The notes under the pieces: model-generated
Seen by the model: only the letters and a program-made list of their open reading frames with translations
Told to the model about the DNA's origin: nothing
Databases searched by the model: none
Source: Escherichia phage A4
Sequence record: ON286972
DNA: 64,000 bases
Direction: 5' to 3' (one strand)
Part shown: positions 1-64,000 of the stretch, piece by piece
Numbering within the stretch: the stretch's first letter is position 1
How the letters are laid out: the number at the start of each line of letters is the position of its first letter
Translations under genes and position numbers: made by a program

Positions 1-48
1 ATTTCCTCCTTTATTCATTATACTATATTTAATCAAAAAAGAAAACCC

Positions 49-77
49 TTGACACCCTTTCAGTACTGATGTACTAT
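49..77 (+). promoter_or_regulatory. sigma70-like promoter ahead of family A array
   Basis: TTGACA 49-54, 17-bp spacer, TACTAT 72-77; AAGGAGA SD 89-95 before ATG 103. Confidence 0.5.
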
Positions 78-102
78 ATAAGAAATATAAGGAGAATCGT
101 AC

Positions 103-330
103 ATGCCATATGCTCTAAAGTACTACATCAATGAACTAAATGAACTAGAGTACGCAAAGGTTCTCTCTGACCAATCGTGGCTAATTGAACTAAAAAATAA
201 GAAGAGCACTGGGTGTAACCTTATGCTTGGTAGTGCACTGAACACCCTTACTGTGAGCATTGTACACAATACACTATTAGGGGATACCCGTAAACAATTT
301 TTAAACATCTTAGTACTAGTGGCTATATGA
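103..330 (+). CDS. hypothetical small protein, tandem paralog family A
   Basis: 75-aa ORF after strong SD; N-term ALKYYINEL resembles family A KE[YF]Y start. Confidence 0.6.
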   Translation: MPYALKYYINELNELEYAKVLSDQSWLIELKNKKSTGCNLMLGSALNTLTVSIVHNTLLGDTRKQFLNILVLVAI

Positions 331-527
331 ACATTAACCCGTACTACATCAATGCATTGCACCCTGGGCTACAAGATGCAATGAAGAACCAAAAAACAGT
401 ACTGAAAAATGCTAAACGCACTCCAGGACTCCTGAACTCAAACAGGAATAACCTCATCTGGAATGCAATAGAAGGTAACGAAAGTATGCAGTACTATTTC
501 ATCTTAACACTACTATTGGAGTACTAA
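327..527 (+). CDS. hypothetical small protein, family A
   Basis: 66-aa ORF, ATGA start/stop overlap with upstream gene; C-terminal Leu/Tyr tail. Confidence 0.6.
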   Translation: MNINPYYINALHPGLQDAMKNQKTVLKNAKRTPGLLNSNRNNLIWNAIEGNESMQYYFILTLLLEY

Positions 528-528
528 T

Positions 529-738
529 ATGAAAACTGAACATAAAGAATTCTACACCAAATATCTCAGCAACGAAGAACAAATGTTTCTAAGGAGTGTA
601 CCACCTGTAAGTATAGACACACCCAACACAAGGAATTGCTTTAATAATTGTATACGTAGTACTCTAGAAGCTATTGAATACAATAACAAAAATATGCAGT
701 ACTCAAGTTTAATCGGACTAATATACTTCTATGAATAA
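529..738 (+). CDS. hypothetical small protein, family A
   Basis: 69-aa ORF; N-term HKEFYTKYLS; starts 2 nt after previous stop. Confidence 0.65.
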   Translation: MKTEHKEFYTKYLSNEEQMFLRSVPPVSIDTPNTRNCFNNCIRSTLEAIEYNNKNMQYSSLIGLIYFYE

Positions 739-922
739 TCATAAAGATTTCTACTGTAGTAAACTACACGAACAATACAGGGACTCATTCCCTCAAGAAC
801 CTATGAGAAAGAATAGTCCCTTTTATAATTACGATTTCAGGTTGGAGACACGTTATGCAATAGAACAACCATTTACTTCAACTAAGTACCGCTCTATCCT
901 GAACCTCATCTTTAAGTTCTAA
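731..922 (+). CDS. hypothetical small protein, family A
   Basis: 63-aa ORF; N-term NNHKDFY; overlaps previous stop. Confidence 0.6.
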   Translation: MNNHKDFYCSKLHEQYRDSFPQEPMRKNSPFYNYDFRLETRYAIEQPFTSTKYRSILNLIFKF

Positions 923-933
923 AAAGGTACTAT

Positions 934-1143
934 ATGAAAATTACAAACATTCATCAGTACTACATAGATATTCTACCTAAAGATGTACAGTTCATCCTTA
1001 AACAAGAATTCAGTACTTTTAAAAAACTAAAAAGAACCGCACCTAATGTACTCATCCAGCACCAAAAAAATGTAGTTGATAATATTCTACAAGGTGCAAC
1101 AGGGACCGAGTACTTTAATATAGTAAGGCTAATTACATTATAA
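934..1143 (+). CDS. hypothetical small protein, family A
   Basis: 69-aa ORF; N-term IHQYYIDILP. Confidence 0.6.
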   Translation: MKITNIHQYYIDILPKDVQFILKQEFSTFKKLKRTAPNVLIQHQKNVVDNILQGATGTEYFNIVRLITL

Positions 1144-1328
1144 TGAATCATATAAGCTACTATTACCAACAACTATCCGACAGGGACAAGTACAGCCACA
1201 ACTCCCATGTATGGTACTACAAACGCGGTAGTATAAGGGACAAACAACATTACTTCTGTACTGCTATAAAAGAAGTACTAACAACTAAGTACACGTACAG
1301 AGCAGTACTTAAACTTATTGAAATGTAG
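1143..1328 (+). CDS. hypothetical small protein, family A
   Basis: 61-aa ORF; C-term YTYRAVLKLIEM shared with the next three members. Confidence 0.6.
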   Translation: MNHISYYYQQLSDRDKYSHNSHVWYYKRGSIRDKQHYFCTAIKEVLTTKYTYRAVLKLIEM

Positions 1329-1336
1329 AGAATACA

Positions 1337-1516
1337 ATGCTAGAATACTACCTAAGCGTAATTTACCCAGAAGATAGATACGGCTTCAATTACTTCTCAA
1401 TGAGCTATCATTGTAGTTCGCAAAGAAAACAAAGAAAATTACTCCTGAATTGTACTAAATTGGCACAGGACGAAATGTTCACATATAATGAAGTACTGAA
1501 ACTAATTTCTATCTAA
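1337..1516 (+). CDS. hypothetical small protein, family A
   Basis: 59-aa ORF translated by hand (MLEYYLSV...YNEVLKLISI); below the ORF-track length cut-off. Confidence 0.55.
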   Translation: MLEYYLSVIYPEDRYGFNYFSMSYHCSSQRKQRKLLLNCTKLAQDEMFTYNEVLKLISI

Positions 1517-1524
1517 GGTACACT

Positions 1525-1704
1525 ATGCAAGAATTCTATATCTATAAACTCCAGAACAAAGATAGATATATCTATAATCAATTCCAAAGGTACTACACAG
1601 TAGGGAACAAAAGAGATAAAAAACGATACCTGCTATCATGTACAGTAGAAGCACAAAACGAAAAGTACACGTACAGAGAAGTACTGAAACTAATCTCTAT
1701 ATAA
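1525..1704 (+). CDS. hypothetical small protein, family A
   Basis: 59-aa ORF translated by hand (MQEFYIYKL...YREVLKLISI). Confidence 0.55.
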   Translation: MQEFYIYKLQNKDRYIYNQFQRYYTVGNKRDKKRYLLSCTVEAQNEKYTYREVLKLISI

Positions 1705-1714
1705 GGAATAAACT

Positions 1715-1894
1715 ATGCTAGAGTACTACACCGATAATCTCAGTACTAAGGATCGTTTCATGTACGACACCTTCGTGAAGTACTACAACCTGGGAACAAA
1801 AAGTACTAAAACTATTAATCTCAATAGCTGTATTCATCACGTCCTGACAAAAAATAACCCATACAGAGAAATAATCTCGCTTGTAACAGTATAA
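1715..1894 (+). CDS. hypothetical small protein, family A
   Basis: 59-aa ORF translated by hand (MLEYYTDNL...YREIISLVTV). Confidence 0.55.
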   Translation: MLEYYTDNLSTKDRFMYDTFVKYYNLGTKSTKTINLNSCIHHVLTKNNPYREIISLVTV

Positions 1895-1913
1895 GCAATT
1901 TAAGGAGACTAAA

Positions 1914-2585
1914 ATGAAACTCAATCCACAAAGCAAACGATACCTACAGCACTTTAAGTACCTGCAATCAATCCAGGCTGAATCTACCACTAATGCATAT
2001 ACTTATCATCCTAATGTACTAAAGAACCTAAAGAAAAGTAAAAAAACCAGTACAAATGGAGTTAACGTATCAAAGAACCTTGAATTGTACATGAAGAAAA
2101 ATAATATAGCTGTTCATTATATGAATATCTATAATACTGATTTAAAAGTATTGAGTACTAATACGAGCATGAAGGTACTAAAGAACGCATCCTTCATCAT
2201 CCATATGCAGTTGGATAATACCCCGTGCACTTTAATGCTATACTTCGGGAATACATACTTCTTCGGGAATTGTAACACCTCCCACGATGTCAATACAGCA
2301 CAATTCCAAATGGGTGGCATATACAGTATGGGTTCAGAAGAAATACACGATAACATGCATTTCTTCCAACAGCAACGTACAGAAGAAACTAAATCAATTG
2401 TAGAATTCCTCAAAGAACTACAAGGCAAAGAATTATCAGAAGAAGAACTATTCATGTACAGTACTGTAATCAATAATCCTGTACTGTACAAAAACGCGTA
2501 CAATCTAACAAAACATGTACATGAACTTATCAGTACTAATAAGAAAATTCATCACCTCATTACGTATATTACAAACTATGTATAA
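1914..2585 (+). CDS. hypothetical protein with family C-like motif, inside family A array
   Basis: 223-aa ORF after TAAGGAGA SD; carries SEEELFMYSTV, a variant of the family C FQxS motif. Confidence 0.65.
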   Translation: MKLNPQSKRYLQHFKYLQSIQAESTTNAYTYHPNVLKNLKKSKKTSTNGVNVSKNLELYMKKNNIAVHYMNIYNTDLKVLSTNTSMKVLKNASFIIHMQLDNTPCTLMLYFGNTYFFGNCNTSHDVNTAQFQMGGIYSMGSEEIHDNMHFFQQQRTEETKSIVEFLKELQGKELSEEELFMYSTVINNPVLYKNAYNLTKHVHELISTNKKIHHLITYITNYV

Positions 2586-2760
2586 AGAATACTACATAAG
2601 TTTTCTTAGTATTGATCTACAAAAGCTTATTCCCCAAAAACCTGTAGATTTCAAAGATAAGAGCCAAACTATATTCTACCGATATCAAACAGAATCTGCA
2701 ATAAATGAAGATGATATCTATAACCTGTACAATGTACTAACACTTATATACAGGTACTAA
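2578..2760 (+). CDS. hypothetical small protein, family A
   Basis: Internal ATG 2578 gives MYKEYYISFLS start; ORF-track start 2515 judged an upstream extension. Confidence 0.6.
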   Translation: MYKEYYISFLSIDLQKLIPQKPVDFKDKSQTIFYRYQTESAINEDDIYNLYNVLTLIYRY

Positions 2761-2761
2761 T

Positions 2762-2950
2762 ATGCATAAAGAATACTACACAAAATATTTCCCAATGTAC
2801 CTCAGAACTAATCTATTAGATAAACCTCGCGGTATCAATACACAAAACGATAAAAAGTACTTTACTATGTGCACTAAAGCATGTATACAAGATTATGATA
2901 GCTATCATCGAGTACTGTACCACACCCTGTACCTCGCATTCGTGTACTAA
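2762..2950 (+). CDS. hypothetical small protein, family A
   Basis: 62-aa ORF, MHKEYYTKYFP...LYHTLYLAFVY. Confidence 0.65.
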   Translation: MHKEYYTKYFPMYLRTNLLDKPRGINTQNDKKYFTMCTKACIQDYDSYHRVLYHTLYLAFVY

Positions 2951-2959
2951 GGAAATCAT

Positions 2960-3160
2960 ATGCATAAAGAATACTACATAAAAGAACTACCAAAGTTTCT
3001 ACAAGGCAATCTATTAGATGATGAACCTCGCGACATTAACTGTATATACGAAGCTGATTACTTCCGTACATGTACTGAACAAGTACTTAATGAAGAAGTT
3101 AATGAAAACAATTCTCAAGTACAACTGTACCACACTCTGTATCTCGCGTTCCAGTACTAA
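2960..3160 (+). CDS. hypothetical small protein, family A
   Basis: 66-aa ORF, MHKEYYIKELP...LYHTLYLAFQY. Confidence 0.65.
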   Translation: MHKEYYIKELPKFLQGNLLDDEPRDINCIYEADYFRTCTEQVLNEEVNENNSQVQLYHTLYLAFQY

Positions 3161-3168
3161 GGACTAAT

Positions 3169-3351
3169 ATGTATAAAGAATTTTATAAAGATCATCTCCC
3201 AATGCATCTCCAACACCTTGTACCAACAGAACCAATAGGAATAAAAGATCACGCAAAGATAATGTTCCAACAATGTACTAAGTACACCCTAATATATGAT
3301 GACAATCCATATATGCTGTACTACATGGTAATGCTAACATTCAGGTACTAA
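3169..3351 (+). CDS. hypothetical small protein, family A
   Basis: 60-aa ORF, MYKEFYKDHLP...MVMLTFRY. Confidence 0.65.
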   Translation: MYKEFYKDHLPMHLQHLVPTEPIGIKDHAKIMFQQCTKYTLIYDDNPYMLYYMVMLTFRY

Positions 3352-3352
3352 T

Positions 3353-3553
3353 ATGTATAAAGAATACTATATGAGTAAACTATCAACCACCGAAAGAATC
3401 TGGTGCGGAGCCGCCGCCCCCGTTAATCCAAAAAGTGCATACGCAAAAATGTGCTTTAGGAAAGCTACAACGAACTCAATTGAAGCTCTAGAACAAGATA
3501 ACACTAAAGCACTATACTCTAACCTAATGTTGCTAGTATATATCTATGGATAA
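3353..3553 (+). CDS. hypothetical small protein, family A
   Basis: 66-aa ORF, MYKEYYMSKLS. Confidence 0.65.
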   Translation: MYKEYYMSKLSTTERIWCGAAAPVNPKSAYAKMCFRKATTNSIEALEQDNTKALYSNLMLLVYIYG

Positions 3554-3734
3554 TTATAAAGAATTCTACTTAAGTACTCTCCCTACAGTACTATCACTTA
3601 GTGCTCAATATAAAGTTCCCCTGGATAATGCATACTCCAAGTATAACTACTCCCTAACTGTTAAACGCTGTATAGAGAATCTTAGCAGTACTAATCAGTA
3701 CTATAACATCGTACTACTTATATTCAGGTACTAA
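3546..3734 (+). CDS. hypothetical small protein, family A
   Basis: 62-aa ORF, MDNYKEFYLSTLP...LLIFRY; 8-nt overlap with previous gene. Confidence 0.65.
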   Translation: MDNYKEFYLSTLPTVLSLSAQYKVPLDNAYSKYNYSLTVKRCIENLSSTNQYYNIVLLIFRY

Positions 3735-3735
3735 T

Positions 3736-3921
3736 ATGTATAAAGAATACTATAAACAATTTGTTAAAGAGAACTACAAACATGCCGTCCCCGTAATCCC
3801 TTTAAATTCCCATGACCCAAGTTCTATATTCTTGTTTAAGGACGCAATACGTACAGTACTCAATACTAAAGATGAACAGGTGCAGTACGTATTCTTACTA
3901 TTACTTATATACAGACACTAA
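3736..3921 (+). CDS. hypothetical small protein, family A
   Basis: 61-aa ORF, MYKEYYKQFV...LLLIYRH. Confidence 0.65.
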   Translation: MYKEYYKQFVKENYKHAVPVIPLNSHDPSSIFLFKDAIRTVLNTKDEQVQYVFLLLLIYRH

Positions 3922-3938
3922 AGCACTAAGGCACTAAT

Positions 3939-4139
3939 ATGAATAAAGAACATAAAGACTTCTATATAAGAGAACTCAAAGAGAATGAACAAGTATGGAT
4001 TAAATCTCTCATAGAACTACCCTTTAATAGATATGAATTGTATAGATGTACTAATATAGCAATAGACCCTCCTCCTTTTGAAGAGAATGTAGAGTACAAA
4101 CAGTACTACTATATCTTAATGCTTATATATAGGAAGTAA
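3939..4139 (+). CDS. hypothetical small protein, family A
   Basis: 66-aa ORF, MNKEHKDFYIREL...LMLIYRK; last member before the non-coding hub. Confidence 0.65.
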   Translation: MNKEHKDFYIRELKENEQVWIKSLIELPFNRYELYRCTNIAIDPPPFEENVEYKQYYYILMLIYRK

Positions 4140-4800
4140 TATAGCTAGGGGAAGCTCCATAGTGCAAGCATTATACAGGCTTTAACATATGTTGCATATG
4201 TTAAAATTCAGCCTGGACAAATGCGATCACTAGGATTCTCCCCAGGCTAAACCCCGTAATCATAGGTAGTCATAAGTAATCATATATAAACATTTAAGTA
4301 ATCATTTATAATCATGGTAGTGATTAGTATTGAGTACTAGAGTGTAATAGAGTACAGGAAAGTATTCAGTACTGAAGGATTACCCCTATATGATTCAGTA
4401 CTGATATCCCACTAAGTAGGCAAATGAAGTCGCCCAAAATTTACATAATTTTACAGTACTGAACAATTGCAAAACAAATCATTTCCAATCAAAAGTAATC
4501 ACGGAATGACCAGTACTGAAAACTCCCAATCACCTATTCAAAAAAGTTCAATTTACCCTTCGTCAAAAATCCCGAATACCCATTGGGGAAAATTCCGAAT
4601 ACCCCTTGAGGCTCCAGCAAAAAGTTGGTTAGTACTCCATCGTAAATCTGGATCGTAAAAATTTTGGAGTACCTATGAAATAAAAGTTGGATCTTCGAAA
4701 GTTGAAATTTACATTGGGACATATAGGATTAGTGGGATATAATGAGTTTTGAAGAGATACAGAGTATACGATTTCAGTACTGAATGGTGAAAGAAAGTTA

Positions 4801-4828
4801 TTGACTTTATGATTCAGTACTGTATAAT
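4801..4828 (+). promoter_or_regulatory. sigma70-like promoter with no downstream ORF
   Basis: TTGACT 4801-4806, 16-bp spacer, TATAAT 4823-4828; no ORF of 60 aa or more follows. Confidence 0.35.
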
Positions 4829-5204
4829 GTTCTACATAGAGTGATGGATTGCCGCAAACAATTCAGAGCCTTAACCCTCCTGTCGTGAGACAGTACAGAA
4901 GAGATTGAATCCTCCTATGCAGTGGTTCATCTTTGACAACCTCTTTTTTCGTAATATAAACAGTACTGTTATTAACAGAATGGTAGCAGTACTGATATTA
5001 ATCTAATATAATGTTACCATGCAATGTGGTGAATTCCCCTTAACAGTATTCAGTACTACATGATAGTCTTCATCCTCCTAGGGTAACATAGTGAGGGCTA
5101 TGATGGCAGTACTGAATACTCCCTTCTTAAAGATAGATCTATGGTATAGTACTGACGGATTTTGGGCGTAGTAACCCTGGGTGGATTTTGGACGTAGAGA
5201 TGTC

Positions 5205-5350
5205 TAGACCTCCAGATGGCTGGAAGTAAAGATGGCTATCCCTCTAGACGGCTAGACGGCTGGATGGCTAGATTTCTAGATGGCTGTACTGCTAGACGTT
5301 TGGACGGCTAAACGGCTAGATGGTTACACGTCTGGATGTATAGACGGCTA
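5205..5350. repeat. iteron-like array of about 14 contiguous 8-9-bp repeats (consensus RGAYGGCT)
   Basis: tagacggct / agatggct / ggatggct / ggacggct units run head to tail through 5205-5350. Confidence 0.7.
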
Positions 5351-5534
5351 AATCAAAATTTTATACTGTTTTTTTCCATTAGTTCCCCTACCGCGTGGGG
5401 ATGGTTTCCCCGCAGTATCTGGAGTTAGATTTTTCTGAATCTGGAATCATTATCTAATAAACTGGGGGCAATGTCAACCGCCTGGATGAATATTTTTAAA
5501 AAATAATCTAGTACTGAATTTTGGGCGTAACTAT

Positions 5535-5590
5535 GCACCCGGTGGGCTAGAGTCTTTCTCGACTTGATGAAATAATTATAGCAGTACTGG
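5535..5590. repeat. 56-bp dispersed repeat, copy 1
   Basis: gcacccggtgggctag...cttgatgaaataattatagcagtactgg; about 80 percent identical to copy at 9830-9885. Confidence 0.55.
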
Positions 5591-6053
5591 AAAAATAAAG
5601 CAATACCCTGGATGCAAAAAGTTTTAATTAATTTGCTTGCCATCCTGGGGCGTACTATGGTACTATGATTCAGTACTGAGAAAGTGCTTTGACCTGCTAG
5701 GGTGCGGGAGTGTATCCTTTTTAAATTTTATGAATTTTGGACGGATCTTCCCACCCCCTGGGGTATCCGCTTTCTCGCGTCTATGTAGTAATTATACGCT
5801 TTTTTAGTACTGAGTCAATAGCTAAAAACAAAATAATTGAAAATAATTTAACGCGTTTAAACGGCCCGTAAAGCCCTGGATTGGTGGGAGTGGTGCAAAT
5901 GTATAGCTTAGGTGTATTAATGCGTTAGAACGCGATTGAGGCCGTTTTAATGGTATAGTACTGAATAATTGTACTCACTGGATTGATTCAGTACTGAATG
6001 ATAGTACTCCTATATAGAAAGAAAACTATTTTAAAAGTATTTGTAGAAAGTAC

Positions 6054-6081
6054 TTGCATACTATGTTTAACGGCGTATAAT
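6054..6081 (+). promoter_or_regulatory. class A early promoter
   Basis: AGTACTTGCAT -35 region and TATAAT 6076-6081, 16-bp spacer; followed by G-rich leader and ATG 6138. Confidence 0.55.
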
Positions 6082-6137
6082 GTTTTACATCGAGACGGGG
6101 GAAACGCTCCTAACTCACTTTAATAGGAATTAAAACG

Positions 6138-6500
6138 ATGGCGACTCAAATCACTAAAATCATTGCTAACCTGGTTAACTTTCGCGAAGAGATGAAAGAT
6201 CTTCCGGCTGAGACTGTAAAGATTCATATTTCAGCTTATCGGGAATTGATTGCAATGTTGCCGCTTAAGCGTGAACAATACGCCGCTACTGTGATGCTTG
6301 ATGCGATGATCCACAAGATGATTGCCAGTGATTTAACGATGGCTTATCAGTACATGGGCGAACTATTTGCGGTGTATAGTAAACCAGTGCCTGGGATGGA
6401 AAGTACCGAAGTATTGCACGGCTTAAACTTAAAACAAGATGCATGGGATAATATGCCTCGTTTCCTGGTATGGGCTGACAGTGGCAAGATTTACGAATAA
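6138..6500 (+). CDS. hypothetical protein
   Basis: 120-aa ORF downstream of promoter and purine-rich SD. Confidence 0.7.
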   Translation: MATQITKIIANLVNFREEMKDLPAETVKIHISAYRELIAMLPLKREQYAATVMLDAMIHKMIASDLTMAYQYMGELFAVYSKPVPGMESTEVLHGLNLKQDAWDNMPRFLVWADSGKIYE

Positions 6501-6514
6501 GTTTTAAAAAGTAC

Positions 6515-6573
6515 TTGCATACTAAGTTTAAAAGCGTATAATACTTTCTATCAGGTGGGGAATAGTTCCCCAC
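6515..6573 (+). promoter_or_regulatory. class A promoter plus 5'-UTR hairpin
   Basis: TTGCAT 6515-6520, TATAAT 6537-6542; hairpin GTGGGGAA-tag-TTCCCCAC 6555-6573. Confidence 0.6.
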
Positions 6574-6594
6574 TATAATTAAGAGATTAATTTT

Positions 6595-6828
6595 ATGAGT
6601 ACTATCTTAACTGTTTCTCAATCCGTTGCACTGGCTGAATTGATGGAAGCTCTGAGCCGTTGCACTGAGGTTGGCTTGTTTGATGTGGTTGACGTTGCAC
6701 CGGACGTTATTAATCATTTTTGTGATGCAATGGAAGAGTGCAAGGAAGATGATAGCCGTATGATGGCGGCCACCTTTGAGGAAGTACAGCCAGGTGAGAT
6801 CAAAGGTTTACCAGTACTGAAAAAATAG
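6595..6828 (+). CDS. hypothetical acidic protein
   Basis: 77-aa ORF after promoter, hairpin and SD (AAGAGA). Confidence 0.7.
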   Translation: MSTILTVSQSVALAELMEALSRCTEVGLFDVVDVAPDVINHFCDAMEECKEDDSRMMAATFEEVQPGEIKGLPVLKK

Positions 6829-6831
6829 TAC

Positions 6832-6892
6832 TTGCAAACTAAGTTTAAAAGCGTATAATACTTTACATCGAGGCGGGGGAATGGTTCCCCGC
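6832..6892 (+). promoter_or_regulatory. class A promoter plus 5'-UTR hairpin
   Basis: TTGCAA 6832-6837, TATAAT 6854-6859; hairpin GCGGGGGAATGGTTCCCCGC 6873-6892. Confidence 0.6.
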
Positions 6893-6914
6893 TCAATCAA
6901 ACGAGGATTTAAAA

Positions 6915-7154
6915 ATGGCTAAATCAAAAATGTTCTTAGGTCACAAAAACAAAACTCAATGGAATGTAAGCCTTTGGATTAATAACGATGAATCATTATA
7001 CCGGTTGGCCCAGGACTTTATTGCCGCTAACACTAATCGCAATGATGCGGCCCGTCATATGATGCTATTTTTAGAACAGACTGGACAAGATAAAACGCCG
7101 GACGGATTCAAGTACAGTACTACGGCGATCCGTGCGGCGATGGTTGGAATGTAA
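6915..7154 (+). CDS. hypothetical protein
   Basis: 79-aa ORF; SD GAGGA 8 nt upstream. Confidence 0.7.
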   Translation: MAKSKMFLGHKNKTQWNVSLWINNDESLYRLAQDFIAANTNRNDAARHMMLFLEQTGQDKTPDGFKYSTTAIRAAMVGM

Positions 7155-7236
7155 TAGAATAGATTTAAAGTACTATTGCACGGTGATAGTACTTTATAAT
7201 AGGATTTTATTCATACATCAACGATGGGGTAACAGC

Positions 7237-7500
7237 ATGAATATTATATACTTTGCAACGCGTGAACAAGCTCGGATCGCCGCTCGCCAGGACGGGGCAA
7301 CGTTTAAAGATATGGGCGTGCAATCGGAACGTGGTAAACGTTGGGCGGTAGTAAAGCAAAGTACAGCCAGATCCTTACAGTACTGGTTAGCGGCGTTAAA
7401 AAGTCCTGCTAGTGTATCGCGTCGAGTGGTAGAAATAAAGCACGACCGCAAGGGCAACCGTGTTACTGTGTACAGTACTAAAAAGATAGCAGTACTATAA
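7237..7500 (+). CDS. hypothetical protein, paralog of gene at 19204
   Basis: Start MNIIYFATREQARIAARQ; C-term HDRKGNRVTVYS shared with 19204..19599; ORF-track start 7132 judged an extension. Confidence 0.65.
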   Translation: MNIIYFATREQARIAARQDGATFKDMGVQSERGKRWAVVKQSTARSLQYWLAALKSPASVSRRVVEIKHDRKGNRVTVYSTKKIAVL

Positions 7501-7509
7501 AAAAAGTAC

Positions 7510-7568
7510 TTGCAAAGTAATTAGATTAATGTATAATACTTTCTATCAGGTGGGGAATACTTCCCCAC
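7510..7568 (+). promoter_or_regulatory. class A promoter plus 5'-UTR hairpin
   Basis: TTGCAA 7510-7515, TATAAT 7532-7537; hairpin GTGGGGAATACTTCCCCAC 7550-7568. Confidence 0.6.
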
Positions 7569-7589
7569 TACAATGAAGAGGATTTTAAA

Positions 7590-7820
7590 ATGGCTATTAT
7601 GTATATGACCGAAGTTAAAACCGTAAAAGATACTACCACTAATAAAACTACTTACTTACAGCGGGTATGCGGTGTATGGCAACGTATTAGTAAAGCAAAG
7701 TACTATAAATTAACTTCATATGCTAATCGTTCGGATTCATTCAGTACTGAAATAAAAGGTAATAAATTACACCAATACGGCACTTATTATTATTATAGCC
7801 TGGACGCGATTGCAGTCTAA
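7590..7820 (+). CDS. hypothetical protein
   Basis: 76-aa ORF after promoter, hairpin and SD. Confidence 0.7.
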   Translation: MAIMYMTEVKTVKDTTTNKTTYLQRVCGVWQRISKAKYYKLTSYANRSDSFSTEIKGNKLHQYGTYYYYSLDAIAV

Positions 7821-8070
7821 GCAGTTTACAAATCTTTACAATTGCCAGTATTGACTTATTTTGTCAGTACTGGCATAATGTATCTATTGAAACGAACAAT
7901 TTGGCCCACGGGGTGCGGGAGTGTATCTATAGAAAAAGTAGTTTAGTACAGTTACAATTGTGCACCCTATGGGTTAGCTGTTGTCATGGGGTATATTATA
8001 CCAGTACTGGATAGTGCTGTCAATACCTTTTTTTTACTATTCAGTACTGAAAACTATTTTTAAAAAGTAC

Positions 8071-8098
8071 TTGCAAACTATGTTTAAAGGCGTATAAT
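8071..8098 (+). promoter_or_regulatory. class A promoter (first of a tandem pair)
   Basis: TTGCAA 8071-8076, TATAAT 8093-8098; exact TTCAGTACTGAA palindrome at 8040-8051 upstream. Confidence 0.55.
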
Positions 8099-8106
8099 GT
8101 TTTACA

Positions 8107-8185
8107 TCAGGACGGGGAACGAAATAAGTAACTCCCCATTAAGTAGCCCAGGAGTAAGGCACACGAAAAACTCCCCTGATAAAAT
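8107..8185 (+). other. conserved ~80-nt structured leader / candidate small RNA (copy 1)
   Basis: caggacggggaacgaaataagtaactcccc...ctcccctgat, near-identical to 18008-18085; internal GGGGA/UCCCC and AUCAGG/CCUGAU pairings. Confidence 0.4.
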
Positions 8186-8188
8186 AGT

Positions 8189-8216
8189 TTGAAAATTGTT
8201 TTTAAAAGCGTATAAT
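8189..8216 (+). promoter_or_regulatory. second promoter of tandem pair
   Basis: TTGAAA 8189-8194, 16-bp spacer, TATAAT 8211-8216; ATG 8249 follows. Confidence 0.5.
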
Positions 8217-8248
8217 ACTTACATCAACTACTGAATGAGGGTTACAAA

Positions 8249-8860
8249 ATGAAAACTATCACTACTACTACTTTCGTTATGGATTTTTCTGAATTGAACG
8301 CAGAACAAAAAACGTCAGCTATCGAACTGGTTCGGGAACGTGAAAAAAACTCAAACGACAATTATTTTTCTGAAAGTGAAATTGAATACTATAAAGAAAC
8401 AGTACTACCGGAATATGGCATTAATGACGCTGAAATACAATTCAGTGGTTTTTGGTCCCAGGGTGACGGTGCATCAATCAGTACTGACCACGTTGACGCA
8501 GTGAAGTTTTTACGCAAGGTAAGAGCATTAACTAAGTATCGCTCAATCCGTCACCTGCTGAATGAAGATGATTTGGCGATGAGTGTAAAGCGTTCGCACT
8601 CCCACTACTCGCATGAGAATACTGTAAGCGGGTACATTGAATCGGCTTACACTGATTTAACCGCAAAACAAGAAACGTTAGTTAATGAGCTTGAGGAACT
8701 ACTCACTGAAACTATTCGTGAATTATCCCGCAAGTTGTACCGTGATTTAGAGAATGCATATGAGGATCAATTCACTACTGAAAACATTACGGCACTGATT
8801 GAGGGTAACGAATATCAATTCAATGTTATTGATGGCGTAGTAGAATCAATCGAATATTAA
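8249..8860 (+). CDS. hypothetical acidic protein
   Basis: 203-aa ORF; SD GAGGG upstream; no family recognised by eye. Confidence 0.7.
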   Translation: MKTITTTTFVMDFSELNAEQKTSAIELVREREKNSNDNYFSESEIEYYKETVLPEYGINDAEIQFSGFWSQGDGASISTDHVDAVKFLRKVRALTKYRSIRHLLNEDDLAMSVKRSHSHYSHENTVSGYIESAYTDLTAKQETLVNELEELLTETIRELSRKLYRDLENAYEDQFTTENITALIEGNEYQFNVIDGVVESIEY

Positions 8861-8872
8861 TTTAAAAAGTAC

Positions 8873-8932
8873 TTGCATTGTAGTTAGATTAACGTATAAT
8901 ACTTTACATCGAGGCGGGGAATGGTTCCCGCC
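8873..8932 (+). promoter_or_regulatory. class A promoter plus 5'-UTR hairpin
   Basis: TTGCAT 8873-8878, TATAAT 8895-8900; hairpin GGCGGGGAATGGTTCCCGCC 8913-8932. Confidence 0.6.
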
Positions 8933-8950
8933 TTTACTGAGGGTTATCTA

Positions 8951-9232
8951 ATGAGCAAAGTAATTAACTATACAGTGTTAAGCAAGTCATTGTCTATTAG
9001 CCAATGTACTGATGGTTATTGGCTTTATGATGAAACGCGTGGCATGAATTTAGCTATGCAGGAGAAAACTACTGATGCGGCATATCTTAAAGCACTGGAA
9101 TACTACCAGAAGCGTTTAAAGGAAGTAGAAAACGATTATAATAACCTGAAAGCGAAAGTAGATAATTTCGTTGGTCAATTCGTTGACGATGACGAGGGGC
9201 ACTACTGCGACCGTTGCGGATCTTACAGTTAA
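8951..9232 (+). CDS. hypothetical protein
   Basis: ATG 8951 after GAGGG SD; ORF-track start 8921 lies in the leader hairpin. Confidence 0.65.
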   Translation: MSKVINYTVLSKSLSISQCTDGYWLYDETRGMNLAMQEKTTDAAYLKALEYYQKRLKEVENDYNNLKAKVDNFVGQFVDDDEGHYCDRCGSYS

Positions 9233-9249
9233 GTACTGAGGATTATCTA

Positions 9250-9453
9250 ATGAGTGATTTAATTGAACGTATCAAAGAGCTTGAAGAAAAAGAATTGCAG
9301 TTAATCGGCTTACAGAATAAAATCTATCATGATTTGGGGAGTTTTATCAATGCTTGGGATAGTGGCGATCCTGATGCGTTACCTGCTAACCGCCAGGCGA
9401 TGATCAATGATGTGCGTAGTGTCTTTGAGTATGTTTTAAAGCAATTAAATTAA
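9250..9453 (+). CDS. hypothetical protein
   Basis: ATG 9250 with GAGGA SD 8 nt upstream; no own promoter, likely co-transcribed. Confidence 0.6.
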   Translation: MSDLIERIKELEEKELQLIGLQNKIYHDLGSFINAWDSGDPDALPANRQAMINDVRSVFEYVLKQLN

Positions 9454-9462
9454 AAAAAGTAC

Positions 9463-9490
9463 TTGCAATTAGTTTTTAGTACTGTATAAT
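9463..9490 (+). promoter_or_regulatory. class A promoter
   Basis: TTGCAA 9463-9468, AGTACTG then TATAAT 9485-9490; G-rich hairpin follows. Confidence 0.55.
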
Positions 9491-9541
9491 GGTTTACATA
9501 GAGGGGGGGAAATGGTTCTCCCTGGTAATGAGGAAAATACA

Positions 9542-9763
9542 ATGGCTAATATCACTACTCTTTCCCAACTGGAAGCACTGGTTAAATCTATGCGGGAACA
9601 TGCCGACAATATCGGCGTAAAAGATCCAGCCGTTTGCTTCTGCGACGAATTGAATGATGATACCCTGGTAATAGCAGAAGTCCAGGACGTTTCTAACTAT
9701 TCCTCGCGTTACACTGGCGGTGTAGCAAATAAAGGTGACTTCTGTTTATACCTTACAAAATAA
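9542..9763 (+). CDS. hypothetical protein
   Basis: ATG 9542 after GAGGAAAA SD. Confidence 0.65.
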   Translation: MANITTLSQLEALVKSMREHADNIGVKDPAVCFCDELNDDTLVIAEVQDVSNYSSRYTGGVANKGDFCLYLTK

Positions 9764-9766
9764 CAA

Positions 9767-9798
9767 CGCGGGGAGATAATAACTCCCCGTTACTTTTT
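9767..9798 (+). terminator. rho-independent terminator
   Basis: Stem CGGGGAG/CTCCCCG with 7-nt loop, then TTTTT. Confidence 0.6.
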
Positions 9799-9829
9799 CA
9801 GTACTGAATCATTTAATAGACGGATCTCG

Positions 9830-9885
9830 GCACCCGGTGGGTTAGTGACTGTTTCGTCTTGATGTAGTAATTATGCCAGTACTGG
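9830..9885. repeat. 56-bp dispersed repeat, copy 2
   Basis: gcacccggtgggttag...cttgatgtagtaattatgccagtactgg; weaker relatives near 5745 and 7963. Confidence 0.55.
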
Positions 9886-9931
9886 ATGCACTTGTCAACA
9901 ATTATTTTTCAAATACTTTTTATTAAAATAC

Positions 9932-9959
9932 TTGCAATTAGTTTTTAAACGCGTATAAT
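9932..9959 (+). promoter_or_regulatory. class A promoter
   Basis: TTGCAA 9932-9937, TATAAT 9954-9959; GGGGGAGCGGTTCCCC hairpin follows. Confidence 0.55.
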
Positions 9960-10006
9960 GTTTTGCATAGGGGGAGCGGTTCCCCTGGTAACTAAGGAAT
10001 AAGAAA

Positions 10007-10243
10007 ATGGTCGAACAAATCAAATCAACGTCTTCGAATGTAACGGGAACGGTAGCACACTTTACTAGTGATGAATCGCGGGGCGTTCCCTATTGTGCTG
10101 TACATGTAAACACTGAGGGTAACTACTGGTTTACGGTTTACGGATCATATTCATTTGGACGGCCAGGGCATCAAAAAATTCTGGATAAAGTACAGCCAAC
10201 GGGTAAAAATATCACTGCTGAAATGTTTTATAAAAAATCATAA
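10007..10243 (+). CDS. hypothetical protein
   Basis: 78-aa ORF; SD TAAGGAA. Confidence 0.7.
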   Translation: MVEQIKSTSSNVTGTVAHFTSDESRGVPYCAVHVNTEGNYWFTVYGSYSFGRPGHQKILDKVQPTGKNITAEMFYKKS

Positions 10244-10328
10244 AGTACTTGATAATAGTTTTTAGTACTGTATAATATTTTACATCGCAAGGGGGGAGCG
10301 GTTCCCCCTGGTAACTAAGGATAATCAA

Positions 10329-10628
10329 ATGAAAATTGCAATCATCGCCCTGGCTTTATCTGTTTCCTCTTTCGCTGTTAATGCGTCGTTAGATGTAAGT
10401 AGTGAAAAATTCATTCAGTGCACCGTAGCAATGACAGATGAAAGTACTGGCGAGATTGTTTTAAAGGATTTAGAGATCCAGCCAGAAGCATTTAAAAACG
10501 GGCCGTTCCATGAAGAAGACGAAAAAGGTAGCACGACAATTTATTACGATGCAAGTACTAAACGCGGTTCGGTCACTGTTATGGATACTGAGAAAGTAAC
10601 TCATACTGGCGTTATTAATTGCCGTTGA
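10329..10628 (+). CDS. small secreted/periplasmic protein (predicted signal peptide)
   Basis: N-term MKIAIIALALSVSSFAVNA has positive-hydrophobic-AxA signal-peptide shape. Confidence 0.65.
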   Translation: MKIAIIALALSVSSFAVNASLDVSSEKFIQCTVAMTDESTGEIVLKDLEIQPEAFKNGPFHEEDEKGSTTIYYDASTKRGSVTVMDTEKVTHTGVINCR

Positions 10629-10649
10629 TAGATACTACGGGGTAACATC

Positions 10650-10880
10650 ATGACTAAGCGAATTGTTTTACTTAACGAAAGCAGTACTACACAACTACTT
10701 AACGCCGTGCATTATGATATTGAAACGAGCGTTAATCTTATCAGTACTGTAGTACTGTTGGACACTGGAAAGGTCGCCAATGATAAAGCGATTGCAGGTA
10801 TACTAACGGATCTTGAGCCTGGTAGCAGTGCACCAATAACGTTAAATGGTAAAGTGTTTAACATTTTACTTACTGATTAA
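10650..10880 (+). CDS. hypothetical protein
   Basis: 76-aa ORF 20 nt after previous stop. Confidence 0.6.
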   Translation: MTKRIVLLNESSTTQLLNAVHYDIETSVNLISTVVLLDTGKVANDKAIAGILTDLEPGSSAPITLNGKVFNILLTD

Positions 10881-10886
10881 GTACAT

Positions 10887-10909
10887 AGCCCACCTGGTGG
10901 GCTTTTTTG
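10887..10909 (+). terminator. rho-independent terminator
   Basis: Stem AGCCCAC/GTGGGCT, loop CTG, then TTTTTT. Confidence 0.7.
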
Positions 10910-10962
10910 TTTTTGTAGTATCGTAGTACTGAGATACTTTGAAAATAGTTTTAAAAAAGTAG

Positions 10963-10990
10963 TTGACATTACCGCAGAAAAGCGTAGAAT
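10963..10990 (+). promoter_or_regulatory. sigma70-like promoter
   Basis: TTGACA 10963-10968, 16-bp spacer, TAGAAT 10985-10990. Confidence 0.5.
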
Positions 10991-11113
10991 GTATTACATC
11001 AAGACGGGGAGCACTAAGTAGACCGCCAGTAAGTCGAACGAAAAACTGGACACGTCGAGAAAACTTTGATACACTAATAAACGTAAACTAAACTTTAATT
11101 GAGGATTTATAAA

Positions 11114-11596
11114 ATGGCTAATGTAAAATCATTCATCAAAGCACTGGTAGCAAATGAAACTAACGTAGCGGCAGAGATCCTGGCTGAACTGGATAACGAT
11201 ACCATGAAAGCGGTACGCAATAATTTTAACATCGCTTACAGTACTGCGAAAGAACTACAAGCAAATAAAGCGGCGGCACTTGAAGCTGAGAAGGCAGCAC
11301 GCGAAGCAGAATTGCAGAAAACGATTGAAGATATTAACGCCGCCGTCGCTGGGCTTGATCTGGAAGTAGTTACCGAAATGGCACGTAAAGCCCTGGCAGC
11401 GAAATACGGGGAAGACAAGCCAGAAGTAAAAGCTAAAAAATGGATTCAAGAACGTGTGACGGTTGTACTGGATAATGGCGAGGAATACACTGTACCAGTA
11501 CGCGGTAACTGCATTGCCGTAGTACTGGATGCTATCAAAGAAAGCGGTTTGACCCGTGAGGAATGGATCGAAGCTCATCGCAAAGTTGAAGCATAA
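11114..11596 (+). CDS. hypothetical Ala-rich protein
   Basis: ATG 11114 after GAGGA SD; 160 aa. Confidence 0.7.
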   Translation: MANVKSFIKALVANETNVAAEILAELDNDTMKAVRNNFNIAYSTAKELQANKAAALEAEKAAREAELQKTIEDINAAVAGLDLEVVTEMARKALAAKYGEDKPEVKAKKWIQERVTVVLDNGEEYTVPVRGNCIAVVLDAIKESGLTREEWIEAHRKVEA

Positions 11597-11617
11597 CAAT
11601 TAAAGTACTGAATCACT

Positions 11618-11645
11618 AGCCCACCTTAAACAGTGGGCTTTTTTG
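11618..11645 (+). terminator. rho-independent terminator
   Basis: Stem AGCCCAC/GTGGGCT, 8-nt loop, then TTTTT. Confidence 0.7.
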
Positions 11646-11798
11646 TGTCTATAGTATTCCAGTCCACTAGCACCGCCTAGAATCGATTCTAACGCATTAA
11701 ACTGATTATCTGATGTATCGCCCTAGCTGGTGGCGTTAAGGTCGTTAGAACGCGATTGAGGGCGATTAAAGTATTTTATAAAAACTAATAAAAAGTAC

Positions 11799-11826
11799 TT
11801 GCACGATTAAGAGATTAGCGTATAAT
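11799..11826 (+). promoter_or_regulatory. class A promoter
   Basis: AGTACTTGCAC -35 region, TATAAT 11821-11826. Confidence 0.5.
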
Positions 11827-11871
11827 TAATTACATCAAGGCGAGACACCTTAACTAACTGAGGATATAAAG

Positions 11872-12024
11872 ATGAATACTTATGAACTGGATTGTTTCAC
11901 TTTACAAGTAATGTCAGTATGCAGCAAGAAAGATTGGTCATCAAAGGAATTTAAAGCAGTTATCGCGTGTGCAAAACACGGCAAGACTATCAATGAAACG
12001 GCATCAATCATTGATAAACTTTAA
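11872..12024 (+). CDS. hypothetical small protein (50 aa)
   Basis: Hand-translated MNTYELDCFTLQV...; SD TGAGGA upstream. Confidence 0.5.
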   Translation: MNTYELDCFTLQVMSVCSKKDWSSKEFKAVIACAKHGKTINETASIIDKL

Positions 12025-12032
12025 AAAATAGT

Positions 12033-12061
12033 TTGACAATAGTTTTAAGTACTGACATAAT
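12033..12061 (+). promoter_or_regulatory. sigma70-like promoter
   Basis: TTGACA 12033-12038, 17-bp spacer with AGTACTG, CATAAT 12056-12061. Confidence 0.55.
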
Positions 12062-12094
12062 ACATACATCAACTACTGAATAGGAATCAAAACA

Positions 12095-12322
12095 ATGGCT
12101 ATCGTAATCACTCGCGTAACTGGTACTACTGGCACTGCTTCAACTGTTGCTGTAATTACTAATAAGAAAGGTGCGGAATTACATTTTGCAATGAATACCT
12201 GGGCGGTGAATGAGTTCGGTCAGTGGGCAAGTGTAGAATACATTGAAACCTATCAAGTGCCATCGATTAGCTTAACTGATTTAGGTGTAGAACGTATCCT
12301 TTGCCTGGATGAATTAAATTAA
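12095..12322 (+). CDS. hypothetical protein
   Basis: 75-aa ORF; SD AGGAA. Confidence 0.7.
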   Translation: MAIVITRVTGTTGTASTVAVITNKKGAELHFAMNTWAVNEFGQWASVEYIETYQVPSISLTDLGVERILCLDELN

Positions 12323-12330
12323 AAAAGTAC

Positions 12331-12358
12331 TTGCAAAGTAAATCGGATAAAGTATAAT
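12331..12358 (+). promoter_or_regulatory. class A promoter plus hairpin
   Basis: TTGCAA 12331-12336, TATAAT 12353-12358; hairpin GGGGAGAAATGATTCTCCCC follows. Confidence 0.55.
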
Positions 12359-12408
12359 ACATTACATCAAGGGGAGAAATGATTCTCCCCACTAAGAGGA
12401 AACTAAAA

Positions 12409-12552
12409 ATGAAAACTTGTCAATGTGGTAAAAAATCTATTACTGGTTTAAAGCGGGGCGTTGCTCTTTGCCAGTATCATTATAATGCTCAAGTATGGGG
12501 TAAAGAGTGGGCCGACCAGGTTGAAGCATCAAAGAAAGCAAAAAGTAAGTAA
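12409..12552 (+). CDS. small Cys-rich protein (47 aa), possible zinc ribbon
   Basis: Hand-translated MKTCQCGKK...CQYHYNAQ; CxC...CxxH spacing. Confidence 0.5.
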   Translation: MKTCQCGKKSITGLKRGVALCQYHYNAQVWGKEWADQVEASKKAKSK

Positions 12553-12571
12553 AAATATTATCACAGTACTA

Positions 12572-12600
12572 TTGACATAGTTTGATAGTACTGGCATAAT
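12572..12600 (+). promoter_or_regulatory. class B promoter flanked by inverted AGTACT half-sites
   Basis: CAGTACTAT-TTGACA-17 bp-CATAAT, with ATAGTACTG inside the spacer. Confidence 0.6.
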
Positions 12601-12633
12601 AGATTTTATCAAGACAACTAAGAGGAAACAAAA

Positions 12634-12846
12634 ATGGCTATCATTACTAAAATCAAAGTAAACAAAACACTGGTTAAGCTGGAACAAGTGAAAGCAGGTT
12701 ATAAAGTATCTTGGTGCGGTATGTATCGGACGTTCGCAGAGGTTGACGATGCAATCAAGTACTACACTGATACGGTTGCTAACTTTGTTCGTGCTGATGT
12801 AGTAATGGCAGTGGCAACACATAAAGCAGCGAAAGAAAGTAAGTAA
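12634..12846 (+). CDS. hypothetical protein
   Basis: 70-aa ORF; SD AGAGGAAA. Confidence 0.7.
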   Translation: MAIITKIKVNKTLVKLEQVKAGYKVSWCGMYRTFAEVDDAIKYYTDTVANFVRADVVMAVATHKAAKESK

Positions 12847-12865
12847 AATTATTATCACAGTACTA

Positions 12866-12894
12866 TTGACATAGATTGATAGTACTGGCATAAT
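12866..12894 (+). promoter_or_regulatory. class B promoter
   Basis: Near-identical copy of the 12572 cassette. Confidence 0.6.
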
Positions 12895-12937
12895 AGATTT
12901 TATCAAAACAACACATATTAATTTAAGGAATACTAAA

Positions 12938-13282
12938 ATGGCTAACATCAACACTATCGCATCACAAAATATCAACCTGTCTTCTGTTGAAGTTGTACAT
13001 ATTGCCGCTCGGCGTTGGTTCCAGGCTTCATATGGTAACACTTATTTCTCTTTAAGTGTAGACGTTGAAATTGATGGTAATTTTATTGAAGTAGTAAACG
13101 TGCCGTTCCAATATGGATACGGGGATCACTTTGACACTGTAGCAATGGAAGAATTTAGCAAGGTTATTAATATGGAAGGTAAAGAGTTTTTACGCGGTTC
13201 TTATCTTTCCCGTTTTTGCCGTGACAATAATATCACTGTTTACAGTTCGGTAACTGATGTTAAACGCAAAAAAGATCTTTAA
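12938..13282 (+). CDS. hypothetical protein, paralog of gene at 18785
   Basis: 114 aa; shares GNTY...YGYG and C-terminal DVKRKKD with 18785..19108. Confidence 0.7.
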   Translation: MANINTIASQNINLSSVEVVHIAARRWFQASYGNTYFSLSVDVEIDGNFIEVVNVPFQYGYGDHFDTVAMEEFSKVINMEGKEFLRGSYLSRFCRDNNITVYSSVTDVKRKKDL

Positions 13283-13362
13283 TTAGCTTTACTTTATGCA
13301 GATACTTTGATATAGTGTCTGCATAGGGGAAAGAAATTAAATTAACTTAAGAGGATAGTATA

Positions 13363-13632
13363 ATGAAAAATATCAGTACTTTAATCGATGCAGGTACGCA
13401 TGTTCGTCGGTCTATGGTTGCAACCAGCACTACAAAACAAGTAGCAAGCGGTTATCTTGTATTTGTACACGATGGAAAACTCCTGGAACGTTCAATCAAT
13501 TTTGATGTTAAGAACAATTGTCGTTTTATTATCTTTAAGCGTGAGCAATATAAAATTGATTTACCAGCGAAGCCCATTAGCGGGGCGTACAACGTGCAAT
13601 CATTGTTTGAGCGTCAACCATACACCTATTAA
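13363..13632 (+). CDS. hypothetical protein
   Basis: 89-aa ORF; SD AAGAGGA. Confidence 0.65.
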   Translation: MKNISTLIDAGTHVRRSMVATSTTKQVASGYLVFVHDGKLLERSINFDVKNNCRFIIFKREQYKIDLPAKPISGAYNVQSLFERQPYTY

Positions 13633-13683
13633 TCAAAACAACGTTAGCGGTTGATTTGGGCCGCTAATTTTGAGGATAATACT

Positions 13684-13854
13684 ATGAATGTTAATCAAGT
13701 ACTAAATGAAGTTGAAAGCATCATTAAACCAATGAAACGTATTGATGCTATTCCTACGCCGGAAGAATGCAGACTATACGAACAATACAGCGTAGAACAA
13801 GCCCAGGCGATGGCCCGTATCCGTCCGGTTGCTAGTACTGATAAGGCGGCGTAA
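13684..13854 (+). CDS. hypothetical small protein
   Basis: ATG 13684 after GAGGA SD. Confidence 0.55.
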   Translation: MNVNQVLNEVESIIKPMKRIDAIPTPEECRLYEQYSVEQAQAMARIRPVASTDKAA

Positions 13855-13897
13855 TATTCTTACTGTACAGGATAAGATCGACATCTTAAAGGTTAAT

Positions 13898-14065
13898 ATG
13901 TATGTGATTGATGCCGTACCTGGTAAAGTATTTGCATACGATGATTCTAATCGCAGTCCTTTCTATTGTAGTCATGTAGTTGGATACGTGCCGTTAGCGT
14001 ATGTTATTGAAAGAGTGGTTGATGCAGCATACAATCATTTTTTAGAAAATAATACTTGCAATTAG
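13898..14065 (+). CDS. hypothetical small protein
   Basis: ATG 13898 after AAAGG. Confidence 0.5.
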   Translation: MYVIDAVPGKVFAYDDSNRSPFYCSHVVGYVPLAYVIERVVDAAYNHFLENNTCN

Positions 14066-14083
14066 TTTTTAGTACTGTATAAT
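14056..14083 (+). promoter_or_regulatory. class A promoter
   Basis: TTGCAA 14056-14061, TATAAT 14078-14083. Confidence 0.55.
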
Positions 14084-14137
14084 GTTTTACATCGAGGGGG
14101 GGGGAAATGGTTCTCCCCACTAATTAAGGAATATGAA

Positions 14138-14284
14138 ATGAAAGCATCAAAAAAGAGTAATACTAAGAAAGCATGTTCACCTTTCGCTGGGGTATTCCCT
14201 TTACGTTTCGTTGATGAAGTGGTTTCCTACCCGCCGGGCCTTACTCCTGAGATGGTAGAAAGTTTGCGTAAATCTAAAAAATAG
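14138..14284 (+). CDS. hypothetical small basic protein (48 aa)
   Basis: Hand-translated MKASKKSNTKKACSPFAG...; SD TAAGGAA. Confidence 0.5.
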   Translation: MKASKKSNTKKACSPFAGVFPLRFVDEVVSYPPGLTPEMVESLRKSKK

Positions 14285-14287
14285 TAC

Positions 14288-14315
14288 TTGCAATTAGTTT
14301 TTAGTACTGTATAAT
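14288..14315 (+). promoter_or_regulatory. class A promoter
   Basis: TTGCAA 14288-14293, TATAAT 14310-14315; GCGGGAACTATTCCCGC hairpin follows. Confidence 0.55.
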
Positions 14316-14369
14316 GTTTTACATCGAGTGCGGGAACTATTCCCGCCTAACTCAAAGAGAGAAAATATA

Positions 14370-14612
14370 ATGGAAACCATTTTAATCAAAGACACTGCTA
14401 CTACTGTAACTTATGATAATGATTGTATTATCCCTGGCACTGATTACGGCGAACGTGTACCCGTTCAAGTCGAGATTGATACTACATACATTGACCAGGC
14501 TGAAAAGTGTATCACTATTGTTATTGGTGAATATCGTTTTCTACCAGAAGAGATCCAAAAATGGCAGTATATGATTGACCGTGCGAAATTAGTCGCACAA
14601 AGTTTAAAATAA
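14370..14612 (+). CDS. hypothetical protein
   Basis: ATG 14370 after AAAGAGAGA SD. Confidence 0.65.
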   Translation: METILIKDTATTVTYDNDCIIPGTDYGERVPVQVEIDTTYIDQAEKCITIVIGEYRFLPEEIQKWQYMIDRAKLVAQSLK

Positions 14613-14693
14613 TACTTGCAATTAGTTTTCAGTACTGTATAATGTTTTACATAGAGGGGGGAAATGGTTCTCCCCGATACTAGGAGAATCAAA

Positions 14694-14846
14694 ATGAAAC
14701 AATATAATGCTCGGTTTGATGTTACTATCGGCAACGGCAAAGGTCAATTTTCTTTCAGTACTCGCCGCAGTTATACAGAAAACTTCCTGCGTAATTGTGC
14801 ATTGACCGCCGCACAAATTAAACATTACTTCCAGGCTAAAAAATGA
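14694..14846 (+). CDS. hypothetical small protein
   Basis: ATG 14694 after TAGGAGA SD. Confidence 0.6.
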   Translation: MKQYNARFDVTIGNGKGQFSFSTRRSYTENFLRNCALTAAQIKHYFQAKK

Positions 14847-14932
14847 AATCATTGGCTTATTACAGTTCGGCGGTGATCGGTGCATTGATCGCGGCATTGT
14901 TAGTAACCTATCTATTCTTTATGGTGATTTAA
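14843..14932 (+). CDS. 29-aa hydrophobic peptide (single predicted TM helix)
   Basis: ATGA overlap with upstream stop; MKSLAYYSSAVIGALIAALLVTYLFFMVI. Confidence 0.45.
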   Translation: MKSLAYYSSAVIGALIAALLVTYLFFMVI

Positions 14933-15070
14933 ATGAATCCTAACGGTTTAATTTACAGTACTCCTAAAACGAAAGCAGATAAAGCGAAAGCACGTAAAGC
15001 GAAAGTAAAGGAGTACATCAAGCAAGGCATGACGCGAAAAGCAGCAGTACTAAAAGCTAAAAATAAATGA
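14933..15070 (+). CDS. hypothetical small Lys-rich protein (45 aa)
   Basis: ATG immediately after TAA of the upstream peptide; MNPNGLIYSTPKTKADKAKARKAK... Confidence 0.45.
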   Translation: MNPNGLIYSTPKTKADKAKARKAKVKEYIKQGMTRKAAVLKAKNK

Positions 15071-15155
15071 AAAAAGTGGTTGACTTCGGTCAGCCATTTT
15101 GCTATTATATATTCATTGAGAGATAGCTCACTAGCCCACAGGGTGCGGAAGTGTA
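15071..15155 (+). repeat. composite hairpin/promoter/conserved-box module, copy 1
   Basis: A-run, hairpin with TTGACT -35 in its arm, 17 bp, TATTAT; then box AGCCCACAGGGTGCGGAAGTGTA. Confidence 0.55.
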
Positions 15156-15189
15156 AATAAAATATATCAATCTAATAAGGAGTACTACA

Positions 15190-15372
15190 ATGTTTAAACC
15201 AATCGAACTAGCGGCATCACATATCATCGGTAAACCTGCCGTTATCATACGCCAGGAAGACGTAAACCTATGGATCATCTATCTAGACATGAAAGAGATT
15301 GAGCGTCACGATGATTTCAAATCAGCGTCAATTGCGTATGATATGGCGTTATGTGAGTATCAAAGAGATTAA
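15190..15372 (+). CDS. hypothetical protein
   Basis: 60-aa ORF; SD TAAGGAG. Confidence 0.65.
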   Translation: MFKPIELAASHIIGKPAVIIRQEDVNLWIIYLDMKEIERHDDFKSASIAYDMALCEYQRD

Positions 15373-15392
15373 AAGTATTTTGCAAAAAGTAC

Positions 15393-15420
15393 TTGCATTG
15401 TACTTAGAATCAAGTATAAT
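15393..15420 (+). promoter_or_regulatory. class A promoter
   Basis: TTGCAT 15393-15398, TATAAT 15415-15420; GGGGAAACGGTTTCCCC hairpin follows. Confidence 0.55.
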
Positions 15421-15472
15421 GTTTTACATAGCAAGGGGAAACGGTTTCCCCTGGTAACTAAGGAAACATATC

Positions 15473-15814
15473 ATGACTATTGCAATTGCTCAATCTAACT
15501 TTGAAAACGAATTCATCGCTCAGGCACTGCGTTTAAATGATGGTCGGGCCGAAATCAATTACGGTTTCAATTCAGGCGGTTGTGAAAACTATCAGTACTT
15601 TATAACTGCTGATGGCGGTGTCCTGGGTATCAATACAGTTATTGTAAACATTCAGAAAATTAATTTCAATGATCCAGACGATAGCCAGTTTTACATTGTA
15701 GGCGTTGACGTGAACTATGAGGATGACTCACTAACTGATGATTGCACTGGAGAGAAGTTAGAAAGTGCATACGGTGAAGATGATTATCAGTCCGGTCCAG
15801 AAGATTTCGAATAA
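15473..15814 (+). CDS. hypothetical acidic protein
   Basis: 113-aa ORF; SD TAAGGAAA. Confidence 0.7.
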   Translation: MTIAIAQSNFENEFIAQALRLNDGRAEINYGFNSGGCENYQYFITADGGVLGINTVIVNIQKINFNDPDDSQFYIVGVDVNYEDDSLTDDCTGEKLESAYGEDDYQSGPEDFE

Positions 15815-15827
15815 TATTAAAAAATAG

Positions 15828-15855
15828 TTTGACAATAGATTATAGTACTGTATAA
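15828..15855 (+). promoter_or_regulatory. sigma70-like promoter
   Basis: TTGACA 15828-15833, TATAAT 15850-15855; hairpin GGGAAGTACCAGTACTTCCC follows. Confidence 0.55.
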
Positions 15856-15916
15856 TAGTTTACATCAAGGCACGGGAAGTACCAGTACTTCCCTACTAAC
15901 AAAGAGAGAAAACAAA

Positions 15917-16129
15917 ATGGCTAATATCCGCACTGTACTGAAAAATGCAAAACAAGTTTTATTTTCTGATCATGAAAATTTCAACAAGGATATCACAGGC
16001 GTTCGGAATATCAAAGATGTAAAAAATGTTATGGGTATCTATTGCAATATGAAACGTGTTGGTACTTTCGGCGACAAGGTACTATACCAGGCAGGGGATT
16101 ACAATTTTACACTGACTATCATTAACTAA
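15917..16129 (+). CDS. hypothetical protein
   Basis: 70-aa ORF; SD AAGAGAGA. Confidence 0.7.
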   Translation: MANIRTVLKNAKQVLFSDHENFNKDITGVRNIKDVKNVMGIYCNMKRVGTFGDKVLYQAGDYNFTLTIIN

Positions 16130-16148
16130 AAATATTATCACAGTACTA

Positions 16149-16177
16149 TTGACAAAGATTGATAGTACTGACATAAT
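16149..16177 (+). promoter_or_regulatory. class B promoter
   Basis: CAGTACTAT-TTGACA 16149-16154, CATAAT 16172-16177. Confidence 0.6.
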
Positions 16178-16220
16178 AACTTTTATCAAGACAACGCATA
16201 TTAACTTAAGGAATACTAAA

Positions 16221-16400
16221 ATGGCTATTATCGCAAAAACTGAAATCATCGGTCTGGATTCTATCATCATGACGTTTGAAGAACAAAAAGGTATGTATGT
16301 AGTTTCCTATGGTGATTATGTTCGGGAGTATGAAACGGTAGACGAAGCCTTTGAAAGTTACATTCGCCAGGTGAATAAAGCATACGACGACTACCGCTAA
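16221..16400 (+). CDS. hypothetical small protein
   Basis: ATG 16221 after TAAGGAA SD; weak resemblance to 12634 gene (MAII...). Confidence 0.6.
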   Translation: MAIIAKTEIIGLDSIIMTFEEQKGMYVVSYGDYVREYETVDEAFESYIRQVNKAYDDYR

Positions 16401-16427
16401 AATATATTACCAGTACTATTAAAGATA

Positions 16428-16455
16428 TTGACAACGTTTGATAGTACTGTATAAT
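16428..16455 (+). promoter_or_regulatory. class B-like promoter
   Basis: TTGACA 16428-16433, 16-bp spacer, TATAAT 16450-16455. Confidence 0.5.
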
Positions 16456-16499
16456 AAGTTTTATAAACAGTAGTTAACTTAACCTAAGAGAGAAACAAA

Positions 16500-16643
16500 A
16501 TGATCGCACTGGATTCATTCATCGACGCAGTACTGGCAAAAACTGGCGAAGATCTGACCGCAGAACAATACGCAATGATCGAACAATGCCAGCAAGACGG
16601 TAAATCGGTGAAAGATACTGTTAAGATTATCCGCAAGATGTAA
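16500..16643 (+). CDS. hypothetical small protein (47 aa)
   Basis: Hand-translated MIALDSFIDAVLAKTGEDL...; SD AAGAGAGA. Confidence 0.5.
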   Translation: MIALDSFIDAVLAKTGEDLTAEQYAMIEQCQQDGKSVKDTVKIIRKM

Positions 16644-16649
16644 GATTAT

Positions 16650-16680
16650 AGCCCACTGGTTAACGCTGGTGGGCTTTTTA
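16650..16680 (+). terminator. rho-independent terminator
   Basis: Stem AGCCCAC/GTGGGCT then TTTTT. Confidence 0.65.
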
Positions 16681-16763
16681 GTATATACCTATCCGATAGT
16701 ACTACAAAATAGATTAGCTCGTTAGAATGCGATTGAGAGCGTTTAAATAAGTACTAAAAAGTA

Positions 16764-16791
16764 TTGACAGTACTGAAAGATAGTGTATAAT
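16764..16791 (+). promoter_or_regulatory. sigma70-like promoter
   Basis: TTGACA 16764-16769, TATAAT 16786-16791. Confidence 0.55.
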
Positions 16792-16840
16792 GTTTTATAT
16801 CAAGGGGAGGATAACCCTTCCCAGTACTGAGGAAAACAAA

Positions 16841-17029
16841 ATGGAACAATTATCAAGTATTTTAGTACAAGATGAATACGGCAATCCAGGAAGTGCTATC
16901 ATTGTTCGGGGTAATAAGGCAACATTTGTTATTGCTGGTGGACCTGTACAGCGTAGCATTAAAAACAATGCCGTTACTATTAATAATGTACGCTATCGTT
17001 TAGATAAAGAATTAATTCATAAACTTTAA
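16841..17029 (+). CDS. hypothetical protein
   Basis: ATG 16841 after TGAGGAAAA SD. Confidence 0.65.
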   Translation: MEQLSSILVQDEYGNPGSAIIVRGNKATFVIAGGPVQRSIKNNAVTINNVRYRLDKELIHKL

Positions 17030-17115
17030 AAAAGTACTGGACAATAGATTATAGTACTGTATAATAGTTTACATGAAGGGGAGAAATGATTCTCCCCAGT
17101 ACTGAGGAAAGAAAA

Positions 17116-17328
17116 ATGCAAGGTCAACTAATCGTTCGTAAATGGTCTGATACTAACGAAAAACCGTGGGATGTACAATACATCGCCCCCAATGGTGAAT
17201 CCAGATATCAACCTGGCGTAACGCATAGTACTGAGCAATTCGCCGCTGCTCACCGTGAACGCCTGTTACAATCCATGCAGCAAGGCTTCGGTGAAAAATT
17301 CATCCAAGATCATTGGCTGAAAGATTAA
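17116..17328 (+). CDS. hypothetical protein
   Basis: ATG 17116 after TGAGGAAAGAAAA. Confidence 0.65.
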   Translation: MQGQLIVRKWSDTNEKPWDVQYIAPNGESRYQPGVTHSTEQFAAAHRERLLQSMQQGFGEKFIQDHWLKD

Positions 17329-17336
17329 AAAAGTAT

Positions 17337-17364
17337 TTGACAAAGTATCACAGTACTGTATAAT
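17337..17364 (+). promoter_or_regulatory. sigma70-like promoter
   Basis: TTGACA 17337-17342, TATAAT 17359-17364; hairpin GGGGAGAAGTTTTCTCCCC follows. Confidence 0.55.
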
Positions 17365-17415
17365 TAATTACATCAAGGGGAGAAGTTTTCTCCCCACCAT
17401 ATAAGGGTAACAGTT

Positions 17416-17505
17416 ATGCACATGAATCCGTTCATAGTAGTAATTGCAATCATTATGGCAGTACAGGCCGTATTAGTTTACTTAAGCAAAGCAGGAGTTA
17501 TCTAA
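17416..17505 (+). CDS. 29-aa hydrophobic peptide (single predicted TM helix)
   Basis: MHMNPFIVVIAIIMAVQAVLVYLSKAGVI; SD TAAGGG upstream. Confidence 0.45.
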   Translation: MHMNPFIVVIAIIMAVQAVLVYLSKAGVI

Positions 17506-17506
17506 A

Positions 17507-17680
17507 ATGATCCATGTAGAATTGTCAGTACTGAAAGATCTGTTTTATCGGATGGGTACTACTGGCGAATATCCGAAGGGTGATACCGCAAAACTTTTTG
17601 TATCACTCGACTTATGGCAACGCGAACAATTAGTAACGTCCTGGCGTAAAGGTAAAGCCGACAAGGGGGTCGTAGCATGA
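17507..17680 (+). CDS. hypothetical small protein (57 aa)
   Basis: ATG 1 nt after upstream stop; MIHVELSVLKDLFYRMG... Confidence 0.45.
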   Translation: MIHVELSVLKDLFYRMGTTGEYPKGDTAKLFVSLDLWQREQLVTSWRKGKADKGVVA

Positions 17681-17826
17681 AAGAATACATTTTCGAAGTT
17701 ACGTTTTTGGGTAAAGGTATGCATCAACTGATACGGTCCAGCGGATACAGTGTTAACCAGGCGTGGAATAACTTAAAACAAATGTACCCGAACGCTATCA
17801 CATATCGCAACCCTCGCGAGGCATAA
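17677..17826 (+). CDS. hypothetical small protein (49 aa)
   Basis: ATGA overlap; MKEYIFEVTFLGKGMHQL... Confidence 0.45.
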   Translation: MKEYIFEVTFLGKGMHQLIRSSGYSVNQAWNNLKQMYPNAITYRNPREA

Positions 17827-17835
17827 AATAAATTG

Positions 17836-17918
17836 AAAAAAGGGATTGACTCCGGTCAGTCCCTTTGCTATTATATACGCATAGACAAAAACTAGCCCAC
17901 CGGGTGCATAAATGTATC
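17836..17918 (+). repeat. composite hairpin/promoter/conserved-box module, copy 2
   Basis: Hairpin GGGATTGACTCCGGTCAGTCCC 17842-17863 (TTGACT 17846-17851), TATTAT 17869-17874, box AGCCCACCGGGTGC. Confidence 0.55.
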
Positions 17919-17974
17919 TATTGTTTGCTGGTGGCCTGTATTGTCTAGTACTGAAAACTATTTTAAAAAAGTAC

Positions 17975-18002
17975 TTGCATTGTACTTAGAATCAAGTATA
18001 AT
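17975..18002 (+). promoter_or_regulatory. class A promoter (first of tandem pair)
   Basis: TTGCAT 17975-17980, TATAAT 17997-18002. Confidence 0.55.
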
Positions 18003-18007
18003 GTTTT

Positions 18008-18085
18008 ACATCAGGACGGGGAATGAAACAAGTAACCCCGTTAAGTAGTCCAGGAGTAAGACATACGAAAACCTCCCCTGATAAA
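18008..18085 (+). other. conserved ~80-nt structured leader / candidate small RNA (copy 2)
   Basis: Near-identical to 8107-8185, with compensatory-looking changes. Confidence 0.4.
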
Positions 18086-18090
18086 ATAGT

Positions 18091-18118
18091 TTGACAATAG
18101 AAAGTAAACGAGTATAAT
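18091..18118 (+). promoter_or_regulatory. second promoter of tandem pair
   Basis: TTGACA 18091-18096, TATAAT 18113-18118. Confidence 0.55.
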
Positions 18119-18150
18119 ACTTACATCAACCACTGATAAGGAAACATAAA

Positions 18151-18426
18151 ATGCGGATTCTACTGACAGCTAACGAAATCGAACAAGTACTGACTACTAA
18201 CCTGCAAGACTGGAAACGTGAAGCAGATATCCAGGCGGTTCAATGGCTTAACGATAAGTTAACGCCGGATGACTTAAGCAAGATTGTAGATCCTCAATTC
18301 TACGAAGATATTCACGACACCGCGTTAAGCGTCGAGGATGTACTTGATAAGCACTACATTGATACTGATTTACAGGTTTACGGTCGTAAAAACTTTATCA
18401 CTATTCACGACATTTACAATACTTAA
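18151..18426 (+). CDS. hypothetical acidic protein
   Basis: 91-aa ORF; SD TAAGGAAA. Confidence 0.7.
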   Translation: MRILLTANEIEQVLTTNLQDWKREADIQAVQWLNDKLTPDDLSKIVDPQFYEDIHDTALSVEDVLDKHYIDTDLQVYGRKNFITIHDIYNT

Positions 18427-18513
18427 GTATTGACAAAGTATCTTAGTACTGTATAATAGTTTACATCAAGGCGGGGAAATGGTTCCCCTCCTAACTAAAA
18501 GAGAGAAATTAAA

Positions 18514-18696
18514 ATGGCTAAGTGCACTATCTGTAAGAAAGAAATCGTATTAGTTCCAAGTGCCCGTGAACGTGCCGCTCGGTTCGGTGGCAAAGCGTCA
18601 GACTATACAAAAATGTTTACTGCCCATGCAGATTGCCAGGTAGCAAAACGTTCACAAGAAAGCGTAGAATTAATGCGTAAACTTTCCAAAAAATAA
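18514..18696 (+). CDS. small Cys-containing protein, possible zinc ribbon
   Basis: MAKCTICKK...HADCQ; own promoter and GGCGGGGAAATGGTTCCCC hairpin upstream. Confidence 0.65.
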   Translation: MAKCTICKKEIVLVPSARERAARFGGKASDYTKMFTAHADCQVAKRSQESVELMRKLSKK

Positions 18697-18784
18697 GTAT
18701 TGACAAAGTATCTTAGTACTGTATAATAGTTTACATCGAGTGAGGGGAAACGGTTCCCCTCCTAACAAAGAGAGAGAAATAAAA

Positions 18785-19108
18785 ATGGCTATGATCCTTA
18801 CCCAGAAAGTAGAACTGAAAATTGTAACCTCCTTTGACATTAAAGTTAATCGGTGGACTGATTCACACGGCAATACTTACCACTCTTGCTACGTGTCTGC
18901 TTTGATTGGTGATCGCTGGGAGGATTTAGGACATGAAACCTTTACTTACGGTTACGGCACACAAGGCGAATACACGGGCTTGGAGATCATTAAAGAAACG
19001 GTTATAGGTTTCAACCCGAAAGAAAAAGTTATTCATCAAATAGAAAAAGAGATCAACAAAGAAATAACAGTTCGCTACAACGATGTAAAACGTAAGAAAG
19101 ATATGTAA
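18785..19108 (+). CDS. hypothetical protein, paralog of gene at 12938
   Basis: ATG 18785; shares GNTY, YGYG and terminal DVKRKKD with 12938..13282. Confidence 0.65.
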   Translation: MAMILTQKVELKIVTSFDIKVNRWTDSHGNTYHSCYVSALIGDRWEDLGHETFTYGYGTQGEYTGLEIIKETVIGFNPKEKVIHQIEKEINKEITVRYNDVKRKKDM

Positions 19109-19130
19109 TAGAATCCATTTAAAGTACTAT

Positions 19131-19159
19131 TTGACATTGCCCAGATAGTACTTTATAAT
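19131..19159 (+). promoter_or_regulatory. class B promoter
   Basis: AGTACTAT-TTGACA 19131-19136, 17 bp, TATAAT 19154-19159; the paralogous site near 7176 has a 13-bp spacer. Confidence 0.5.
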
Positions 19160-19203
19160 AGACTCTCGCTTGTAGTACTAACTTAACTAATAGGATGTAT
19201 ACC

Positions 19204-19599
19204 ATGATTACTAAATTCTACGCTACCCGTGAAGCTGCCCGTATTGTTGCACGCGAGGAAGGAGCAGCATTTAAAGACATGGGCACGACCGCACCGAAAG
19301 GTCAACGCTGGGCCGTACAGTTCAAAGAAATCTCTGATATTGTGAATTCACCTGAGCCAGTACTGACAGCAGCAGAACAGAAGAAAGCTGATGAACTGTC
19401 AGCAGTACTTAACGCTCAAGATGAATTTATCGCTGGTTCTGATATTAAAGTACAGGTAAATTCGAATGCATGGACTCACGCGGATCACCTGGCTAACCTG
19501 AAGCGTCCAAGTGAACTGATTCGCAACAAACGAGAGATCCGTCATGACCGCAAGGGAAACCGTGTTACCGTATACAGTAAACGCCGCCAGGTTATCTAA
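19204..19599 (+). CDS. hypothetical protein, paralog of gene at 7237
   Basis: MITKFYATREAARIVAREEGAAFKDMG...HDRKGNRVTVYS. Confidence 0.65.
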   Translation: MITKFYATREAARIVAREEGAAFKDMGTTAPKGQRWAVQFKEISDIVNSPEPVLTAAEQKKADELSAVLNAQDEFIAGSDIKVQVNSNAWTHADHLANLKRPSELIRNKREIRHDRKGNRVTVYSKRRQVI

Positions 19600-19621
19600 T
19601 AACTTGCAGTACTAACAACAC

Positions 19622-19646
19622 GGCGGGATCAGTTCCCGCCTTTTTT
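19622..19646 (+). terminator. rho-independent terminator
   Basis: Stem GGCGGGA/TCCCGCC, loop TCAGT, then TTTTTT. Confidence 0.7.
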
Positions 19647-19661
19647 ATAGGATAAACTAAA

Positions 19662-19916
19662 ATGATTAAGGTACAACTATCTAAAGATAATATCTTGCGG
19701 GTACACTATAAAGCCCCACAGAGAATCATCACAAAGGCCGTACAGCTTGCTAATGAGTTTATTAATGGTAATCTATTACCGAGGAAGTTAAGCAACGGAA
19801 AACTGCGTGTAATCGACGTGGACACCAACAACAGAATAGTAATCGAGAATACCGGAAAGATAAACCTATATGAACACCAACAATATAATAAGAAAATAAA
19901 ACTAATATCACGTTGA
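19662..19916 (+). CDS. hypothetical protein
   Basis: 84-aa ORF; SD TAGGA. Confidence 0.65.
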   Translation: MIKVQLSKDNILRVHYKAPQRIITKAVQLANEFINGNLLPRKLSNGKLRVIDVDTNNRIVIENTGKINLYEHQQYNKKIKLISR

Positions 19917-19970
19917 CAGTACTCAAATGTTTTAGTACTATGTATCTATACCAACACGGGGAGTAACAAA

Positions 19971-20189
19971 ATGAATTTATCTAAAGTCGAAAAGAAAACT
20001 ATTGATGTAGCTATCCAACATGGTTACACCTTTCGTAATGATTCACATTTTACCAATTTTCAACAAGGCCAACGAACTATTAAAAAACTAATTGACAAAG
20101 GTTTATTAGTTAAAGTAGATAACGGTAACGGCGTGGAGTATCAGCCAACACAAGACGCATTATCTTTAAAGAAATATGCAATTATCTAA
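19971..20189 (+). CDS. hypothetical protein
   Basis: 72-aa ORF; TTGACAGTACT promoter element and SD GGGGAG upstream. Confidence 0.65.
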   Translation: MNLSKVEKKTIDVAIQHGYTFRNDSHFTNFQQGQRTIKKLIDKGLLVKVDNGNGVEYQPTQDALSLKKYAII

Positions 20190-20254
20190 TTGACAGTACT
20201 CAAATGTTTTAGTACTATATGTACATACCAACACGGAATAACTGGAGAAACAAA

Positions 20255-20482
20255 ATGATTAATATCTTAGAACGCATCAAAGAAACTACTACGCTGGTGG
20301 ATCTACTCAATGTACTGACTTTTAAAGTAACTCGGTTTAGTACTCCTGAATTTATCAACCTCATTGATAGTAAAGGTGAATACCGCATCACTATTGAAAA
20401 TGGTCGTGCTAATGTATTCAGTACTAAATCAGGTAAAACCGCAATTCATTCAGTAATTGCAAATAAAACTGTTGCAATCTAA
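20255..20482 (+). CDS. hypothetical protein
   Basis: ATG 20255 after TGGAGAAA SD; upstream region duplicates that of 19971. Confidence 0.6.
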   Translation: MINILERIKETTTLVDLLNVLTFKVTRFSTPEFINLIDSKGEYRITIENGRANVFSTKSGKTAIHSVIANKTVAI

Positions 20483-20551
20483 TTAGTACTAACATATAAT
20501 AGTCACATCAAGGCAGGGAATACCTCCCTGCTATCTTAAAGAGTAAATGCA

Positions 20552-21136
20552 ATGCGTAATTATACTAAATTCATCCGTACACTGGGAGAAATGGAAACTA
20601 ACAAAGAGATCCTTACAGCTTGTCGGTTGGCTGGTCTGGAGATCATCGGGGCCGGATCATCCCGTATCGTATTCGCTTTAAATGATCGGTTAGTGATTAA
20701 GGTCGCTAATTGTGACGCTGGCGTAGAACAAAATGAAACAGAATGTAAGGTATGGAATTTTTTAGATTATGACCGCCCTCACCTTAAACAGTACTTTGCA
20801 AAGGTGCATATGCATTTATGCGATCCTGATAATATGTTTATCGTTATGGATCGGTTGAGTACTGCAAGTAAAGGCAGTGTAAAGCACGTAAACGCGTGCA
20901 ATGAATTAAAGTACAATATTAAACGTAATGCCATTGAACGCCAGCACCGCTTTGCTGATGCACTACAACACGTTGATGATACATTATCAACACTAACGAT
21001 AAGAGATATCAGAAAACAGAATATCGGCCAGGATCGTAATGGCCTTATTAAAGTACTTGATTACGGTTTAACCCGCAATATCTGGAATCAGTACTATAAA
21101 AAGCGTGATGTAGAAGCAAGTAAGGTAACACGATAA
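20552..21136 (+). CDS. putative protein kinase-like protein (minimal kinase fold)
   Basis: IGAGSSRIVF (Gly loop), VIKV (Lys), DIRKQN (catalytic-loop-like), DYG (DFG-like) in kinase order. Confidence 0.45.
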   Translation: MRNYTKFIRTLGEMETNKEILTACRLAGLEIIGAGSSRIVFALNDRLVIKVANCDAGVEQNETECKVWNFLDYDRPHLKQYFAKVHMHLCDPDNMFIVMDRLSTASKGSVKHVNACNELKYNIKRNAIERQHRFADALQHVDDTLSTLTIRDIRKQNIGQDRNGLIKVLDYGLTRNIWNQYYKKRDVEASKVTR

Positions 21137-21145
21137 AAAAGATTA

Positions 21146-21231
21146 AAAAAGGGATTGACTCCGGTCAGTCCCTTTGCTATTATATATTCATTGAGAGATA
21201 ACTCACTGACCCATAGGGTGCGGAAGTGTAT
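21146..21231 (+). repeat. composite hairpin/promoter/conserved-box module, copy 3
   Basis: Hairpin GGGATTGACTCCGGTCAGTCCC 21151-21172, TATTAT, box CCCATAGGGTGCGGAAGTGTATC. Confidence 0.55.
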
Positions 21232-21359
21232 CTATTATATAAGTATTCAGTACTGAAAACTATTTGATAAAAAGTACTTGCATTGTACTTAGAATCAAGT
21301 ATAATGTTTTATATCGAGAGGGGGAAATGGTTCTCCCTGGTACATTAAGGAATAAAATC

Positions 21360-21581
21360 ATGACTACAATGACTTGCATTCACGCTTCAAACCTGCTTAA
21401 TGATGCGGCCTTTAATGTTGATTCAGAATATCAATGTTATCGGGATGAAAATAAAAAAGTTTTTGTAGTTGATAATAATGGTTTCCATATTGAATTACAA
21501 TCCGGTTTCACTGGTGTTGATGGTAAATCAGTGTGGGGCGTACAGGATGATAAAGGCACATATCATTTTAAACGTAATTAA
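21360..21581 (+). CDS. hypothetical protein
   Basis: ATG 21360 after TAAGGAATAAA; class A promoter and hairpin upstream. Confidence 0.65.
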   Translation: MTTMTCIHASNLLNDAAFNVDSEYQCYRDENKKVFVVDNNGFHIELQSGFTGVDGKSVWGVQDDKGTYHFKRN

Positions 21582-21667
21582 GTATTGACAAAGTATATCA
21601 TCAGTACTGTATAATAGTTTACATCAAGGGGAGAATAGTTCTCCCCAATACAATAAGGAATAAAATC

Positions 21668-22075
21668 ATGTCTACTACTACTAATCTCGCTCGGAACATC
21701 ACTAACGATAAAAATCATGCTGCAATGGTTGTAGCTTACATTGAAGCTATGCAATTCAGTACTGTACATAATGATAACGGCGATTACCTGGAAGATTATG
21801 AGTTATCTGATGAAGCACGTCAAGCGGCGGTGATTGCATGTTCTCGCTTCATTGAGAAACACGGTAATGATCTGGAAGTAGTTCGCGGTATGTTTATTGA
21901 TTACGGTTATGAGCAAGCTGGTCATGATCTGTTCCTTACCCGCGAAGGTCACGGAACTGGTTTTTGGGATCGTGGTTTAGGTCACTATGGCGATGTATTC
22001 ACGAAGTACTGCGAAGAAATCAACGTTTGCGATCCCTATGTAGGCGATGATAACTTAATCTATATGGGCGAATAA
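21668..22075 (+). CDS. hypothetical protein
   Basis: 135-aa ORF; promoter and GGGGAGAATAGTTCTCCCC hairpin upstream. Confidence 0.7.
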   Translation: MSTTTNLARNITNDKNHAAMVVAYIEAMQFSTVHNDNGDYLEDYELSDEARQAAVIACSRFIEKHGNDLEVVRGMFIDYGYEQAGHDLFLTREGHGTGFWDRGLGHYGDVFTKYCEEINVCDPYVGDDNLIYMGE

Positions 22076-22164
22076 AAGTATTTGACAAAGTATATCAGTA
22101 CTGTATAATAGTTTACATCAAGGGGAGAATAGTTCTCCCCACACCAATAAAAGGAAACAAAATT

Positions 22165-22437
22165 ATGTCCAGCTACTCCGCTACTATGATCATTAAAGAT
22201 ATGAACGGTAATCCTACTTCTGCTGGTGGATCATTTGGAAACATTAATTTAGATGGTCGGTTATCCATGCAATCAGCCATCGATGCAGCGAAAGAAGTTT
22301 TTAAGAATGAATGTACTGTTAGTAAGCTGGATTATATGGGATTCGCTATCGAGAAAACTAATCGTTTTGTGAACTACAAAAATCCACTGATGATTGATAC
22401 TAACCTGAAAGCTAACGAAGTGGGGTACTTATTATGA
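22165..22437 (+). CDS. hypothetical protein
   Basis: 90-aa ORF; SD AAAGGAAA. Confidence 0.7.
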   Translation: MSSYSATMIIKDMNGNPTSAGGSFGNINLDGRLSMQSAIDAAKEVFKNECTVSKLDYMGFAIEKTNRFVNYKNPLMIDTNLKANEVGYLL

Positions 22438-22625
22438 CAGTAGAAGAAGTTAAAAAAGTACTGGCAGTACTACGCTATCATAATCATTGCAAGGTGAAGA
22501 ATGATCCTGATTATGTTGATTCATCCCTGGAGGAAGACACATTAAACGCAATAAGCCATATGCAAACATTAGCAAAGCGTATGACCGAAAAGAATAGACC
22601 GGACTATATCGGAAATAAAATTTAA
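22434..22625 (+). CDS. hypothetical protein
   Basis: ATGA overlap with upstream gene; 63 aa. Confidence 0.6.
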   Translation: MTVEEVKKVLAVLRYHNHCKVKNDPDYVDSSLEEDTLNAISHMQTLAKRMTEKNRPDYIGNKI

Positions 22626-22711
22626 AAAGTACTTGCATTGTAGTTAGATTAACGTATAATGTTTTACATAGAGCGGGGGAATAGTTCTCCCGCCAGTCCA
22701 GGAGATACACC

Positions 22712-22975
22712 ATGAACACTATCGAAATCACTATCAATGCACACGTATACGACAACGTAGCACTGCAAACTACTATGACCGCTAATGATACCAGTACTTT
22801 GCGGAATACTGTTATTAGTGCCGTATGTGCTGCAATCGGTGATGTCGCCCTGGAAAATGCAAAACACGTAAACGATGGTTTCACTATGTGCAAACGTGAT
22901 AACGCAAAACATATCATCGTGGAAGGTTACGGCGGTGTAGAATTTAATGTTTATATGAAAAAAGTACTTGCATAA
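22712..22975 (+). CDS. hypothetical protein
   Basis: 87-aa ORF; promoter and GCGGGGGAATAGTTCTCCCGC hairpin upstream. Confidence 0.7.
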   Translation: MNTIEITINAHVYDNVALQTTMTANDTSTLRNTVISAVCAAIGDVALENAKHVNDGFTMCKRDNAKHIIVEGYGGVEFNVYMKKVLA

Positions 22976-23042
22976 TAACTAAAACAAAGTATAATGTTTT
23001 GCATAGGGGGAGATATCCTCCCCCACTAAAAGGAGTAATAAA

Positions 23043-23267
23043 ATGGCTAACTTTGATGAACTGATGCGGGAAGTAGCTAACCTGGCAGAAGAGAAGAAAT
23101 CATTCGATTCTATCTATAACACCGCTCACCGTGATTCAGTACTGGCATGTAACCAGGATCAAAAAGATGAACTAATCGCCACCTATCATGAAGCATGGAA
23201 GTACTACCGACAATGGGAGAAAGAAGAAAGAGAGTCTACCATTGACGGCCTCAATAATCTAATCTAA
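23043..23267 (+). CDS. hypothetical protein
   Basis: 74-aa ORF; hairpin GGGGGAGATATCCTCCCCC upstream. Confidence 0.7.
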   Translation: MANFDELMREVANLAEEKKSFDSIYNTAHRDSVLACNQDQKDELIATYHEAWKYYRQWEKEERESTIDGLNNLI

Positions 23268-23343
23268 AAGTTTTATTTCAGTACTATTGACATAGCTTGA
23301 TAGTACTGATGTAATAACTTTACTAACTACAAGGGGAAACATA

Positions 23344-23601
23344 ATGGATCAATTCACACAATATCGGGTAAATCCTCAAGCTATGGCCTACGTAGAAGAC
23401 CATAAAACGTTACCAGTACTGCAACCAGTTAAAGGCCATATCTATCGTGCAATGTCGTGGAGTGCGGCCCAGGATGGCTATAAAACCGTAGCCGTGGGTA
23501 TGTATTGCGGTAATGGTGAATGGTTTGATCCAAATAATCCGGTAGCCATTGACAGTACTGAAAAAATGAAATGGGCCGACTACATCGAAGATATTTCATA
23601 A
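23344..23601 (+). CDS. hypothetical protein
   Basis: 85-aa ORF; class B-type promoter at 23287-23315. Confidence 0.65.
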   Translation: MDQFTQYRVNPQAMAYVEDHKTLPVLQPVKGHIYRAMSWSAAQDGYKTVAVGMYCGNGEWFDPNNPVAIDSTEKMKWADYIEDIS

Positions 23602-23691
23602 AAACTATTTGACAGTACTACAAGATAATGTATAATGTTTTACATAGAGCGGGGGAATAGTTCTCCCGCCAATAGTTTGGAGTTAAACATT

Positions 23692-23892
23692 ATGTCTATC
23701 GCTATCGCCCTGGTTGAAGTACTGAAAGAAGCTAAAGCCAACCTTATCGATGTACAGATTAAGGAATTGCAAAACGGCTTAATCGGCTGTACTTGTACCG
23801 CTGGTGGAGCGGCAGACTATCGAGAACACGAATCACTCGAATCACTGGTTCGGTATCTTACCATGATCGTTGATGATTGGAGAATCATCTAA
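23692..23892 (+). CDS. hypothetical protein
   Basis: ATG 23692 after TGGAG SD. Confidence 0.6.
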   Translation: MSIAIALVEVLKEAKANLIDVQIKELQNGLIGCTCTAGGAADYREHESLESLVRYLTMIVDDWRII

Positions 23893-23904
23893 CAAAAAAG
23901 AATA

Positions 23905-23986
23905 AAAAAGGGATTGACTCCGGTCAGTCCCTTTGCTATTATATACGCATAGACAAAAACTAGCCCACAGGGTGCATAGGTGTATC
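23905..23986 (+). repeat. composite hairpin/promoter/conserved-box module, copy 4
   Basis: Hairpin GGGATTGACTCCGGTCAGTCCC 23910-23931, TATTAT, box AGCCCACAGGGTGCATAGGTGTATC. Confidence 0.55.
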
Positions 23987-24137
23987 CAAAATATATAGTT
24001 AATAACGGTGAGTAACTATCTGCTGGTGGGGTGAAAACTATTAATAAAAAAAGTATTGACAAAGTATATCAGTACTGCAATAATGTATCTCGTAGGGCGG
24101 CAATGGTGCGACGGCCCACAAAGTTAGGAGATTCAAA

Positions 24138-24470
24138 ATGACTACTTCAATCGCTATCGTTAAAGCTTTCATCCGTACTAATGTTTCCTCTGTATTCATC
24201 GACGGCCTCGACCGTAACGTAGAATACTCAATCATTATCGCACAAACGGCAAACGGTTCTCGGTACATCCTGAATGATAGTGAAGCAAATCACTACTACT
24301 TCACTAAAGCCACTGGCTTTAAACGCATCGATGCTGATGTAGTATACGCTAAGATGAATAAGCTGGTAGATAAGATTAACGCTAAAGGTACTATAGATTT
24401 ACAGTACTGGACCGAAACCGATCCAGAATATGGATCTCACCGCTACCTGAATCCAGGTGTTAAAATGTAA
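24138..24470 (+). CDS. hypothetical protein
   Basis: 110-aa ORF; SD TAGGAGA. Confidence 0.7.
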   Translation: MTTSIAIVKAFIRTNVSSVFIDGLDRNVEYSIIIAQTANGSRYILNDSEANHYYFTKATGFKRIDADVVYAKMNKLVDKINAKGTIDLQYWTETDPEYGSHRYLNPGVKM

Positions 24471-24559
24471 AAAGTACTTGCATAGTACTTAGATTCAAGT
24501 ATAATGTTTTTCATAGAGAGGGGGAAATGGTTCTCCCTCCTAAATTAAGGAGTTTTATC

Positions 24560-24961
24560 ATGACCTTCTCAATCACTTCCTTCGCTGACGTTTTAGTACT
24601 GGCTCGGACTTTTGGTAAAGATGCACTGGAGTACGCTGTAAGTAATGGCACTATCCAACCGGAACAGTGCCGCATCATTGGAAACTGCAAACGTTGGGCG
24701 GTATCCAATACTATTGCACTGGAAAACTTCAACGATGGTAACAATGAGTATTCAGTTGATGCAGTATTCGAAGCCGTTGATCTTGGCGGTATCTATAACA
24801 CTAACCTAAATGATGTGCGTATCGTTCGCACGGGGTTCGGTGCTTATGATGTATCTATCCGTGAAGCTATGAACACCGGATACATTAGTAAGGACTTACT
24901 TGCTCACATCATGCAGCTATGGACGGAACGTAACGAAGCACGCACTATCTTAGGGCTGTAA
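24560..24961 (+). CDS. hypothetical protein
   Basis: ATG 24560 after TAAGGAG. Confidence 0.65.
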   Translation: MTFSITSFADVLVLARTFGKDALEYAVSNGTIQPEQCRIIGNCKRWAVSNTIALENFNDGNNEYSVDAVFEAVDLGGIYNTNLNDVRIVRTGFGAYDVSIREAMNTGYISKDLLAHIMQLWTERNEARTILGL

Positions 24962-25029
24962 GCAATACACATCACCAAACATCATAGGCCGCTCTCTAGC
25001 GGCCTTAACTATATCAGGAGTACACACAC

Positions 25030-25239
25030 ATGATCTATACAGTATACAGCGTTCTAGGTACTATTGCAGGCGTACACGATAACGTCGATGATGCTATGCG
25101 TACAGTACTGCAACAGGTTCCACTAAAGCCTAAGACTATTAAGCAGATGACAGCACGACTAACCAGGGCAAAGGCTGGCGGTGAAGTCTGGCAGGACTAC
25201 GCGGATACGCAGATTATCATTGCAGTAAGTAATGATTAA
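25030..25239 (+). CDS. hypothetical protein
   Basis: 69-aa ORF; SD CAGGAG. Confidence 0.65.
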   Translation: MIYTVYSVLGTIAGVHDNVDDAMRTVLQQVPLKPKTIKQMTARLTRAKAGGEVWQDYADTQIIIAVSND

Positions 25240-25278
25240 TGAATTAAATGATTCAGTACTAAAACTATTAGTCAGAAA

Positions 25279-25309
25279 ATAATTGAGTCAAAAAATAATT
25301 GACTCAATT
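25279..25309. promoter_or_regulatory. 11-bp perfect inverted repeat, operator-like
   Basis: TAATTGAGTCA-9 nt-TGACTCAATTA, about 130 bp upstream of a TATAAT at 25444-25449. Confidence 0.45.
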
Positions 25310-25479
25310 AAAAAATGAACCAATACCTTATAACCCCAGTGATAATAACGACCTGTTATTATAACTTAGGGCAACTAGGGGCGGGTAATTGCTTAGCTCG
25401 TGTGAAGGGGTTCGTGGGTGGGACAAAAATGTTTCGTATGCTATAATCATATCGAATATGAACATAGCTAGGAGACACT

Positions 25480-26298
25480 ATGCAGATTACCCGTTGTGGA
25501 AGAACCTTCCACTACATGGAGCCTAAAGATGTACAGATGATATACACTGTTCATAATAAGAAAACTCCAAACTTTTATATAAATGAAATTAAGAATAAAC
25601 ATAAAGATTTAAAAATATACGGTTATAACATAACATCATCTAATGAGTTCAACGGTAACAAAACACTTGTTCTTTATGAATTAAAAGGTGTATTACTTAC
25701 AGCTTCAGCAAATCAATTGATGAAGTCAAAGGATATATCAAGAATTCGTTACCGAGATGATGATATCGTTTACGTCACTAATTGTATATTGTTAAACGAA
25801 GGAAAAAATATTAGGTGTACTGGTTTTACACCAGGAAAACAAACTAAAAATACAACATATGGAAATCATGAATGTCATTTGGTGTGTGATGATTGTAATA
25901 GGGAATGGTCAAAACTTATTACAAATATTGTATCAGATGACAGAGAAACCTTTTGTTATTGTGCACAAAGAATATCTTTTAAGGGTAAATGTGCAGCTTA
26001 CTTTTATGTTAATAAATTCACTTATAATGGTGAAACTGTTTACAAATATGGAATAGCTCACAACACAATCAAAAGACGCACACTGTTCAAAAACAATAAT
26101 GGATTAGACTCTGAAGAAATCATAGCTGTACTGTTTGAAAACTCATTGGAAGCTGCTGATCTTGAAGACATGTTGAAGTATACTAATTTAATTAATCATA
26201 TGCGTCATGTTAAAATAAAAGATGGCTGTACTGAACTCACCGATGAAGCTGGACTAAAATTTATTATGGAAGAACTTACTTACATGGGTAAGCTTTAA
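25480..26298 (+). CDS. hypothetical protein with Cys/His cluster and possible GIY-YIG-like segment
   Basis: 272 aa; HECHLVCDDC...FCYC cluster; FYVNK...YKYGIAHNTIKRR loosely resembles GIY-(10-11)-YIG...R. Confidence 0.6.
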   Translation: MQITRCGRTFHYMEPKDVQMIYTVHNKKTPNFYINEIKNKHKDLKIYGYNITSSNEFNGNKTLVLYELKGVLLTASANQLMKSKDISRIRYRDDDIVYVTNCILLNEGKNIRCTGFTPGKQTKNTTYGNHECHLVCDDCNREWSKLITNIVSDDRETFCYCAQRISFKGKCAAYFYVNKFTYNGETVYKYGIAHNTIKRRTLFKNNNGLDSEEIIAVLFENSLEAADLEDMLKYTNLINHMRHVKIKDGCTELTDEAGLKFIMEELTYMGKL

Positions 26299-26301
26299 CA
26301 C

Positions 26302-26330
26302 TTGACATCATGCCTCGTATGGGGTATGAT
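26302..26330 (+). promoter_or_regulatory. sigma70-like promoter at head of family B array
   Basis: TTGACA 26302-26307, 17 bp, TATGAT 26325-26330. Confidence 0.6.
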
Positions 26331-26364
26331 GTTTTTTCATATATGAACCTATGGAATTTGCCCT

Positions 26365-26562
26365 ATGCGTATTTTAACACAAGAAGAGCATCACGAAAGA
26401 CTTATCAATAACATGGCTATGATAATGTATAAGTCTCATAAACGTGGTAATGCCTATAAACGTGAATTAGTTATGGAACTATTCTTAGGAACTAACTTAC
26501 AAAATGAATATGTTAAACTATATGTAAAAGAGTTATGTTTAGAGATAAATGGTAAACTATGA
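26365..26562 (+). CDS. hypothetical small protein, paralog family B
   Basis: motif FLGTNLQNEY. Confidence 0.65.
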   Translation: MRILTQEEHHERLINNMAMIMYKSHKRGNAYKRELVMELFLGTNLQNEYVKLYVKELCLEINGKL

Positions 26563-26759
26563 AAATGCGTACATTAACCCAAGATGAATATCATCATATA
26601 CTACGTAAAAACACGGCAAGGATTTACCAAAGCAATGTGCATTTAGAAAGAGTTGAGTTGTACCTGTTGATTACGATGGGAACCAACTATCAGGAAGTGT
26701 GGGTAACTCACTATTTGGAATCTTTGAAAGCTGACATACGAGCGAGGTGCAAACATTGA
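26559..26759 (+). CDS. hypothetical small protein, family B
   Basis: ATGA overlap; motif TMGTNYQEVW. Confidence 0.65.
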   Translation: MKMRTLTQDEYHHILRKNTARIYQSNVHLERVELYLLITMGTNYQEVWVTHYLESLKADIRARCKH

Positions 26760-26965
26760 AAATCATAACACAGACACAAGCATTTGGTCGTATATTGAAA
26801 TACCTTGATGACATGATAGATATACATAGTGACCTCCCTAAAACTGTAATCTACGCCAAAAGAGCAGAATATCGCATGATGGCTGTACTGAACACAAACT
26901 TTCAGGAAGAGTATGTAAATGATTGGATTGGATTTTTAATTGAAGATATAAAGAGTAAACTATGA
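26756..26965 (+). CDS. hypothetical small protein, family B
   Basis: Probable TTG start (GTG at 26747 possible); motif VLNTNFQEEY. Confidence 0.5.
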   Translation: MKIITQTQAFGRILKYLDDMIDIHSDLPKTVIYAKRAEYRMMAVLNTNFQEEYVNDWIGFLIEDIKSKL

Positions 26966-27174
26966 TTATATTAACACCAGAGCAATATAGGAAACGTTAC
27001 AATTCTAAGCAGATTGAAATCTTGCTGATATATGCAGACAGGGATGATGTATACTTATCAAAAGTTATGGAAAAAGAATTACTTATGGGTGTCTTCTTAG
27101 GAACTGACCACCAGAAATCTTATGTCCAAGAGTATCTAATAGCTCTTGAGAAATACATCAGGAGTAAACTATGA
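26962..27174 (+). CDS. hypothetical small protein, family B
   Basis: ATGA overlap; motif FLGTDHQKSY. Confidence 0.65.
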   Translation: MIILTPEQYRKRYNSKQIEILLIYADRDDVYLSKVMEKELLMGVFLGTDHQKSYVQEYLIALEKYIRSKL

Positions 27175-27395
27175 ACTGCATTAATAACTTTGAATACGAG
27201 GCTCGCTCAAGGTGTGCATCTCAAAAAGAGAACCACATTTACTTCACTATGATGTACTTATCTTGGAATGAAATTGAAGAAATGGTTGCTGAAGTATGGC
27301 TGTTTGAATTCATGGGGACGCAGTATCAGAATAGGTTTGTGGGTGAGTATCTTAATGTTCTTATGAAACATATAGAAAGAAAGGGAATGAACTAA
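27171..27395 (+). CDS. hypothetical small protein, family B
   Basis: ATGA overlap; motif FMGTQYQNRF. Confidence 0.65.
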   Translation: MNCINNFEYEARSRCASQKENHIYFTMMYLSWNEIEEMVAEVWLFEFMGTQYQNRFVGEYLNVLMKHIERKGMN

Positions 27396-27646
27396 TGAAA
27401 GTATTATCAAGCACTGAGTATCAATCTGCCCTATTCTCTTTACTAAACACCCTTCGCAAGAACAATGAACTTTATCCTTCCCCTGAGAATGATGTAGTTA
27501 ATGGTGACGTGTTTCTTCTTAAATTCATTGGAACTAATAAACAAGATACCTTTACTGATCGTTATATCAATGCACTAAGAAACCTTGTAGCGTATAAAAC
27601 CCGCCAGGCCAAAAGAGAATGGAAGAGACAATGCGATCCAGAATAA
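27395..27646 (+). CDS. hypothetical small protein, family B
   Basis: motif FIGTNKQDTF. Confidence 0.65.
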   Translation: MKVLSSTEYQSALFSLLNTLRKNNELYPSPENDVVNGDVFLLKFIGTNKQDTFTDRYINALRNLVAYKTRQAKREWKRQCDPE

Positions 27647-27879
27647 ATCACATTATGTACGTTAAACTATTTCAGAAACTAATCCACAAACACTATGATA
27701 CAGTATCTGATAAACTCACTAATGATATCAGCAGACTTATACACTGTGAAGCAGAGATGCTTGTACTGATGACGGGAGACGATACACAAACAATCTCTAA
27801 GGCAATAGAGAACTATCTGGAAGCATATCAACAACATATAAGAACGGAAGTCTGGAGACGAGAGAATGAAAATCCTTAG
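27631..27879 (+). CDS. hypothetical small protein, divergent family B member
   Basis: ATG 27631 after GGAAGAG; motif degraded to LMTGDDTQ. Confidence 0.5.
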   Translation: MRSRINHIMYVKLFQKLIHKHYDTVSDKLTNDISRLIHCEAEMLVLMTGDDTQTISKAIENYLEAYQQHIRTEVWRRENENP

Positions 27880-28081
27880 TGGGTATGAATATTACAGTCT
27901 GTTGCGAACTATACAAGCAAAAGTTTCTAGTATTTCTTTAGACAAATCTATTGCACAAGTGGACAAATGTGTTATAATAACTGAAATGAAGCTATCTATC
28001 TTCATTGGGACAAACTATCAAAGCATCTACACTGACGCATGGTTAGCAAGTCTACGTAACAAGGTGATATCCAGAGAATGA
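27866..28081 (+). CDS. hypothetical small protein, family B
   Basis: motif FIGTNYQSIY. Confidence 0.65.
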   Translation: MKILSGYEYYSLLRTIQAKVSSISLDKSIAQVDKCVIITEMKLSIFIGTNYQSIYTDAWLASLRNKVISRE

Positions 28082-28296
28082 AAAAATTACAAGGTTTTGA
28101 ATATATTAAGCTTCTTCAAACCTGTGAAATCCAAAGAAGAAAGATTCAAAAGGCTAAAAGAATTACCGCAGAACGAAAGTTTACACTGATAACTGAAGTC
28201 TATGTATTAAAACTCTTAGGCACAAACCATCAACACAAGTATGTAGACCTATGGATTGATGCACTCCAGAAAGAGGTTAAAAGTAAATGCAAATGA
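28078..28296 (+). CDS. hypothetical small protein, family B
   Basis: ATGA overlap; motif LLGTNHQHKY. Confidence 0.65.
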   Translation: MKKLQGFEYIKLLQTCEIQRRKIQKAKRITAERKFTLITEVYVLKLLGTNHQHKYVDLWIDALQKEVKSKCK

Positions 28297-28511
28297 TTAA
28301 TTTAAGTAAAGATGAATATTATGTACGTCTTGCAAAAACTTATTCATTACGCAAGGCCATTTATGAAAGTCACATTATTGAACAATCAAATAAGTGGATT
28401 GTAGTAAATGAGATCAAGATGCTTTCAGTCTTAGGAACAAACTATCAAGCGAGTGCTGTACTGAAGGTCATTAATGCACTTCAAAATGAGGTCCAAAGTA
28501 AATGCAAATGA
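28293..28511 (+). CDS. hypothetical small protein, family B
   Basis: ATGA overlap (alternative ATG 28287); motif VLGTNYQASA. Confidence 0.6.
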   Translation: MINLSKDEYYVRLAKTYSLRKAIYESHIIEQSNKWIVVNEIKMLSVLGTNYQASAVLKVINALQNEVQSKCK

Positions 28512-28765
28512 TTAATTTAAGTAAAGATGAATATAACGAGCGACTAGCAAAAATCTCACCTAAACGTAATGCAATCTATCACAGCCAAGAAATTCAACAC
28601 AGTAAGAAGATGATTATGTTTCGTGAGTTAAAGATGGGTGTCTTCTTAGGAACAAACTATCAAGAGACAGAAGTAAATCGCGTCATAACCGAGTTACTCA
28701 TGGAAATCAGAGGTAAGCTGTACTTTCATCAAATGACCCAACCACTGAGGTGTAATGAGAAATGA
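28508..28765 (+). CDS. hypothetical small protein, family B
   Basis: Start junction identical to that of gene 28293 (recent duplication); motif FLGTNYQETE. Confidence 0.6.
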   Translation: MINLSKDEYNERLAKISPKRNAIYHSQEIQHSKKMIMFRELKMGVFLGTNYQETEVNRVITELLMEIRGKLYFHQMTQPLRCNEK

Positions 28766-28998
28766 ATAAAATTAATAACATCAACTTAGCAGAAAGATTT
28801 GATAGAATTGGGGAAGCTCTGAGAAGATACGATAAAGCATATGGTCATTTAAGCTTTACCATAGAAACGAGATATGCCCTTGAAGAAGAGTTTAAAATGC
28901 ATAGTCTCTTAGGCACACAGTATCAAAAACAATATGTTCAAAAATGGATTGAATGTTTAATCCAAACAATTCATGTGAGGAACATAAAATGCAAATGA
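28762..28998 (+). CDS. hypothetical small protein, family B
   Basis: ATGA overlap; motif LLGTQYQKQY. Confidence 0.65.
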   Translation: MNKINNINLAERFDRIGEALRRYDKAYGHLSFTIETRYALEEEFKMHSLLGTQYQKQYVQKWIECLIQTIHVRNIKCK

Positions 28999-29243
28999 TA
29001 TACTTAACAGACGATGAAATAAAAGAAAGAATAATTAAATCCAGAAAACATACAAATCAACTTCCAAAAGACCCAAACCAAACCCCTGCTGCAAGGAGTG
29101 CAGAAGTATTATATCAACAACTCCTGTACTTTCTTGGAACTGATAGACAGGATTATTATGTTCGATCGATTCTTAGATATCTTAAAATGACTATTCAGGA
29201 AAAGATACATGACCAAATATATAAAAATCTTAACAGTCAATGA
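28995..29243 (+). CDS. hypothetical small protein, family B
   Basis: ATGA overlap (alternative ATG 28989); motif FLGTDRQDYY. Confidence 0.6.
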   Translation: MIYLTDDEIKERIIKSRKHTNQLPKDPNQTPAARSAEVLYQQLLYFLGTDRQDYYVRSILRYLKMTIQEKIHDQIYKNLNSQ

Positions 29244-29460
29244 ATATCATAAGATTATCATGAAGACTAATAGTGCAATTTCTAAAAAATCAAACCCCAA
29301 GTACATTCTGGAACACACATTTGAAGAACGACAATTAGCTTTAGTTGAAGCAAAACTTCTTGCACTATTAGGGACTAACTATCAAGACGAGTACGTAAGA
29401 AAACTAATATACCTTTTAACTAAACACATCAGGAAAAGAAATGCTGCACTTGACAAATGA
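29209..29460 (+). CDS. hypothetical small protein, family B
   Basis: motif LLGTNYQDEY. Confidence 0.6.
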   Translation: MTKYIKILTVNEYHKIIMKTNSAISKKSNPKYILEHTFEERQLALVEAKLLALLGTNYQDEYVRKLIYLLTKHIRKRNAALDK

Positions 29461-29671
29461 CGAATACGGTGTTATCATCCTTGATGTTATCAATAAAGAA
29501 TACCATAGGAAACAACGATACGCTTGTTATGAAGATAAACAGCTTTCTATAGCTGAACAACAATTAGTTCATTTATTAGGAACAAACTATCAAGAACAAT
29601 GCACTGAACGTTACCTGTACCTACTGTCGAGGAAAGCAAAAAGAGATTATGAAAATTTTAAACGAAGGTGA
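29441..29671 (+). CDS. hypothetical small protein, family B
   Basis: motif LLGTNYQEQC. Confidence 0.6.
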   Translation: MLHLTNDEYGVIILDVINKEYHRKQRYACYEDKQLSIAEQQLVHLLGTNYQEQCTERYLYLLSRKAKRDYENFKRR

Positions 29672-29864
29672 TGAAGTAATATTACTTATAGAGAATTCAA
29701 GTAAATTCTTAAACATATCACTGTCTGATATAGATGAAGATGACAAAGAAGTACTGAGAGCAGATTTAAGAGTACTGTTACATCTCGGAACAAACCTACA
29801 AGAACAATTTGTTGAGGACTACATCGATGAACTTAAAGAATCAGTACTGAGAAGATGTAAATGA
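29649..29864 (+). CDS. hypothetical small protein, family B
   Basis: motif HLGTNLQEQF. Confidence 0.6.
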   Translation: MKILNEGDEVILLIENSSKFLNISLSDIDEDDKEVLRADLRVLLHLGTNLQEQFVEDYIDELKESVLRRCK

Positions 29865-30103
29865 AAATGAAAATCCTTTCAAGCACAGAATACAACCAAC
29901 TATTAAGTAGTTTAATTCCAAAGTTGCATCGTAGCTGGTCAGCAGAATTATCACAGGATGAAAAAAATATTCTAATAAGTGAAATCTATGTTCTAGCTAC
30001 TATAGGAACTAACTATCAAGAACACATCATAGTGGATTATATTAATACACTCAAAAGGGTAATACAATTAAAATGCACAGACAGCACATACACAAACCCC
30101 TAG
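29861..30103 (+). CDS. hypothetical small protein, family B
   Basis: ATGA overlap; motif TIGTNYQEHI. Confidence 0.65.
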   Translation: MKMKILSSTEYNQLLSSLIPKLHRSWSAELSQDEKNILISEIYVLATIGTNYQEHIIVDYINTLKRVIQLKCTDSTYTNP

Positions 30104-30303
30104 GAACAGCAGAATACATTGAACTAATGGCAGCAAACTTCTCATCCTTTCAGAAACTGAGGCAAGAATCAAATAATGATTTAGAATATCATATCAAAAG
30201 TTCAGATTTAAGATTGTTACTCACTCTAGGAACAGACAGTCAGTACAAATTCGTACAGGAGCATATTAGAGCACTTTTAAATGGCATCAGGAATAAACTA
30301 TGA
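30073..30303 (+). CDS. hypothetical small protein, family B
   Basis: motif TLGTDSQYKF. Confidence 0.6.
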   Translation: MHRQHIHKPLGTAEYIELMAANFSSFQKLRQESNNDLEYHIKSSDLRLLLTLGTDSQYKFVQEHIRALLNGIRNKL

Positions 30304-30515
30304 AGGAAATATCAAACCAAGAGTACTTAGAACTATTCAGAAAAAATAAGAACGAATATATGGCACTTGATACAAGAACTGATATAGGGGAACTTGAAAA
30401 AAATCTTTTGCGTTCAGAGATGATAGTACTGACACTCTTAGGAACACAGCACCAAGAGAGAACTGTTAATTCACACATAGAAATACTTAAGAAGCTTATA
30501 CAGGAAAAGATATGA
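30300..30515 (+). CDS. hypothetical small protein, family B
   Basis: ATGA overlap; motif LLGTQHQERT. Confidence 0.65.
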   Translation: MKEISNQEYLELFRKNKNEYMALDTRTDIGELEKNLLRSEMIVLTLLGTQHQERTVNSHIEILKKLIQEKI

Positions 30516-30733
30516 GAATCATAACACAACAAGATATTCTTAAGTTCACAAGGGTTCATGCATCTGAATTTGATGCTATATTATCAAAAAGTTACAACAA
30601 CCCTTATACAGAAGATGTACACTACAGTGAATTATGGGTGTATATACTTTTAGGTACAGATCATCAAGAGCAAGCAGTACAGAAGTATTTGTTAGCTTTA
30701 CGTGATGCTACTGCTAATGGAGTAGGTGTTTAA
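30512..30733 (+). CDS. hypothetical small protein, family B
   Basis: ATGA overlap; motif LLGTDHQEQA. Confidence 0.65.
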   Translation: MRIITQQDILKFTRVHASEFDAILSKSYNNPYTEDVHYSELWVYILLGTDHQEQAVQKYLLALRDATANGVGV

Positions 30734-30735
30734 AA

Positions 30736-31077
30736 ATGAAAACTAATATTCAACTCAAGGTATACATATCGTATGAAAATATATACATCAAAAGTAGTCT
30801 ATGTAAAGATGTAATGGACTACAAAGGTAAGCCATTCACAGTTACTTACAGTTCTACAGGAGGTTTATATATATCTTTTGCTAATTACGAAAATAATATG
30901 TACGAACACATTGACATTGAAGATTTAAGTACTTTATCAGAAGAGGAATACTTTCAGGAATCATTAGTCTGGGATTTAGAGTTTCCTATGCCATTAGTAC
31001 ATAAAATGATAGTACTAATAAAAGAAACTAAACAGGAGCCTCGTGATAATTATGAAGAACACATTATTGAGTATTAA
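30736..31077 (+). CDS. hypothetical acidic protein, paralog family C
   Basis: motif EEEYFQESLVWD. Confidence 0.65.
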   Translation: MKTNIQLKVYISYENIYIKSSLCKDVMDYKGKPFTVTYSSTGGLYISFANYENNMYEHIDIEDLSTLSEEEYFQESLVWDLEFPMPLVHKMIVLIKETKQEPRDNYEEHIIEY

Positions 31078-31089
31078 GAGTACTGAACC

Positions 31090-31320
31090 ATGAAAAGATT
31101 ATCATTCGAAGAGTACTGCAAGCTTATTAATACTTTACAACCACAAATACAACAAATAAATTCTCTTCCTATACCCCAAGAAGAACGTGCAGTACTGAAA
31201 GATGAGTTAATTTTAAAATGCACAGTAGGTACTAACTATCAAGCTGATAGTGTTCGTTATCTAATTTGGGGTTTAATGTGCATAATAGAGAACAAAGCAG
31301 TTGACAGTACTCTAATGTAG
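31090..31320 (+). CDS. hypothetical small protein, family B
   Basis: motif TVGTNYQADS. Confidence 0.65.
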   Translation: MKRLSFEEYCKLINTLQPQIQQINSLPIPQEERAVLKDELILKCTVGTNYQADSVRYLIWGLMCIIENKAVDSTLM

Positions 31321-31359
31321 TGCTATAGTACTTCTACGTTCTAATATAGGGTACAGATT

Positions 31360-31605
31360 ATGTTAAAATTTTTAAATTTCCTTATCGTCTTGTGTATTGT
31401 TCTTGGGATTGCACCGTTTGTATTAGCGTATCTGGATTCAGATGAAATGCACAAGATGAATTGCACAAAGACAGGACAGAGTAGAAAAGAGACGGTTATG
31501 ATGCCCGTAACGGTTATTGTGAATAATATGCCGATTACGAACATGATTCCTACCCTAACGACAACGTATCAGTACTCTTGCGATGACGGAGAGAGGTGGA
31601 GATGA
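31360..31605 (+). CDS. small predicted membrane protein
   Basis: N-term LKFLNFLIVLCIVLGIAPFVLAYL hydrophobic helix; 81 aa. Confidence 0.55.
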   Translation: MLKFLNFLIVLCIVLGIAPFVLAYLDSDEMHKMNCTKTGQSRKETVMMPVTVIVNNMPITNMIPTLTTTYQYSCDDGERWR

Positions 31606-31931
31606 CACGTAAATTCAATTGTATTGTCAGAGATAAAATCTGTTTCATTGCGTTGTCCAATTTCCAGAGCAATTCTGGGGTTAAGGTATTTGAGTACAAT
31701 AAAGTTGATAATTGTTTCTATTGGGTAGACGGTGTAAAATCCACAGGAAACAAGATTGCAGTACCGAATCTAGTTGATATCTCTGAAGAAGAAGAGTTTC
31801 AGTACAGTTTAGTACATGATGATTCTTTTGGATTTACGTTCAATGAAATGAAGGAAGTACAAAGGCAGATGATATCGTATAGTAATCTTCCAAAGCATTT
31901 CATACAAGATGTGCATAGAATTGTAATATAG
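31596..31931 (+). CDS. hypothetical acidic protein, family C
   Basis: motif EEEEFQYSLVHD. Confidence 0.65.
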   Translation: MEMTRKFNCIVRDKICFIALSNFQSNSGVKVFEYNKVDNCFYWVDGVKSTGNKIAVPNLVDISEEEEFQYSLVHDDSFGFTFNEMKEVQRQMISYSNLPKHFIQDVHRIVI

Positions 31932-31938
31932 GGGATAT

Positions 31939-32274
31939 ATGAAATTCAACATTCACCGAATTAATTCCGGTTGTATATTTGCTTATACGCATGAGAATTA
32001 CAAGAAGTACATGAATCATGAAGTACATTATGTTTTCGAGGACGGTAAAGAATATTTTGCTTATTTGAGTCCCAGGAGTTTAGGTAAGTACGAGTTGCTT
32101 CAGGATCTTTCTCTTATGCAGGAAGATGAATTATTTCAGTACAGTCTAATTCATGACCCTTATATGTTTGATATAGATATTATGTGCAGTTTACAGAAGA
32201 GGATGAAAGAAGTTTGGGATTCGATTAAAAGAGGTGATTGTATAGAATATGATAGTATACAAGAAGATGCCTAA
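31939..32274 (+). CDS. hypothetical acidic protein, family C
   Basis: motif EDELFQYSLIHD. Confidence 0.65.
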   Translation: MKFNIHRINSGCIFAYTHENYKKYMNHEVHYVFEDGKEYFAYLSPRSLGKYELLQDLSLMQEDELFQYSLIHDPYMFDIDIMCSLQKRMKEVWDSIKRGDCIEYDSIQEDA

Positions 32275-32467
32275 CGGATATGAATTGAAGTACAGACATT
32301 TTATTCGAAATGTAGAATCAGATCCTTTTAATGTTAAAATGGCAGAGTTCGATTTATTATTTTATCTAGGAACGAGAGCACAGCCACAATTCGTTGATGC
32401 ATACATAAGGGCTTTACGAACAGAGATAGTATGCACACCAAAGGAGTCTAAATGTACAAAAATGTAA
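32249..32467 (+). CDS. hypothetical small protein, family B
   Basis: motif YLGTRAQPQF. Confidence 0.6.
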   Translation: MIVYKKMPNGYELKYRHFIRNVESDPFNVKMAEFDLLFYLGTRAQPQFVDAYIRALRTEIVCTPKESKCTKM

Positions 32468-32709
32468 ACCATCATTTGTACGCATCAAAGTACAGGGATT
32501 TTTGTTTACAAGGGGGCGATGAAGATTTTGCTTTGCGATTATCGGAATTTAATATGTTATTTTATCTTGGTACATCAGTACAAGAAGAAATGGTACAGAA
32601 ATTTATCAAGCACCTTGAACGAAAAATTCATACGCAAATTTTGGTTGTTAAGTTACAGAATGAGATAAATGAATACAATGCAGAATCTAACAGTAGTACA
32701 GGATCTTAG
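32452..32709 (+). CDS. hypothetical small protein, family B
   Basis: motif YLGTSVQEEM. Confidence 0.6.
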   Translation: MYKNVNHHLYASKYRDFCLQGGDEDFALRLSEFNMLFYLGTSVQEEMVQKFIKHLERKIHTQILVVKLQNEINEYNAESNSSTGS

Positions 32710-33070
32710 ACCAGTAATAATGATGTTAAATGCAAGACGAGATTTATGGCACGAAATGCATAACAACAAGGATTCATTTGCACAAATCAATTTAGTCTTT
32801 CAGGAGTTAATCCAGAGTGCATTGGATGTTATAGTACCAAAATACAAAGATGGTATATTCTGTGTAAAGAATGCAGTTCGTCCTCATGCAATTCCAAGGA
32901 AAATTAAGTTAGCCAGATTAACATTTGACGAGAGGGATTTCTTCAGTTATAATCCCAGTACAGCTTTATATTTTATTCCTGATTCAGACAAATATCATCC
33001 TATCCATTACGGATGGATTATGTCGTATGTAGTGAATGAAACGGAATACCCTATTAAATGGGAAAGATGA
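32669..33070 (+). CDS. hypothetical protein
   Basis: 133-aa ORF; only weak LVFQELIQS resemblance to family C. Confidence 0.5.
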   Translation: MNTMQNLTVVQDLRPVIMMLNARRDLWHEMHNNKDSFAQINLVFQELIQSALDVIVPKYKDGIFCVKNAVRPHAIPRKIKLARLTFDERDFFSYNPSTALYFIPDSDKYHPIHYGWIMSYVVNETEYPIKWER

Positions 33071-33255
33071 TGATAGATGCAAAGACATTAAATGCATTAA
33101 ATGCATTACAGGATTCATTATTAGATAGTATTAAGCTGTATTACAATATGCATTTGAGGGGTGGTATCAATGATTACAATTATTATTTGAGTGTAATTAT
33201 ATTTGAGCATCTTTCAGTACAGGATAGAATTTTACACAAGTACAAACATTATTGA
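33067..33255 (+). CDS. hypothetical small protein
   Basis: ATGA overlap; 62 aa. Confidence 0.5.
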   Translation: MMIDAKTLNALNALQDSLLDSIKLYYNMHLRGGINDYNYYLSVIIFEHLSVQDRILHKYKHY

Positions 33256-33266
33256 GGAAACAAAAT

Positions 33267-33617
33267 ATGTTCAATAAAATCATGTTCATTTTAACATTTG
33301 TGTTTTTATCATTTATAAACACCGCACATACAGCACAGGCATCATCGGATGTACCGTTATATGAAACATACAAATTTGATTGCAGATTACAGAATAATGA
33401 AATAATCAATATCTTTTTACACAATACAGAAGTACCTTATTTGCAGATTGAAGCAACGAAGTACATGTATTATGGTACGAATTCAGTACAGGAATTTTTA
33501 TTCAAACACACCAATCAGGATGTAATTATATCATTGCAGTACGTTGATAGTTCATTGTCTTTAATGCATTTCAAGAATGCAGAGGGATTAGTTACAGTGC
33601 TCAAATGCTATAGGTAA
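33267..33617 (+). CDS. predicted secreted protein (signal peptide) with family B-like GTNxxQ segment
   Basis: MFNKIMFILTFVFLSFINTAHTAQA signal-like N-term; YYGTNSVQEF echoes family B motif. Confidence 0.6.
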   Translation: MFNKIMFILTFVFLSFINTAHTAQASSDVPLYETYKFDCRLQNNEIINIFLHNTEVPYLQIEATKYMYYGTNSVQEFLFKHTNQDVIISLQYVDSSLSLMHFKNAEGLVTVLKCYR

Positions 33618-33623
33618 TAATAT

Positions 33624-34139
33624 ATGAATGAAATTGAATTATTAACGCACAAGATTAGTACAATAATGCTTATGCTCAAAAATAATCATCCTATACATAA
33701 GTACATTGATATAGATGAATTACGCATAGAAGATAGGCATGGTAAATTATCGTTTATGTTTCACAATGCAAATAATGCAGGGAATGTTAACGTTTGTATT
33801 GCAGCATTTACCCAAGCCAATCCAGTACAAACATCTCCTGTTGTATACGAAAATAAAGAAGGGTATTTGTGGGTAAACACAAACGATTATTTCTTTTATG
33901 ATTTGAAACAAGATGATGAAGTAGAAGAACGAATTGATTTAATTGATATTAGTACAGATTGTAGTGCTGAATTATTTCAGAAATCGTTATTATATAGTCC
34001 TCGTCAAATGCATTATCTAAAGTTATTCAGTTCATTGTACGCGAATCCTTTAATTAAGGGTTTTAAATTTTATATAAAAGTTCCTGACATTCAAGCAGTT
34101 TATGATATTTTGATGCAAGGATATAGTTATGAAGTATAA
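33624..34139 (+). CDS. hypothetical acidic protein, family C
   Basis: motif AELFQKSLLY. Confidence 0.65.
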   Translation: MNEIELLTHKISTIMLMLKNNHPIHKYIDIDELRIEDRHGKLSFMFHNANNAGNVNVCIAAFTQANPVQTSPVVYENKEGYLWVNTNDYFFYDLKQDDEVEERIDLIDISTDCSAELFQKSLLYSPRQMHYLKLFSSLYANPLIKGFKFYIKVPDIQAVYDILMQGYSYEV

Positions 34140-34437
34140 AATGCTTTATACAAAAGATATGATTTATGTTGAATTAGAAGGCGATGAAGACGGTTGGAAT
34201 TTGATTTATTCAAGTAGTTCAGGTTGGTACATGGCACATTTAAATGATAACGAAGTTACAGATTATTTTGTAGATTTCAATACATTATCAGACGAAGAAT
34301 TGTTTCAACAGCAATTAGTGATTGACACGGGTGGTTATGATGTGTTATTATTAAAAAAGATACAGAAAGCTGTTATGAATTTTAATGCCCAAGTATCCGA
34401 ATGGGAAAGGAAATATTATGACCTCGAAGTACAATAA
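34129..34437 (+). CDS. hypothetical acidic protein, family C
   Basis: motif DEELFQQQLVID. Confidence 0.6.
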   Translation: MKYKMLYTKDMIYVELEGDEDGWNLIYSSSSGWYMAHLNDNEVTDYFVDFNTLSDEELFQQQLVIDTGGYDVLLLKKIQKAVMNFNAQVSEWERKYYDLEVQ

Positions 34438-34786
34438 TACATTTGATATTAATAAGTTAACAGAATGGTTTTATAATATTGAAATTGAAGCTATTCCGTA
34501 TCACAAGTACGAACAACGTGATTTGCGTAGTATAGATATTCGTGAGTTGTACGAGTATTATCAGAGTGCATTAGAGATGCATAAGATATTTTTGAGTACA
34601 GAATACATGACACGTTGTAATGATGCGTTTGATGAATTCAAGAAGAATGATAATTTAGTACAGAAATATGTAATAGCAAAGTACATGTACCTTCAGGGAA
34701 TTACAAGTATAGTGGAATTCAATACAGTTCTTGCTTTAGTTGAGATTATTTTATTATGCAAAAATGTAAAGTGGAATTTAGTTTAG
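34418..34786 (+). CDS. hypothetical protein
   Basis: ATG 34418 after AAAGGAAA SD; no family motif. Confidence 0.55.
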   Translation: MTSKYNNTFDINKLTEWFYNIEIEAIPYHKYEQRDLRSIDIRELYEYYQSALEMHKIFLSTEYMTRCNDAFDEFKKNDNLVQKYVIAKYMYLQGITSIVEFNTVLALVEIILLCKNVKWNLV

Positions 34787-35253
34787 AGAGTGCTGTACAG
34801 TACGTTAAGTACATTGAAGGTGTATACAATATAATGAAAGCATATGAAGGAAAAGGATATGCTTCAATAAATCACAAATATGATTACATCAACAATCAGT
34901 TAGAAGAATCAAATTCAGGTAAAGTGCTTTTTAGTTTTTTATATTTTGCTCCTGACAATGTATATCCTGATGAAGATGATCTTCGTCTGGATAGAGATGA
35001 CCTGTGGTATATGTATCCAGGACGTGATAAGCCAATGGATGATGCTTTGTTGGAAATCAAATACAGTACAGAACCATTGACACCGGAGTTGTGGTTCCAG
35101 TACAGTACAATACATGAAGAAATTGATATCTTTTTCTACGCAATATACAAGATGCTTTATGAGAATGGTGTGCTTAAGAATCATGTATATTTTTATTTCC
35201 AGCAAATGAAAAATGTATATGAGTCCTTTTACCCAACCGAGCCTGTATCGTAA
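34756..35253 (+). CDS. hypothetical acidic protein, family C
   Basis: motif PELWFQYSTIHEE. Confidence 0.6.
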   Translation: MQKCKVEFSLESAVQYVKYIEGVYNIMKAYEGKGYASINHKYDYINNQLEESNSGKVLFSFLYFAPDNVYPDEDDLRLDRDDLWYMYPGRDKPMDDALLEIKYSTEPLTPELWFQYSTIHEEIDIFFYAIYKMLYENGVLKNHVYFYFQQMKNVYESFYPTEPVS

Positions 35254-35278
35254 GATATGGGCTTTTTTCGTTTTGGTA

Positions 35279-35307
35279 TTGACATAGAAGACCAAAGCTG
35301 TTATCAT
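35279..35307 (+). promoter_or_regulatory. sigma70-like internal promoter in family C array
   Basis: TTGACA 35279-35284, 17 bp, TATCAT 35302-35307; AAAGGAGA SD then ATG 35334. Confidence 0.55.
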
Positions 35308-35333
35308 GTGTATTCATTTTAAAGGAGACATTT

Positions 35334-35858
35334 ATGGCGAGTTTCATGATCCCAAGTACATACGAAGATGCATCAAGTGCAGTGTATAAGGTTCATTATA
35401 TTTTTAATTTAATTATTAGTGCATCAAAAAATAAAATGTATGCACCTCTTGTGAAATATGATAAAAATGAGGAAATTTTTGTTAGCACAGAACAAACGAT
35501 TTTTCCATATTTCAAAGAAGATAGATTGTGGTTCATGCATTCAGTCGTATTACAAAGATATAATATAACAAGGTCCAATGAGCATGATTATTTGGATATA
35601 CAATTAGATCAACCCGATATTGGAGAGGATGAATATTTTCAGTACAGCACAGTACACCACCATGAAGATATCTTTGCTGCTATGCTTATTGCTAAATTGA
35701 ACACCGTTGATTTGGAGCAGCACAAATACAATAATAAATCATGTAAGATCATAATCCCTGCATTCATTGCTCTTTATGATTACATTGTGCATAACAAAAA
35801 AGATGATACCTATGCTTTCAATGAAGAGTATTTGGATTTTTTTAAGGAGAACATATGA
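35334..35858 (+). CDS. hypothetical acidic protein, family C
   Basis: motif EDEYFQYSTVHHHED. Confidence 0.7.
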   Translation: MASFMIPSTYEDASSAVYKVHYIFNLIISASKNKMYAPLVKYDKNEEIFVSTEQTIFPYFKEDRLWFMHSVVLQRYNITRSNEHDYLDIQLDQPDIGEDEYFQYSTVHHHEDIFAAMLIAKLNTVDLEQHKYNNKSCKIIIPAFIALYDYIVHNKKDDTYAFNEEYLDFFKENI

Positions 35859-36379
35859 GCAGTTCAACAATACAGAAAGCAATGACATTCAATGAAATTG
35901 GTGCATTTAAAGATAAGATTATTGATTGTATTGAATACGCGATTTGTAGTAATATCAAAAGTATAGAGGTATTTAACAAGTCAAATCGCTCTTACCATAT
36001 GATGTACATTGCAAACAATAATGGTATCATTCCATTTGTTTCGGATAGTACAATATGGTTCGCTTGCGATGTGAAAAAATACACAATAGGTTCATATGTC
36101 TTCGGTAAACATGGTGATCTAATTATTCCTGAGCATTGTATGCAAGAAGAAGAATATTTTCAAAAGCAATGTGTACATGAACCATTAGAGATGGTTGCTT
36201 TATATATGATACCTTATATCTCTAAATGTGTTCATGAGAATAAAGCTCCGTGGAATCATGAATTTGTATCGTTGAAGTTATTGTATAATGTTTTAGTACA
36301 ATATTATGATTACAGGCACAATGGTACAATCAGTGATGTATGGGATTTCGAAAATTTAAGGGTAAGTACATATGCATAA
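35855..36379 (+). CDS. hypothetical acidic protein, family C
   Basis: ATGA overlap; motif EEEYFQKQCVHE. Confidence 0.65.
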   Translation: MSSSTIQKAMTFNEIGAFKDKIIDCIEYAICSNIKSIEVFNKSNRSYHMMYIANNNGIIPFVSDSTIWFACDVKKYTIGSYVFGKHGDLIIPEHCMQEEEYFQKQCVHEPLEMVALYMIPYISKCVHENKAPWNHEFVSLKLLYNVLVQYYDYRHNGTISDVWDFENLRVSTYA

Positions 36380-37010
36380 TTTTCCCAGAAATGCTTCACC
36401 GTATGAGGTGATGAAGTTCATGGAGCCTCATGTTCCTTATATGTTTGAAATGCTAAAGAAGTTCAATGCTATTTTCCCTGAGAATTCAAAATTGGAGATT
36501 CCATTTGATTCCGCATCCAGATACAGTGCATCCTGTGGTAAATTAGTTTTAGTTATCGGTAGTGACAGAATTGGTTTCAGGGAAGTATTTGACACGTCAT
36601 TAGCATTTGGTATATTCGATAACAACAATAACATCACATACATTGACAAGTACATTTGCGACATAGCAGGTTCCTCTAAGCCTGATTCCTTTGTGGATTC
36701 AGTTGCAGATTATGGTGTTTCAAAAGATGGTAATGTAATAAGTACAAAGACGTTCATATCATTATCGTTAGAAGATGACATATGTTACATTGCAGGTCAA
36801 GAGTACGAGGGTGTAGAGGAAGTGCTTTTTCAAATGTCCTTAGTACAGAAGGATATGGTGGACCCTACCGAAATCCTGAAGTTGTGCAAATATGCGAATG
36901 AGTACAAGAAATTGATTGAACCTGGGTTTAGTTTCAGTGCACAGAGTCCACATTTTCAGATAAAAGTATATGAAGATTTCATTTTGAAGTTAAAAGAGAT
37001 TGTGTTATAA
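36372..37010 (+). CDS. hypothetical acidic protein, family C
   Basis: motif EEVLFQMSLVQKD. Confidence 0.65.
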   Translation: MHNFPRNASPYEVMKFMEPHVPYMFEMLKKFNAIFPENSKLEIPFDSASRYSASCGKLVLVIGSDRIGFREVFDTSLAFGIFDNNNNITYIDKYICDIAGSSKPDSFVDSVADYGVSKDGNVISTKTFISLSLEDDICYIAGQEYEGVEEVLFQMSLVQKDMVDPTEILKLCKYANEYKKLIEPGFSFSAQSPHFQIKVYEDFILKLKEIVL

Positions 37011-37062
37011 TACGCTATAACATGCAATAACACACAATACAACAAAGACGGGAGTGATTGAT

Positions 37063-37599
37063 ATGATCCAGCACAAACATTTTGAGTACGAGTTCGCTGA
37101 CAATTTAGTAAAAATCGTACAGGCGTTTGAGGCTGGGGATTTTGACCACATCTATCCTAAGCACAAGGAAGGATGGCTTGAGCCTAAGAGCGATATTGAA
37201 CAGTATCCCTCTATTGTGTATTACAGGAGAGATACGGTAATGCACGCTGTAGGTGAGAAGATGCAGTTAGAGTATTGTCTTTTGTTCAATGCTATTACAT
37301 CGGCTACATCAGCATCTGAAGAGTTCGCTCCAGTGAATTGGATTCGTTATTTGGATATGAGCAAGAGAGAGGAAGAAACCTTTTTTGGTTTAACAAAGCA
37401 CGTTGATATTGCAACCTTAAATCCTAACATCCTGAGTCCTGAAGAATATTTTCAGGAGTCCTTAGTACAAGATCCTTATGTTTTACAGGTGCAGCAAGTA
37501 TATAATGTATTACGTGCTAATGTGAAAACGAATTTCTTTTTAGCTTTAACGTGGTACGATAGGTTAGTAAAAGATCTCAAAGAGATTAAGGGGGAGTAA
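37063..37599 (+). CDS. hypothetical acidic protein, family C
   Basis: ATG 37063 after GGGAG SD (GTG 37054 alternative); motif PEEYFQESLVQD. Confidence 0.6.
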   Translation: MIQHKHFEYEFADNLVKIVQAFEAGDFDHIYPKHKEGWLEPKSDIEQYPSIVYYRRDTVMHAVGEKMQLEYCLLFNAITSATSASEEFAPVNWIRYLDMSKREEETFFGLTKHVDIATLNPNILSPEEYFQESLVQDPYVLQVQQVYNVLRANVKTNFFLALTWYDRLVKDLKEIKGE

Positions 37600-38165
37600 T
37601 GCTGGACCTTCAGGACATAGAAAGTACATGCAAAGTGATAGAAGATGATTTAGAATACATCAAGGGGTTGTATTTAATTGTAGATAGGATTTACAAAAAT
37701 CCGAATGCGTTTCAGGAAACGTACCAGCATGATAAATTTCGTCACGATGCAATCATTACGCTTATGTCGGATTTATCGATTTACGAAAGAAAATCCAACA
37801 AATCACATAGTGTATTATTTGTGAGTACAGATAGATTTTACAGTACAACATCAATTTGTTCAGATGTATCATGTGCATGGTTCAGTTCAAATGAATATAT
37901 AACAGTTAAAAATAATGGCGAAAATGAGAAATTAAAAGTAAGTGAGCTTATTGATTTGATGCCATATAGTCCTGATGTAGTGTTTCAGTACAGTACATTG
38001 CACGATTATAATTCAATACGATATCGTTATTTTGTTAAGCATTATTATGATACCTTCGGGGAGTTAACGGAGAAGTTAACGTTGAGATTTGACAGAGATA
38101 TCGATCTCGTTGCATTGAATCAGTACCTTCAGGAAGTGTTTGATATAAACGCGGAAAAGGGGTAA
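37599..38165 (+). CDS. hypothetical acidic protein, family C
   Basis: motif PDVVFQYSTLHD. Confidence 0.65.
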   Translation: MLDLQDIESTCKVIEDDLEYIKGLYLIVDRIYKNPNAFQETYQHDKFRHDAIITLMSDLSIYERKSNKSHSVLFVSTDRFYSTTSICSDVSCAWFSSNEYITVKNNGENEKLKVSELIDLMPYSPDVVFQYSTLHDYNSIRYRYFVKHYYDTFGELTEKLTLRFDRDIDLVALNQYLQEVFDINAEKG

Positions 38166-38379
38166 TTTTAAAATGATAAATATAGGCTTGTTTTTGGGGG
38201 CGTTTTGGGGGGTCAAAAAAATTTTCGCTGAAAAACATGTTAAGGTATATGTTTAATATAAAATTTTATATTGTGTTTTTCAGAGTACAGTTCATGTTTC
38301 CTTAAACAAAAAATACCCCCCGCCGCCGAACGTGCTCCTTATATTGGAGTTTACCTTATTAATTATAGTAGAGGTTATT

Positions 38380-38736
38380 ATGAGCAATGATTTTGCTATT
38401 CACAGTTTTTTCTACAAAAAGGTTGAGTTCTATTGTAATCTCGTTAAGGGTGATACCAATCATTCGTTGGACCAATATATTAAGTACACCTCAAATGGAT
38501 TTTCTTTTGTTGATTACGGTCGAGTTGGTGGTGGTGTTAATGAACCTATGCTGGACTATACAGAAATGGATGAGGCTACTCTATTTCAGGAATCATTAGT
38601 GTTCGATAAGAAATATATTTGTACACTAGATGAAGTTATTGGTATTCAGAATATCATGAAAGAATACTCTGCGAAGTGCATGATGGAATTAACTCAAGAT
38701 AAGCACAAGACTGTTCAGTGCTATTTCAATCTTTAG
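38380..38736 (+). CDS. hypothetical acidic protein, family C
   Basis: ATG 38380 after AGAGG; motif EATLFQESLVFD. Confidence 0.6.
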   Translation: MSNDFAIHSFFYKKVEFYCNLVKGDTNHSLDQYIKYTSNGFSFVDYGRVGGGVNEPMLDYTEMDEATLFQESLVFDKKYICTLDEVIGIQNIMKEYSAKCMMELTQDKHKTVQCYFNL

Positions 38737-38747
38737 GGGTCTTAACT

Positions 38748-39092
38748 ATGACATACAATGAATACCGTGAAATAGATCTTCTCCAGAATACATTATATGA
38801 AATTGAAGATTTAATGCACGGATGGACAAGTCTTTCTTTCTTTAATGAAATGTTCGAAGAAATAAAAGTAGTACTACAGAAAAAACATAATGGTACTAAA
38901 ATTAAAATAAAGACTTTCACTGGAGAAGTCTGGTGCGGAGAAATTGTGAAATACATTATAACTCGCAATAACGCATCATTCTGTTTGAATACTGGTCATT
39001 ACAGAAATCATTTCAACAATAGCAGTACTCAAGTTATTTCCGAGGAAGAATACAATGAGCACTGTAATAAACTTCTTAAGAGTAGATTCTAA
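38748..39092 (+). CDS. hypothetical protein, divergent family C-like
   Basis: Acidic EEEY stretch present but the FQ dyad is missing. Confidence 0.5.
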   Translation: MTYNEYREIDLLQNTLYEIEDLMHGWTSLSFFNEMFEEIKVVLQKKHNGTKIKIKTFTGEVWCGEIVKYIITRNNASFCLNTGHYRNHFNNSSTQVISEEEYNEHCNKLLKSRF

Positions 39093-39418
39093 TGAATACT
39101 AAAATATATGTTTCTTCAAGTACAATGGGAAGTGGTTTTACTTATACGTGCTTTTTTACTACATTGAATAAAACACCTATATTGATTATTCGTGATTTCA
39201 ATGAATGTAATATTGAGTACGTATCCAAAACAGATAAGCTTCCTAATTACATCGAATGTGAATACATGGAGAACTATGAAAGTTTTATATTTCAGGAATC
39301 ATTAGTATGGGATAAAGAAATCGATTTCTTTATGTACCTTGCATTACAAAAGTACTACAGAGATAACAAGGACAAAATAGTTCGTTCTTGCATTTATTCT
39401 ATTAATCTGGAGTACTGA
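39092..39418 (+). CDS. hypothetical acidic protein, family C
   Basis: motif ESFIFQESLVWD. Confidence 0.65.
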   Translation: MNTKIYVSSSTMGSGFTYTCFFTTLNKTPILIIRDFNECNIEYVSKTDKLPNYIECEYMENYESFIFQESLVWDKEIDFFMYLALQKYYRDNKDKIVRSCIYSINLEY

Positions 39419-39588
39419 TGCTTAAAAAAGAACAAATGGAATCATTAATGAATGCAGTTATTCGTCGTTTTGTTAAAGACATTAGTCATAAAAACTGTAT
39501 TACAAATGACAGGTACGGTATAGAATTGTATATAGCTAATATTCACATGGCGTACAGAGAATATATTAAGACACGTCACAGGGGTTGA
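39418..39588 (+). CDS. hypothetical small protein (56 aa)
   Basis: ATGA overlap; hand-translated MLKKEQMESLMNAVIRRF...TRHRG. Confidence 0.45.
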   Translation: MLKKEQMESLMNAVIRRFVKDISHKNCITNDRYGIELYIANIHMAYREYIKTRHRG

Positions 39589-39589
39589 A

Positions 39590-40072
39590 ATGAGTTTAGA
39601 AAGTGCATTGAAAGAAGCAAAGAAGATTCATGAGTACATGAATATGGCAAAAGAAGGTTCAGTTTACGGTATTTTCAAAGACACAAGTACTCAATATTAT
39701 GTCTCTGATAACCTCATTGATAATGACTTCCCAGATACAGAAACGTGCGTACTAGATACCGACCCTAATGATTATGAATGTTTCATTGATATGCATAATG
39801 AGTACATGGTCTATGTTAATGATGGAGATATTACCATCTACAGTACTGTCCACGATACCGATGACATTATAATTCCGTGTGCAGTACTGGATGGTCCTTG
39901 GGATAGTGAAGAGTATTACTTCCAACAAAGTACTGTATACAATGAAGAAGAACTTGATTGTATTGTAATTATGTGGTACTTTAAAAGTATTGGTTCTGAG
40001 AACTTCTATTTCGATTACAGATACGTAAAGAAAACTGTAGATAACGGTATTAATAAACTTCACAGGGGTTGA
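39590..40072 (+). CDS. hypothetical acidic protein, family C (subfamily MSLxSAL, copy 1)
   Basis: motif SEEYYFQQSTVYNEEE; closely related to next three genes. Confidence 0.7.
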   Translation: MSLESALKEAKKIHEYMNMAKEGSVYGIFKDTSTQYYVSDNLIDNDFPDTETCVLDTDPNDYECFIDMHNEYMVYVNDGDITIYSTVHDTDDIIIPCAVLDGPWDSEEYYFQQSTVYNEEELDCIVIMWYFKSIGSENFYFDYRYVKKTVDNGINKLHRG

Positions 40073-40073
40073 A

Positions 40074-40544
40074 ATGAGTTTAGAAAGAGCATTAGAGATT
40101 GCGAAGTTAATTGATTTATGCAGCAAAGAAATTGTATCAAATTGTCTCAATGGATATCTATTCAAGGAAGGTAAATCATATTGTCGAATGATATACGATG
40201 ACAGTAGTGAATATATTCATATGTATGAAGAAAATTTAGATTCTTCTGAAACAACACTCATTGGATGTGATGTTAATTTGGAAGATAATTACATGTACTT
40301 CTGTCGTGATGCTGATATTTTAATCCAAGATTCATTTATTCAAACAGGTGCACCAGAGGTATATATTCCGTATTCAGTACTGGATAATGACTGGGGAAGT
40401 GAAGAGTTCTACTTCCAGCAGAATACTATCTACGAGGAAGATGTGCTTGACAAGCTTGTCATTCTGTGGTACTTTAACAACACTGATTGTCCTAGCTTCT
40501 ATATGGACTTGGATCTATTACGAGTTATAAAAGAGGATATATGA
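40074..40544 (+). CDS. hypothetical acidic protein, family C (copy 2)
   Basis: motif SEEFYFQQNTIYEED; upstream junction cacaggggttgaaatgagtttagaa duplicated. Confidence 0.7.
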   Translation: MSLERALEIAKLIDLCSKEIVSNCLNGYLFKEGKSYCRMIYDDSSEYIHMYEENLDSSETTLIGCDVNLEDNYMYFCRDADILIQDSFIQTGAPEVYIPYSVLDNDWGSEEFYFQQNTIYEEDVLDKLVILWYFNNTDCPSFYMDLDLLRVIKEDI

Positions 40545-40984
40545 GTTTAGTAAGTGCACTTGAACTGGCACACAAAATACATCACTTCCACGATAACATA
40601 AAAAGTGGGTTCTATGGTGATAAAGTAAGTGCTTTTGGTAATGAGTATTATCTATCAGGTATAAAGACATACTCTGCTGATATTTTACTTATGGGTCATG
40701 ATAAAGACAATACTATACAGTACTCTTCATGTAGTCAATATACTAGTTTTATGGTATATATTCCAGGTACTAAGATTACTTTTGACACATCAAATTCACC
40801 TGTTGACTTCGGGGTACTTGATGGCCCGTGGGGTACTGAAGAGTATTACTTCCAACAGAGTCTCATTTTTAACCAAGAAATGCTTGATTCCTTGGTTGTG
40901 TTGTGGTACTTTAAGGAATTGAATTTTGAACCATTCTTTCTTGACTGGGGAGCATGTGAATATTTAAGTACAGGGGATTTGTAA
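40541..40984 (+). CDS. hypothetical acidic protein, family C (copy 3)
   Basis: motif TEEYYFQQSLIFNQE. Confidence 0.7.
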   Translation: MSLVSALELAHKIHHFHDNIKSGFYGDKVSAFGNEYYLSGIKTYSADILLMGHDKDNTIQYSSCSQYTSFMVYIPGTKITFDTSNSPVDFGVLDGPWGTEEYYFQQSLIFNQEMLDSLVVLWYFKELNFEPFFLDWGACEYLSTGDL

Positions 40985-41439
40985 TGTCGTTACAAAGTGC
41001 ATTGAAAGAAGCAAAGAAGATTCATGAGTACATGATTAAGGTCAAAGGTGGAGAAATTCCAGGTATCTTCAAAATGTCAGAGACTGAATATTGCACGAAG
41101 AATATTGAGGATTTTGATGGTTCTGATACATTAGTACTGCAATGTGATGATTATGATCATGATAATTGTGGTTATAACCCTTTGTACTACTTTATCAATT
41201 ACTACCCAGGGTCAGATATAACCGTATACAACCCTGATTATTATGCTAAAGATTTGACAATTCCGTTTTCAGTACTGGATGGTCCGTGGGATAGTGAAGA
41301 GTATTACTTTCAGCAAAGTACTGTATATACTGAACATGAACTCGATACTCTGGTCATTATGTGGTACTTTAAAAGTATAGATTCAACATGTTTCTATATG
41401 GATTATGAATACATAGAGACACAGAAATATAAGAGGTAA
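40984..41439 (+). CDS. hypothetical acidic protein, family C (copy 4)
   Basis: motif SEEYYFQQSTVYTEHE. Confidence 0.7.
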   Translation: MSLQSALKEAKKIHEYMIKVKGGEIPGIFKMSETEYCTKNIEDFDGSDTLVLQCDDYDHDNCGYNPLYYFINYYPGSDITVYNPDYYAKDLTIPFSVLDGPWDSEEYYFQQSTVYTEHELDTLVIMWYFKSIDSTCFYMDYEYIETQKYKR

Positions 41440-41444
41440 TTGTA

Positions 41445-41891
41445 ATGTTTTTTTATTATTATGAAGTAAATGATAAGTTGGTTCAGGATATTGTACAAAT
41501 AATCAAGTACTTCAATGATAATCCTAACGTATTGGGTAGTGAGCTTGAATACGAGAAAGGTGGGTGTGTATATTTTACTTTCTGTGGTGGGTGCTCGGAA
41601 GAGCAATCATTTTTCAATTCTTATTCAAATTACATCTCCTATAATGCACTTGCAGACGAGTTGATTGTGGTACGTGACAGTAGTGATGACCGTACAGTGT
41701 ATACCAGAGAGACAATACAAAGTGTAGGTAATGAAGAAGGATACTTTCAATTGAGTACAGTACTGAATCATGAAGAACTACATGTATTACGTTTGTTTTA
41801 TCTTATTAGTACTATGAACTTGAAGCACGATCAGGTATACATTGATTTAGATTACTTTGAGTACTTACGTAAGATTAGTTCTAAAAAATAA
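41445..41891 (+). CDS. hypothetical acidic protein, family C
   Basis: motif EEGYFQLSTVLNHEE. Confidence 0.65.
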   Translation: MFFYYYEVNDKLVQDIVQIIKYFNDNPNVLGSELEYEKGGCVYFTFCGGCSEEQSFFNSYSNYISYNALADELIVVRDSSDDRTVYTRETIQSVGNEEGYFQLSTVLNHEELHVLRLFYLISTMNLKHDQVYIDLDYFEYLRKISSKK

Positions 41892-41901
41892 GTTCATGCT
41901 A

Positions 41902-41929
41902 TTGACAAGAGCCTGTACTGTGTTACAAT
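41902..41929 (+). promoter_or_regulatory. sigma70-like internal promoter
   Basis: TTGACA 41902-41907, 16 bp, TACAAT 41924-41929. Confidence 0.5.
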
Positions 41930-41963
41930 GCACAGTAATATTAATTAAAAAGGTGCACATGAA

Positions 41964-42497
41964 ATGATTATTAATGCTTACAATGCTGAGGAAATGCAGG
42001 AATTATCTCGTAAAATCAACATTATAGTTCCTTTGCTTAAGGATTGCAGTACTGGTTTGATTCCATCACGAGACATTATTAAAGAAGGATACTACCTACA
42101 GGCAGTCTATAAGGGTGGTACATTTCATCGTTGTCGTGTATTACGTGATGGCCTTCCTGCACTTACACTCATTGGTATTGGTATTGCCGTATGCGGTACG
42201 AACCGTTTGTACTTGAATGAAAAAAATCAAATCATGAATTTGTTTTATACAGGAAAAAGTACTGAATTATATTTTGGTATTCAGAACTGGTGGGATACCG
42301 TAAAGAGTAGTACTATTGAAATCCCGAAATACAATTACAACTCATTTGAAGAGCAGATGTTTCAATTGTCATGTACTGATGACATGTACATGATTCTACG
42401 TCTCTATATGGAGATGCAAATGAACTTCAGAAGTAATTTATACATTGATACTTCAACATTTGAATTCGAAGATGTATTCGTTGATGGTATATTATGA
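41964..42497 (+). CDS. hypothetical protein, family C
   Basis: motif EEQMFQLSCTDD. Confidence 0.65.
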   Translation: MIINAYNAEEMQELSRKINIIVPLLKDCSTGLIPSRDIIKEGYYLQAVYKGGTFHRCRVLRDGLPALTLIGIGIAVCGTNRLYLNEKNQIMNLFYTGKSTELYFGIQNWWDTVKSSTIEIPKYNYNSFEEQMFQLSCTDDMYMILRLYMEMQMNFRSNLYIDTSTFEFEDVFVDGIL

Positions 42498-42721
42498 AGT
42501 ATATTCCAAAACACCAGTACTACAGGATGTGTTCTGACATTTACACAAAATGGAATACATTTCATCCCCTTTTGAAGAAGAGGCGTCCATATCATGATTA
42601 TAAGTTGAATCATTTTCTTGGAACTAATTATCAAGAGGTTGTAATGAAAGATTACATTTTTAACCTTCAGAAATTAATTCAGAATAAAGTTCAAGGAAAG
42701 GGGGAGTCCACGTGGGTATAA
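42494..42721 (+). CDS. hypothetical small protein, family B (inside family C array)
   Basis: ATGA overlap; motif FLGTNYQEVV. Confidence 0.65.
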   Translation: MKYIPKHQYYRMCSDIYTKWNTFHPLLKKRRPYHDYKLNHFLGTNYQEVVMKDYIFNLQKLIQNKVQGKGESTWV

Positions 42722-42918
42722 GACACAGAGACATGCAAGATATTCTTAACCAATACAGTGCTCAAATGTTCACTGCAATCAGGTCTTCCAATCAAAATGA
42801 CGTGTCGGAATTACAGTTACTGATGTACATAGGGACACAATACCAGGAGGCTTCAGTTGAGACGTATATTAAGTACCTATTGGGTATTATAAGGATGAAA
42901 AATGGACAATACTTTTGA
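42712..42918 (+). CDS. hypothetical small protein, family B
   Basis: motif YIGTQYQEAS. Confidence 0.6.
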   Translation: MGIRHRDMQDILNQYSAQMFTAIRSSNQNDVSELQLLMYIGTQYQEASVETYIKYLLGIIRMKNGQYF

Positions 42919-43138
42919 ACAAGCACCAGCATCGGATTTTAGTTATGGGTTTATTATAGATATATTTTCTGGTACTGAAGCATCTGATATACCTCTTTAT
43001 ATCTTTGCTAATATGCGTTATATTTTTCGTATTGCAGAGGACAGTGATAAATCTGATATGTCTTTTATGATTAAAAAAATCATATACTTATCGTGCTATG
43101 AATATATGAATGAAATGAGCGAACACTATGACCTATGA
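42902..43138 (+). CDS. hypothetical protein
   Basis: 78-aa ORF; no family motif. Confidence 0.5.
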   Translation: MDNTFEQAPASDFSYGFIIDIFSGTEASDIPLYIFANMRYIFRIAEDSDKSDMSFMIKKIIYLSCYEYMNEMSEHYDL

Positions 43139-43676
43139 TGAGATAATTTCTTTTGCAAATAAGTTAAGTACACTAACCAAATTGACGGAAGTAGTACTGC
43201 AAGATGAGCGTATACTTTCTAGGAGTGAGCTAATTGTTTCACAAAACGATTCCATGACGTATATGTCTTTCAGATCGTCAGGCCGAACAATTATTAAGTT
43301 CGGTTCTGTTCCTGAAACAAATGGAAAATTATCTATGTGCACACATAATAATGGGGAATTGTATGGATTAGTGTACAGAAAAGATTCGACAGTACTGAAT
43401 ACTTTCAATGCAGGTGCGAGTGCAGTTGATGTTACATCATTGAGTGATGTTGACAAATACATAGATTTACCACACCTTGAAATTAATGAAGAAAGTGTTT
43501 TTCAGTTAAGTACAGTGCACAATGATATTGAAGTGTTTGGTATTTCTTTATGGAATATCCTTCGTTTAAGGGATGATGCTCCTGTATTTGTATATGCAAA
43601 TTATGAAGACATTGATACTTGTATTGATGAAATGGAGAAATACATTGATCAATTTAAACAAAACTTCCACATTTGA
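43128..43676 (+). CDS. hypothetical acidic protein, family C
   Basis: motif EESVFQLSTVHND. Confidence 0.65.
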   Translation: MTYDEIISFANKLSTLTKLTEVVLQDERILSRSELIVSQNDSMTYMSFRSSGRTIIKFGSVPETNGKLSMCTHNNGELYGLVYRKDSTVLNTFNAGASAVDVTSLSDVDKYIDLPHLEINEESVFQLSTVHNDIEVFGISLWNILRLRDDAPVFVYANYEDIDTCIDEMEKYIDQFKQNFHI

Positions 43677-44223
43677 TATTCACGAGAAAGCTAAGCTACT
43701 TATCAGTACTGCTGAATATTATTACGATACAGTACTGAGTCAATCACCTTCTACATTTCGTGATTTAGTTAAATCATTTAATAAAACACAAAAAGATTGT
43801 GAGCTTTCATATAATGGTGTGAACTTTATGTATATTAAACCATATATGTCAAAGCGTGATTTGATTAAATGCAATGATGATTTCAAGATTGATCGTGATT
43901 TAAATCGTTTCTTCTACGATGTAAGAAGCAATCTGTATCAACTTACATTAAATTCCAGTACTTCTTTCATTATTGGATTGGGTAAGAATTTAGGTACTGG
44001 TACTTCATTTTATAATAAAGGTGAAGTACAAGATGTGGATCTCAATCCAAGTACTGATGTTGCATTCCAACAGGATTTGATTATGGATGTGGATTCAGCA
44101 GCTACATACAGTTCTAATGTTCTGTGCAAGGAATTTCAGAATTCCAAAATTCTTGAGTTATTGTACATTGCGGATTGCAATATACTGTACAAATTTTGTA
44201 CTCATCTGAAGGAGATTTTATGA
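43645..44223 (+). CDS. hypothetical protein, family C
   Basis: Probable TTG start 43645 after GGAGA (ORF-track start 43573); motif TDVAFQQDLIMD. Confidence 0.5.
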   Translation: MINLNKTSTFDIHEKAKLLISTAEYYYDTVLSQSPSTFRDLVKSFNKTQKDCELSYNGVNFMYIKPYMSKRDLIKCNDDFKIDRDLNRFFYDVRSNLYQLTLNSSTSFIIGLGKNLGTGTSFYNKGEVQDVDLNPSTDVAFQQDLIMDVDSAATYSSNVLCKEFQNSKILELLYIADCNILYKFCTHLKEIL

Positions 44224-44588
44224 AAAAAGAAATTAGAATCCAATTCGGTATGAGGAAAAAAGAGGTCATTTGCACACTGAATCATGCGGTCGTGGAAAGG
44301 TTTGATGCATTACAAAAATTCTCCCATTTTGTTCTTGTACTATATGAAAATGGGTCTTTTAAAATCTTCACTTATGATGATTCAAAAAATTATCGTAATG
44401 ATTTTGTAAATCTTACAGTACTGTCAGAAGAGGAATTCTTTCAGGAAAGTACAGTCTGGGATTTACCAGGAGCACCAATTGAATACGTCCGTGCTACACA
44501 GGCAGAAATGATCAAAGCAATGCAGAACTATCCAGAAGATCATATGACTAAGTTTCCTGAATCTATTCATGTAGAGGTTGAGTACTGA
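44220..44588 (+). CDS. hypothetical acidic protein, family C
   Basis: ATG 44220 after GGAG, ATGA overlap; motif SEEEFFQESTVWD. Confidence 0.65.
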   Translation: MKKEIRIQFGMRKKEVICTLNHAVVERFDALQKFSHFVLVLYENGSFKIFTYDDSKNYRNDFVNLTVLSEEEFFQESTVWDLPGAPIEYVRATQAEMIKAMQNYPEDHMTKFPESIHVEVEY

Positions 44589-44926
44589 TGGATTTAGTAA
44601 AAGTTACTATAGCCAAACATCAGTACTATGTAATGATTGAGTTAGGTTATAACCACAAGAAAGAACATTTTTATTATCTTACATATGAAAAGAATATGTT
44701 CAAGATAATCACTAATAATTTAGCACGAGATGTATTTCATATTTTTGATTACAGTGATTATAGTGAGGAAGAGTTATTTCAGGAATCATTAGTATGGGAG
44801 TACAATAGAATTGTAGATATTGAAAAGTTAATTAAGTATCAACAACTAATGAAAGATATAATGAATAACTATCCATGTGAACTACAAAGAGAACTGGAAT
44901 TTATTGTCCAATACAAAGAGGTTTAA
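44588..44926 (+). CDS. hypothetical acidic protein, family C
   Basis: motif SEEELFQESLVWEY. Confidence 0.65.
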   Translation: MDLVKVTIAKHQYYVMIELGYNHKKEHFYYLTYEKNMFKIITNNLARDVFHIFDYSDYSEEELFQESLVWEYNRIVDIEKLIKYQQLMKDIMNNYPCELQRELEFIVQYKEV

Positions 44927-44928
44927 TT

Positions 44929-45465
44929 ATGTTAGATTATGACAGAATAGAGAAAGATGATTGGGACGGTACTCACCATTTAAAGGTTGACACTTTTGAA
45001 CACGCTCGCAGTACTGCTCAAGATCTTATGCAAATCCATGAGTTCATTTGTAATAACAGAGAGACTTCTATTTGGGTAAAATCTGACAGATTTATTGATT
45101 CAAGTTATGATTACTTCAGTATTCGTTCAAGAGGTCTGGATGATGACGGGTACAGTGTTGATATGTTCAATATCAACAAATTTAATGACCCTGAATATGA
45201 TCCAAAATACAGCGGTGGCTTTTTAAGTTATTCACCTGACTATGACAGAATAAAGTTCTTTTATGAAGAGGCAGACATTGTTATACCATTTATAGAAGAA
45301 GAACTTACCGAAGAACTGTTCTTTCAGATGAGTACTGTTGACGACCCGTACATAGTTGGTGTACAATTCATGTTCTCTTGGCTTAAACAGAATAACTTCC
45401 CTCCTTTTTATGTTGACCTTACTTTTTACGATCTAATTTGGAATTTTGTTCGTAATCCATCTTGA
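44929..45465 (+). CDS. hypothetical acidic protein, family C
   Basis: motif TEELFFQMSTVDDP. Confidence 0.65.
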   Translation: MLDYDRIEKDDWDGTHHLKVDTFEHARSTAQDLMQIHEFICNNRETSIWVKSDRFIDSSYDYFSIRSRGLDDDGYSVDMFNINKFNDPEYDPKYSGGFLSYSPDYDRIKFFYEEADIVIPFIEEELTEELFFQMSTVDDPYIVGVQFMFSWLKQNNFPPFYVDLTFYDLIWNFVRNPS

Positions 45466-45490
45466 CACCTCCTTCTGTGCATGATATAAT
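45462..45490 (+). promoter_or_regulatory. sigma70-like internal promoter
   Basis: TTGACA 45462-45467, 17 bp, TATAAT 45485-45490. Confidence 0.6.
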
Positions 45491-45521
45491 CTTTTTCATC
45501 TAATACGAAAAGGATCATATC

Positions 45522-46019
45522 ATGCAATTCAATCCTGAACTCTCATACAGTAATGCTATAACTTTTGCAGACAATTTAATTCGCATTCATAACTTTTTAA
45601 GAGATGTTGAAACTAATTTTGACGTTACATATGTGGACCCCAAAAGTGGAGAGATGTTTACCGATACAGTACAGGTATCCAGTATTCTGTCATTTCGTAT
45701 GCATATGCTATACAGCAAAGTTGAAGCACATAATAATGTAAGAATTCTTGGTTCGTCATTCTTTGGATTCAATGCGAAAGCGAAAGGTACACTTCGTTTT
45801 TATAAAGAATTTTTGGAGTGCGAAGAGATAGATCTCATTGATATCAATGATGAGTGTGAATACTTTCAGTACTGCACAATCTATTCAGAAGATGTGGTTT
45901 TTGCATTAACTGCAATATCTGAATTGCATAAAAAATTACCACCAGATGCCCAATTTTACTTTGACCTTAGTGATTATGATATCATGTTGGATCATATTAA
46001 TCGTGTAGGAGAATTGTAA
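45522..46019 (+). CDS. hypothetical acidic protein, family C
   Basis: motif ECEYFQYCTIYSED. Confidence 0.7.
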   Translation: MQFNPELSYSNAITFADNLIRIHNFLRDVETNFDVTYVDPKSGEMFTDTVQVSSILSFRMHMLYSKVEAHNNVRILGSSFFGFNAKAKGTLRFYKEFLECEEIDLIDINDECEYFQYCTIYSEDVVFALTAISELHKKLPPDAQFYFDLSDYDIMLDHINRVGEL

Positions 46020-46522
46020 TGCCTGATATTAGCAAACTTAATTACGATGAGATTGAACAGTACGCAAAAGATATCTACGAAATCTATGATGAATTCAAGA
46101 ACAATACTACAGCATTTGGTTCAATGTATTCTCGAAAAAAGAGTCTTAACAGGGATAGGAAAAGTTGTTTAACATATACACAGAAATCAGGCGAAATGAT
46201 GGAAATCTTCTGTGAATCATTTGATGATAGTGAATATAGTGTAGGCATGAATTACCTATCTTACTCAAAAGAAGGTGAAGTTGTAGTAGATTTACGTGAT
46301 GAAAAGGGTCGTAATAAAAAGAGTAGTATCAAGGAAGAAGATGTAAAACTAATTTCTGAAGAAGATTACTTTCAGTTAAGTACTACTATGAATATGTTGG
46401 TATTGAATGTCATAACACTCTACGGTTTCCTCCGATATAAGCATGAAATTGAAACTGACTTCTATTTTGATTTGAATGATTTTGAAGTATGCAAGGGATA
46501 TCTAAATGGGAAAAGTAGTTGA
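46019..46522 (+). CDS. hypothetical protein, family C
   Basis: motif EEDYFQLSTTMN. Confidence 0.65.
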   Translation: MPDISKLNYDEIEQYAKDIYEIYDEFKNNTTAFGSMYSRKKSLNRDRKSCLTYTQKSGEMMEIFCESFDDSEYSVGMNYLSYSKEGEVVVDLRDEKGRNKKSSIKEEDVKLISEEDYFQLSTTMNMLVLNVITLYGFLRYKHEIETDFYFDLNDFEVCKGYLNGKSS

Positions 46523-46844
46523 TATTGAGTACATGCACGATGGTGATGAAATTTTTATTGTCCAAAAAGAATGCAAGGCTGGACATTGGGTTATCTTCTC
46601 TGTAGAAGAGGATGAATCCATTGTATCTTTTATTTCTACTAAACATAAAGATACGAATTTGGAACTTCTTTACAATTTAAGTGAAGAAGAACTATTTCAA
46701 ATGAGCACTACATTTGAATATGATGTATACGAATTATTAGATGTACAGAATATTTTGTTGGAGTCTCTTCAGAAACTAAAACACAAAGATTTATTTCTGG
46801 TTAAATCATTTATGATGCACAAATTTACACTTGAGGTGGATTAA
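46506..46844 (+). CDS. hypothetical acidic protein, family C
   Basis: motif EEELFQMSTTFEYD. Confidence 0.6.
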   Translation: MGKVVDIEYMHDGDEIFIVQKECKAGHWVIFSVEEDESIVSFISTKHKDTNLELLYNLSEEELFQMSTTFEYDVYELLDVQNILLESLQKLKHKDLFLVKSFMMHKFTLEVD

Positions 46845-47275
46845 TGTATTTTGAAATTATAAAAGTTAAATCAAAGGCTTTACTTAATACAAGATTTCAA
46901 ACGTATGGTTGCACTCATAGTGTAATGCTGGATGATAATAACGAATTGTATTATTCTAAAGTAACACAACCAGTACCGGAGAATAAATTCTATATCTATT
47001 CTCACAAAGATAACTCACAATATGACATTGAGAATCTCGCTGTAATGCCACCTGACGAGCTATTTCAGTACAGCTTAGTATGTCCTTACCGTGGTGATAT
47101 TGACCTTCTCAAGAAGATTCAGGAGGGTTTAATGGACTTTGTGCCTAAGTCTAACCCTGAATATTTTTCAACTAATGTAGAGTTTTTAAAGATCGAAAGA
47201 GAAATTCCTGATTATATGCTTAGTGATGATGAGTTCTACGATAAGCATTTCCCAGGAAAAAAATGGAGAGATTAA
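46844..47275 (+). CDS. hypothetical protein, family C
   Basis: motif PDELFQYSLVCPY. Confidence 0.65.
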   Translation: MYFEIIKVKSKALLNTRFQTYGCTHSVMLDDNNELYYSKVTQPVPENKFYIYSHKDNSQYDIENLAVMPPDELFQYSLVCPYRGDIDLLKKIQEGLMDFVPKSNPEYFSTNVEFLKIEREIPDYMLSDDEFYDKHFPGKKWRD

Positions 47276-47745
47276 TGACATTCCAGGAAGATATTGATTT
47301 TGCAAAAAAGATTTACAAAATTCATCTTATAATGGAAAGTACTGAGTTCCAAAAGCGTTCATATGTCGATAAGATTAAAAGCTGTGATAAAAGTTCATTT
47401 GTCATAAAACTACCCACATTCAAATCCAAAAGAGAGGCCATCTACGCTACGATTTATGATGATTCAGAATACAATCTAATGGATTTGTACATGACCTTTA
47501 CCCCTGGGAATACACTTGTATGTTACTTCCAATGGGAGGAAGAGACAATTGTACTTGATAATATAGGTTCTTATAAGCCTACTGAAGAGACGCACTTTCA
47601 GTTATCTTTGATCTATACAGAAGAAACAGTTCGTGCTATAATGTTGTATTCATATCTCAATAGTGTAAATGCCAGTGCTTTCTATCTGGATTTAGTACAT
47701 CTTGAACTTATTGAGGAATTACTTGCAGAGGAACTTTCTCTATGA
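47263..47745 (+). CDS. hypothetical protein, family C
   Basis: motif EETHFQLSLIYTEE. Confidence 0.6.
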   Translation: MERLMTFQEDIDFAKKIYKIHLIMESTEFQKRSYVDKIKSCDKSSFVIKLPTFKSKREAIYATIYDDSEYNLMDLYMTFTPGNTLVCYFQWEEETIVLDNIGSYKPTEETHFQLSLIYTEETVRAIMLYSYLNSVNASAFYLDLVHLELIEELLAEELSL

Positions 47746-48212
47746 TAGAATCCGAAGAGTTAGTACTGGATGGTCACGTTATCCGATACGATTCATATGC
47801 GGCGTGTATTGATTTTGCAAAGATTTTGATGAAGATTTATCATGCTGGTAATAATGGTAAATTTGACAAAGTGTTTGGAAAATCATTTACTCATAATGCA
47901 TGGTATTACGCTGGTACTGAAGTTTTAAACATAGGGGAATCAGTGTGTGATGATGAATCATTCATGAGCTTTGATTACTATTATATTCAGTACCATTCAT
48001 ACCTTGATAAAATTTGTGTTCATGACAGTGATTTTAAAGTATTACCTTCATATATTGAAATATGTAATGAAGAGATGTACTTTCAAAACTCATTATTATA
48101 TACAAGTAATATACTTTTACTATCTGTGATTGTGACATACTTAAGAAGCGAAGGACTTAATTCCTTTTATATTGATTTGGATTTCTTTAATACATTTTTG
48201 GAACATTTATAA
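47742..48212 (+). CDS. hypothetical protein, family C
   Basis: ATGA overlap; motif NEEMYFQNSLLYTS. Confidence 0.65.
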   Translation: MIESEELVLDGHVIRYDSYAACIDFAKILMKIYHAGNNGKFDKVFGKSFTHNAWYYAGTEVLNIGESVCDDESFMSFDYYYIQYHSYLDKICVHDSDFKVLPSYIEICNEEMYFQNSLLYTSNILLLSVIVTYLRSEGLNSFYIDLDFFNTFLEHL

Positions 48213-48221
48213 AGGTGCTAT

Positions 48222-48728
48222 ATGTCGAGGAAACTATCAGAACTAATAAAGTTCGCAAAGGATTGTCTTGATACAATAACTTATTTGTACGTTAATGAAG
48301 TTAATTTGCATAGATATTTCGCTATCCATCACAGTACTGAATCGTCTTTCAATATTCGTCACGGTGCTCATAGTATATATTTTCATACTAAAGCTGAAGA
48401 TCGTCTGGCTCATTCTATGTTTGAGAAAGGTAAAACAGACTATATTCTATTTCGTTCAGATGGTTCTGATATAAAATATATTTCACACCAAAGAGGAAAA
48501 GCACAATTTATTAATCATATACTTCCGTACATTACGGATTTAACGGATGAAAATTATTTCCAAAATTCATTAATTTACAATGACTCTGAACTTAAAGCTA
48601 TGTTTATTCTATCGTACTTTAAAAAATATAGTGAGTTTCAGAGAATTAGTTTTGAATTTGCTTCAATGAAGCACTTTATTAAACAGGTAAGGATTTTAAA
48701 AAATGCTGACAAACGAAACAATAGATAA
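48222..48728 (+). CDS. hypothetical protein, family C
   Basis: motif DENYFQNSLIYNDS. Confidence 0.65.
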   Translation: MSRKLSELIKFAKDCLDTITYLYVNEVNLHRYFAIHHSTESSFNIRHGAHSIYFHTKAEDRLAHSMFEKGKTDYILFRSDGSDIKYISHQRGKAQFINHILPYITDLTDENYFQNSLIYNDSELKAMFILSYFKKYSEFQRISFEFASMKHFIKQVRILKNADKRNNR

Positions 48729-49317
48729 AATTAGTCAGATAAGTTTAGAACTAATTCGTATTCATGAATTTGCATGGCGTCTAACAAATCGTGTTATTTC
48801 ATTTCATACCAGTACTGAACAAAATTCTACATACAAATTTGACCGTGGTGACAAATGGTTTGATTTAATGGATGAAAATGATAAATGTATCATCTGCGTA
48901 AGAACTGAATTGACCGACCGCAACAGTGCAAGAGATTTAGATATATATATGCCCGGTTCTTATATTTGTATCTCAAGAAGCGATGGTATTTTTATTAGTT
49001 CATCTGGACTTAATTATCTTAATAAAGTCTACATTGATATGGATGAAGAAGAAGAATACTATGTTACAACACATGAACCTGAATTTCTGGATATTCCAGA
49101 TGATGATGTACTCGACGAAACATTGTTTCAGTACTCATTAATTCACAATGCCTGTGTTATTGATGCTATTAAATTTTGTAAAAATCTATCCCCTAAATTA
49201 CCATTAACAAAGTATATCAAATTAGAACCTGAAATATTCAAAGAACAGGACTGGGATGGGTTATTACTTAAATTAAAAAGTATTACTGAAGAAAACATAT
49301 GTACAATTGAGGATTAA
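48703..49317 (+). CDS. hypothetical acidic protein, family C
   Basis: motif DETLFQYSLIHNAC; 26-nt overlap with upstream gene. Confidence 0.55.
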   Translation: MLTNETIDKISQISLELIRIHEFAWRLTNRVISFHTSTEQNSTYKFDRGDKWFDLMDENDKCIICVRTELTDRNSARDLDIYMPGSYICISRSDGIFISSSGLNYLNKVYIDMDEEEEYYVTTHEPEFLDIPDDDVLDETLFQYSLIHNACVIDAIKFCKNLSPKLPLTKYIKLEPEIFKEQDWDGLLLKLKSITEENICTIED

Positions 49318-49321
49318 TTGA

Positions 49322-49954
49322 ATGAGTTCAAAAAGAAAACCAATTTCAAAGTACGTTTTTCATCGCCTAGAATATAAGCACTGCATTGCGTATGCACGAG
49401 CCTTAACGGACATATTACCACGTCTGAAAGATGATAAGTTCCTTGAATGTTATGACATGCGTTTTCATAACAATGTTCTTGAGTACATAGAATCAGATGA
49501 TAGTGAGTTGAATGAAGTATGGCTTGATTTCAGTCCTAGTGGTTTAGATAAAAATAGAGTTGGTAATTTGGGACCATTTTTTACGCACTGCTTGAACTTC
49601 GATTTGTCAGATAAAACATTAGTACTGGACAGTAATGAGGTACTTAGATTAAACCTCAATGATATGGATTATTCAGAAGAATCATTCTTTCAATATAGTT
49701 TATTATATGAACCGAATGATTTATTATATACTATTGTTTTCCCATATCTACATGAGCACCTTAAAGGTACTAAAGTTCAAAGAGCAGACATTGCCTTTAG
49801 TTTAGTAAATTTATTCAAGTACAGTGATGTGTTCAAAGAAATATGTATTGAAGGTGGTTACTTCGATGACCTTGCTGATTTGAATAACATGGCGTTTGAA
49901 AATGATAATTATTTTAACGATACCTATATAGGCGGTTCGAGGATAATGAAATGA
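49322..49954 (+). CDS. hypothetical acidic protein, family C
   Basis: motif SEESFFQYSLLYEPN. Confidence 0.65.
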   Translation: MSSKRKPISKYVFHRLEYKHCIAYARALTDILPRLKDDKFLECYDMRFHNNVLEYIESDDSELNEVWLDFSPSGLDKNRVGNLGPFFTHCLNFDLSDKTLVLDSNEVLRLNLNDMDYSEESFFQYSLLYEPNDLLYTIVFPYLHEHLKGTKVQRADIAFSLVNLFKYSDVFKEICIEGGYFDDLADLNNMAFENDNYFNDTYIGGSRIMK

Positions 49955-50502
49955 GTCTCCCATTAACAATAAACCCAGTACTAAAAGATCTATCTAAAGT
50001 TATTATGAACTTTTTTCCTATTGTACTACAAGATATAAAACCTATATCAAATCTTGGTTCATGTTATATTCGACACAGTAATAATAAAAACGGTTCTATA
50101 GGTACTTTGTACATTAGTGATAGTTCATTGTTTCTTTTGCACCCTGAGTTATCAGATGAAGAAATACAAGATGGATGCTCGGAGGCACAGAATCGTGTAC
50201 TCACACGTTATCCATATGTGTACATAAGCAGCATTAAACATAAAAATCTTGCTAATAACTTTTGCCAATGCAATCACGGTGATAACTTAATAGATTTAAA
50301 TGTTGACGATGGGGTGCTTTTCCAGTACAGTACTCTATATGATCAGTTAACAATGGATATCATTGAGTTGGATAAGTTAGTGCGTGATTACATCCCTGAT
50401 GGTTTCTATCTTACAATGGATCTTAATGTACTGAATTCCGTAATGGAACAAGGCACTCTACCAAACATTCTGAGAGACTTACGAGCATTTAAAAGACCCT
50501 GA
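49951..50502 (+). CDS. hypothetical protein, family C
   Basis: ATGA overlap; motif DGVLFQYSTLYDQL. Confidence 0.65.
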   Translation: MSLPLTINPVLKDLSKVIMNFFPIVLQDIKPISNLGSCYIRHSNNKNGSIGTLYISDSSLFLLHPELSDEEIQDGCSEAQNRVLTRYPYVYISSIKHKNLANNFCQCNHGDNLIDLNVDDGVLFQYSTLYDQLTMDIIELDKLVRDYIPDGFYLTMDLNVLNSVMEQGTLPNILRDLRAFKRP

Positions 50503-50515
50503 TGGGTCTTTTTTC
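50494..50515 (+). terminator. rho-independent terminator
   Basis: Stem AGACCC/GGGTCT, loop TGAT, then TTTTT. Confidence 0.65.
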
Positions 50516-50524
50516 GTTTATAGG

Positions 50525-50553
50525 TTGACATTAGTAATGTAGAATGTTAGAAT
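50525..50553 (+). promoter_or_regulatory. sigma70-like promoter upstream of the chemoreceptor-like gene pair
   Basis: TTGACA 50525-50530, 17 bp, TAGAAT 50548-50553. Confidence 0.55.
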
Positions 50554-50584
50554 ATTGTAACCTATTTAAAAGAGAGCGTATTTT

Positions 50585-51133
50585 ATGGACAGCATTGTAA
50601 ATATTATTGAATGCATGATTTATATTTTTAAAAACAGTCCTGATAATGAGACTGTTAATTTTGAGTTAGGTGAATTAAATATCAACCCAAAAGAATCTCC
50701 ATCAGTATATTCTAATATTACATTGTTCATTAGTGGTTTAGGTTATGTCGTAAAGATCATTAATGCAACACAACGTAGACAAGAATACAAGATGGAAATT
50801 CTACGCGGAGATAGTGAAATTCGTCTATATAATGTATCACGCTACACTAAGATACTGGTAAAACATTCTTATGAAGATGACGAGAAGTTAGCTGTAGCTA
50901 AAATTGATTCAAACACTTTCAAAGAACAAATGTTCATGGCTGCTATGTCATATGATCAATTAACTTATAATAAGCTAGAAATGGGTTATAAATTACTTAG
51001 GTTATTAGAAGATCATTATGAAATTACAATTATGGACAAATTGCTTACCAAAAGCCAAGAGGAACTAGAGAAAATGCATTTGTTATTAAAAAAATATATT
51101 GATGATAATTTAAATTATGGAGAAGTACGTTGA
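50585..51133 (+). CDS. hypothetical protein, divergent family C member
   Basis: 182 aa; motif degraded to [15 protein letters not shown]. Confidence 0.6.
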
Positions 51134-52542
51134 AAAGTAATTTAGAAAATATACGCAAAAAAGCCGATAATTTAGTACTATGTTGTATAGGGGCTTTATT
51201 TGCTGTTACTTTAGTTTCCGGTGTTGTTCATGGTAGTTTTATTATTGCACTTATCGGTGCAGTTTTATTATTAGTAATGCTAACTCCTTTACTATTTGTT
51301 GAAAGTAATGCATTCACTCGAACGTTATTAAGTATAAATGTGATGTGCTGGAGTGCGTTACTAATACATCTTGGCTTAGGGATGGTGGAATGGCACTTTA
51401 CAGTTTTTGTCTTTTTAAGTTTATTGATTGTATGGCGTGACTGGCGTTGTGTATTAGCAGGTTCAGTACTGATAGCAATACATCATTTATTATTTGGATT
51501 GTTGCAGGGTGCTGGAATTCCAATATTATTCGTGTTTTCTTTTCACCATATTTCGTTATGGCACATTATAGAGCACGCAATATATGTAGTAGTACAGGCA
51601 ATAGTTCTGATGTACGTTGCGTACATTATGGAGAAAGATGCAAATGAAGCAGATGAAATTCAACGAATTGCAAGATCAGTGAATTCTGAAGACGGCAATA
51701 TTACTTTAGAAATACAAAATAATCATTTCAACTCCGAATTTGCACAGACTTTTAGTAAAACAATATCAGCTATGCGTGAGGCAATTGAACAAGTACAAAT
51801 TACAGTTCAGTCAATGAAAAGCAACTCCTATCATCTCGAAAGTAAAAGTAATGATTTAGCTTTCAGAACTGAAACACAAGGACAGGCACTCACTCAAATC
51901 GCTGCTGCTATGGAAGAATTAAGTGCTACATCTGCAAATACATCTGATAACTCCAATACTGCAAAAAGTATGGTTAAAACTACAAAAGAATCCAGTACTA
52001 ATGCAATTGAAAGTATTAATAATTGCAAAGAGCAGATGAATAGAATTAAGGAAGATTCTAATGCTATAGTTGCTATACTCAAAAATATAGAAACTATTGC
52101 TTTCCAGACTAATATTCTTTCTTTAAATGCAAGCATTGAGGCTGCTAAAGCGGGTGAACATGGACGTGGATTCTCTGTTGTTGCACAGGAAGTTCGTAAC
52201 TTAGCAATGAAATGTGATACATGTAGTAAAGAAATTAAAGAAATCGTTGATAACTCCGTAAAAAACAACAACCAAGGAATTGAACAAATCAACGAGACAG
52301 CAAGTGATATTGATTCTATTGTAAAAAATGTTGATTCTCTCTTGCAGTTCATTGATGATTTAGCTATAATGGCTGAACAACAAAGTATTGCAATCCTTCA
52401 GGTCACTGAGAGTGTTAATATGATGGACCGTTCAGTACAGCAAAATGCGGAGCATGTCAAGGACACAATGCTGATGGTAGACAATCAACAGTCTGAAGTA
52501 CATGCTTTACAAAAAGCCACTTCGATTTTTAACGTGAAATAA
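51130..52542 (+). CDS. methyl-accepting chemotaxis protein-like polytopic membrane protein
   Basis: About 6 hydrophobic helices N-terminally; C-terminal [37 protein letters not shown] (nt ~52096-52206) matches the MCP signalling-domain core; TTG start with GGAGA SD. Confidence 0.8.
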
Positions 52543-52549
52543 TTTTAAA

Positions 52550-52576
52550 GCCAGGGTATTGACTCTGGCTTTTTTC
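52550..52576 (+). terminator. terminator hairpin overlapping next promoter
   Basis: Stem GCCAGGG/CTCTGGC then TTTTTT; TTGACT 52559-52564 lies in the hairpin. Confidence 0.55.
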
Positions 52577-52587
52577 TTTGCTATTAT
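52559..52587 (+). promoter_or_regulatory. sigma70-like promoter embedded in terminator hairpin
   Basis: TTGACT 52559-52564, 17 bp, TATTAT 52582-52587; same architecture as the four composite modules. Confidence 0.5.
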
Positions 52588-52615
52588 TTTAATATTATTT
52601 AACCGAGGATATCAT

Positions 52616-53170
52616 ATGGACAATTACCTATTAATCTTACAAATTTACAACGAACTGGGAAAACTTCTTGAAACGTGTAATTCACCGGGACGTAAATTAA
52701 GAATCGGTTTCGATTATGAAATTGAATACACAGGAGAGGGTATTGCAACGCAGCAGATGTTCACAGAAGAAAATAAAACTATTCTGTGCATTTACCCACA
52801 TGAAGGTGATGAGGAAGACTGTGTTGTTGATTTTTCATATGACAGTTCTTGGGCTTTTATTTCACGTAATCCTCGAATGAAAGAGGCAGTGGATTACAAA
52901 GAACCATCATATGATCCTATTGCGTTGTTCAGTACTGAGAATTTAGAAGAACAAAATTTCCAGAGTTCTGTAACTCACGATAAATTAATCACTGATGCAC
53001 TTACGATTGAAGCTTTAGCACGTAACTATAAATTTGATTTCAATCTCAATAATTATTATATGTCATATAGTGCAACAGCATCATTACTCACTGATGATCA
53101 ATTAGTAGTATTACTCAAGGACTTGAAAAACTACGCACAAACGAGAAAAGAACATGAAAACACTAATTGA
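52616..53170 (+). CDS. hypothetical acidic protein, family C
   Basis: ATG 52616 after GAGGAT; motif EEQNFQSSVTHDKL. Confidence 0.65.
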   Translation: MDNYLLILQIYNELGKLLETCNSPGRKLRIGFDYEIEYTGEGIATQQMFTEENKTILCIYPHEGDEEDCVVDFSYDSSWAFISRNPRMKEAVDYKEPSYDPIALFSTENLEEQNFQSSVTHDKLITDALTIEALARNYKFDFNLNNYYMSYSATASLLTDDQLVVLLKDLKNYAQTRKEHENTN

Positions 53171-53726
53171 TATTTTTAAAGTACTAGAAGAACTTACTCA
53201 TAAGTTAGATGAACAAAAAAGAACTGAGAATATTTTTCATTACTTCAACAATCCAATGTACCGATTAGTTTTTGATTGCAGTACTTTGTATCGTTATGCT
53301 AATATCCAAATACAACACTGCATTCAACATAAAACCAAAAATATATGGTCAGTTGATGCTTCTTATGTGGCATCAGGCAGAGAGAGTAAATTTCTGGGTT
53401 CAGTTTCTGATTGTAGTCTTACGGTTAATAAACTTAAAGAAACTAACGAATTAATCGTCAGAAATTTGTACGATGATTATTATGATGATGAAGAATATCT
53501 TCATATTGCACCTGAGCTACAAAATCCAGAAGAGCGAGAAGCATATCTTTTCCAGTTGTCGTTGCTTCCTGGTTATGATATGATAGCTAAAGCTGATTTT
53601 GTATATCAACTATCAATGCAACTTGGTAGTGGGGAGTGTTCTGCTTTCAATAATCTATACAATGAAAGTACTGAAACACAAGAAGAATTATTGGAGGAAT
53701 TAAATGCATTTCTCAAATCTTTATAA
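53154..53726 (+). CDS. hypothetical protein, family C
   Basis: motif EAYLFQLSLLPGYD. Confidence 0.6.
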   Translation: MKTLIDIFKVLEELTHKLDEQKRTENIFHYFNNPMYRLVFDCSTLYRYANIQIQHCIQHKTKNIWSVDASYVASGRESKFLGSVSDCSLTVNKLKETNELIVRNLYDDYYDDEEYLHIAPELQNPEEREAYLFQLSLLPGYDMIAKADFVYQLSMQLGSGECSAFNNLYNESTETQEELLEELNAFLKSL

Positions 53727-54282
53727 TTACATGTCCGAAGAGTATCAATATTACACTAAGATGGTTTTGAAAGTGAATGCTATTCTTAATAGTGATTTAT
53801 GTAAAACTAAAAAGACATTTAATCTCCCATATATGCGTTTGGCGATTACTAAAGACCAGGAAGGTATGTATGATCATGCAGTAGTTTTGATGAATGATCT
53901 ACGTGTCTTTCTGATAATTAAGTACAATAAAGAAGATTTAACCAATAACGATGGGTACATTAACTACGATTATATTATTGGAGGAAATGCTGAAGTTCCA
54001 GGGACAAGTGAATTTGCAGGGATTGTTATTTCAGGTAAAAAAATTCCAAAGATTAATCTTAACAGTAGTACTATAGAAGAAGAACTATTCCAGTTAAGTA
54101 CTATGTACAGTACTAACGAATTGGATTTATTACTTTTCAGTACAATCGTCAATCATGAACTGGATAAGAAAGACAAATACTGTCCATTACAACAAATTGT
54201 TCATCGTTTTAAACGTAGTGAATTTAAAAGAATTCATGAAGGTCTGGACAGTCTTATCAACAATACTGGGGAGTTCTCATGA
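53704..54282 (+). CDS. hypothetical protein, family C
   Basis: motif EEELFQLSTMYSTNE. Confidence 0.6.
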   Translation: MHFSNLYNYMSEEYQYYTKMVLKVNAILNSDLCKTKKTFNLPYMRLAITKDQEGMYDHAVVLMNDLRVFLIIKYNKEDLTNNDGYINYDYIIGGNAEVPGTSEFAGIVISGKKIPKINLNSSTIEEELFQLSTMYSTNELDLLLFSTIVNHELDKKDKYCPLQQIVHRFKRSEFKRIHEGLDSLINNTGEFS

Positions 54283-54839
54283 AATATAGTCTTTACAGTA
54301 GAGGAAAGTTTCTTGAGAAGTTCATTGAAGATTGTGTAGCTGCACTGAGTTTAATTCGTGAAGGTGAATACATTAAAGTCAATCACACTGTACTAAGAGA
54401 TCTTAATTTTTTTCTGAGTGGTGATTTGAATAATGATATGCACTTCACAATAACGTACAACCACAAAGATATCATTGAAATCAATACACAACAACGACAC
54501 ATAAAAGAATACACCCGATTACGCAATACCAAGACAAAGCGTGTAGTAATCAAAAAAGGTGATGTAGAGTTGATGTGTAAAGATAGTACTGCAATAGATA
54601 TCAGTACTTACTTCGATAATGAAGAAGATATGGATTGTGATTGCTTCCAGAAGAGTTTAATTATTGATGATCCGTATGTACTGTACGGTGCAGTACTGGC
54701 TCCGTTCTGTCAGAAGAACTTACCAGATGGATGTACGGTTGAATTGAACTTGACAGAACTCATGAATGATGATATATTTGAGTACATGAGTACTAACTCC
54801 AAGGCAATGATTGAACATATTAAGGCAATCCAATGTTAA
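54279..54839 (+). CDS. hypothetical protein, family C
   Basis: ATGA overlap; motif DCDCFQKSLIIDDP. Confidence 0.65.
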   Translation: MKYSLYSRGKFLEKFIEDCVAALSLIREGEYIKVNHTVLRDLNFFLSGDLNNDMHFTITYNHKDIIEINTQQRHIKEYTRLRNTKTKRVVIKKGDVELMCKDSTAIDISTYFDNEEDMDCDCFQKSLIIDDPYVLYGAVLAPFCQKNLPDGCTVELNLTELMNDDIFEYMSTNSKAMIEHIKAIQC

Positions 54840-55318
54840 ATCCAGCAGACGTTATTAAATTTTGTAAAATTCTTGAGAAGTATTCTCATAAATTTGTGCA
54901 CGAAGTACAGATAATGATTGATGGCATTCCCTTTAACTTCGTGAAAAACAACGACATTATATCTGTGTTCTGTGGCTCATGGACATTTTGTGAACTCAAC
55001 TGTCAAGAATCTCAAAATGTTATTGTGAAACGAAACATGATCCTATCAAGGGAAAGTTCAGTATTCATTGAACCAAGTGGTGAAATCATATACGAGAAAA
55101 AGAACGGCGACAGAACTTTAGATGATTTTATGGCTGAATTGAGCCTTGATAATGAGTTTCATAGAAATGCAGTTCTGATACATAGTGCTATGGTGCATGA
55201 AACTAATTTAAATTCTATATCAATTAATTTCGGTGTTTATTCTTATTACAAATTTACATTTGATATGATATTTCAAACACTTAACAAACATCCTATATTC
55301 TGGAAATGCAATGAATAA
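54833..55318 (+). CDS. hypothetical protein
   Basis: 161-aa ORF; family motif not recognisable. Confidence 0.55.
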   Translation: MLNPADVIKFCKILEKYSHKFVHEVQIMIDGIPFNFVKNNDIISVFCGSWTFCELNCQESQNVIVKRNMILSRESSVFIEPSGEIIYEKKNGDRTLDDFMAELSLDNEFHRNAVLIHSAMVHETNLNSISINFGVYSYYKFTFDMIFQTLNKHPIFWKCNE

Positions 55319-55769
55319 AGACGATTACGAATTACTGAAAAAGTTAATCCAGTACTGCCTCAATGAACTGGATAATGGTAAAGCTCGAAAATCAGGTTCA
55401 TGGTTTGATGTAAGCTATCCATCAGACGGCGATGATATGATGACATTATGGTCAAATGAAAGATACATTGATTATAGTGTAATGGATAATACTACTATAG
55501 ATTATGTCAATGACAATGTATGGTATTTCAATACACAGTTAATCATTGATATTAAAAGTATAGATTTAAGTACTGAGATTGATGAAGCAACCATATTTCA
55601 ATTAAGTACTTTGTATTCTGATGAAGTGATATATCCGTTATTACTTCTCCTACAGTTGAGAGCCATTGCAGCGGAACGTGGTTTCACATCCATATCATTT
55701 GCTCATGACATTGATGTACGAAGAGCAGAAATTACAAAATTAGTTGAGGGATATGATGGAACACTTTAG
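55311..55769 (+). CDS. hypothetical acidic protein, family C
   Basis: motif DEATIFQLSTLYSDE. Confidence 0.65.
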   Translation: MNKDDYELLKKLIQYCLNELDNGKARKSGSWFDVSYPSDGDDMMTLWSNERYIDYSVMDNTTIDYVNDNVWYFNTQLIIDIKSIDLSTEIDEATIFQLSTLYSDEVIYPLLLLLQLRAIAAERGFTSISFAHDIDVRRAEITKLVEGYDGTL

Positions 55770-56247
55770 TACTAAAGACTTTGTGGAATTGCATAAAATT
55801 CTTGAAGAAAAATATATCAATGAACAATATGGTCGATTCGAACTGGCTCCAGATATTATTCTTAAAATACAAAAAGATGGTATGATCAGAGTTGTATTTG
55901 AGCAGAAAAGAGGTTTAGACCATGACATTTTCATGCTCTTTGATAGCAATAGTCCTATCTATGATGCACCAAGTTTCGATACAAGCACCATTGGTTCACA
56001 ATCCGCAGTCTTTCATCCAGGAACTACTGTTGTAAAAATCGATGGTGTAGATTGCAACATGCGACCTGTATCATTGGGTGAAATTGATGAAGTTGAATTT
56101 CAGAACAGTACTGTGAATAATTATAGTGCAATGTTCACCTACATGTGCTATCTTAACAGTACTTGTTGCAAATTTCTTATGTACACATCGTATGTAAATG
56201 AAGATGAAGTACTACACTATGTATTGAAAAAACTAAGAGAATTATGA
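55756..56247 (+). CDS. hypothetical protein, family C
   Basis: ATG 55756 after GAGGG; motif DEVEFQNSTVNNYS. Confidence 0.6.
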   Translation: MEHFSTKDFVELHKILEEKYINEQYGRFELAPDIILKIQKDGMIRVVFEQKRGLDHDIFMLFDSNSPIYDAPSFDTSTIGSQSAVFHPGTTVVKIDGVDCNMRPVSLGEIDEVEFQNSTVNNYSAMFTYMCYLNSTCCKFLMYTSYVNEDEVLHYVLKKLREL

Positions 56248-56248
56248 T

Positions 56249-56851
56249 ATGATCATTGACATGCCTATTCTTAATAAAATGCTTAACCCTGTCATTACGT
56301 TAGCTAAAAGTATTTCTAATAATGAAAAGTTGCATCTCCCATACTCTATGTTAACGTATGCAACTGATTTTTACAGGATTGAAATCTCGGCATGTGAACA
56401 ACGAATTACACTAGCATTCAAACGCCTTGGTGCTGGACTTGCAAATGATTTTGATATTTCACTGATACTTCATGGTGAATTAGAAGATAGTAAAATTCTG
56501 TCCTATGAAAGAATTCTTCGCAGTACAAATGAAATAAAATTATTCAAAACATTTTCACATTATAATGGTTCTGATGTTTCATATTATTTTGATAAGGATT
56601 CATTTAAGAATATCAAAAGTGTTGAAGTGAAAGATTTCAGCGAAGAATGGTATTTTCAAAATACATTAATTCATTCTTTACCTTCATATGAAGAAATGAA
56701 GATGAACATTGATCTTTATGAAAAATTAAAATCAGAACTGAAATGTAATTTTCTATTATCAATGAACTACAAAAAGATCAGTACTGATGTGGTATTAGAA
56801 GATGAACTAATGAAACGAATTTGGTCTGCTATACCAGTTATTAAGGAATAA
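56249..56851 (+). CDS. hypothetical protein, family C
   Basis: motif SEEWYFQNTLIHSLP. Confidence 0.65.
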   Translation: MIIDMPILNKMLNPVITLAKSISNNEKLHLPYSMLTYATDFYRIEISACEQRITLAFKRLGAGLANDFDISLILHGELEDSKILSYERILRSTNEIKLFKTFSHYNGSDVSYYFDKDSFKNIKSVEVKDFSEEWYFQNTLIHSLPSYEEMKMNIDLYEKLKSELKCNFLLSMNYKKISTDVVLEDELMKRIWSAIPVIKE

Positions 56852-56853
56852 TA

Positions 56854-57393
56854 ATGCACATTGCAACATTATCAAATACTAAAGAATTTGAGCTATGGCC
56901 TGAGAAAGTTAACAGCTTACGTCAGCGTTATGTTAATTTCTGCCGTGGCATCAGGAAAGCCAGTAGAATGTCACATTCACTAAGCATGTCAATTGATGGT
57001 TGTGTTATGAATGCAGATAAGAACCGTTTGTACGTTGAATCATACAGTTCGCAAGCTCTGTACATTATGCTTCATGCTGGTACACAAATCCCACAGAATT
57101 CGATTGGTTGTTATTCAATTACATGGTCTGGACGAAAGTCTACTAAATTATATCCGTGCAAAAGAAACGACCAATCGTTCAGTGTTGATATTAATTACTG
57201 TGAGTACACTGAAGAAGAACACTTTCAGCACAGTACTCTTCATGATATCATTGAGTACAATGAATGCATCAATGTACTGGATAAATGTTATGATTTAGAA
57301 CATAATACTGGTATCGTTGTAGTTAATAATTGCTTTTTTGATAGTGATGTACTTGATACATTAGATTATTTTTTAGAGGGTTACAATGACTAA
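56854..57393 (+). CDS. hypothetical protein, family C
   Basis: motif TEEEHFQHSTLHDII. Confidence 0.65.
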   Translation: MHIATLSNTKEFELWPEKVNSLRQRYVNFCRGIRKASRMSHSLSMSIDGCVMNADKNRLYVESYSSQALYIMLHAGTQIPQNSIGCYSITWSGRKSTKLYPCKRNDQSFSVDINYCEYTEEEHFQHSTLHDIIEYNECINVLDKCYDLEHNTGIVVVNNCFFDSDVLDTLDYFLEGYND

Positions 57394-58003
57394 CATTAGA
57401 ACAGAGTATGTTAAGTACGAGAAAGCACTACGTGATTTACTAAACATTGCACCGGATTTAATTAGAGCTAAACAAACACTATTTGACAAGTACGGTCCGA
57501 AAAGTGAACTCAAGCTATCAAAAAAGGGAAAACCCACACAATATACAACGCTGTATAATAGATATAGCGTTGGGATTTGTAATATCTATACAGATGAATT
57601 AGTACTGGAATTAACCCAAGACGATGATGAAGAAGCACATGATTTATTTCCTGAATTTGAAGAGTGCATGTTTAGTCCAGGTAATCCAGTGTTTTTAACC
57701 TTAAATGATGGAAGAAAAACGCTAAAAGAATCGTTCATCACATATGATGCCAAAACTAAAACACTAATGGATATTGAATCTGGGTATAAGACTGATCTGA
57801 AATCACTTGAAGATTGTAAGGGTGCATTGTTTCAGATGGGTGTAATCACAGAGGTTACCACTACACCAGAAGAATTATGGCTTATGGTTTCAGTACTGAA
57901 TGATTGGTACAAAGTGAAGAGTCTACGAAATATGTTCATTTATATCAAGCCTGATTGCATCAAGAAAGAAACACTAATTAACAATATGGTAATACCTGAA
58001 TGA
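57386..58003 (+). CDS. hypothetical protein, family C
   Basis: motif KGALFQMGVITEV. Confidence 0.6.
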   Translation: MTNIRTEYVKYEKALRDLLNIAPDLIRAKQTLFDKYGPKSELKLSKKGKPTQYTTLYNRYSVGICNIYTDELVLELTQDDDEEAHDLFPEFEECMFSPGNPVFLTLNDGRKTLKESFITYDAKTKTLMDIESGYKTDLKSLEDCKGALFQMGVITEVTTTPEELWLMVSVLNDWYKVKSLRNMFIYIKPDCIKKETLINNMVIPE

Positions 58004-58599
58004 AAAAAGATCCCAATGAAGACTTAATCAATTCTTTAAGTACTATCAAAGATTTGTGGTTACGATATCGTGGATTGTATAGTGTTAAAGATACAGAAAA
58101 TAACATACTCCAAAGTCTTAAAATCACGATTCGAATGCAATTCAAAAATGGAATGGCAGTTGATGTTGAGATGAACAAAACTGGAGTTTATGTATATGAT
58201 GGTTCTCGAACTGCAATCTTTATGGCAGAATTCATAGATGAAGACTGTAATCTATATTGTTCATACGACATTGAAAGTGGTGATATCGAAATGTTCGCTA
58301 ATGAACCTATCCTGCTCCGTTTCACTAAATCATGGAATGAAGATTACATTATATATCAAAATGGAGGCTTCTTAAATTCCGATGAGGAACCCATCGATAA
58401 CATAGAAGAAATGGCATTCCAGAGCAGTACTGTTAACGATGATGCATTATCTTATCAAGAAATCCTTGACACAGTGAATGGTTATGATAAAATACAGGCT
58501 GCAATGAAAGAGAACGGTATCTGTTATCTTACAGTACTGGACAAACTCTTCTACGATGAACTGTGTTCGTACCTGAACTGTATTCTCACTGAGGATTGA
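58000..58599 (+). CDS. hypothetical acidic protein, family C
   Basis: ATGA overlap; motif IEEMAFQSSTVNDD. Confidence 0.65.
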   Translation: MKKDPNEDLINSLSTIKDLWLRYRGLYSVKDTENNILQSLKITIRMQFKNGMAVDVEMNKTGVYVYDGSRTAIFMAEFIDEDCNLYCSYDIESGDIEMFANEPILLRFTKSWNEDYIIYQNGGFLNSDEEPIDNIEEMAFQSSTVNDDALSYQEILDTVNGYDKIQAAMKENGICYLTVLDKLFYDELCSYLNCILTED

Positions 58600-59015
58600 T
58601 GATGATTCTATACCATGCAAGTACTGTTAAAATTGACAACTTCTACATTCCTTATGGTGGTTTACATATGGGAGGGAAGCATAGTGCTCTTGAGGCTGCG
58701 TTACGCAAGCTGAGAAGCCCACTGAACGTTGTTGATGCTGACATGGTGTACTTGCATACCTTAGAAGTTGACGTTGATAACGTGCTTCTGTGTGAGGATA
58801 TGGGTAGTGATGACGAATGGCGTTCACTTATTGAGTATTGTGATACTGAAGGTTACGATGCAGTTCAGTACAAGAATGAATACGAGCCGGACAATGTTCC
58901 TAGTTATATGATTTGGGATACATCTAAAGTTCGTATTGTTGAAGTTGATACTATGCATATGGATGAAGCTGAAATGATTATCGAAGATTTTCTTGATGAA
59001 TATGAAGGTGTATAA
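58596..59015 (+). CDS. hypothetical acidic protein, not family C
   Basis: 139 aa; ILYHASTVKIDNFYIPYGGLHMGG N-term; no FQxS motif. Confidence 0.6.
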   Translation: MMMILYHASTVKIDNFYIPYGGLHMGGKHSALEAALRKLRSPLNVVDADMVYLHTLEVDVDNVLLCEDMGSDDEWRSLIEYCDTEGYDAVQYKNEYEPDNVPSYMIWDTSKVRIVEVDTMHMDEAEMIIEDFLDEYEGV

Positions 59016-59539
59016 TGACTGATCCAATGACAGTACTGGTACGTACTAAGTTACTATTGAAGATTGGTGAGATTTTCACAGATCTTATGCACAATCAAAT
59101 TGATATTACAGAACTAGATATTAAGCAACCGTGGGAAATTACAAGGTTCTCGGCGTTCCACCGATTGTCATATAAAGGTGAAACTGTTCTTGATTTTAAT
59201 CACAAAGCACAATTCCTGGATTATGCCGCGTTGTACCGAAATAATTATTCAGGTTGTATAACCAATAACTTCAAAGAAATAAAAGTACAGATTGAATCAA
59301 TTGAATTTAACGAATTACTATATCCAGAATTTAAGTTAACTGAAGAATCTATGTTTCAGTACTCACTAATTCTAAAAGATCTAGAAACTCTAGAGTACTA
59401 CAGAGAGTTAGTAGATATTTTTATGAATGTTCGTCTTTCAAAAGATATTGTGATATTCTGGTATACAGAGCGTATTACAGAGGAAGTACTTGAAGAATTT
59501 CTCGTAAATATGACAGCTATTAAGGAGAATTTATGTTAG
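59015..59539 (+). CDS. hypothetical protein, family C
   Basis: motif TEESMFQYSLILKD. Confidence 0.65.
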   Translation: MTDPMTVLVRTKLLLKIGEIFTDLMHNQIDITELDIKQPWEITRFSAFHRLSYKGETVLDFNHKAQFLDYAALYRNNYSGCITNNFKEIKVQIESIEFNELLYPEFKLTEESMFQYSLILKDLETLEYYRELVDIFMNVRLSKDIVIFWYTERITEEVLEEFLVNMTAIKENLC

Positions 59540-59997
59540 ACATTTTAGGAAACATTGATACGGTAAACTTTTTTATTCAAGACGCTATTATCAATATCAC
59601 ATCAAAGCCAATCCAAGTTAGAAGTAACTTTTATAGTGGTGATGGTTATATGGTTGATATTGTTGAAGTTAAGAAAAATGTTTTCCAAATCAATATTCTC
59701 ACCCAAACGAGAACACAGATTTCTCGTATCATCATTAATAAAGATGAAGCCGTCATTCGTTATAATTCAAAATTTATGATGTTCTTTAAAAAGAAAACTG
59801 GTATGTTCAGTACTAATCTCTTTGATGAATCATTTTATTCAACCGATGTGGAATCTACCTTCTTCACACAAAGTACATTTATCAAATTTGATAGTATTGA
59901 GTTCGATTCAAATATCATGTCAGAAACATTACAATGCCTAAAGGTATTACATAATGAATTTACCAACTTTATCGATAGCCGAAACAAGATTAACTAA
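59533..59997 (+). CDS. hypothetical protein, divergent family C
   Basis: AAGGAGA SD; motif ESTFFTQSTFIKFD. Confidence 0.6.
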   Translation: MLDILGNIDTVNFFIQDAIINITSKPIQVRSNFYSGDGYMVDIVEVKKNVFQINILTQTRTQISRIIINKDEAVIRYNSKFMMFFKKKTGMFSTNLFDESFYSTDVESTFFTQSTFIKFDSIEFDSNIMSETLQCLKVLHNEFTNFIDSRNKIN

Positions 59998-60412
59998 TAT
60001 AAATGAATTAGTTAATGCTATCTTATCATGCAAATTAAAAATTGATACCAAATGTAAGTACAATGGTATTAATTTATACAAATTAAAATATTCACGAATA
60101 CATAATTCAGTAAAATACATTTACGGTACTAGTCAAATCATCTTTGAAACGGTTACAGTGAACAGTAAATTACTTATTGATGTTTATATCAGTAATAAGA
60201 TTAAAAATTCACAAAAAGTGTTGACAGTTTCTTCTGATAATGTTACTATGTTTGATACCAACAATAAGAAGTTAGATATTGATTTAGATGTTATTCTTGA
60301 TGGTGACTTATTCCAGTACGAGTGTATTGGTCTAAATAATCCATTTGATAAATCAGTACTAGTCAATTTAATCAAACATATTAAGGGTATTTTAGATGAA
60401 ACTAACAACTGA
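59954..60412 (+). CDS. hypothetical protein, family C
   Basis: motif GDLFQYECIGLNNP; 44-nt overlap with upstream gene. Confidence 0.55.
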   Translation: MNLPTLSIAETRLTNINELVNAILSCKLKIDTKCKYNGINLYKLKYSRIHNSVKYIYGTSQIIFETVTVNSKLLIDVYISNKIKNSQKVLTVSSDNVTMFDTNNKKLDIDLDVILDGDLFQYECIGLNNPFDKSVLVNLIKHIKGILDETNN

Positions 60413-60896
60413 TATGAAACTTTGCATTTCTTTGATTATGCGTTCATTCGATGACAAAAGGACAAGTAAAGTTACTATCACCAATGACCATTTACAATGC
60501 AGTACACTCAATAGTACTGTAGTTTTCGGATTACATAGCCTCCGTTTGACGATAGTAAATAATATTGACAATACGGCGATGTGTATTACCCCCTGCCACG
60601 TTCAGGATGAACATGGTGTTTATCTTCACCACATGGGGACTTCGTATTTCATTTTCAATGAAGAAAAGGGAGTACAAAAAGACTTTAACACGTTGTGCGT
60701 AGACGGCGGTGAATTGTTCCAGATGGGAACTTTATATCAGTGTGATTTTACTGATACATCTGAAGTACTTCCATTATTTCTTGATCTCATTAAGAATTTA
60801 GGTTCATTTACTGGTCGCTATAACAAATCATTAAAGGCACAGGCAATTCAAAATATCTCGGAAGCAATAGAATATTACGAAAACGCTGTGTCGTAA
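60396..60896 (+). CDS. hypothetical protein, family C
   Basis: motif GELFQMGTLYQCDF. Confidence 0.6.
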   Translation: MKLTTDMKLCISLIMRSFDDKRTSKVTITNDHLQCSTLNSTVVFGLHSLRLTIVNNIDNTAMCITPCHVQDEHGVYLHHMGTSYFIFNEEKGVQKDFNTLCVDGGELFQMGTLYQCDFTDTSEVLPLFLDLIKNLGSFTGRYNKSLKAQAIQNISEAIEYYENAVS

Positions 60897-60936
60897 CACC
60901 AGCACATGGATGTGCGATGACGATCAAGGATAGATC

Positions 60937-61410
60937 ATGGAGATTAAAACTGTTGAAAACGGAAAGATTGATGACATTTTAGAGTTGGACGCTTTCAAAG
61001 TGCATGATATAATGTTTAACGTAAGAGACATTATCCAATGCCTTTTCTTGTGCAGCAAGTCAATGTATGAACATTTCCATTGCCCACGTACTAATATTTT
61101 TATACTAACTATCAGTACTGAAAACTCATTTATCATGGGTATTCCAATGAATACAAATGAAGAATATATTGATTGTGTTGTTCGTAATGATCCTTCTATC
61201 ACACCACAGAGTGAAGTGCATAAGAAGAAAAATACATATACTATTAAAGACGATAAAATTATGTTGTGCGTGACCAAGGGTTTTCTACTTGACAACTTCA
61301 TAATCAAAGATAGTTATCATGACTTTAAAGTATCTGAGAAGCAAGTCAATGTAGTTCTATATGCAAGTGATATCGAGAGCCTTACAGTGAAAGATCCAGA
61401 CCTGGAGTAA
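60937..61410 (+). CDS. hypothetical protein
   Basis: 157-aa ORF; SD AAGGA. Confidence 0.6.
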   Translation: MEIKTVENGKIDDILELDAFKVHDIMFNVRDIIQCLFLCSKSMYEHFHCPRTNIFILTISTENSFIMGIPMNTNEEYIDCVVRNDPSITPQSEVHKKKNTYTIKDDKIMLCVTKGFLLDNFIIKDSYHDFKVSEKQVNVVLYASDIESLTVKDPDLE

Positions 61411-61412
61411 TT

Positions 61413-61550
61413 ATGGCTAAGAAATCTAAAGTAAACAACTTTGTTGCAAAGCACTGTAATGAGTTTAATAAGGCTCAAGTGCACGTGGACCGCAAGAAAG
61501 CTGCAAAAAATGGAAAAATTAAACACCAGTCGAGATTTTATCTCGACTAA
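61413..61550 (+). CDS. hypothetical small basic protein (45 aa)
   Basis: Hand-translated MAKKSKVNNFVAKHCNEFNKAQVHVDRKK... Confidence 0.45.
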   Translation: MAKKSKVNNFVAKHCNEFNKAQVHVDRKKAAKNGKIKHQSRFYLD

Positions 61551-61557
61551 TTTTTTT
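61529..61557 (+). terminator. putative rho-independent terminator
   Basis: Stem GTCGAGA/TCTCGAC, loop TTTTA, then TAATTTTTTT. Confidence 0.5.
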
Positions 61558-61567
61558 GAGGTAAAAT

Positions 61568-62214
61568 ATGGTATTCAATTTTGGAATAAATGATTCTAAT
61601 GGTGATTCTTCAAGAAAACATAAAGATAACAATATCTATAATTCATGGTATAATATGTTAAAACGATGCTATTCACCATCATTTCACAAAATTGAACCAT
61701 CGTATATTGATATAACCGTTTGTGATGATTGGAAACATTATTCTAATTACAAACAATGGTTCAAGGAAAATTACATACAAGGATATGAAATTGACAAAGA
61801 TATAGCACATGGATATTCAAAAATATATTCACCAAGAACTTGTTTTTTTGTTCCCAAATTAATTAACAATTGTATTTTAGAAGGTACGAAAAAATATCAA
61901 AATATCCCATTGGTGTATCGTATAAAAATAAAAGTTCAAGTATGATTAATGAATACAAAAAACCATATTCTTCACATATTACACGTTATGGTAAACTAAA
62001 AAATAATGGCTATTATCATACACCTGAAGAAGCACATAAAGTTTGGCAAATGTCAAAAAAAGAATATATAGAAGAACTTATAGATATATACAAAAATGAT
62101 GTTTCTATACAAATCATATCAGGTTTACAAAACATAGTTGATATGTTAGATTATGATATACAAAATAATTTAATCACAAAATCGTTAAAATTTAATATAT
62201 GGTGTTCAAAATGA
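61568..62214 (+). pseudogene. HNH-type homing endonuclease, split by a frameshift near 61865-61872
   Basis: Frame 2 has NSWYNMLKRCYSP...ITVCDDW...YSPRTCFFVP nuclease module; frame 1 continues with the IGVSYKNK...GYYHTPEEAHKVWQ AP2-like module. Confidence 0.55.
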
Positions 62215-63050
62215 TGTTCTTAAACTTCAAAGAGTATTCAGTACTTGATCATATCAAGATTCTATCTGAGAATCCTGAAACATTTGGTGCAGTAAAAACA
62301 GCAAATGGAGAATCTTATGATGTTTATAACATTACAGGACATACTGTTTCTGTAAAAAACAATATCCGTCCTTCGACACTAGATATTAATATTCGTAATA
62401 ATGAAACTTATGAAACTTCACTATCATACGAATATGATTCAGATCTTAAGTCTGAAATATTCAACACACCATCAGTCCATTATTACAAGTCAGAAGATAC
62501 AATTCGTTACCGAGATACCACGATTAATGATATAGTTTTTAATCGTAGAATTAATGCCAGTGGTATAGTTTCAGTTCGTAGTACTGATAGATTTGCAAAA
62601 TATACTGTCGAAAATAATGTACGATCATTTGAAACAACTTTCCGTCTAACACAAGGTACAGAAGAAAGCAACATCACACTCCAAGAACGTTTGTCATCAG
62701 ACGGGATTATTATGCGTAGTGTTGCTTTTTTCAGATATAACACCGAAGATGGGCGTCCAGTGATGTGTGATTTGGATATCACTCGTACAGGTGATAAAAC
62801 AATCGCCACTATAACCTCTGGATACCGACATTCGTTTACATTAGAACTGGATGTACCTGATGCATCATTACTTGGTATTTTTGATCCGCTGGCAGCATTT
62901 CAAGCAGAGTTAGTGCTGAACCCTAAGCAGTACGAGATTCTTGATATCTTACGTAAAGGCATAGTTAATAAGTTGAAAACTTACCAACAGTTAGGTGGTA
63001 AGATGAGTATAGTTAATACTATTCTCGAAAATATTGAAAGAGTAAGTTAA
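62211..63050 (+). CDS. hypothetical protein
   Basis: About 280-aa ORF; start taken at ATG overlapping the endonuclease stop. Confidence 0.6.
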   Translation: MMFLNFKEYSVLDHIKILSENPETFGAVKTANGESYDVYNITGHTVSVKNNIRPSTLDINIRNNETYETSLSYEYDSDLKSEIFNTPSVHYYKSEDTIRYRDTTINDIVFNRRINASGIVSVRSTDRFAKYTVENNVRSFETTFRLTQGTEESNITLQERLSSDGIIMRSVAFFRYNTEDGRPVMCDLDITRTGDKTIATITSGYRHSFTLELDVPDASLLGIFDPLAAFQAELVLNPKQYEILDILRKGIVNKLKTYQQLGGKMSIVNTILENIERVS

Positions 63051-63070
63051 TACATGGAGATAGATTTAGT

Positions 63071-63373
63071 ATGGATACTAAATTTGAAATTAAATTCTTG
63101 ACACAACCATATACTCCTAATACTGGGAAACGTTTTATTCCTGAAGGAGCAGTAGAGGTTGTTCACCCTGATGGTACTAAATTGTATTTGAATCCATGTT
63201 CATATGAGCGTGCTGTTGAAATGCTTATCATGAACTGCAAGCACAATACAAAGACAGAGGACAGTAAGTACATCAGTTATCTATATAGCGAGCACATCCT
63301 CGACTTCCAAGACGAGAATATGTTCATTCTTGCAATTCAAGACTTTGAAAATTGGATTGAAAATATTGTCTAA
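63071..63373 (+). CDS. hypothetical protein
   Basis: 100-aa ORF. Confidence 0.6.
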   Translation: MDTKFEIKFLTQPYTPNTGKRFIPEGAVEVVHPDGTKLYLNPCSYERAVEMLIMNCKHNTKTEDSKYISYLYSEHILDFQDENMFILAIQDFENWIENIV

Positions 63374-63439
63374 AATCATCTGGACATATGACAATTCAAT
63401 GATATAATGTTCGCATCTTTTTGATAAACGGAGATAAAG

Positions 63440-63826
63440 ATGAATACAAGTTCTATTCTAAAAGCAATTGGTGGTGTACTTCTCATCGAAGTACAAGGTG
63501 AACCAAAACTATGTTGTTTAGAAGATATGAAACAAACTAAATTCTTTGGTACTGGTCAGATTTTCAATGCAATTCGCGTTTTGAATGATAAAACAGTAGG
63601 TGACTACGGTCGTGCATGGCCTAACTATCGCAATGACGAAGGTGAAATCAGTACTGACTGGAAAACAATTGAAGCTGTTCGTCAGAATTGTGATTCAGAT
63701 TGGGATTTCATTGTTGAAGTGTGTAATCAACTTCAAGAAGAAGTACCAGAGATTGTTGAACGTAAAGAAGTACTATCACAGCTAGAGAAGTTCCGTCACG
63801 GAACACTACAATACGAAGTACTGTAA
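63440..63826 (+). CDS. hypothetical protein
   Basis: 128-aa ORF; TGGACA-17-TATAAT promoter and GGAGA SD upstream. Confidence 0.65.
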   Translation: MNTSSILKAIGGVLLIEVQGEPKLCCLEDMKQTKFFGTGQIFNAIRVLNDKTVGDYGRAWPNYRNDEGEISTDWKTIEAVRQNCDSDWDFIVEVCNQLQEEVPEIVERKEVLSQLEKFRHGTLQYEVL

Positions 63827-63880
63827 TATCTCCGATTATTAAAACAAACTAATTAAACATTATATAAAAAGGAATTTAAA

Positions 63881-64000
63881 ATGGAAGACAACGGAATGAA
63901 ATTTGATATGTTTGAAGGTGTACCAGAGTTTGATTTCAACAAGCTTGAAAATGGCGAAGAAGCAGAACTCGTAAGTGTTACCTTAAAATCGGATACTAAG
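63881..64000 (+). CDS. hypothetical protein, 5' fragment (runs off window end)
   Basis: ATG 63881 after AAAGGAA; MEDNGMKFDMFEGVPEF... with no stop before base 64000. Confidence 0.5.
   Translation, partial: MEDNGMKFDMFEGVPEFDFNKLENGEEAELVSVTLKSDTK

Follow-up and report, generated by a model that had tools for sequence, protein, structure and literature searches.

A tandem array of paralogous genes

The stretch of DNA analysed here, i.e., a window of 64,000 nucleotides from Escherichia phage A4 (record ON286972), belongs to an A4-like phage, which is an Asteriusvirus, namely a jumbo phage related to 121Q/PBECO4. In its putative early region, an iterative profile search delineated one gene family (hereafter the FQ family) composed of 43 genes, all on the + strand and placed head to tail, which take up about 30 kb between 30736 and 59539. 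The hidden Markov model (HMM) was seeded with the 27 open reading frames (ORFs) matching the pattern E..FQ.S and iterated to convergence, at which point it comprised 43 members. A sequence-only reading of the same DNA had described a large tandem array of paralogues sharing a motif, which the profile search confirmed, with 43 members for an estimate of ~47-50 genes. Matches to E..FQ.S number 28 over the three frames of the + strand and one on the - strand, against a mean of 0.6 over all six frames of shuffled sequences, and the ORF-level matches (27 out of 27) all fall within 30736-59539.

The family motif reads [LIM][ST][ED][ED]x[YL]-F-Q-x-S-[LT][VIL][HYW][DNE] and sits at a fixed location, 41-88 residues before the C-terminus. 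It is not a low-complexity artefact. F and Q are invariant in the alignment of the 43 A4 members. These two residues are encoded by mixed synonymous codons (TTT 31 and TTC 12 for F; CAG 29 and CAA 14 for Q), and the constraint thus acts on the protein, as had been proposed. The acidity ascribed to the array proteins likewise applies to 42 of the 43 members (pI 4.0-5.8, net charge -3 to -22), the sole basic one being member 30 (48222-48728, pI 9.3), and no convincing membrane segment was found in any of the 43. Respective to uncurated ORF starts, nine junctions exhibit the 4 nt overlap of ATGA type by which the genes had been said to be chained, seven overlap by 1 nt, and the remaining ones mostly overlap or are separated by a gap of at most 12 nt. 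The closest paralogues, members 14 and 17, are 53% identical. Of note, the array is interrupted in its middle by an MCP-like gene unrelated to the family. The members are as follows (coordinates, strand, length, motif):

Member 1: 30736..31077, +, 113 aa, short form; LSEEEYFQESLVWD; 91% identity to 121Q orthologue
Member 2: 31596..31931, +, 111 aa; ISEEEEFQYSLVHD
Member 3: 31939..32274, +, 111 aa; MQEDELFQYSLIHD
Member 4: 33624..34139, +, 171 aa; DCSAELFQKSLLYS
Member 5: 34129..34437, +, 102 aa; LSDEELFQQQLVID
Member 6: 34756..35253, +, 165 aa; LTPELWFQYSTIHE
Member 7: 35334..35858, +, 174 aa; IGEDEYFQYSTVHH
Member 8: 35855..36379, +, 174 aa; MQEEEYFQKQCVHE; phrog_33775
Member 9: 36372..37010, +, 212 aa; GVEEVLFQMSLVQK
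Member 10: 37054..37599, +, 181 aa; LSPEEYFQESLVQD; phrog_28680
Member 11: 37599..38165, +, 188 aa; YSPDVVFQYSTLHD
Member 12: 38332..38736, +, 134 aa as listed, GTG start probably too far upstream; MDEATLFQESLVFD
Member 13: 39092..39418, +, 108 aa; NYESFIFQESLVWD
Member 14 (A4_354): 39590..40072, +, 160 aa; DSEEYYFQQSTVYN; FYxD subfamily; phrog_9317; structure modelled
Member 15: 40074..40544, +, 156 aa; GSEEFYFQQNTIYE
Member 16: 40541..40984, +, 147 aa; GTEEYYFQQSLIFN
Member 17: 40984..41439, +, 151 aa; DSEEYYFQQSTVYT
Member 18: 41445..41891, +, 148 aa; GNEEGYFQLSTVLN
Member 19: 41964..42497, +, 177 aa; SFEEQMFQLSCTDD
Member 20: 43128..43676, +, 182 aa; INEESVFQLSTVHN
Member 21: 44175..44588, +, 137 aa as listed; LSEEEFFQESTVWD
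Member 22: 44588..44926, +, 112 aa, short form; YSEEELFQESLVWE; second, low-confidence model
Member 23: 44929..45465, +, 178 aa; LTEELFFQMSTVDD; phrog_28549
Member 24: 45522..46019, +, 165 aa; NDECEYFQYCTIYS
Member 25: 46019..46522, +, 167 aa; ISEEDYFQLSTTMN
Member 26: 46506..46844, +, 112 aa; LSEEELFQMSTTFE
Member 27: 46844..47275, +, 143 aa; MPPDELFQYSLVCP
Member 28: 47263..47745, +, 160 aa; PTEETHFQLSLIYT
Member 29: 47742..48212, +, 156 aa; CNEEMYFQNSLLYT
Member 30: 48222..48728, +, 168 aa; LTDENYFQNSLIYN; phrog_34017
Member 31: 48703..49317, +, 204 aa; VLDETLFQYSLIHN; reciprocal best hit RaK2 266804
Member 32: 49322..49954, +, 210 aa; YSEESFFQYSLLYE; reciprocal best hit RaK2 267428, E 2.5e-17
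Member 33: 49951..50502, +, 183 aa; VDDGVLFQYSTLYD
Member 34: 52559..53170, +, 203 aa as listed, TTG start uncertain; NLEEQNFQSSVTHD
Member 35: 53154..53726, +, 190 aa; EREAYLFQLSLLPG; joined HMM in round 3
Member 36: 53704..54282, +, 192 aa; TIEEELFQLSTMYS
Member 37: 54279..54839, +, 186 aa; DMDCDCFQKSLIID; joined HMM in round 3
Member 38: 55311..55769, +, 152 aa; IDEATIFQLSTLYS
Member 39: 55744..56247, +, 167 aa; EIDEVEFQNSTVNN
Member 40: 56249..56851, +, 200 aa; FSEEWYFQNTLIHS; joined HMM in round 2; reciprocal best hit RaK2 271327
Member 41: 56854..57393, +, 179 aa; YTEEEHFQHSTLHD
Member 42: 58000..58599, +, 199 aa; NIEEMAFQSSTVND
Member 43: 59015..59539, +, 174 aa; LTEESMFQYSLILK; reciprocal best hit RaK2 274108

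Further candidates fall under the profile threshold:

1914..2585, +, probable divergent member outside the array, 223 aa; LSEEELFMYSTVIN, FM replacing FQ
57386..58003, +, possible degenerate member, 205 aa; GALFQMGVITE; not significant
59954..60412, +, possible degenerate member, 152 aa; DGDLFQYECIG; weak (hmmsearch E 0.0045, hhalign 12%)
60396..60896, +, possible degenerate member, 166 aa; GGELFQMGTLYQ; not significant

The protein encoded at 1914-2585, 86% identical to that of 121Q gene 256, had been counted as motif-bearing; on the motif columns, hhalign gives a probability of 71% (E 3.7e-5), but hmmsearch only reaches an E of 0.03 and FM stands in place of FQ, so that it is best considered as probably a divergent member of the family. 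The LFQ-like remnants at 57386, 59954 and 60396 are not significant.

Transcriptional organisation

Near-consensus sigma-70 promoters are abundant in the window, namely 34 on the + strand and 4 on the - strand for about 1.6 expected. Ten of the 34 lie inside the array, in keeping with the few internal sigma-70-like promoters initially reported, and five of these ten are located in intergenic gaps (31301, 35279, 41902, 45462 and 50525), two of them directly 3' of terminator-like hairpins:

31301..31329, +, sigma-70-like promoter, TTGACA-17-TATAGT, TG extended -10; intergenic gap
35239..35264, +, terminator-like hairpin followed by a T run, transcription-unit end
35279..35307, +, sigma-70-like promoter, TTGACA-17-TATCAT, TG; immediately after the 35239..35264 terminator
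41902..41929, +, sigma-70-like promoter, TTGACA-16-TACAAT, TG; intergenic gap
45462..45490, +, perfect-consensus sigma-70 promoter, TTGACA-17-TATAAT, TG; intergenic gap
50491..50512, +, terminator-like hairpin
50525..50553, +, sigma-70-like promoter, TTGACA-17-TAGAAT, TG; after the 50491..50512 terminator
52547..52572, +, terminator-like hairpin, 3' of the inserted MCP-like gene
61528..61548, +, terminator-like hairpin, just past the right end of the array

This promoter signature suggests that the region corresponds to early genes transcribed by the host RNA polymerase. In the virion proteome of the relative phAPEC6, as established by mass spectrometry, no product appears from gp347-gp549, the range comprising the homologue gp442c, and no RaK2 member carries a virion structural annotation; these observations concern relatives rather than the phage analysed here.

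Homology and predicted structure

The FQ family matched no model of Pfam, NCBIfam or PADLOC, had no counterpart among PDB sequences and hit only PHROGs of unknown function, and no enzyme or domain signature was found in it. As had been noted, the motif corresponds to no named domain among these models, and no description of the family was found in the searchable literature, in keeping with its standing as a candidate undescribed system. No similarity to known anti-defence or takeover proteins was found either.

Immunity loci usually take the form of tandem arrays of small acidic paralogues. By analogy with this layout, and especially with the orphan-immunity genes repeated in tandem in polymorphic toxin systems, the array could be viewed as a poly-immunity set, i.e., antidotes blocking diverse toxins such as Abi nucleases or other effectors, bacteriocins or the toxins of competing phages, which the acidity of the proteins and the presence of early-gene signals would suit. 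However, the SUKH/SMI1_KNR4, Imm and colicin-immunity families are unmatched in sequence or fold, no toxin gene is found nearby within the window, and the proposal is largely a special case of the binding-protein reading favoured below; in its own right, it appears highly unlikely.

For member 14, the structural model (pLDDT 79, pTM 0.77) reaches a pLDDT of 96-98 in the motif region. The members have in common a predicted alpha/beta scaffold, where a beta-meander is followed by a helical hairpin whose first helix is predicted to correspond to the [ST]-E-E-x-[YL]-F-Q motif; in long forms, a further helix is predicted at the N-terminus, along with a linker whose prediction is poor. Such a constant helix might dock all members on one host or phage machine, e.g., a protease, the RNA polymerase or the replisome, with the variable parts choosing cargo or targets, in the manner of the F-box or PRANC-type families of eukaryotes and poxviruses. 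Across 126 members from three genomes, whose identity elsewhere drops to about 25%, F and Q never vary and S and the two acidic positions hardly do, beyond what a hydrophobic core usually needs. Part of this invariance is circular, though, since the profile itself favours FQ and leaves FM and LFQ-like outliers under threshold. The fixed position of the motif, together with a ClpP-like protease and a DnaJ-like gene downstream in 121Q, would also be in favour of such adaptors. On the other hand, a helix predicted to be so well packed fits a structural core and the common partner is hypothetical, making this arrangement rather unlikely.

Relatives, divergence and age

Phage 121Q harbours 41 colinear members and the Klebsiella jumbo phage RaK2 about 42, with the same motif and a partly shared gene order (position correlation rho 0.99 for A4/121Q and 0.5-0.75 respective to RaK2). 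The expansion thus predates the genus split, and it is old rather than recent and ongoing, the A4 paralogues being mostly equidistant from one another and from RaK2 proteins. Downstream of the array in both 121Q and RaK2, the neighbours include a Dam methyltransferase as well as RnlA/PseT tRNA repair, both of which serve counter-defence in T4.

Between related phages, no other part of the region diverges nearly as much as the array. Positional orthologues of A4 and 121Q often share just 23-46% identity, whereas it is about 90% in neighbouring genes, and member 25 shares at most 31% identity with its counterpart in the 31 phage records matching it. Within diverged A4/121Q pairs, identity is 60% in the motif, 31% on its N-terminal side and 36% on its C-terminal side; the diversification attributed to the N-terminal halves is real but general outside the motif. 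The array is less constrained than its neighbours, with a median omega of 0.46 against 0.15 in flanking genes (p about 1e-4), and omega exceeds 1 for no gene among all measurable pairs. Since synonymous sites are near-saturated too in the very divergent positional orthologues, the divergence may owe more to age and recombination than to selection; this is indicative of old allelic lineages and of mosaicism, and not of recent positive selection.

Raised omega, extreme divergence, some degenerate-looking copies and the interruption by the MCP-like gene could all be expected from dispensable filler, i.e., the decaying relic of old duplications providing DNA for a headful-packaging jumbo capsid, with little function per gene. 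Yet the ORFs are intact (43/43), omega stays below 1 in every measurable pair, the genera share both motif and copy number, and the genes lie close together and are translationally coupled, so that this explanation is extremely improbable. The lasting retention of some 40 distinct paralogues rather suggests that they are non-redundant.

The ordered retention of about 40 paralogues across genera with different hosts would fit conserved partners on the phage side, the members regulating or chaperoning replication or transcription timing, fibre or whisker assembly, or the persistent infection state reported for Asteriusviruses. Asteriusviruses are over-represented among persistent infections and these phages possess other large sets of paralogues, e.g., RCC1-like fibre proteins. 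Nonetheless, orthologues so divergent are hard to reconcile with phage partners about 90% identical, and an early promoter context is unsuited to a late assembly role; such a phage-internal role is thus considered doubtful.

Putative function

The reading we favour, with a probability of roughly 0.4, is that the array encodes a panel of putative binding proteins sharing a single scaffold, which would be made early, stay in the cytoplasm and probably serve host takeover or anti-defence. The arms-race or takeover role proposed from the sequence retains circumstantial support, namely the early promoters, the higher omega, the divergence and the absence of the homologous region from the phAPEC6 virion proteome, but is backed neither by recent expansion nor by omega above 1 in any gene. 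Besides, arms-race families usually show gene birth and death, whereas the FQ array has long kept a stable number of copies in a conserved order; this is less typical of them and counts against this part of the reading.

As binding proteins, the members would be produced in bulk from polycistronic transcripts soon after DNA entry, the early timing being deduced from the promoter consensus, and would remain in the cytoplasm. As they have no invariant residues of the kind expected in an active site, they are most likely binding proteins, where the FQ hairpin and the beta-sheet would form the constant core and the divergent acidic surfaces would provide each paralogue with a separate target. The invariant polar Gln nonetheless hints at one shared ligand or partner rather than 43 different ones. 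The likeliest purpose of the panel would be to neutralise or redirect host proteins, possibly including nucleic-acid-binding enzymes.

The FQ family and its motif

The plus strand of the Escherichia phage A4 window encodes a series of paralogous, small and mostly acidic proteins, here termed the FQ family, every member of which carries the motif [LIM][ST][ED][ED]x[YL]FQxS[LT][VIL][HYW][DNE] (logo of 43 members). The pattern E..FQ.S matches 27 plus-strand ORFs of the window, every one of them within 30736-59539, and in all six frames it occurs 28 times on the plus strand and once on the minus strand, against 0.6 in shuffled sequence. An HMM seeded with the 27 pattern-bearing ORFs and iterated until convergence gathered 43 ORFs (102-212 aa). 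Because the members themselves sit in the model, E-values of the final round are circular; against the seed-only HMM, the 13 ORFs joining in round 1 score 3e-16 to 1e-3, and the later joiners 56249, 53154 and 54279 carry the motif at the aligned position. Both F and Q are invariant in the family alignment (43/43 A4 members) and in the 126 proteins of A4, 121Q (a related E. coli Asteriusvirus) and RaK2 (a Klebsiella jumbo phage of the genus Alcyoneusvirus) taken together, the latter figure being partly circular because the HMM favours FQ. The motif codons are mixed: F is encoded by TTT in 31 members and by TTC in 12, Q by CAG in 29 and by CAA in 14. As such, the array of motif-bearing paralogues announced by the sequence-only reading is real, with 43 ORFs by iterated HMM, invariant F and Q and counts far above shuffles, and it is not a low-complexity or chance artefact, a reading ruled out by the strand bias (28 against 1), the 0.6 matches in shuffles and the mixed synonymous codons.

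Features of the array and its surroundings
30736-59539, plus strand: the array, 43 FQ-family genes with interspersed non-family ORFs
39590-40072, plus strand: member 14 (A4_354), whose protein gave the good structural model
58596-59015, plus strand: 139-aa non-family protein inside the array, very acidic (pI 4.2), with no Pfam match
1914-2585: ORF carrying LSEEELFMYSTV, probably an outlying member

The proteins have a pI of 4.0-5.8 in 42 of the 43 members, with D+E at 12-20% and a net charge of -3 to -22; none of the 43 exhibits a convincing membrane segment, and the sole hydrophobic N-terminus in the family probably results from a GTG start placed too far upstream. The short form (<=145 aa) is represented by 10 members and the long form by 33, and a second motif, [FY][FY]xD, lies 21-30 residues past FQ in 10 members at 39.1-48.2 kb. 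LFQ-like remnants in the non-family ORFs 57386, 59954 and 60396 are not significant. The ORF at 1914-2585, which had been put forward as a further member, aligns to the motif columns with an hhalign probability of 71%, so that its membership is only probable and outlying. The non-family protein at 58596-59015 shares 90% identity with the orthologue in 121Q and its gene has an omega of 0.09; unlike its neighbours, this gene is therefore strongly constrained.

Predicted structure and database homology

An AlphaFold2 model of the 39590-40072 protein, built on an alignment of the 33 long paralogues, reached a pLDDT of 79 and a pTM of 0.77.

Predicted elements of the 39590-40072 protein (residues: element)
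3-21: N-terminal helix
30-57: linker, low confidence
63-95: four-stranded beta-meander
97-101: helix
107-113: helix with the EEYYFQQ motif, blocks at pLDDT 96-98
119-133: helix
139-142: strand FYFD
after 139-142: C-terminal helices

The model of a short member, based on the alignment of all 43, is weak (pLDDT 66, pTM 0.38) and too weak for a fold search; here too, helices come after a beta-meander, and the motif is helical. The motif resembles the E-x-x-Y-F-Q of a 3C/TEV-type cleavage site (E-x-x-Y-x-Q then G/S). This reading was set aside. A small residue would be expected right behind Q, where the family has Y, L, E, Q, K or N, with Ser at the next position; in addition, both models predict a helix for the motif (pLDDT 96-98 in the good model).

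Scanning of 33 members against Pfam-A, NCBIfam and PADLOC returned no recurring family, permissive per-member E-values included, the best matches (E 0.001-0.1) being each confined to one member. The PDB sequence profile search gave noise only (top match acetylcholine receptor, E 0.04), and the PDB fold search gave no match. In line with what had been noted from the sequence, the motif thus corresponds to no named domain in Pfam, NCBIfam, PADLOC or PDB profile searches, and the fold is apparently new. In BFVD, meaningful matches are restricted to uncharacterised proteins of 121Q, SP27 and RaK2, while non-significant ones include GAP32, Serratia BF and Yersinia fHe-Yen9-03. PHROGs assigns the members to at least eight groups, all of "unknown function" (phrog_9317, 12674, 34017, 28549, 28680, 22855, 33775 and 13866), with best E-values of 1.7e-104 for phrog_33775 and 4.5e-61 for phrog_9317; phrog_12674 is cross-matched by 7 of the 10 members tested, and PHROGs breaks one superfamily into many groups.

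Two acidic or array-forming protein classes were considered in this respect. For DNA-mimic anti-restriction proteins (Ocr, ArdA, Arn), neither such a fold nor a significant ArdA Pfam match was found in the family. Polymorphic-toxin poly-immunity loci (SUKH and other Imm) are tandem arrays of small, often acidic paralogues, a description that also fits the FQ array; an immunity-type antidote array appears quite improbable as an explanation. The FQ family has no Pfam or PDB fold match to SUKH/SMI1_KNR4 or other polymorphic-toxin immunity families. A tandem array is present, and no toxin-like gene was recognised in the window.

Distribution and age of the expansion

Among 1.84 billion representative proteins, the profile search retrieved just 163 matches at E <=1e-3, all of 55-213 aa, and the clusters sampled from them are Asteriusvirus proteins or metagenomic contigs of up to ~350 kb; tblastn with the HMM consensus as query gave no match. 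HMM scans identified 41 members in 121Q and, over 150 kb of RaK2, 42 members at E<0.01 (43 matches at E≤1). The RaK2 members all carry the FQ motif, e.g., LTEEEYFQYSTLYD, with a main array at 262-276 kb and further copies dispersed over 162-258 kb.

The A4 paralogues are very distant from one another (typically 20-40 bits in BLAST), except for a cluster at 39.6-41.4 kb (36-53% identical), and for 25 of the 43 members a RaK2 protein outscores every A4 paralogue. Reciprocal best hits between A4 and 121Q are colinear (rho 0.99), and colinearity with RaK2 is partial (rho 0.51, p 0.02 against A4; rho 0.75, p 4e-4 against 121Q). From these distances, reciprocal best hits and gene order, it follows that the expansion is older than the split of the Asteriusvirus and RaK2 genera and that most paralogues have been retained since, as judged from sequence comparison.

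Divergence, recombination and selection

WPEC5 and 121Q, the two best matches, cover 72-79% of the window's left part (5-15 kb) at ~89-91% nucleotide identity. Together with the 100% identity of the 39590-40072 protein to A4_354, this places the window in the genome of an Asteriusvirus, a jumbo myovirus of the 121Q/PBECO4 type. The array is the region's most divergent part among Asteriusviruses, with a megablast coverage of 30.7-55.6 kb of <=25%: over much of it, 121Q positional orthologues are 23-46% identical, against 76-100% for most genes at 5-25 kb, and member 46019 does not exceed 31% identity to its counterpart in any of the 31 matching phage records. Genes 80-91% identical to 121Q are interleaved with divergent ones, neighbours alternating between ~85-90% and ~25-40% identity to their positional orthologues, so that the alignment of the two arrays reads as a gene-by-gene mosaic, suggesting frequent recombination among deeply diverged array haplotypes.

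For very divergent orthologues, pairwise dN/dS is uninformative because dS is saturated, and synonymous codon identity at conserved residues was used instead. The same codon is found at 54% of residues conserved between divergent orthologues, compared with 44% at random and 81% in flanking genes; synonymous sites are hence nearly saturated. Such near-saturation points to an exchange of old allelic lineages through recombination, or to a locally elevated mutation rate, rather than to recent selection on amino acids alone. Omega could be estimated for eight family pairs whose dS is unsaturated; it ranges over 0.23-0.77 with a median of 0.46 and exceeds 1 in none, the median in flanking genes being 0.15 (n=39; Mann-Whitney p ~1e-4). 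Near-neutral filler, to be considered in view of this higher omega, seems very improbable for a family whose measurable pairs all stay below 1 and most of whose paralogues appear to have been kept since before the genus split.

These results bear on the arms-race gene set proposed from sequence alone. Diversifying selection found no support, as omega is below 1 in all 8 measurable pairs and the synonymous sites of divergent orthologues are near-saturated. The N-terminal diversification holds in part: identity in divergent orthologues is 31% N-terminal to the motif, 60% inside it and 36% C-terminal to it, so that divergence is general outside the motif. A recent adaptive expansion was rejected on the near-saturated synonymous sites, the RaK2 copies, the paralogue distances and the shared order. 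What is left of the arms-race reading is plausible and only circumstantially supported, the recent expansion that it implied being unsupported.

Expression context and neighbouring genes

Near-consensus sigma-70 promoters, i.e., with 11 or 12 of 12 positions matching, number 34 on the plus strand of the window and 4 on the minus strand, against ~1.6 per strand in shuffles, and lie upstream of gene starts; the ORFs themselves are nearly all on the plus strand. Within the array, promoters are sparser and are located in the rare intergenic gaps, at 31301, 35279, 41902, 45462 and 50525, in agreement with the internal sigma70-like promoters described earlier; two of these five come right after terminator-like hairpins. 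Few promoters, confined to gaps, together with tightly coupled genes, predict polycistronic units. On predicted promoters, the array block displays the consensus signature of a T4-like early gene organisation served by host RNA polymerase. In the distant relative PA5oct, the early class consists of blocks of small uncharacterised genes, and the phage depends on host RNA polymerase.

Genes for a DNA methyltransferase, RnlA, PseT, a Ser/Thr phosphatase and a DNA ligase lie downstream of the array in both 121Q and RaK2, and 121Q also has a DnaJ-like gene and a ClpP-like protease there. A virion or inner-body paralogue family of the phiKZ type was rejected on evidence from relatives: of the 62 proteins in the phAPEC6 virion proteome, none falls between gp347 and gp549, a range that includes the homologue gp442c, and the RaK2 members are absent from the annotated structural proteins of RaK2.

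Other elements in the window
103-4139 and 26365-30733: two more series of very small genes in head-to-tail order (products of ~59-81 aa in the first and ~65-96 aa in the second), which vary relative to 121Q (36-95% identity) and give no match with the FQ-family HMM
4200-6100: ~2 kb nearly without ORFs, with a matching unannotated gap in 121Q
5196-5357: tandem array of CTAGA[CT]GG, 8-bp period, ~20 times
5000-25300: many small genes each with its own near-perfect sigma-70 promoter, including 12 perfect TTGACA-N16/17-TATAAT sites concentrated at 15.8-23.6 kb
50525-52572: promoter/terminator-bounded unit comprising ORF 50585-51133 and the gene below
51130-52542, plus strand: 470-aa protein in mid-array, with hydrophobic segments at the N-terminus and the signalling domain of methyl-accepting chemotaxis proteins (MCP; PF00015, E 4e-37)

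The 5000-25300 stretch resembles an early block in which each gene is strongly expressed in its own right. The 4200-6100 region, with no tRNA or Rfam match, could be regulatory or origin-like; it is dense in the 10-bp palindrome TCAGTACTGA, often right behind a -10-like TATGAT. The palindrome has 19 exact copies in the window (e.g., at 60, 4366, 7741, 17525, 29841, 52929 and 63648), against 0.02 expected from shuffling, and may serve as a binding site or as an element at transcript starts. The MCP-like gene is missing from the syntenic 121Q region, and its best tblastn matches (<=35% identity) are bacterial MCP genes or probable contaminant records, with no other Asteriusvirus. The equivalent block of 121Q begins at a divergent junction adjoining a minus-strand array of ~10 RCC1-like "DNA condensation" paralogues (119.8-131.3 kb of the 121Q record, just left of the window-equivalent); this second large paralogue family adjoins the early region, and homologues of its proteins are virion-associated in phAPEC6.

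Proposed function

The FQ family is an old, retained and ordered family of small, acidic, soluble proteins with one predicted scaffold, encoded in a block bearing an early-gene signature and absent from the virions of relatives. Tentatively, with a probability of about 0.4, we infer that its members act as non-enzymatic binders: they would be made early and stay in the cytoplasm, where each paralogue would bind a target of its own, most plausibly a host protein, in takeover or anti-defence.

The invariance of the FQ helix suggests another reading, in which this helix binds a single common partner; such a hub-adaptor family is judged a minor contender. A more specific and rather doubtful version holds that the FQ proteins are phage analogues of F-box/PRANC-type adaptors with a previously unseen fold, the [ST]EEx[YL]FQxS helix docking 40 or more paralogues on one hub, host or phage (e.g., protease, transcription or replication machinery), and each variable surface recruiting a different host protein. 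A role within the phage itself, in regulation or as chaperones and possibly tied to the persistent infections reported for Asteriusviruses, is likewise a minor contender.

Comparison with known systems and significance

Several known systems resemble the array in organisation. In T4-like phages, the early takeover or "hyperplastic" regions consist of small early ORFs behind sigma-70 promoters, vary between relatives and are mixtures of unrelated ORFans. The A4 block shares with them the head-to-tail small genes, the strong host-type promoters, the high variability among relatives and the position upstream of pseT/rnlA-type genes, but differs in that one family fills most of 30 kb. Among eukaryotic large DNA viruses, the multigene families ASFV MGF360/505 and the poxvirus ankyrin-PRANC and Bcl-2-like sets are host-range and immune-evasion factors; they too are tandem diverged paralogues with a conserved C-proximal element and a variable remainder, although without sequence or fold kinship to the FQ family, the likeness being one of organisation only.

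Jumbo-phage paralogue expansions are a known kind of thing, as illustrated by the ~35-copy zinc-ribbon family of Bacillus phage G, a lineage-specific expansion (Iyer et al., 2021; PMC7824862), and by RaK2, ~10% of whose proteins are paralogues (Simoliunas et al., 2013; PMC3622015). The FQ family itself is undescribed in both papers, and a literature search for the family, its motif or its cross-genus conservation found only the general RaK2 paralogue remark; the genes were already deposited as hypothetical proteins, and PHROGs clusters them without function. Like such expansions, the FQ family is a large set of small paralogous proteins of unknown role in one jumbo-phage clade, but it has another, unnamed fold and motif and 40 or more copies and, as two genera share it and keep part of its gene order, is no lineage-specific expansion. 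What sets it apart is how large and old it is, its conserved gene order, a fold that is apparently new and the extreme divergence between alleles.

In a ~355-kb phage, a single uncharacterised family, to which no solved structure is detectably related, accounts for ~7% of the genes and some 21 kb of coding sequence, and ~40 copies of it are kept in phages of at least two genera infecting E. coli and Klebsiella, several of them therapy candidates. Its evolutionary pattern is unusual for phage genes, i.e., an ancient ordered array with deeply diverged alleles in genomes otherwise ~90% identical. Once recognised as one family, the dozens of "hypothetical proteins" in each genome become a single tractable question. 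An anti-defence or targeting library, should the family prove to be one, would offer a wealth of new inhibitors and act as a host-range determinant; if the adaptor reading were true, the array would be a programmable targeting library setting host range in RaK2-like jumbo phages.

Follow-up and report, generated by a model that had tools for sequence, protein, structure and literature searches.

The block of four tandem genes found between positions 39590 and 41439 of the 64,000-nucleotide stretch of DNA analyzed here (hereafter "the window") is best explained as a set of old, diverged paralogs that are part of an array remodelled by recombination and encode early, non-virion proteins directed at the host, an explanation that, taken as a whole, we consider likely. 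The window derives from Escherichia phage A4, a 355-kb jumbo coliphage (Asteriusvirus, 121Q/PBECO4-like), and contains no tRNA genes. The literature searched holds nothing on phage A4 or on the transcriptomes of 121Q-like phages, and no description of this gene family, of its motif or of its array layout.

Four diverged tandem paralogs

The four genes, C1 to C4 (family C), are back-to-back open reading frames (ORFs), all on the + strand: C1 (39590..40072, 160 aa), which is 100% identical to A4_354 of phage A4, is followed by C2 (40074..40544, 156 aa), by C3 (40541..40984, 147 aa), whose start overlaps the end of C2 by 4 nt, and by C4 (40984..41439, 151 aa). All four match over their full length, from profile position 1 to ~155 of 160, the PHROGs profile phrog_9317, whose function is not annotated, with E values between 4e-47 and 5e-61 (4.5e-61, 7.4e-55, 1.1e-54 and 3.8e-47 for C1, C2, C3 and C4, respectively), so that their homology is far above chance and the original prediction of four tandem paralogs is borne out. 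Scans of the four proteins and of their neighbors against Pfam, NCBIfam and PADLOC gave no usable match; the family is uncharacterized and phage-restricted.

The copies had also been described as near-identical, a description that does not survive alignment: pairwise global protein identity is 27–49% (the top value, 49%, being that of C1/C4), DNA identity is 59–67% and no two of the window's + strand ORFs of 50 aa or more exceed 54% local protein identity. The longest exact runs in common are 42 nt for C1/C4, 28 nt for C1/C2 and 21 nt for C1/C3, and the terminal blocks of C1 and C4 share 82–87% of their nucleotides. Likewise, the stretches AKKIHEYM and VLDGPWDSEEYYFQQSTVY..IMWYFK, thought to be common to the four genes, are exact in C1 and C4 only, their counterparts being IAKLIDLC and VLDNDWGSEEFYFQQNTIY..ILWYFN in C2 and LAHKIHHF and VLDGPWGTEEYYFQQSLIF..VLWYFK in C3.

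Age of the duplications and copy number

Positional orthologues of every copy occur in over 30 related, independently assembled phage genomes with colinear blocks, and the duplications must therefore be old. In a neighbor-joining tree built from 40 family members of 9 genomes, the sequences cluster by position (P1 to P5) and not by genome, C4 being placed as sister to the P1+P4 clade. Amino acid identity is 76–80% between C1 and P1 of JP4, 121Q, PBECO4 and SP27, 87–92% between C2 and P2 of the relatives and 86–97% between C3 and P3, and drops to only 58–61% between C4, a divergent P4 allele, and P4. These comparisons show that the duplications are older than the divergence of the 121Q-like phages.

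Copy number, whose comparison among isolates the original prediction had proposed, does differ: 25 of 35 related phage records carry five copies, seven carry four and three carry two, the fifth copy of the relatives (P5) being absent from A4, and three copies are present in a sister contig (L010, GCA_036253495.1) that is 97–98% identical to A4 across window positions 36503–45439. The changes whose direction can be deduced, by parsimony, are losses (of C2 in the sister contig, of P1 in the fEgEco12 group and of P5 in A4) or swaps; only contraction, and no sign of array growth, was seen.

Megablast similarity to the relatives begins at the start codon of C1 and stops 20 nt before the stop codon of C4, the flanks of the block differing among A4, 121Q-type and fEgEco12-type genomes. 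Over the 16 kb around the block (window 30000–46000) such matches cover only 27–44%; family C thus sits in a plastic region of the A4 genome, in which small accessory genes vary among close relatives.

Junction repeats and recombination

Upstream of C1 lies a small 56-aa ORF (orf56; 39418..39588, + strand), whose 3′ tail constitutes the left half of junction J1 (39564..39609, + strand), composed of this tail, a Shine-Dalgarno-like AGGGG and the first 20 nt of C1; junction J2 (40048..40093, + strand) similarly consists of the C1 tail, AGGGG and the first 20 nt of C2. The two junctions, both members of repeat family D5, are identical at 42 of 46 nt (91%), and the exact 25-nt junction CACAGGGGTTGAAATGAGTTTAGAA has just two occurrences in the window (39577 and 40061), against 0 expected in shuffles. 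The repetition of the junction before 39590 and 40074 is thus confirmed, as is that claimed for family B, whose junction is found at 28279–28319 and 28494–28534 with one mismatch between the two.

The last ~27 nt of orf56 resemble the 3′ tail of P1/C1, and its product is 64% identical (aa) to that of g115, the gene directly preceding P2 in fEgEco12. In both fEgEco12 and ph0011 the orf56 homologue leads directly, through the same junction, into copy 2 (P2), P1 being absent; the presence/absence polymorphism of copy 1 has its boundary at the duplicated junction. The long form of J2 is also found in a 121Q-like, 5-copy contig (L009), a short form with 9 nt fewer being present in 121Q, PBECO4 and UE-S1. 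Conversion of the A4 C1|C2 junction by the orf56|C1 junction was considered and set aside, since the occurrence of the long form in the 121Q-like contig makes an A4-specific conversion unneeded. Taken together, the comparisons show that the duplicated junction is a recombination substrate or footprint rather than the mark left by a recent duplication.

An individual event can be read in the sister contig, where the gene order is orf56-C1-C3-C4, without C2, and where the A4 C1|C2 junction and the first 18 nt of C2 make up the start of the C3 gene, which then continues with C3 sequence. Exactly one unit (467 nt) has been lost here by unequal crossover, the exchange having taken place within the initial ~18 nt of the genes.

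Synonymous divergence (dS), estimated by segments of 20–44 codons each and hence noisy, forms a mosaic along the genes: for the first 20 codons, the middle and the C-terminal block it amounts to 0.11, 2.26 and 0.80 between C4 and SP27 P4, and the corresponding segmental values are 0, 0.21 and 0.60 between C2 and 121Q P2 and 0.51, 0.22 and 0 between C3 and 121Q P3. In the middle of the genes, dS between paralogs has reached saturation; over the first 20 codons it is low (0.1–0.4) among P1, P4 and C4 and saturated between P4 and P5. When C1 is compared with its P1 orthologues, 7 of ~45 differences fall in the first 27 nt, with P ~0.01 for a 27-nt window picked post hoc. The C-terminal tail of C4 resembles P5 of SP27 and fEgEco12, with a dS of 0.45 for the C block against P5 and of 0.80 against P4, the nucleotide signal of a P4/P5 fusion being weak.

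Overall, these data show that the array is still being remodelled by homologous, partly unequal recombination at short segments common to all copies. Such segments are the ribosome-binding junction with the first ~20 codons, on the one hand, and the C-terminal motif block, on the other, and the outcomes are whole-unit losses, cassette swaps and mosaic genes.

To what extent could the same observations be accounted for otherwise? The original prediction saw array growth driven by ongoing unequal recombination or gene conversion, a reading that amounts to a recent, continuing tandem amplification or "gene accordion" of near-identical copies. The head-to-tail order, the 46-nt junction in common, the long C1/C4 exact run with its similar terminal blocks and the variation of copy number among isolates would all suit this idea; yet the low identities throughout the window, the saturated dS of the gene bodies, the clustering of each copy with its positional orthologues in distant isolates and the fact that all polarizable events are losses or swaps make it very improbable. 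What stands of the prediction is ongoing recombination, attested by the loss of C2, the copy-number differences and the mosaic dS; the inferred growth does not. An assembly artefact, with repeats collapsed or expanded to give a false copy number, has a negligible probability and nothing was found in its favor, the longest exact inter-copy repeat (42 nt) being far shorter than any read, overall DNA identity being 59–67%, the orthologous blocks being colinear in more than 30 genomes and an independent metagenome contig (L011) matching 40883–45440 at 98.5%.

Functional constraint alone, with no recombination between copies, is an unlikely but more serious alternative. The junctions contain the AGGGG element and a stop/start arrangement compatible with translational coupling, the C3|C4 junction also carries ACAGGGGATTTGTAATG, and the N-terminal helix and the core FQxS block are conserved at the protein level across the family. 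However, constraint of this type does not explain why, over their first 20 codons, P1, P4 and C4 differ by a dS of only 0.1–0.4 when P4 and P5 are saturated there, why the similarity extends ~20 nt into the coding tails of the otherwise unrelated orf56 and C1, or why deletion and indel endpoints fall exactly in these segments.

A superfamily with an invariant motif

The array to which family C belongs as a subfamily (30736..59539, + strand) comprises at least 42 superfamily genes, delineated by iterative HMM, motif scan and alignment A1. The iterative HMM search of the window converged at 42 ORFs spanning ~29 kb; profile drift is possible in principle, and the motif argues otherwise. In C1 this motif, [ST]EExYFQxS, lies in a conserved C-terminal block (39884..39984, + strand; repeat family D2, 74–87% nt identity), residues F111-Q112 being encoded at 39920–39925; the equivalent D2 blocks are at 40377–40477, 40814–40914 and 41272–41372, and C1 to C4 all carry SEE(Y/F)YFQQ(S/N). 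Neither the F nor the Q varies among the aligned superfamily sequences (51 in alignment A1, 45 in A2); they lie some 50 residues from the C terminus, with EE ahead and a near-invariant S, and 158 of the 168 relatives collected carry the motif.

As defined here, the superfamily spans phrog_12674, 28549, 28680, 22855, 34636 and others. Its matches amount to only 183 clusters among 1.84 billion representatives, all single-domain and 39–212 aa long, and the named ones belong only to Escherichia phages and to assemblies labelled as E. coli that consist of ~350-kb contigs; when homologues were sought by word index with the superfamily alignment, just two more proteins, both distant, came to light. 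Structural matches in BFVD come from RaK2, GAP32, Serratia BF and Yersinia fHe-Yen9, and the similarity to RaK2 proteins indicates that the superfamily is common to RaK2-like phages; it is restricted to jumbo phages of this type.

The AlphaFold2 model (pLDDT 91, pTM 0.85) has no solved structural relative, its matches being only uncharacterized proteins of RaK2-like jumbo phages; that of a minimal, 112-aa member (44588–44926) is poor (pLDDT 63), and the common fold proposed for the superfamily is based on sequence profiles and on the BFVD matches. The scaffold would consist of a conserved N-terminal helix and of C-terminal helices around the invariant F-Q-x-S, with a hypervariable, β-rich middle. 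The FQ pair may be invariant for purely structural reasons, as a core, and not because it is a functional site.

Expression and predicted function

Near-consensus σ70-like sites number 36 on the + strand and 4 on the − strand, mostly in gaps 30–60 nt upstream of starts. The nearest strong intergenic one upstream of C1 to C4 is at 35279..35307 (+ strand; TTGACA-17-TATCAT with an upstream TG), in the gap 35254–35333 and preceded by a terminator-like hairpin (35239–35264); the next, TTGACA-16-TACAAT with TG (41902..41937, + strand), overlaps a hairpin (41916–41937) in a 72-nt gap one gene downstream of C4. Between 35.3 and 41.9 kb there are no strong intergenic promoter-like sites, the others being inside coding sequence. 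Because the region holds so many σ70-like promoters, C1 to C4 are probably transcribed early by the host σ70 RNA polymerase, a reading based on promoter consensus and on the analogy with PA5oct, against which the scarcity of strong sites from 35.3 to 41.9 kb must be set.

The virion proteome of phAPEC6, in which the P1 orthologue is gp442c, contains nothing between gp347 and gp549 (PMC7247149). Of the 42 superfamily proteins 41 are acidic, with a median pI of 4.76 and a net charge of −11, and we infer that the family proteins are non-virion, cytoplasmic and strongly acidic. Since a conserved scaffold carries a hypervariable β-rich middle, they are most likely diversified binders or inhibitors of host targets that would act in host takeover or counter-defense. 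Different copies would differ in specificity, which would be the reason why they are kept diverged and not homogenized.

Small size and strong acidity would also suit virion-internal or ejected proteins, toxin-immunity arrays (SUKH/Imm-like) or Ocr/ArdA-type DNA mimics. Polymorphic-toxin immunity loci are indeed tandem arrays of diverged paralogs, and a papain-fold toxin match exists elsewhere in the window (11099–11596), albeit a weak one (E 0.002). C1 to C4 display no fold or sequence similarity to the SUKH/Imm or Ocr/ArdA families, and we regard this group of possibilities as quite unlikely.

A bolder version of the host-targeting explanation, rather unlikely in our estimate, would see in the 42 or more genes a library of host-targeting proteins built on an unseen fold, with [ST]EExYFQxS as a common docking or processing site and more than a mere folding core. 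The motif, similar to ExxYxQ, the recognition pattern of 3C/TEV-type proteases, would couple every paralog to one common partner, the β-domain would select the host targets, for instance defense proteins, and recombination at the conserved gene ends between co-infecting phages would shuffle and prune the library. If true, this would give bacterial viruses an equivalent of the multigene families with which large eukaryotic DNA viruses evade immunity.

Comparison with other variable viral regions

Returning to the diverged, recombining array that we favor, its closest phage parallel is offered by the T4-type hyperplastic regions with PeSL cassettes (Arbiol et al. 2010, PMC2839356; Comeau et al. 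2014, PMC4122927). Like the A4 region, these consist of early genes that are small, non-essential and for the most part unknown, lie behind strong σ70-like promoters and are inserted, deleted or replaced between close relatives via short conserved flanks. However, the T4-type genes are unrelated ORFans, whereas those of A4 constitute one huge paralogous superfamily, and the T4-type joints are promoter/terminator cassettes, whereas those of family C are coding 5′ ends with ribosome-binding junctions; promoter plus stem-loop cassettes are not found at the latter joints but at 15.8–24 kb of the window and, as a promoter/hairpin, at 41902–41937.

The MGF360/505/110 families of African swine fever virus are tandem diverged paralogs in variable genome regions. 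As in family C, their copy number varies by unit deletions, neither group is structural, and both presumably target the host, the indirect hints of a role in host range or immune evasion being here the non-virion, acidic nature of the proteins and the richness in promoters; unlike family C, the MGF genes belong to a eukaryotic virus and encode an unrelated protein fold. In poxvirus gene accordions (K3L amplification) the number of tandem viral genes likewise changes by recombination between repeats, but the copies are nearly identical and recent, whereas those of family C are 27–49% identical and ancient, have counterparts in close relatives and show only contraction. Family C is, in conclusion, a viral multigene family in a plastic early region whose function is most likely host interference.

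Like other jumbo-phage paralog families, the superfamily is a large paralog set that inflates the genome, RaK2-like phages devoting a large share of theirs to uncharacterized paralogs; with at least 42 genes, an invariant motif and no solved structural relative, it represents a testable candidate for the "extra" functions of jumbo phages. For annotation, the block is a warning that common gene starts and ends are not proof of recent duplication. It is, at the same time, a clean natural example of array turnover, in which isolates otherwise 97–98% identical come to differ by entire cassettes, lost or exchanged through crossovers within ~20–45 nt of conserved sequence at the gene starts.

Divergence and Age of the Family C Genes

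The four tandem genes of family C lie on the + strand at 39590–40072 (C1), 40074–40544 (C2), 40541–40984 (C3) and 40984–41439 (C4), as originally described, and are homologous beyond any doubt since all of them match phrog_9317 end to end (E 4e-47 to 5e-61). The original prediction called these copies near-identical, but global identity is only 27–49% for the proteins and 59–67% for the DNA; the protein strings quoted for the family are exact in C1 and C4 and inexact in C2 and C3. Similarity peaks in two zones, the first ~14–20 codons (42 nt, 71–90% identity) and a C-terminal block (101 nt, 74–87% identity), the ~75 codons of the middle having 44–50% nucleotide identity, and the longest exact runs common to any two copies measure 21–42 nt. 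The most similar ORF pairs of the whole window are the two that had been singled out beforehand, with 53–54% local protein identity, and the comparison of ORF pairs yielded no candidate in the window for a recent duplication.

C1 and hypothetical protein A4_354 of Escherichia phage A4 (355,528-bp contig) have 100% identity, and every match of a megablast search with 39000–42000 was to a 121Q/PBECO4-like (Asteriusvirus) jumbo phage infecting E. coli or Salmonella (84–91% identity), query coverage being at most 61% in every matching record. Homologous blocks were compared from 121Q, JP4, PBECO4, fEgEco12, SP27, ph0011, JNE01 and UE-S1. The positional orthologues, designated P1 to P5, share 76–80% (C1/P1), 87–92% (C2/P2), 86–97% (C3/P3) and 58–61% (C4/P4) of their amino acids with the A4 proteins, the fifth member (P5) being present in most relatives and missing from A4. 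When 40 family members are placed in a neighbour-joining tree, they group by position and not by genome, which indicates that the copies are older than the divergence of the phages compared and that whole copies have not been homogenised.

JNE01 and Turkey5 gave just two tblastn matches to C1. In the former (vB_EcoM_JNE01, L007 3561–5520) there are three very divergent family C-like genes, branching either basally in the P clades or outside them, which points to a block of different composition in this lineage.

Recombination at the Gene Ends

The duplicated junction of the original prediction is borne out, CACAGGGGTTGAAATGAGTTTAGAA having two exact copies in the window, before C1 and before C2, vs. 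none expected by chance; the repeat lengthens to 46 nt with 4 mismatches. In fEgEco12 and ph0011 P1 is missing and the homologue of orf56, a 56-aa ORF (39418–39588) just upstream of C1, adjoins P2 via the junction that in A4 flanks C1 on both sides; therefore, the repeated junction bounds a presence/absence polymorphism of the first copy. The P1|P2 junction occurs in its long form also in a 121Q-like Logan contig, and the last ~27 nt of orf56 are similar to the tail of P1; taken jointly, the two observations suggest an older replacement that ended within a P1-like gene.

A contig of GCA_036253495.1 (352,052 bp), 97–98% identical to 36503–45439 of the window, has the gene order orf56, C1, C3, C4, with C2 absent. 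Its C3 has the A4 C1|C2 junction upstream and a C2-type start, ATGAGTTTAGAAAGAGCA, followed by C3 sequence. This is precisely the arrangement that results when unequal crossover joins the conserved starts of C2 and C3 and removes one 467-nt unit in frame.

Exchange of gene ends is also indicated by synonymous divergence. Given in the order first 20 codons, middle, C-terminal block, dS is 0.11, 2.26 and 0.80 between C4 and SP27 P4, 0.18, 3.0 and 0.66 between C1 and C4, 0, 0.21 and 0.60 between C2 and 121Q P2, and 0.51, 0.22 and 0 between C3 and 121Q P3. Constraint on the gene ends could be invoked to explain such a mosaic, but constraint alone does not account for it, because between P4 and P5 the first 20 codons are saturated in dS. 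The 5′ end of C1 is itself a patchwork resembling a mixture of P2-type and P4-type starts, and 7 of the ~45 differences between C1 and its P1 orthologues fall within the first 27 nt (P ~0.01, for a window picked post hoc). Similarity to the relatives in megablast starts at the C1 start codon (in the fEgEco12 group at the start of orf56) and stops 20 nt before the C4 stop; the block behaves like a cassette, with unrelated sequence on either side.

Copy number among isolates, proposed as a check on the array, varies indeed, tblastn with C1 finding five places in 25 records, four in seven and two in three. This variation and the other lines of evidence, among them the C2-less sister contig and the dS mosaic, together demonstrate the recombination originally claimed, located at the conserved gene ends. 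Growth of the array, on the other hand, is not demonstrated, the events that can be polarised being losses or swaps. It is thus quite probable that family C is an old, diverged tandem family, turned over by recombination, both homologous and unequal, within the short stretches conserved at the ends of its genes.

The closest analogue is represented by the hyperplastic regions of T4-type phages, in which conserved promoter/stem-loop cassettes recombine and shuffle small early genes (PMC2839356, PMC4122927); promoter/stem-loop cassettes likewise occur in the window (15.8–24 kb) but, unlike in T4-type regions, the joints of family C fall in coding 5′ ends. Paralogues make up nearly 10% of the gene products of RaK2 (PMC3622015), and a survey of jumbo phages describes other lineage-specific expansions (PMC7824862). 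A gene accordion as known from poxviruses is not a suitable model for the family C array. Large eukaryotic DNA viruses have multigene families resembling the A4 array.

The FQxS Superfamily

Seeded with C1–C4, an iterative HMM had recruited 42 + strand ORFs at convergence, located from 30736 to 59539. This count is a lower bound, since an ORF that the HMM did not pick up (53154–53726, +) has FQLS (LFQLSLL) where the motif usually lies. Alignment of 51 and of 45 sequences leaves as invariant only the initiator Met, a single Phe and the Gln after it, the Ser two residues after Phe-Gln being at least 90% conserved; the signature [ST]-E-E-x-[YLHF]-F-Q-x-S-[TL]-[VIL]-[YH]-[DNS], ~51 residues from the C terminus, is found in 158 of 168 collected relatives. 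When 1.84 billion representative proteins were searched in full with HMMER, only 183 clusters were returned, all single-domain and of at most 212 aa. PHROGs divides the superfamily among many families annotated as of unknown function, scans of Pfam, NCBIfam and PADLOC gave no match, and a literature search found no published description.

The AlphaFold2 model of C1, built on the paralog alignment, is confident (pLDDT 91, pTM 0.85) and predicts a long N-terminal helix, seven β-strands and C-terminal helices in this order. F-Q lies within a short helix starting at the S-E-E element, which would act as the helix cap. The invariant F-Q-x-S may be no more than part of the folding core; the more novel reading, in which it serves all members as a site of docking or processing, is rather improbable. 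The main value of the locus resides in the size of the superfamily, in its predicted new fold and its motif and in a clean natural example of one-unit crossover.

Expression and Possible Function

Of near-consensus σ70-type sites, defined by a match at 11 or more of the 12 hexamer positions, the + strand has 36 and the − strand four, most of them in intergenic gaps 30–60 nt upstream of a start codon; those in gaps inside the array are at 35279, 41902, 45462 and 50525. The related phage PA5oct has a block of mostly uncharacterised genes with high early transcription, and 32 putative TTGAC/TATAATA promoters were assigned near transcription start sites of this phage (PMC7318152). For phAPEC6, whose P1 orthologue is gp442c, the virion proteome has no entry between gp347 and gp549 (PMC7247149). 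Acidic proteins account for 41 of the 42 superfamily members (median pI 4.76, net charge −11), family C having net charges of −12 to −22.

These proteins would thus be early, non-virion and cytoplasmic, with a common scaffold and a hypervariable middle, and would most likely constitute a varied repertoire that binds or inhibits host components. A specific role in host interference or counter-defence is plausible, albeit less likely than not.

Other Features of the Window

Small + strand genes form an almost unbroken series from ~26 kb onward, and no tRNA was found in the window. Family B (phrog_4148; 26365–30733, +) comprises ~20 abutting or overlapping ORFs of 65–96 aa with [LF]LGT[ND][YH]Q[ED]xxV near the C terminus, two further members lying inside the FQxS array (42494–42721, 42712–42918). 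The junction originally quoted for this family is real; its closest pair (28287–28511/28502–28765) is 54% identical and has a 41-nt junction in common. Amid the paralog array lies a gene for a 470-aa protein (51130–52542, +; phrog_8572) whose methyl-accepting chemotaxis protein signalling domain (PF00015, E 4e-37) is unusual for a phage.

The region 15817–24100 (+) contains at least 11 cassettes of ~55–75 nt resembling the PeSL cassettes of T4-type phages, in which a near-perfect σ70 promoter (TTGACA-16-TATAAT) precedes a GC-rich hairpin (GGGGAGAA..TTCTCCCC). An 83-nt repeat occurs three times with 66–96% identity (17836–17918, 21145–21227, 23904–23986; +), its hairpin overlapping a TTGACT...TATTAT promoter-like site, and the sequence that follows might be a small transcript. 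Sub-threshold Pfam matches (+) concern a protein kinase (20552–21136, E 0.002) and the papain-fold toxin Tox-PL-2 (11099–11596, E 0.002). A tandem family of ~60-aa ORFs (1143–3351, +; e.g., 1337–1516/1525–1704 and 2762–2950/2960–3160) has 37–47% identity between members, and GC skew at 1–4 kb is negative, unlike the remainder of the window.

Follow-up and report, generated by a model that had tools for sequence, protein, structure and literature searches.

We analysed a window of 64,000 nucleotides from Escherichia phage A4 (sequence record ON286972), in which a 470-aa open reading frame with a TTG start and a TAA stop encodes a protein of the methyl-accepting chemotaxis protein (MCP) type, USL83455.1. 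The reading frame had been singled out in an earlier note made from the sequence alone, and it is present in the ORF list as described there. GenBank already labels USL83455.1 as "methyl-accepting chemotaxis protein [Escherichia phage A4]" by automatic annotation, so the MCP gene of A4 is not new as an annotation; the paper on phage A4 makes no mention of chemotaxis. The gene is the second of a two-gene unit, with the following features.

50491..50512, + strand: intrinsic-terminator-like hairpin (9-bp stem with 4 GC pairs, then a T-run), end of the preceding transcription unit
50525..50553, + strand: sigma-70-type promoter of the two-gene unit (TTGACA-17-TAGAAT, extended -10 TG, 11/12 matches)
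50585..51133, + strand: first gene of the unit, an ORF for a divergent 182-aa member of the 'family C' paralog array (phrog_36809, unknown function)
51119..51122, + strand: Shine-Dalgarno GGAG, 7 nt 5' of the TTG start, read from the sequence
51130..52542, + strand: gene for the MCP-type protein, a putative chemoreceptor
51130..51645, + strand: cytoplasmic N-tail and six-transmembrane (6TM) sensor module, aa 1-172, predicted from AlphaFold2 helices and hydropathy
51646..51813, + strand: probable HAMP-like helix-connector-helix linker, aa 173-228, from AlphaFold2 and alignments
51814..52539, + strand: signalling domain (methylation-helix, flexible-bundle and hairpin-tip), aa 229-470, PF00015, of Tsr length
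51913..51918, + strand: methylation-consensus pair E262-E263, equivalent to Tsr E310-Q311
52093..52215, + strand: hairpin tip, aa 322-362, 30/41 residues (73%) identical to Tsr 370-410
52547..52578, + strand: intrinsic terminator of the unit (hairpin 52547-52572 plus T-run)

The hairpin at 50491-50512 directly follows the stop of the gene at 49951-50502. The earlier note had given the MCP gene its own promoter at 50525-50553; a promoter-like site is indeed found there, but it lies 5' of the family C gene at 50585-51133, which makes the unit bicistronic; both genes share the promoter, and it is not exclusive to the MCP gene. The motif TTGACA-N16-18-TANAAT occurs 16 times in the window (0.55 expected), and 15 of the 16 sites are on the + strand. 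The MCP gene starts within the stop of the family C gene (a 4-nt overlap, TTGA, 51130-51133) and the unit is closed by the hairpin at 52547-52572 followed by a T-run, both of which agree with the earlier description; the next gene begins with the ATG at 52616 (as called in L002). The TTG start is kept in five alleles, and residues 5-20 of the protein align with bacterial homologues.

The product of the first gene has 30% identity to ELP22_0152 of phage ELP-22. The family with an FQxS motif comprises 36 of the 52 array ORFs, and in the copy at 50585-51133 the motif is degenerate (FMAAMSY). A chemotaxis family is matched by none of the other 82 ORFs of the 64-kb window.

Architecture of the encoded protein

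About six hydrophobic helices had been noted at the N terminus, and six are predicted by AlphaFold2 (4-33, 37-56, 61-81, 86-102, 105-127 and 143-184), with a mean pLDDT of 85 over the whole protein and 91.9 for the N-domain on its own. The hydropathy agrees, as high values are confined to aa 11-169, and the lysines and arginines of the membrane module are found only in predicted cytoplasmic loops. The predicted periplasmic loops have 3, 4 and 15 residues; with no loop longer than 15 residues there is no periplasmic ligand-binding domain, as had been stated earlier. This predicted topology (six TM helices and short periplasmic loops, then a cytoplasmic linker and signalling domain) is that of class IIIm, in which the sensor lies inside the membrane and the stimulus is membrane-associated (PMC8396549).

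The 6TM module belongs to a family of 5,717 clusters at E<=1e-3 (more than 3,000 at E<=1e-10), and every member examined is linked to an MCPsignal domain. The family has a near-invariant cluster of the form E-x-H / HH / Q / H, whose residues E87, H89, H118, H119, Q126 and H149 are each conserved in 138-144 of 145 members and are placed in the periplasm-facing half of the module. The phage protein retains all six, and with F90 it keeps 7/7 of the family-invariant residues. No model in Pfam or NCBIfam covers the module; the NCBIfam search gave signalling-domain matches only, far under the equivalog cut-offs, and Foldseek of the N-domain against the PDB gave no match at E<1. A literature search found no known ligand for members of the family.

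The earlier note saw no HAMP region. This stood in so far as a Pfam HAMP search of the protein gave no match, but aa ~170-225 form a predicted helix-connector-helix that aligns with the HAMP regions of Tsr and Af1503. In the AlphaFold2 model the linker is HAMP-sized and consists of the end of helix 143-184, a strand at 190-192 and a helix from 203; full-length alignments run across it to Tsr 212-265 and the Af1503 HAMP, and its connector has a G-x-[IL]-x-L motif. We regard a HAMP-like linker as probable, though the sequence support is not significant, and membership in HAMP is not claimed because a linker-only profile searched against the PDB matched no HAMP structure.

The assignment of the signalling domain, which the earlier note had made to depend on a significant profile match, is clear. 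Pfam PF00015 (MCPsignal) matches aa 281-434 with 128.1 bits (cut-off 34.6; E=4.2e-37), and the 37-residue segment that had been recognized as an MCP core lies inside this match. Tsr structures were matched at E=3e-36. The HMMER alignments are gap-free, both between query 195-469 and Tsr 243-517 (275 residues) and between query 246-469 and residues 1-224 of 1QU7. Judged by this alignment, which bears on the heptad class raised earlier, the cytoplasmic hairpin has no indels against E. coli Tsr and is of the 36H length class, i.e., that of the host receptors, as tapping host CheA/CheW would require. AlphaFold2 predicts the hairpin as long antiparallel helices at 203-340 and 342-465 (pLDDT about 85-90).

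The 41-residue tip is the equivalent of the Tsr region that contacts CheA/CheW and forms trimers. The trimer-contact residues F373, I377, L380, N381, E385, F396, V398 and E402, as well as E391 in the turn (Tsr numbering), are identical in the phage protein. Conservative changes against Tsr are V384I and R388K, the latter reported as the single R388 replacement that adapts like wild type (PMC6681711).

The adaptation features are reduced. E262-E263 is the only pair that fits the methylation consensus (context A-A-A-M-E262-E263-L-S-A-T), and the other four Tsr methylation positions are occupied by T249, Q256 (preceded by T), D445 and Q454 outside a consensus context. The NWETF tether is absent, and the protein ends with ATSIFNVK at the equivalent of Tsr 518. 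At the glycine-hinge positions the phage protein has A, I and A; all three hinge glycines are also missing in 21/225 homologues (about 9%). In Tsr, side-chain replacements at the hinge impair chemotaxis, and the kinase-OFF state bends there (PMC6606802), so by analogy the A/I/A hinge could impair on-off switching. A phage-specific locked output, combining hinge loss with R388K, was considered and dropped, given the 21 homologues without these glycines and the fact that R388K is the most benign change at R388.

Distribution, selection and origin of the gene

The gene truly belongs to the phage and codes for a protein of the MCP type; host contamination is excluded. Its GC content (0.345) and GC3 (0.255) match those of neighbouring phage genes, and its CAI is 0.697 (0.711+-0.029 for the neighbours). 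The earlier note had named host DNA in a chimeric assembly as the reading that could undo its proposal; no break in composition or codon usage was found, and the junctions are the same in independent assemblies. The comparison of related genomes that it suggested recovered the same gene with conserved synteny in at least five independent genomes or contigs of 350-kb phages, among them A4, two Logan contigs and two contigs of 352 and 359 kb from E. coli assemblies. Among the phage alleles, synonymous changes account for 16 of the 21 differences (binomial P about 1e-7), pN/pS is 0.03-0.08, and aa 1-275, including the 6TM module, show no amino-acid change in the five alleles.

The gene is absent from 35 other Asteriusvirus-like genomes; being confined to the A4 sub-lineage, it is dispensable for this phage type. 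ELP-22 has the flanking orthologues ELP22_0152 and 0153 next to each other, and the annotated syntenic stretch of phage 121Q has no gene of MCP size. The presence of cellular homologues, the absence from sibling phages, the promoter and terminator and the ameliorated composition are those of a phage moron, or auxiliary host-derived gene.

Megablast of the locus found nothing among 50,697 phage records (a collection evidently without phage A4) and no match among 5,426 complete E. coli genomes, and a scan of IMG/VR with the protein found nothing. PADLOC defence models matched as coiled-coil noise only (DruC, JetC), and the BFVD viral structures gave generic coiled coils only. Most of the 52 tblastn hits to 'phage' MCP records are Salmonella, E. 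coli or Listeria fragments (host contamination), and some GenBank "phage" MCP matches are transposon cargo, e.g., the P1 variant MH445380.

All three modules are 35-41% identical to an Enterobacter clade of bacterial homologues, of which the phage protein is the long-branch sister. The similar identity of all modules suggests that the gene was acquired as a single unit from an enterobacterial-type ancestor. Given the long branch and a maximum identity of 41% to any cellular homologue, the function may have drifted; in an alignment of 24 sequences, 13 positions shared by at least 90% of the homologues are altered in the phage copy alone (e.g., G292A and R340K). The gene neighbourhoods show the bacterial relatives to be true chemotaxis genes: one lies downstream of flhA-flhF-fliA and another beside cheW and an MCP. 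The neighbourhoods of three homologues held no ligand clue. The 361-kb contig of P0002, which has the size of a phage genome, was considered as a phage and rejected, its neighbouring genes exbBD, metC and yqhD being those of an Enterobacter-like chromosome.

Possible roles in the infected cell

The best explanation, in which we place middling confidence, is that the gene product is a functioning chemoreceptor of class IIIm, whose gene was captured whole from an enterobacterial-type ancestor by a persistent jumbo coliphage lineage (A4 and its Asteriusvirus-like relatives) and kept by purifying selection. Chemoreceptor function and signalling via host CheA/CheW are suggested by the sequence, and the receptor would comprise a sensor of six helices within the membrane, a linker resembling HAMP and a signalling hairpin as long as that of Tsr. 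Host RNA polymerase would transcribe the gene in the infected cell independently of the FliA-dependent flagellar regulon; this expression timing is what the promoter consensus implies. The protein would insert in the inner membrane and join host receptor trimers and arrays via the conserved tip. A stimulus at the membrane or its periplasmic face, possibly a metal, haem or redox state, or protons, would be sensed by E87, H89, H118, H119, Q126 and H149 and passed to host CheA and on to flagellar rotation. With a single consensus methylation site and without the NWETF tether, the protein would adapt weakly and depend on host receptors to do so. Infected, often long-lived cells would gain a sensory input apparently not given by E. 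coli's own receptors.

In broth, A4 leaves its host unlysed (PMC9355613), and Asteriusvirus genomes are enriched among persistent infections of E. coli isolates (bioRxiv 10.1101/2024.12.31.630880, which reports about 107 Asterius-like genomes). We tentatively put forward, as a possibility that we ourselves regard as doubtful, that a non-temperate persistent jumbo phage steers its living host via its own sensor in the host array, with the cells following a cue unreadable to uninfected ones. If so, the cue (membrane-redox, metal or pH) would report a niche favourable to making phage or to meeting new hosts, and the virus would be directing the navigation of a bacterial cell by means of a receptor that it encodes itself.

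An unlikely alternative, akin to the decoy proposed in the earlier note, is that the protein enters host arrays by its tip, transmits no stimulus and fixes or scrambles the kinase output. Chemotaxis would be stopped or the rotation bias locked, which could immobilise the cell or block flagellum-dependent superinfection. A conserved tip next to degraded adaptation features (one consensus methylation site, no NWETF) speaks for this reading, as does the A, I, A hinge, given the effects of hinge replacements in Tsr (PMC6606802), and the sigma-70-type promoter frees expression from the host flagellar regulon. However, a jamming protein has no need of a sensor, yet aa 1-275 are invariant in the five alleles, and the 7/7 invariant sensor residues are retained despite about 60% overall divergence; for these reasons we judged the decoy less likely than a working sensor. 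The reduced sites and the missing tether are shared with the closest bacterial homologues, and about 9% of the wider set lack the hinge glycines, so these losses are not phage-specific degradation. R388K is benign in Tsr (PMC6681711).

A role outside chemotaxis appears quite improbable. The protein could serve in polar targeting or scaffolding, signal to a phage partner encoded in the 355-kb genome, or sense a membrane state tied to the delayed- or no-lysis lifestyle. Its gene lies within an array of paralogous, uncharacterised phage genes (about 50) with which it is co-transcribed, the infection by A4 is atypical in its lack of lysis in broth (PMC9355613), and phage partners are possible beyond the inspected 64 kb. 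Against this, the parts for CheA/CheW and trimer contact are the best conserved in the protein, every 6TM family member examined is an MCP, bacterial homologues lie in flagellar and chemotaxis loci, and the defence-system models match only as coiled-coil noise. Finally, although MCP genes in many 'phage' records are host contamination, a passenger or artefact (misassembled host DNA or a recent functionless acquisition) can be regarded as refuted by composition and codon usage equal to those of the flanking phage genes, a nearest cellular protein only 40% identical, the lack of a match in the complete E. coli genomes, the same junctions in at least five independent assemblies, a start codon overlapping the stop of the upstream phage gene, and the low pN/pS.

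Phages are known carriers of host genes related to metabolism and defence. The literature search turned up no functional study of a chemoreceptor encoded by a phage. If the protein is a working chemoreceptor, cells infected by A4 may acquire a sense of direction that is new to them, and a complete gene under strong purifying selection, with host-like length and tip, in a persistent phage group makes this manipulation of host behaviour directly testable. The analysis also brings to attention a 6TM sensor family with a near-invariant His/Glu/Gln cluster and no Pfam or NCBIfam model, which could be studied in the phage copy, a compact member compatible with E. coli. New here are the ungapped signalling domain of Tsr length, the 30/41 identity of the tip, the putative HAMP-like linker, the 6TM family with its cluster and the absence of the gene from the other Asteriusvirus-like genomes compared.

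Comparison with known receptors

Full-length receptors with an MCPsignal domain are also encoded by other large phages, including Vibrio phage vB_VmeM-Yong XC31 (QAX96201.1) and 'Microcystis phage MaAM05' (WMU93215.1), both annotated as 'hypothetical', and Nitrosospira phages (bioRxiv 10.64898/2026.05.02.722434). They infect other hosts and match the A4 protein in the signalling domain only (33-37% identity), whereas their sensors differ, being dCache_1 with HAMP in one and protoglobin in another. MaAM05 appears to be of doubtful provenance, as the MCP gene has thiL and ispD for neighbours. No functional study of the XC31, MaAM05 or Nitrosospira phage MCPs was found in the literature.

Among sensors with six TM segments, HtrVIII of Halobacterium salinarum is described as an aerotaxis transducer and proposed haem binder (Brooun et al. 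1998, as cited in PMC13401364). In both HtrVIII and the phage protein, the six TM segments directly precede an MCP signalling domain with no extracellular domain, a likeness of architecture only, and conserved membrane histidines suggest a cofactor. HtrVIII is archaeal and of another length class, and that the phage protein binds haem is pure conjecture. A 6TM bundle with a cytoplasmic signalling output is also found in the anchors of class III adenylyl cyclases (AC9 6R3Q, AC5 8SL3, Rv1625c 7YZI) and in the diguanylate cyclase ImcA (8WCN), and a receptor role has been proposed for the cyclase anchors, according to PMC4821796. These anchors have 10-13% sequence identity to the phage 6TM module, no Foldseek match and another output domain, and the likeness may be that of a generic six-helix bundle rather than of common descent.

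With E. coli Tsr, Tar and Aer (36H class; PDB 1QU7, 3ZX6, 6S1K), the phage protein shares a hairpin of identical length. It also shares one methylation site (E310/Q311) and a predicted helix-connector-helix at the HAMP position with Tsr, the absence of the NWETF tether with Aer, Trg and Tap, and the absence of a periplasmic domain with Aer. It differs from the E. coli receptors, to which its overall identity is about 34%, in having six rather than two TM helices and neither a periplasmic four-helix bundle nor a PAS domain, and from Tsr in the loss of four of five methylation positions, the A/I/A hinge and the lysine at R388. The E. coli receptor genes belong to the FliA regulon, whereas the phage gene stands under a sigma-70-type promoter.

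The closest likeness is to chromosomal 6TM-MCPs of Enterobacter, Pseudocitrobacter, Siccibacter, Pantoea, Cupriavidus and Paraburkholderia (e.g., P0005 of Enterobacter soli, uncharacterised). The phage protein is only 38-40% identical to these, its N terminus is 13 residues shorter, and its gene differs from theirs in its GC content of 34.5%. The architecture is the same from end to end (99% coverage), the closest of these homologues likewise have fewer methylation sites and no tether, and the invariant residues E87, H89, F90, H118, H119, Q126 and H149 are common to the phage protein and its chromosomal relatives.

An intact MCP gene in phage DNA

The ORF at 51130..52542 (+) encodes the 470 aa read in the earlier note, between a TTG start and a TAA stop. 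Its product belongs to the methyl-accepting chemotaxis protein (MCP) family; the defining features are present but for two on which the evidence is mixed, HAMP and a complete set of methylation sites. Residues 281-434 matched Pfam MCPsignal (128.1 bits, cut-off 34.6; E=4.2e-37), which bears out the signalling core recognized earlier, and the protein matched solved structures of the E. coli chemoreceptor Tsr (E about 3e-36). In PHROGs it falls into phrog_8572 (E=8.6e-52), to which no function is assigned there. The exact sequence is GenBank USL83455.1, "methyl-accepting chemotaxis protein [Escherichia phage A4]", therefore an annotation of the gene already exists; chemotaxis is nowhere mentioned in the A4 paper (PMC9355613).

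The window is part of an Asteriusvirus-like jumbo coliphage. By megablast, identity to Escherichia phage BAU.Micro_ELP-22 and relatives is about 90% over positions 1-25000. Identity to phage 121Q is about 84% in the matched parts of 25-44.6 kb (37% of the 25001-50000 query) and about 79% in those of 58.6-64 kb. For about 44.6-58.6 kb, including the MCP gene, megablast against 50,697 phage records gave no match. Thirteen matches to 1-25000 are named 'Campylobacter' phage, unexpected taxa that may reflect mislabelled or contaminated records.

The MCP gene is phage DNA, not the product of a chimeric assembly, a possibility the earlier note had raised. There is no break in GC (0.345), GC3 (0.255) or codon-adaptation index (0.697 vs 0.711±0.029 for the surrounding array genes), and the gene and its junctions with the same neighbours recur in five independent sources (the window, a Logan contig from SRR30543657, GCA_036253495.1, GCA_011911785.2 and a second Logan run). 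The copies in the two E. coli assemblies (GCA_036253495.1 and GCA_011911785.2) are on 352-kb and 359-kb contigs, and more cluster members are on contigs of 351.6, 356.9 and 357.8 kb. The best cellular match to the protein reaches only 40% identity. The TTG start, with GGAG 7 nt 5' of it, overlaps the TGA with which the preceding phage gene ends (TTGA, 51130-51133), confirming the reported overlap with a member of the "family C" array of paralogous small ORFs.

MCP-like sequence was absent from all 35 Asteriusvirus genomes matching the flanks. Phage ELP-22 has its orthologues of the flanking genes (ELP22_0152 and ELP22_0153) side by side; the A4 lineage therefore has two genes in addition, the MCP gene and the one at 52616. 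The syntenic annotated stretch of 121Q likewise holds small hypothetical genes only, none of MCP-gene size.

Purifying selection acts on the MCP gene within the phage. The five alleles have 37 segregating nucleotide sites but vary at just six amino-acid positions, all of them beyond residue 275. Pairwise pN/pS was 0.03-0.08 for allele pairs with protein differences and 0.26 for the pooled neighbour genes, and 16 of the 21 differences in the first allele pair were synonymous (binomial P about 1e-7).

Transcription unit and surrounding array

Features of the MCP transcription unit
50491-50512 (+), terminator-like hairpin closing the preceding gene
50525-50553 (+), near-consensus sigma-70 promoter, TTGACA-17-TAGAAT with TG
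50585-51133 (+), upstream gene of 182 aa, first in the unit, before the MCP gene
52547-52572 (+), strong hairpin with a T-run, 3' of the MCP gene

The earlier note gave the MCP gene its own promoter and a closing terminator. The terminator held; the promoter is there and is common to the 182-aa gene and the MCP gene, so "its own" was half right. Promoter-like matches overall were not in excess (18 vs 19.8 in shuffles), and strict TTGACA-N16-18-TANAAT occurred 16 times in the window vs 0.55 expected, 15 of the 16 on the coding (+) strand, so this promoter type clearly serves the phage. The matches resemble a family of early phage promoters punctuating the small-gene region. Many have a common core, AGTACTGTATAAT, 3' of TTGACA, and near-identical strong sigma-70-type promoters run through 15829-23636 (also at 10963, 41902, 45462 and 58466). 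For the downstream gene, mechanical ORF calling chose TTG 52559, within the terminator hairpin; the true start is almost certainly ATG 52616, preceded by GAGGA and in agreement with the gene call in the comparison sequence L002.

The array itself is real: an FQxS motif lies at about two-thirds (about 0.6-0.7) of ORF length in 36/52 ORFs across 33-61.5 kb. About 50 consecutive + strand ORFs occupy 33000-61500, none with a Pfam match. Proteins of the syntenic ELP-22 genes at about 44-58.6 kb share only 23-42% identity, some just past 58.6 kb share 80-90%, and the region 33000-61500 constitutes a hypervariable array of paralogs. At 26747-32709, about 25 ORFs of 70-113 aa follow one another tightly head to tail, their starts and stops overlapping; they form a second paralog-like array that differs from the later 130-215-aa family. 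Where the promoter-rich region gives way to the small-ORF array lies a 272-aa ORF (25480-26298) that weakly matches an endonuclease family in PHROGs (phrog_681, E=3e-10). No other recognizable chemotaxis gene was found among the 82 other ORFs in the window.

Receptor architecture and bacterial relatives

The signalling domain (aa 229-470) aligned without a gap to Tsr 243-517, which gives it the same length class as the E. coli receptors and answers the question of heptad class raised earlier. The tip shares 30/41 residues with Tsr 370-410, and its trimer-contact residues are all identical or conservatively replaced. Among the five positions equivalent to Tsr methylation sites, E262-E263 is the one that fits the consensus, and the protein stops at the end of the Tsr bundle, lacking the NWETF tether. 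Two features were considered as signs of locked output and dropped. At the glycine hinge the phage protein has A, I and A, the first position being G in 23/23 close homologues; all three glycines are also missing in 21 homologues of a 225-sequence comparison. K at the R388 position is found in the phage only (0/225 homologues) and is benign in Tsr, where R388K is the sole R388 replacement adapting like wild type (PMC6681711).

AlphaFold2, run with a 24-sequence alignment for the full protein (mean pLDDT 85; 91.9 and pTM 0.87 for the N-domain alone), predicted six membrane helices (4-33, 37-56, 61-81, 86-102, 105-127, 143-184), in line with the roughly six noticed earlier and with high hydropathy confined to aa 11-169. 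All K/R residues lie on the predicted cytoplasmic side. The predicted topology is N-in and C-in with periplasmic loops of just 3, 4 and 15 residues, consistent with the missing periplasmic domain the earlier note described, and as modelled the protein fits class IIIm, the intramembrane-sensor topology (PMC8396549).

That note had also found no HAMP region. Pfam HAMP did not match the protein, and a linker-only profile found no HAMP structure; the linker (aa 173-228) is nevertheless HAMP-like, having the size and position of HAMP, with the TM6 helix running to 184, a short extended connector and a helix from 203 (AlphaFold2), and full-length alignments extend across the HAMP domains of Tsr (212-265) and the Af1503 fusion protein 3ZX6.

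Residues 1-172 had no match in Pfam or NCBIfam. A profile of this 6TM module, searched against 1.84 billion representatives, matched 5,717 clusters at E<=1e-3, 3,171 of them at E<=1e-10; full-length matches were mostly about 500 aa, and MCPsignal was present in 10/10 examined, most also with HAMP, HAMP_2 or PAS. E87, H89, H118, H119, Q126 and H149 are conserved in 138-144 of 145 family members and R103 in 132/145, and the phage copy retains all seven. The predicted topology puts them in TM4, TM5 and TM6, in the half facing the periplasm, where they may bind a metal or haem or form a proton-sensitive network.

Among full-length relatives, chromosomal MCPs of Enterobacter, Pseudocitrobacter, Siccibacter and Pantoea come closest (38-40% identity, 99% coverage), followed by those of Cupriavidus and Paraburkholderia (about 31%). 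The bacterial relatives occupy ordinary chemotaxis settings: downstream of flhA-flhF-fliA, beside cheW and another MCP, or after exbBD. Identity is at one level across all three modules, and the phage protein is a long-branch sister to the enterobacterial clade, so the gene was acquired as one unit and has long diverged. Named relatives included no Escherichia protein beyond those on phage-sized contigs, and 5,426 complete E. coli genomes gave no DNA match to the gene (megablast); the E. coli host appears to be without this receptor type.

Possible role during infection and other phage-borne receptors

We give about an even chance to a working chemoreceptor that signals through host arrays and CheA, a reading supported by the intact gene under selection, phage promoter and terminator, host-compatible tip and length, and intact sensor signature. 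The unit would be transcribed by host RNA polymerase independently of the flagellar regulon, and the receptor would join host arrays and link a membrane-associated cue to CheA, with weak adaptation reliant on neighbouring host receptors. In broth, A4 fails to lyse its host, and its infection strategy was termed atypical (PMC9355613); Asteriusvirus is strongly enriched among "persistent virulent phages" of E. coli isolate assemblies (bioRxiv 10.1101/2024.12.31.630880), and several copies of the MCP gene were found in such assemblies. A phage living many generations in a swimming host would have a reason to influence where the host swims. Alternatively, the protein could enter host arrays as a ligand-independent jammer that transmits no stimulus, which we consider unlikely and which the strict conservation of the sensor weakens. 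A role outside chemotaxis seems slightly less probable again, and a passenger gene or artefact very improbable. The MCP gene, known before as an automatic annotation, makes an unusually testable candidate for a phage manipulating host behaviour.

A4 is one of several phages with an MCP, and we found no functional study of any of these (A4, XC31, MaAM05, Nitrosospira phages) in the literature. Vibrio jumbo phage vB_VmeM-Yong XC31 encodes a complete dCache_1-HAMP-MCPsignal receptor (QAX96201.1; L007, its record, 2687-4519), and 'Microcystis phage MaAM05' a complete protoglobin-MCPsignal receptor (WMU93215.1; record L008, 2296-3822), both annotated as hypothetical; the MaAM05 record is doubtful because thiL and ispD are near the gene. 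An 'aerotaxis sensor receptor protein' in the P1 phage-plasmid variant MH445380.1 (record L009, 3044-4621), beside a DeoR repressor and beta-lactamase, lies between mobile-element genes and was thus rejected as a phage gene and taken for transposon cargo. An MCP is listed for Nitrosospira phages in a 2026 preprint (bioRxiv 10.64898/2026.05.02.722434). In architecture, the A4 protein resembles HtrVIII, an archaeal aerotaxis transducer that likewise has six TM helices and an MCP domain (PMC13401364).
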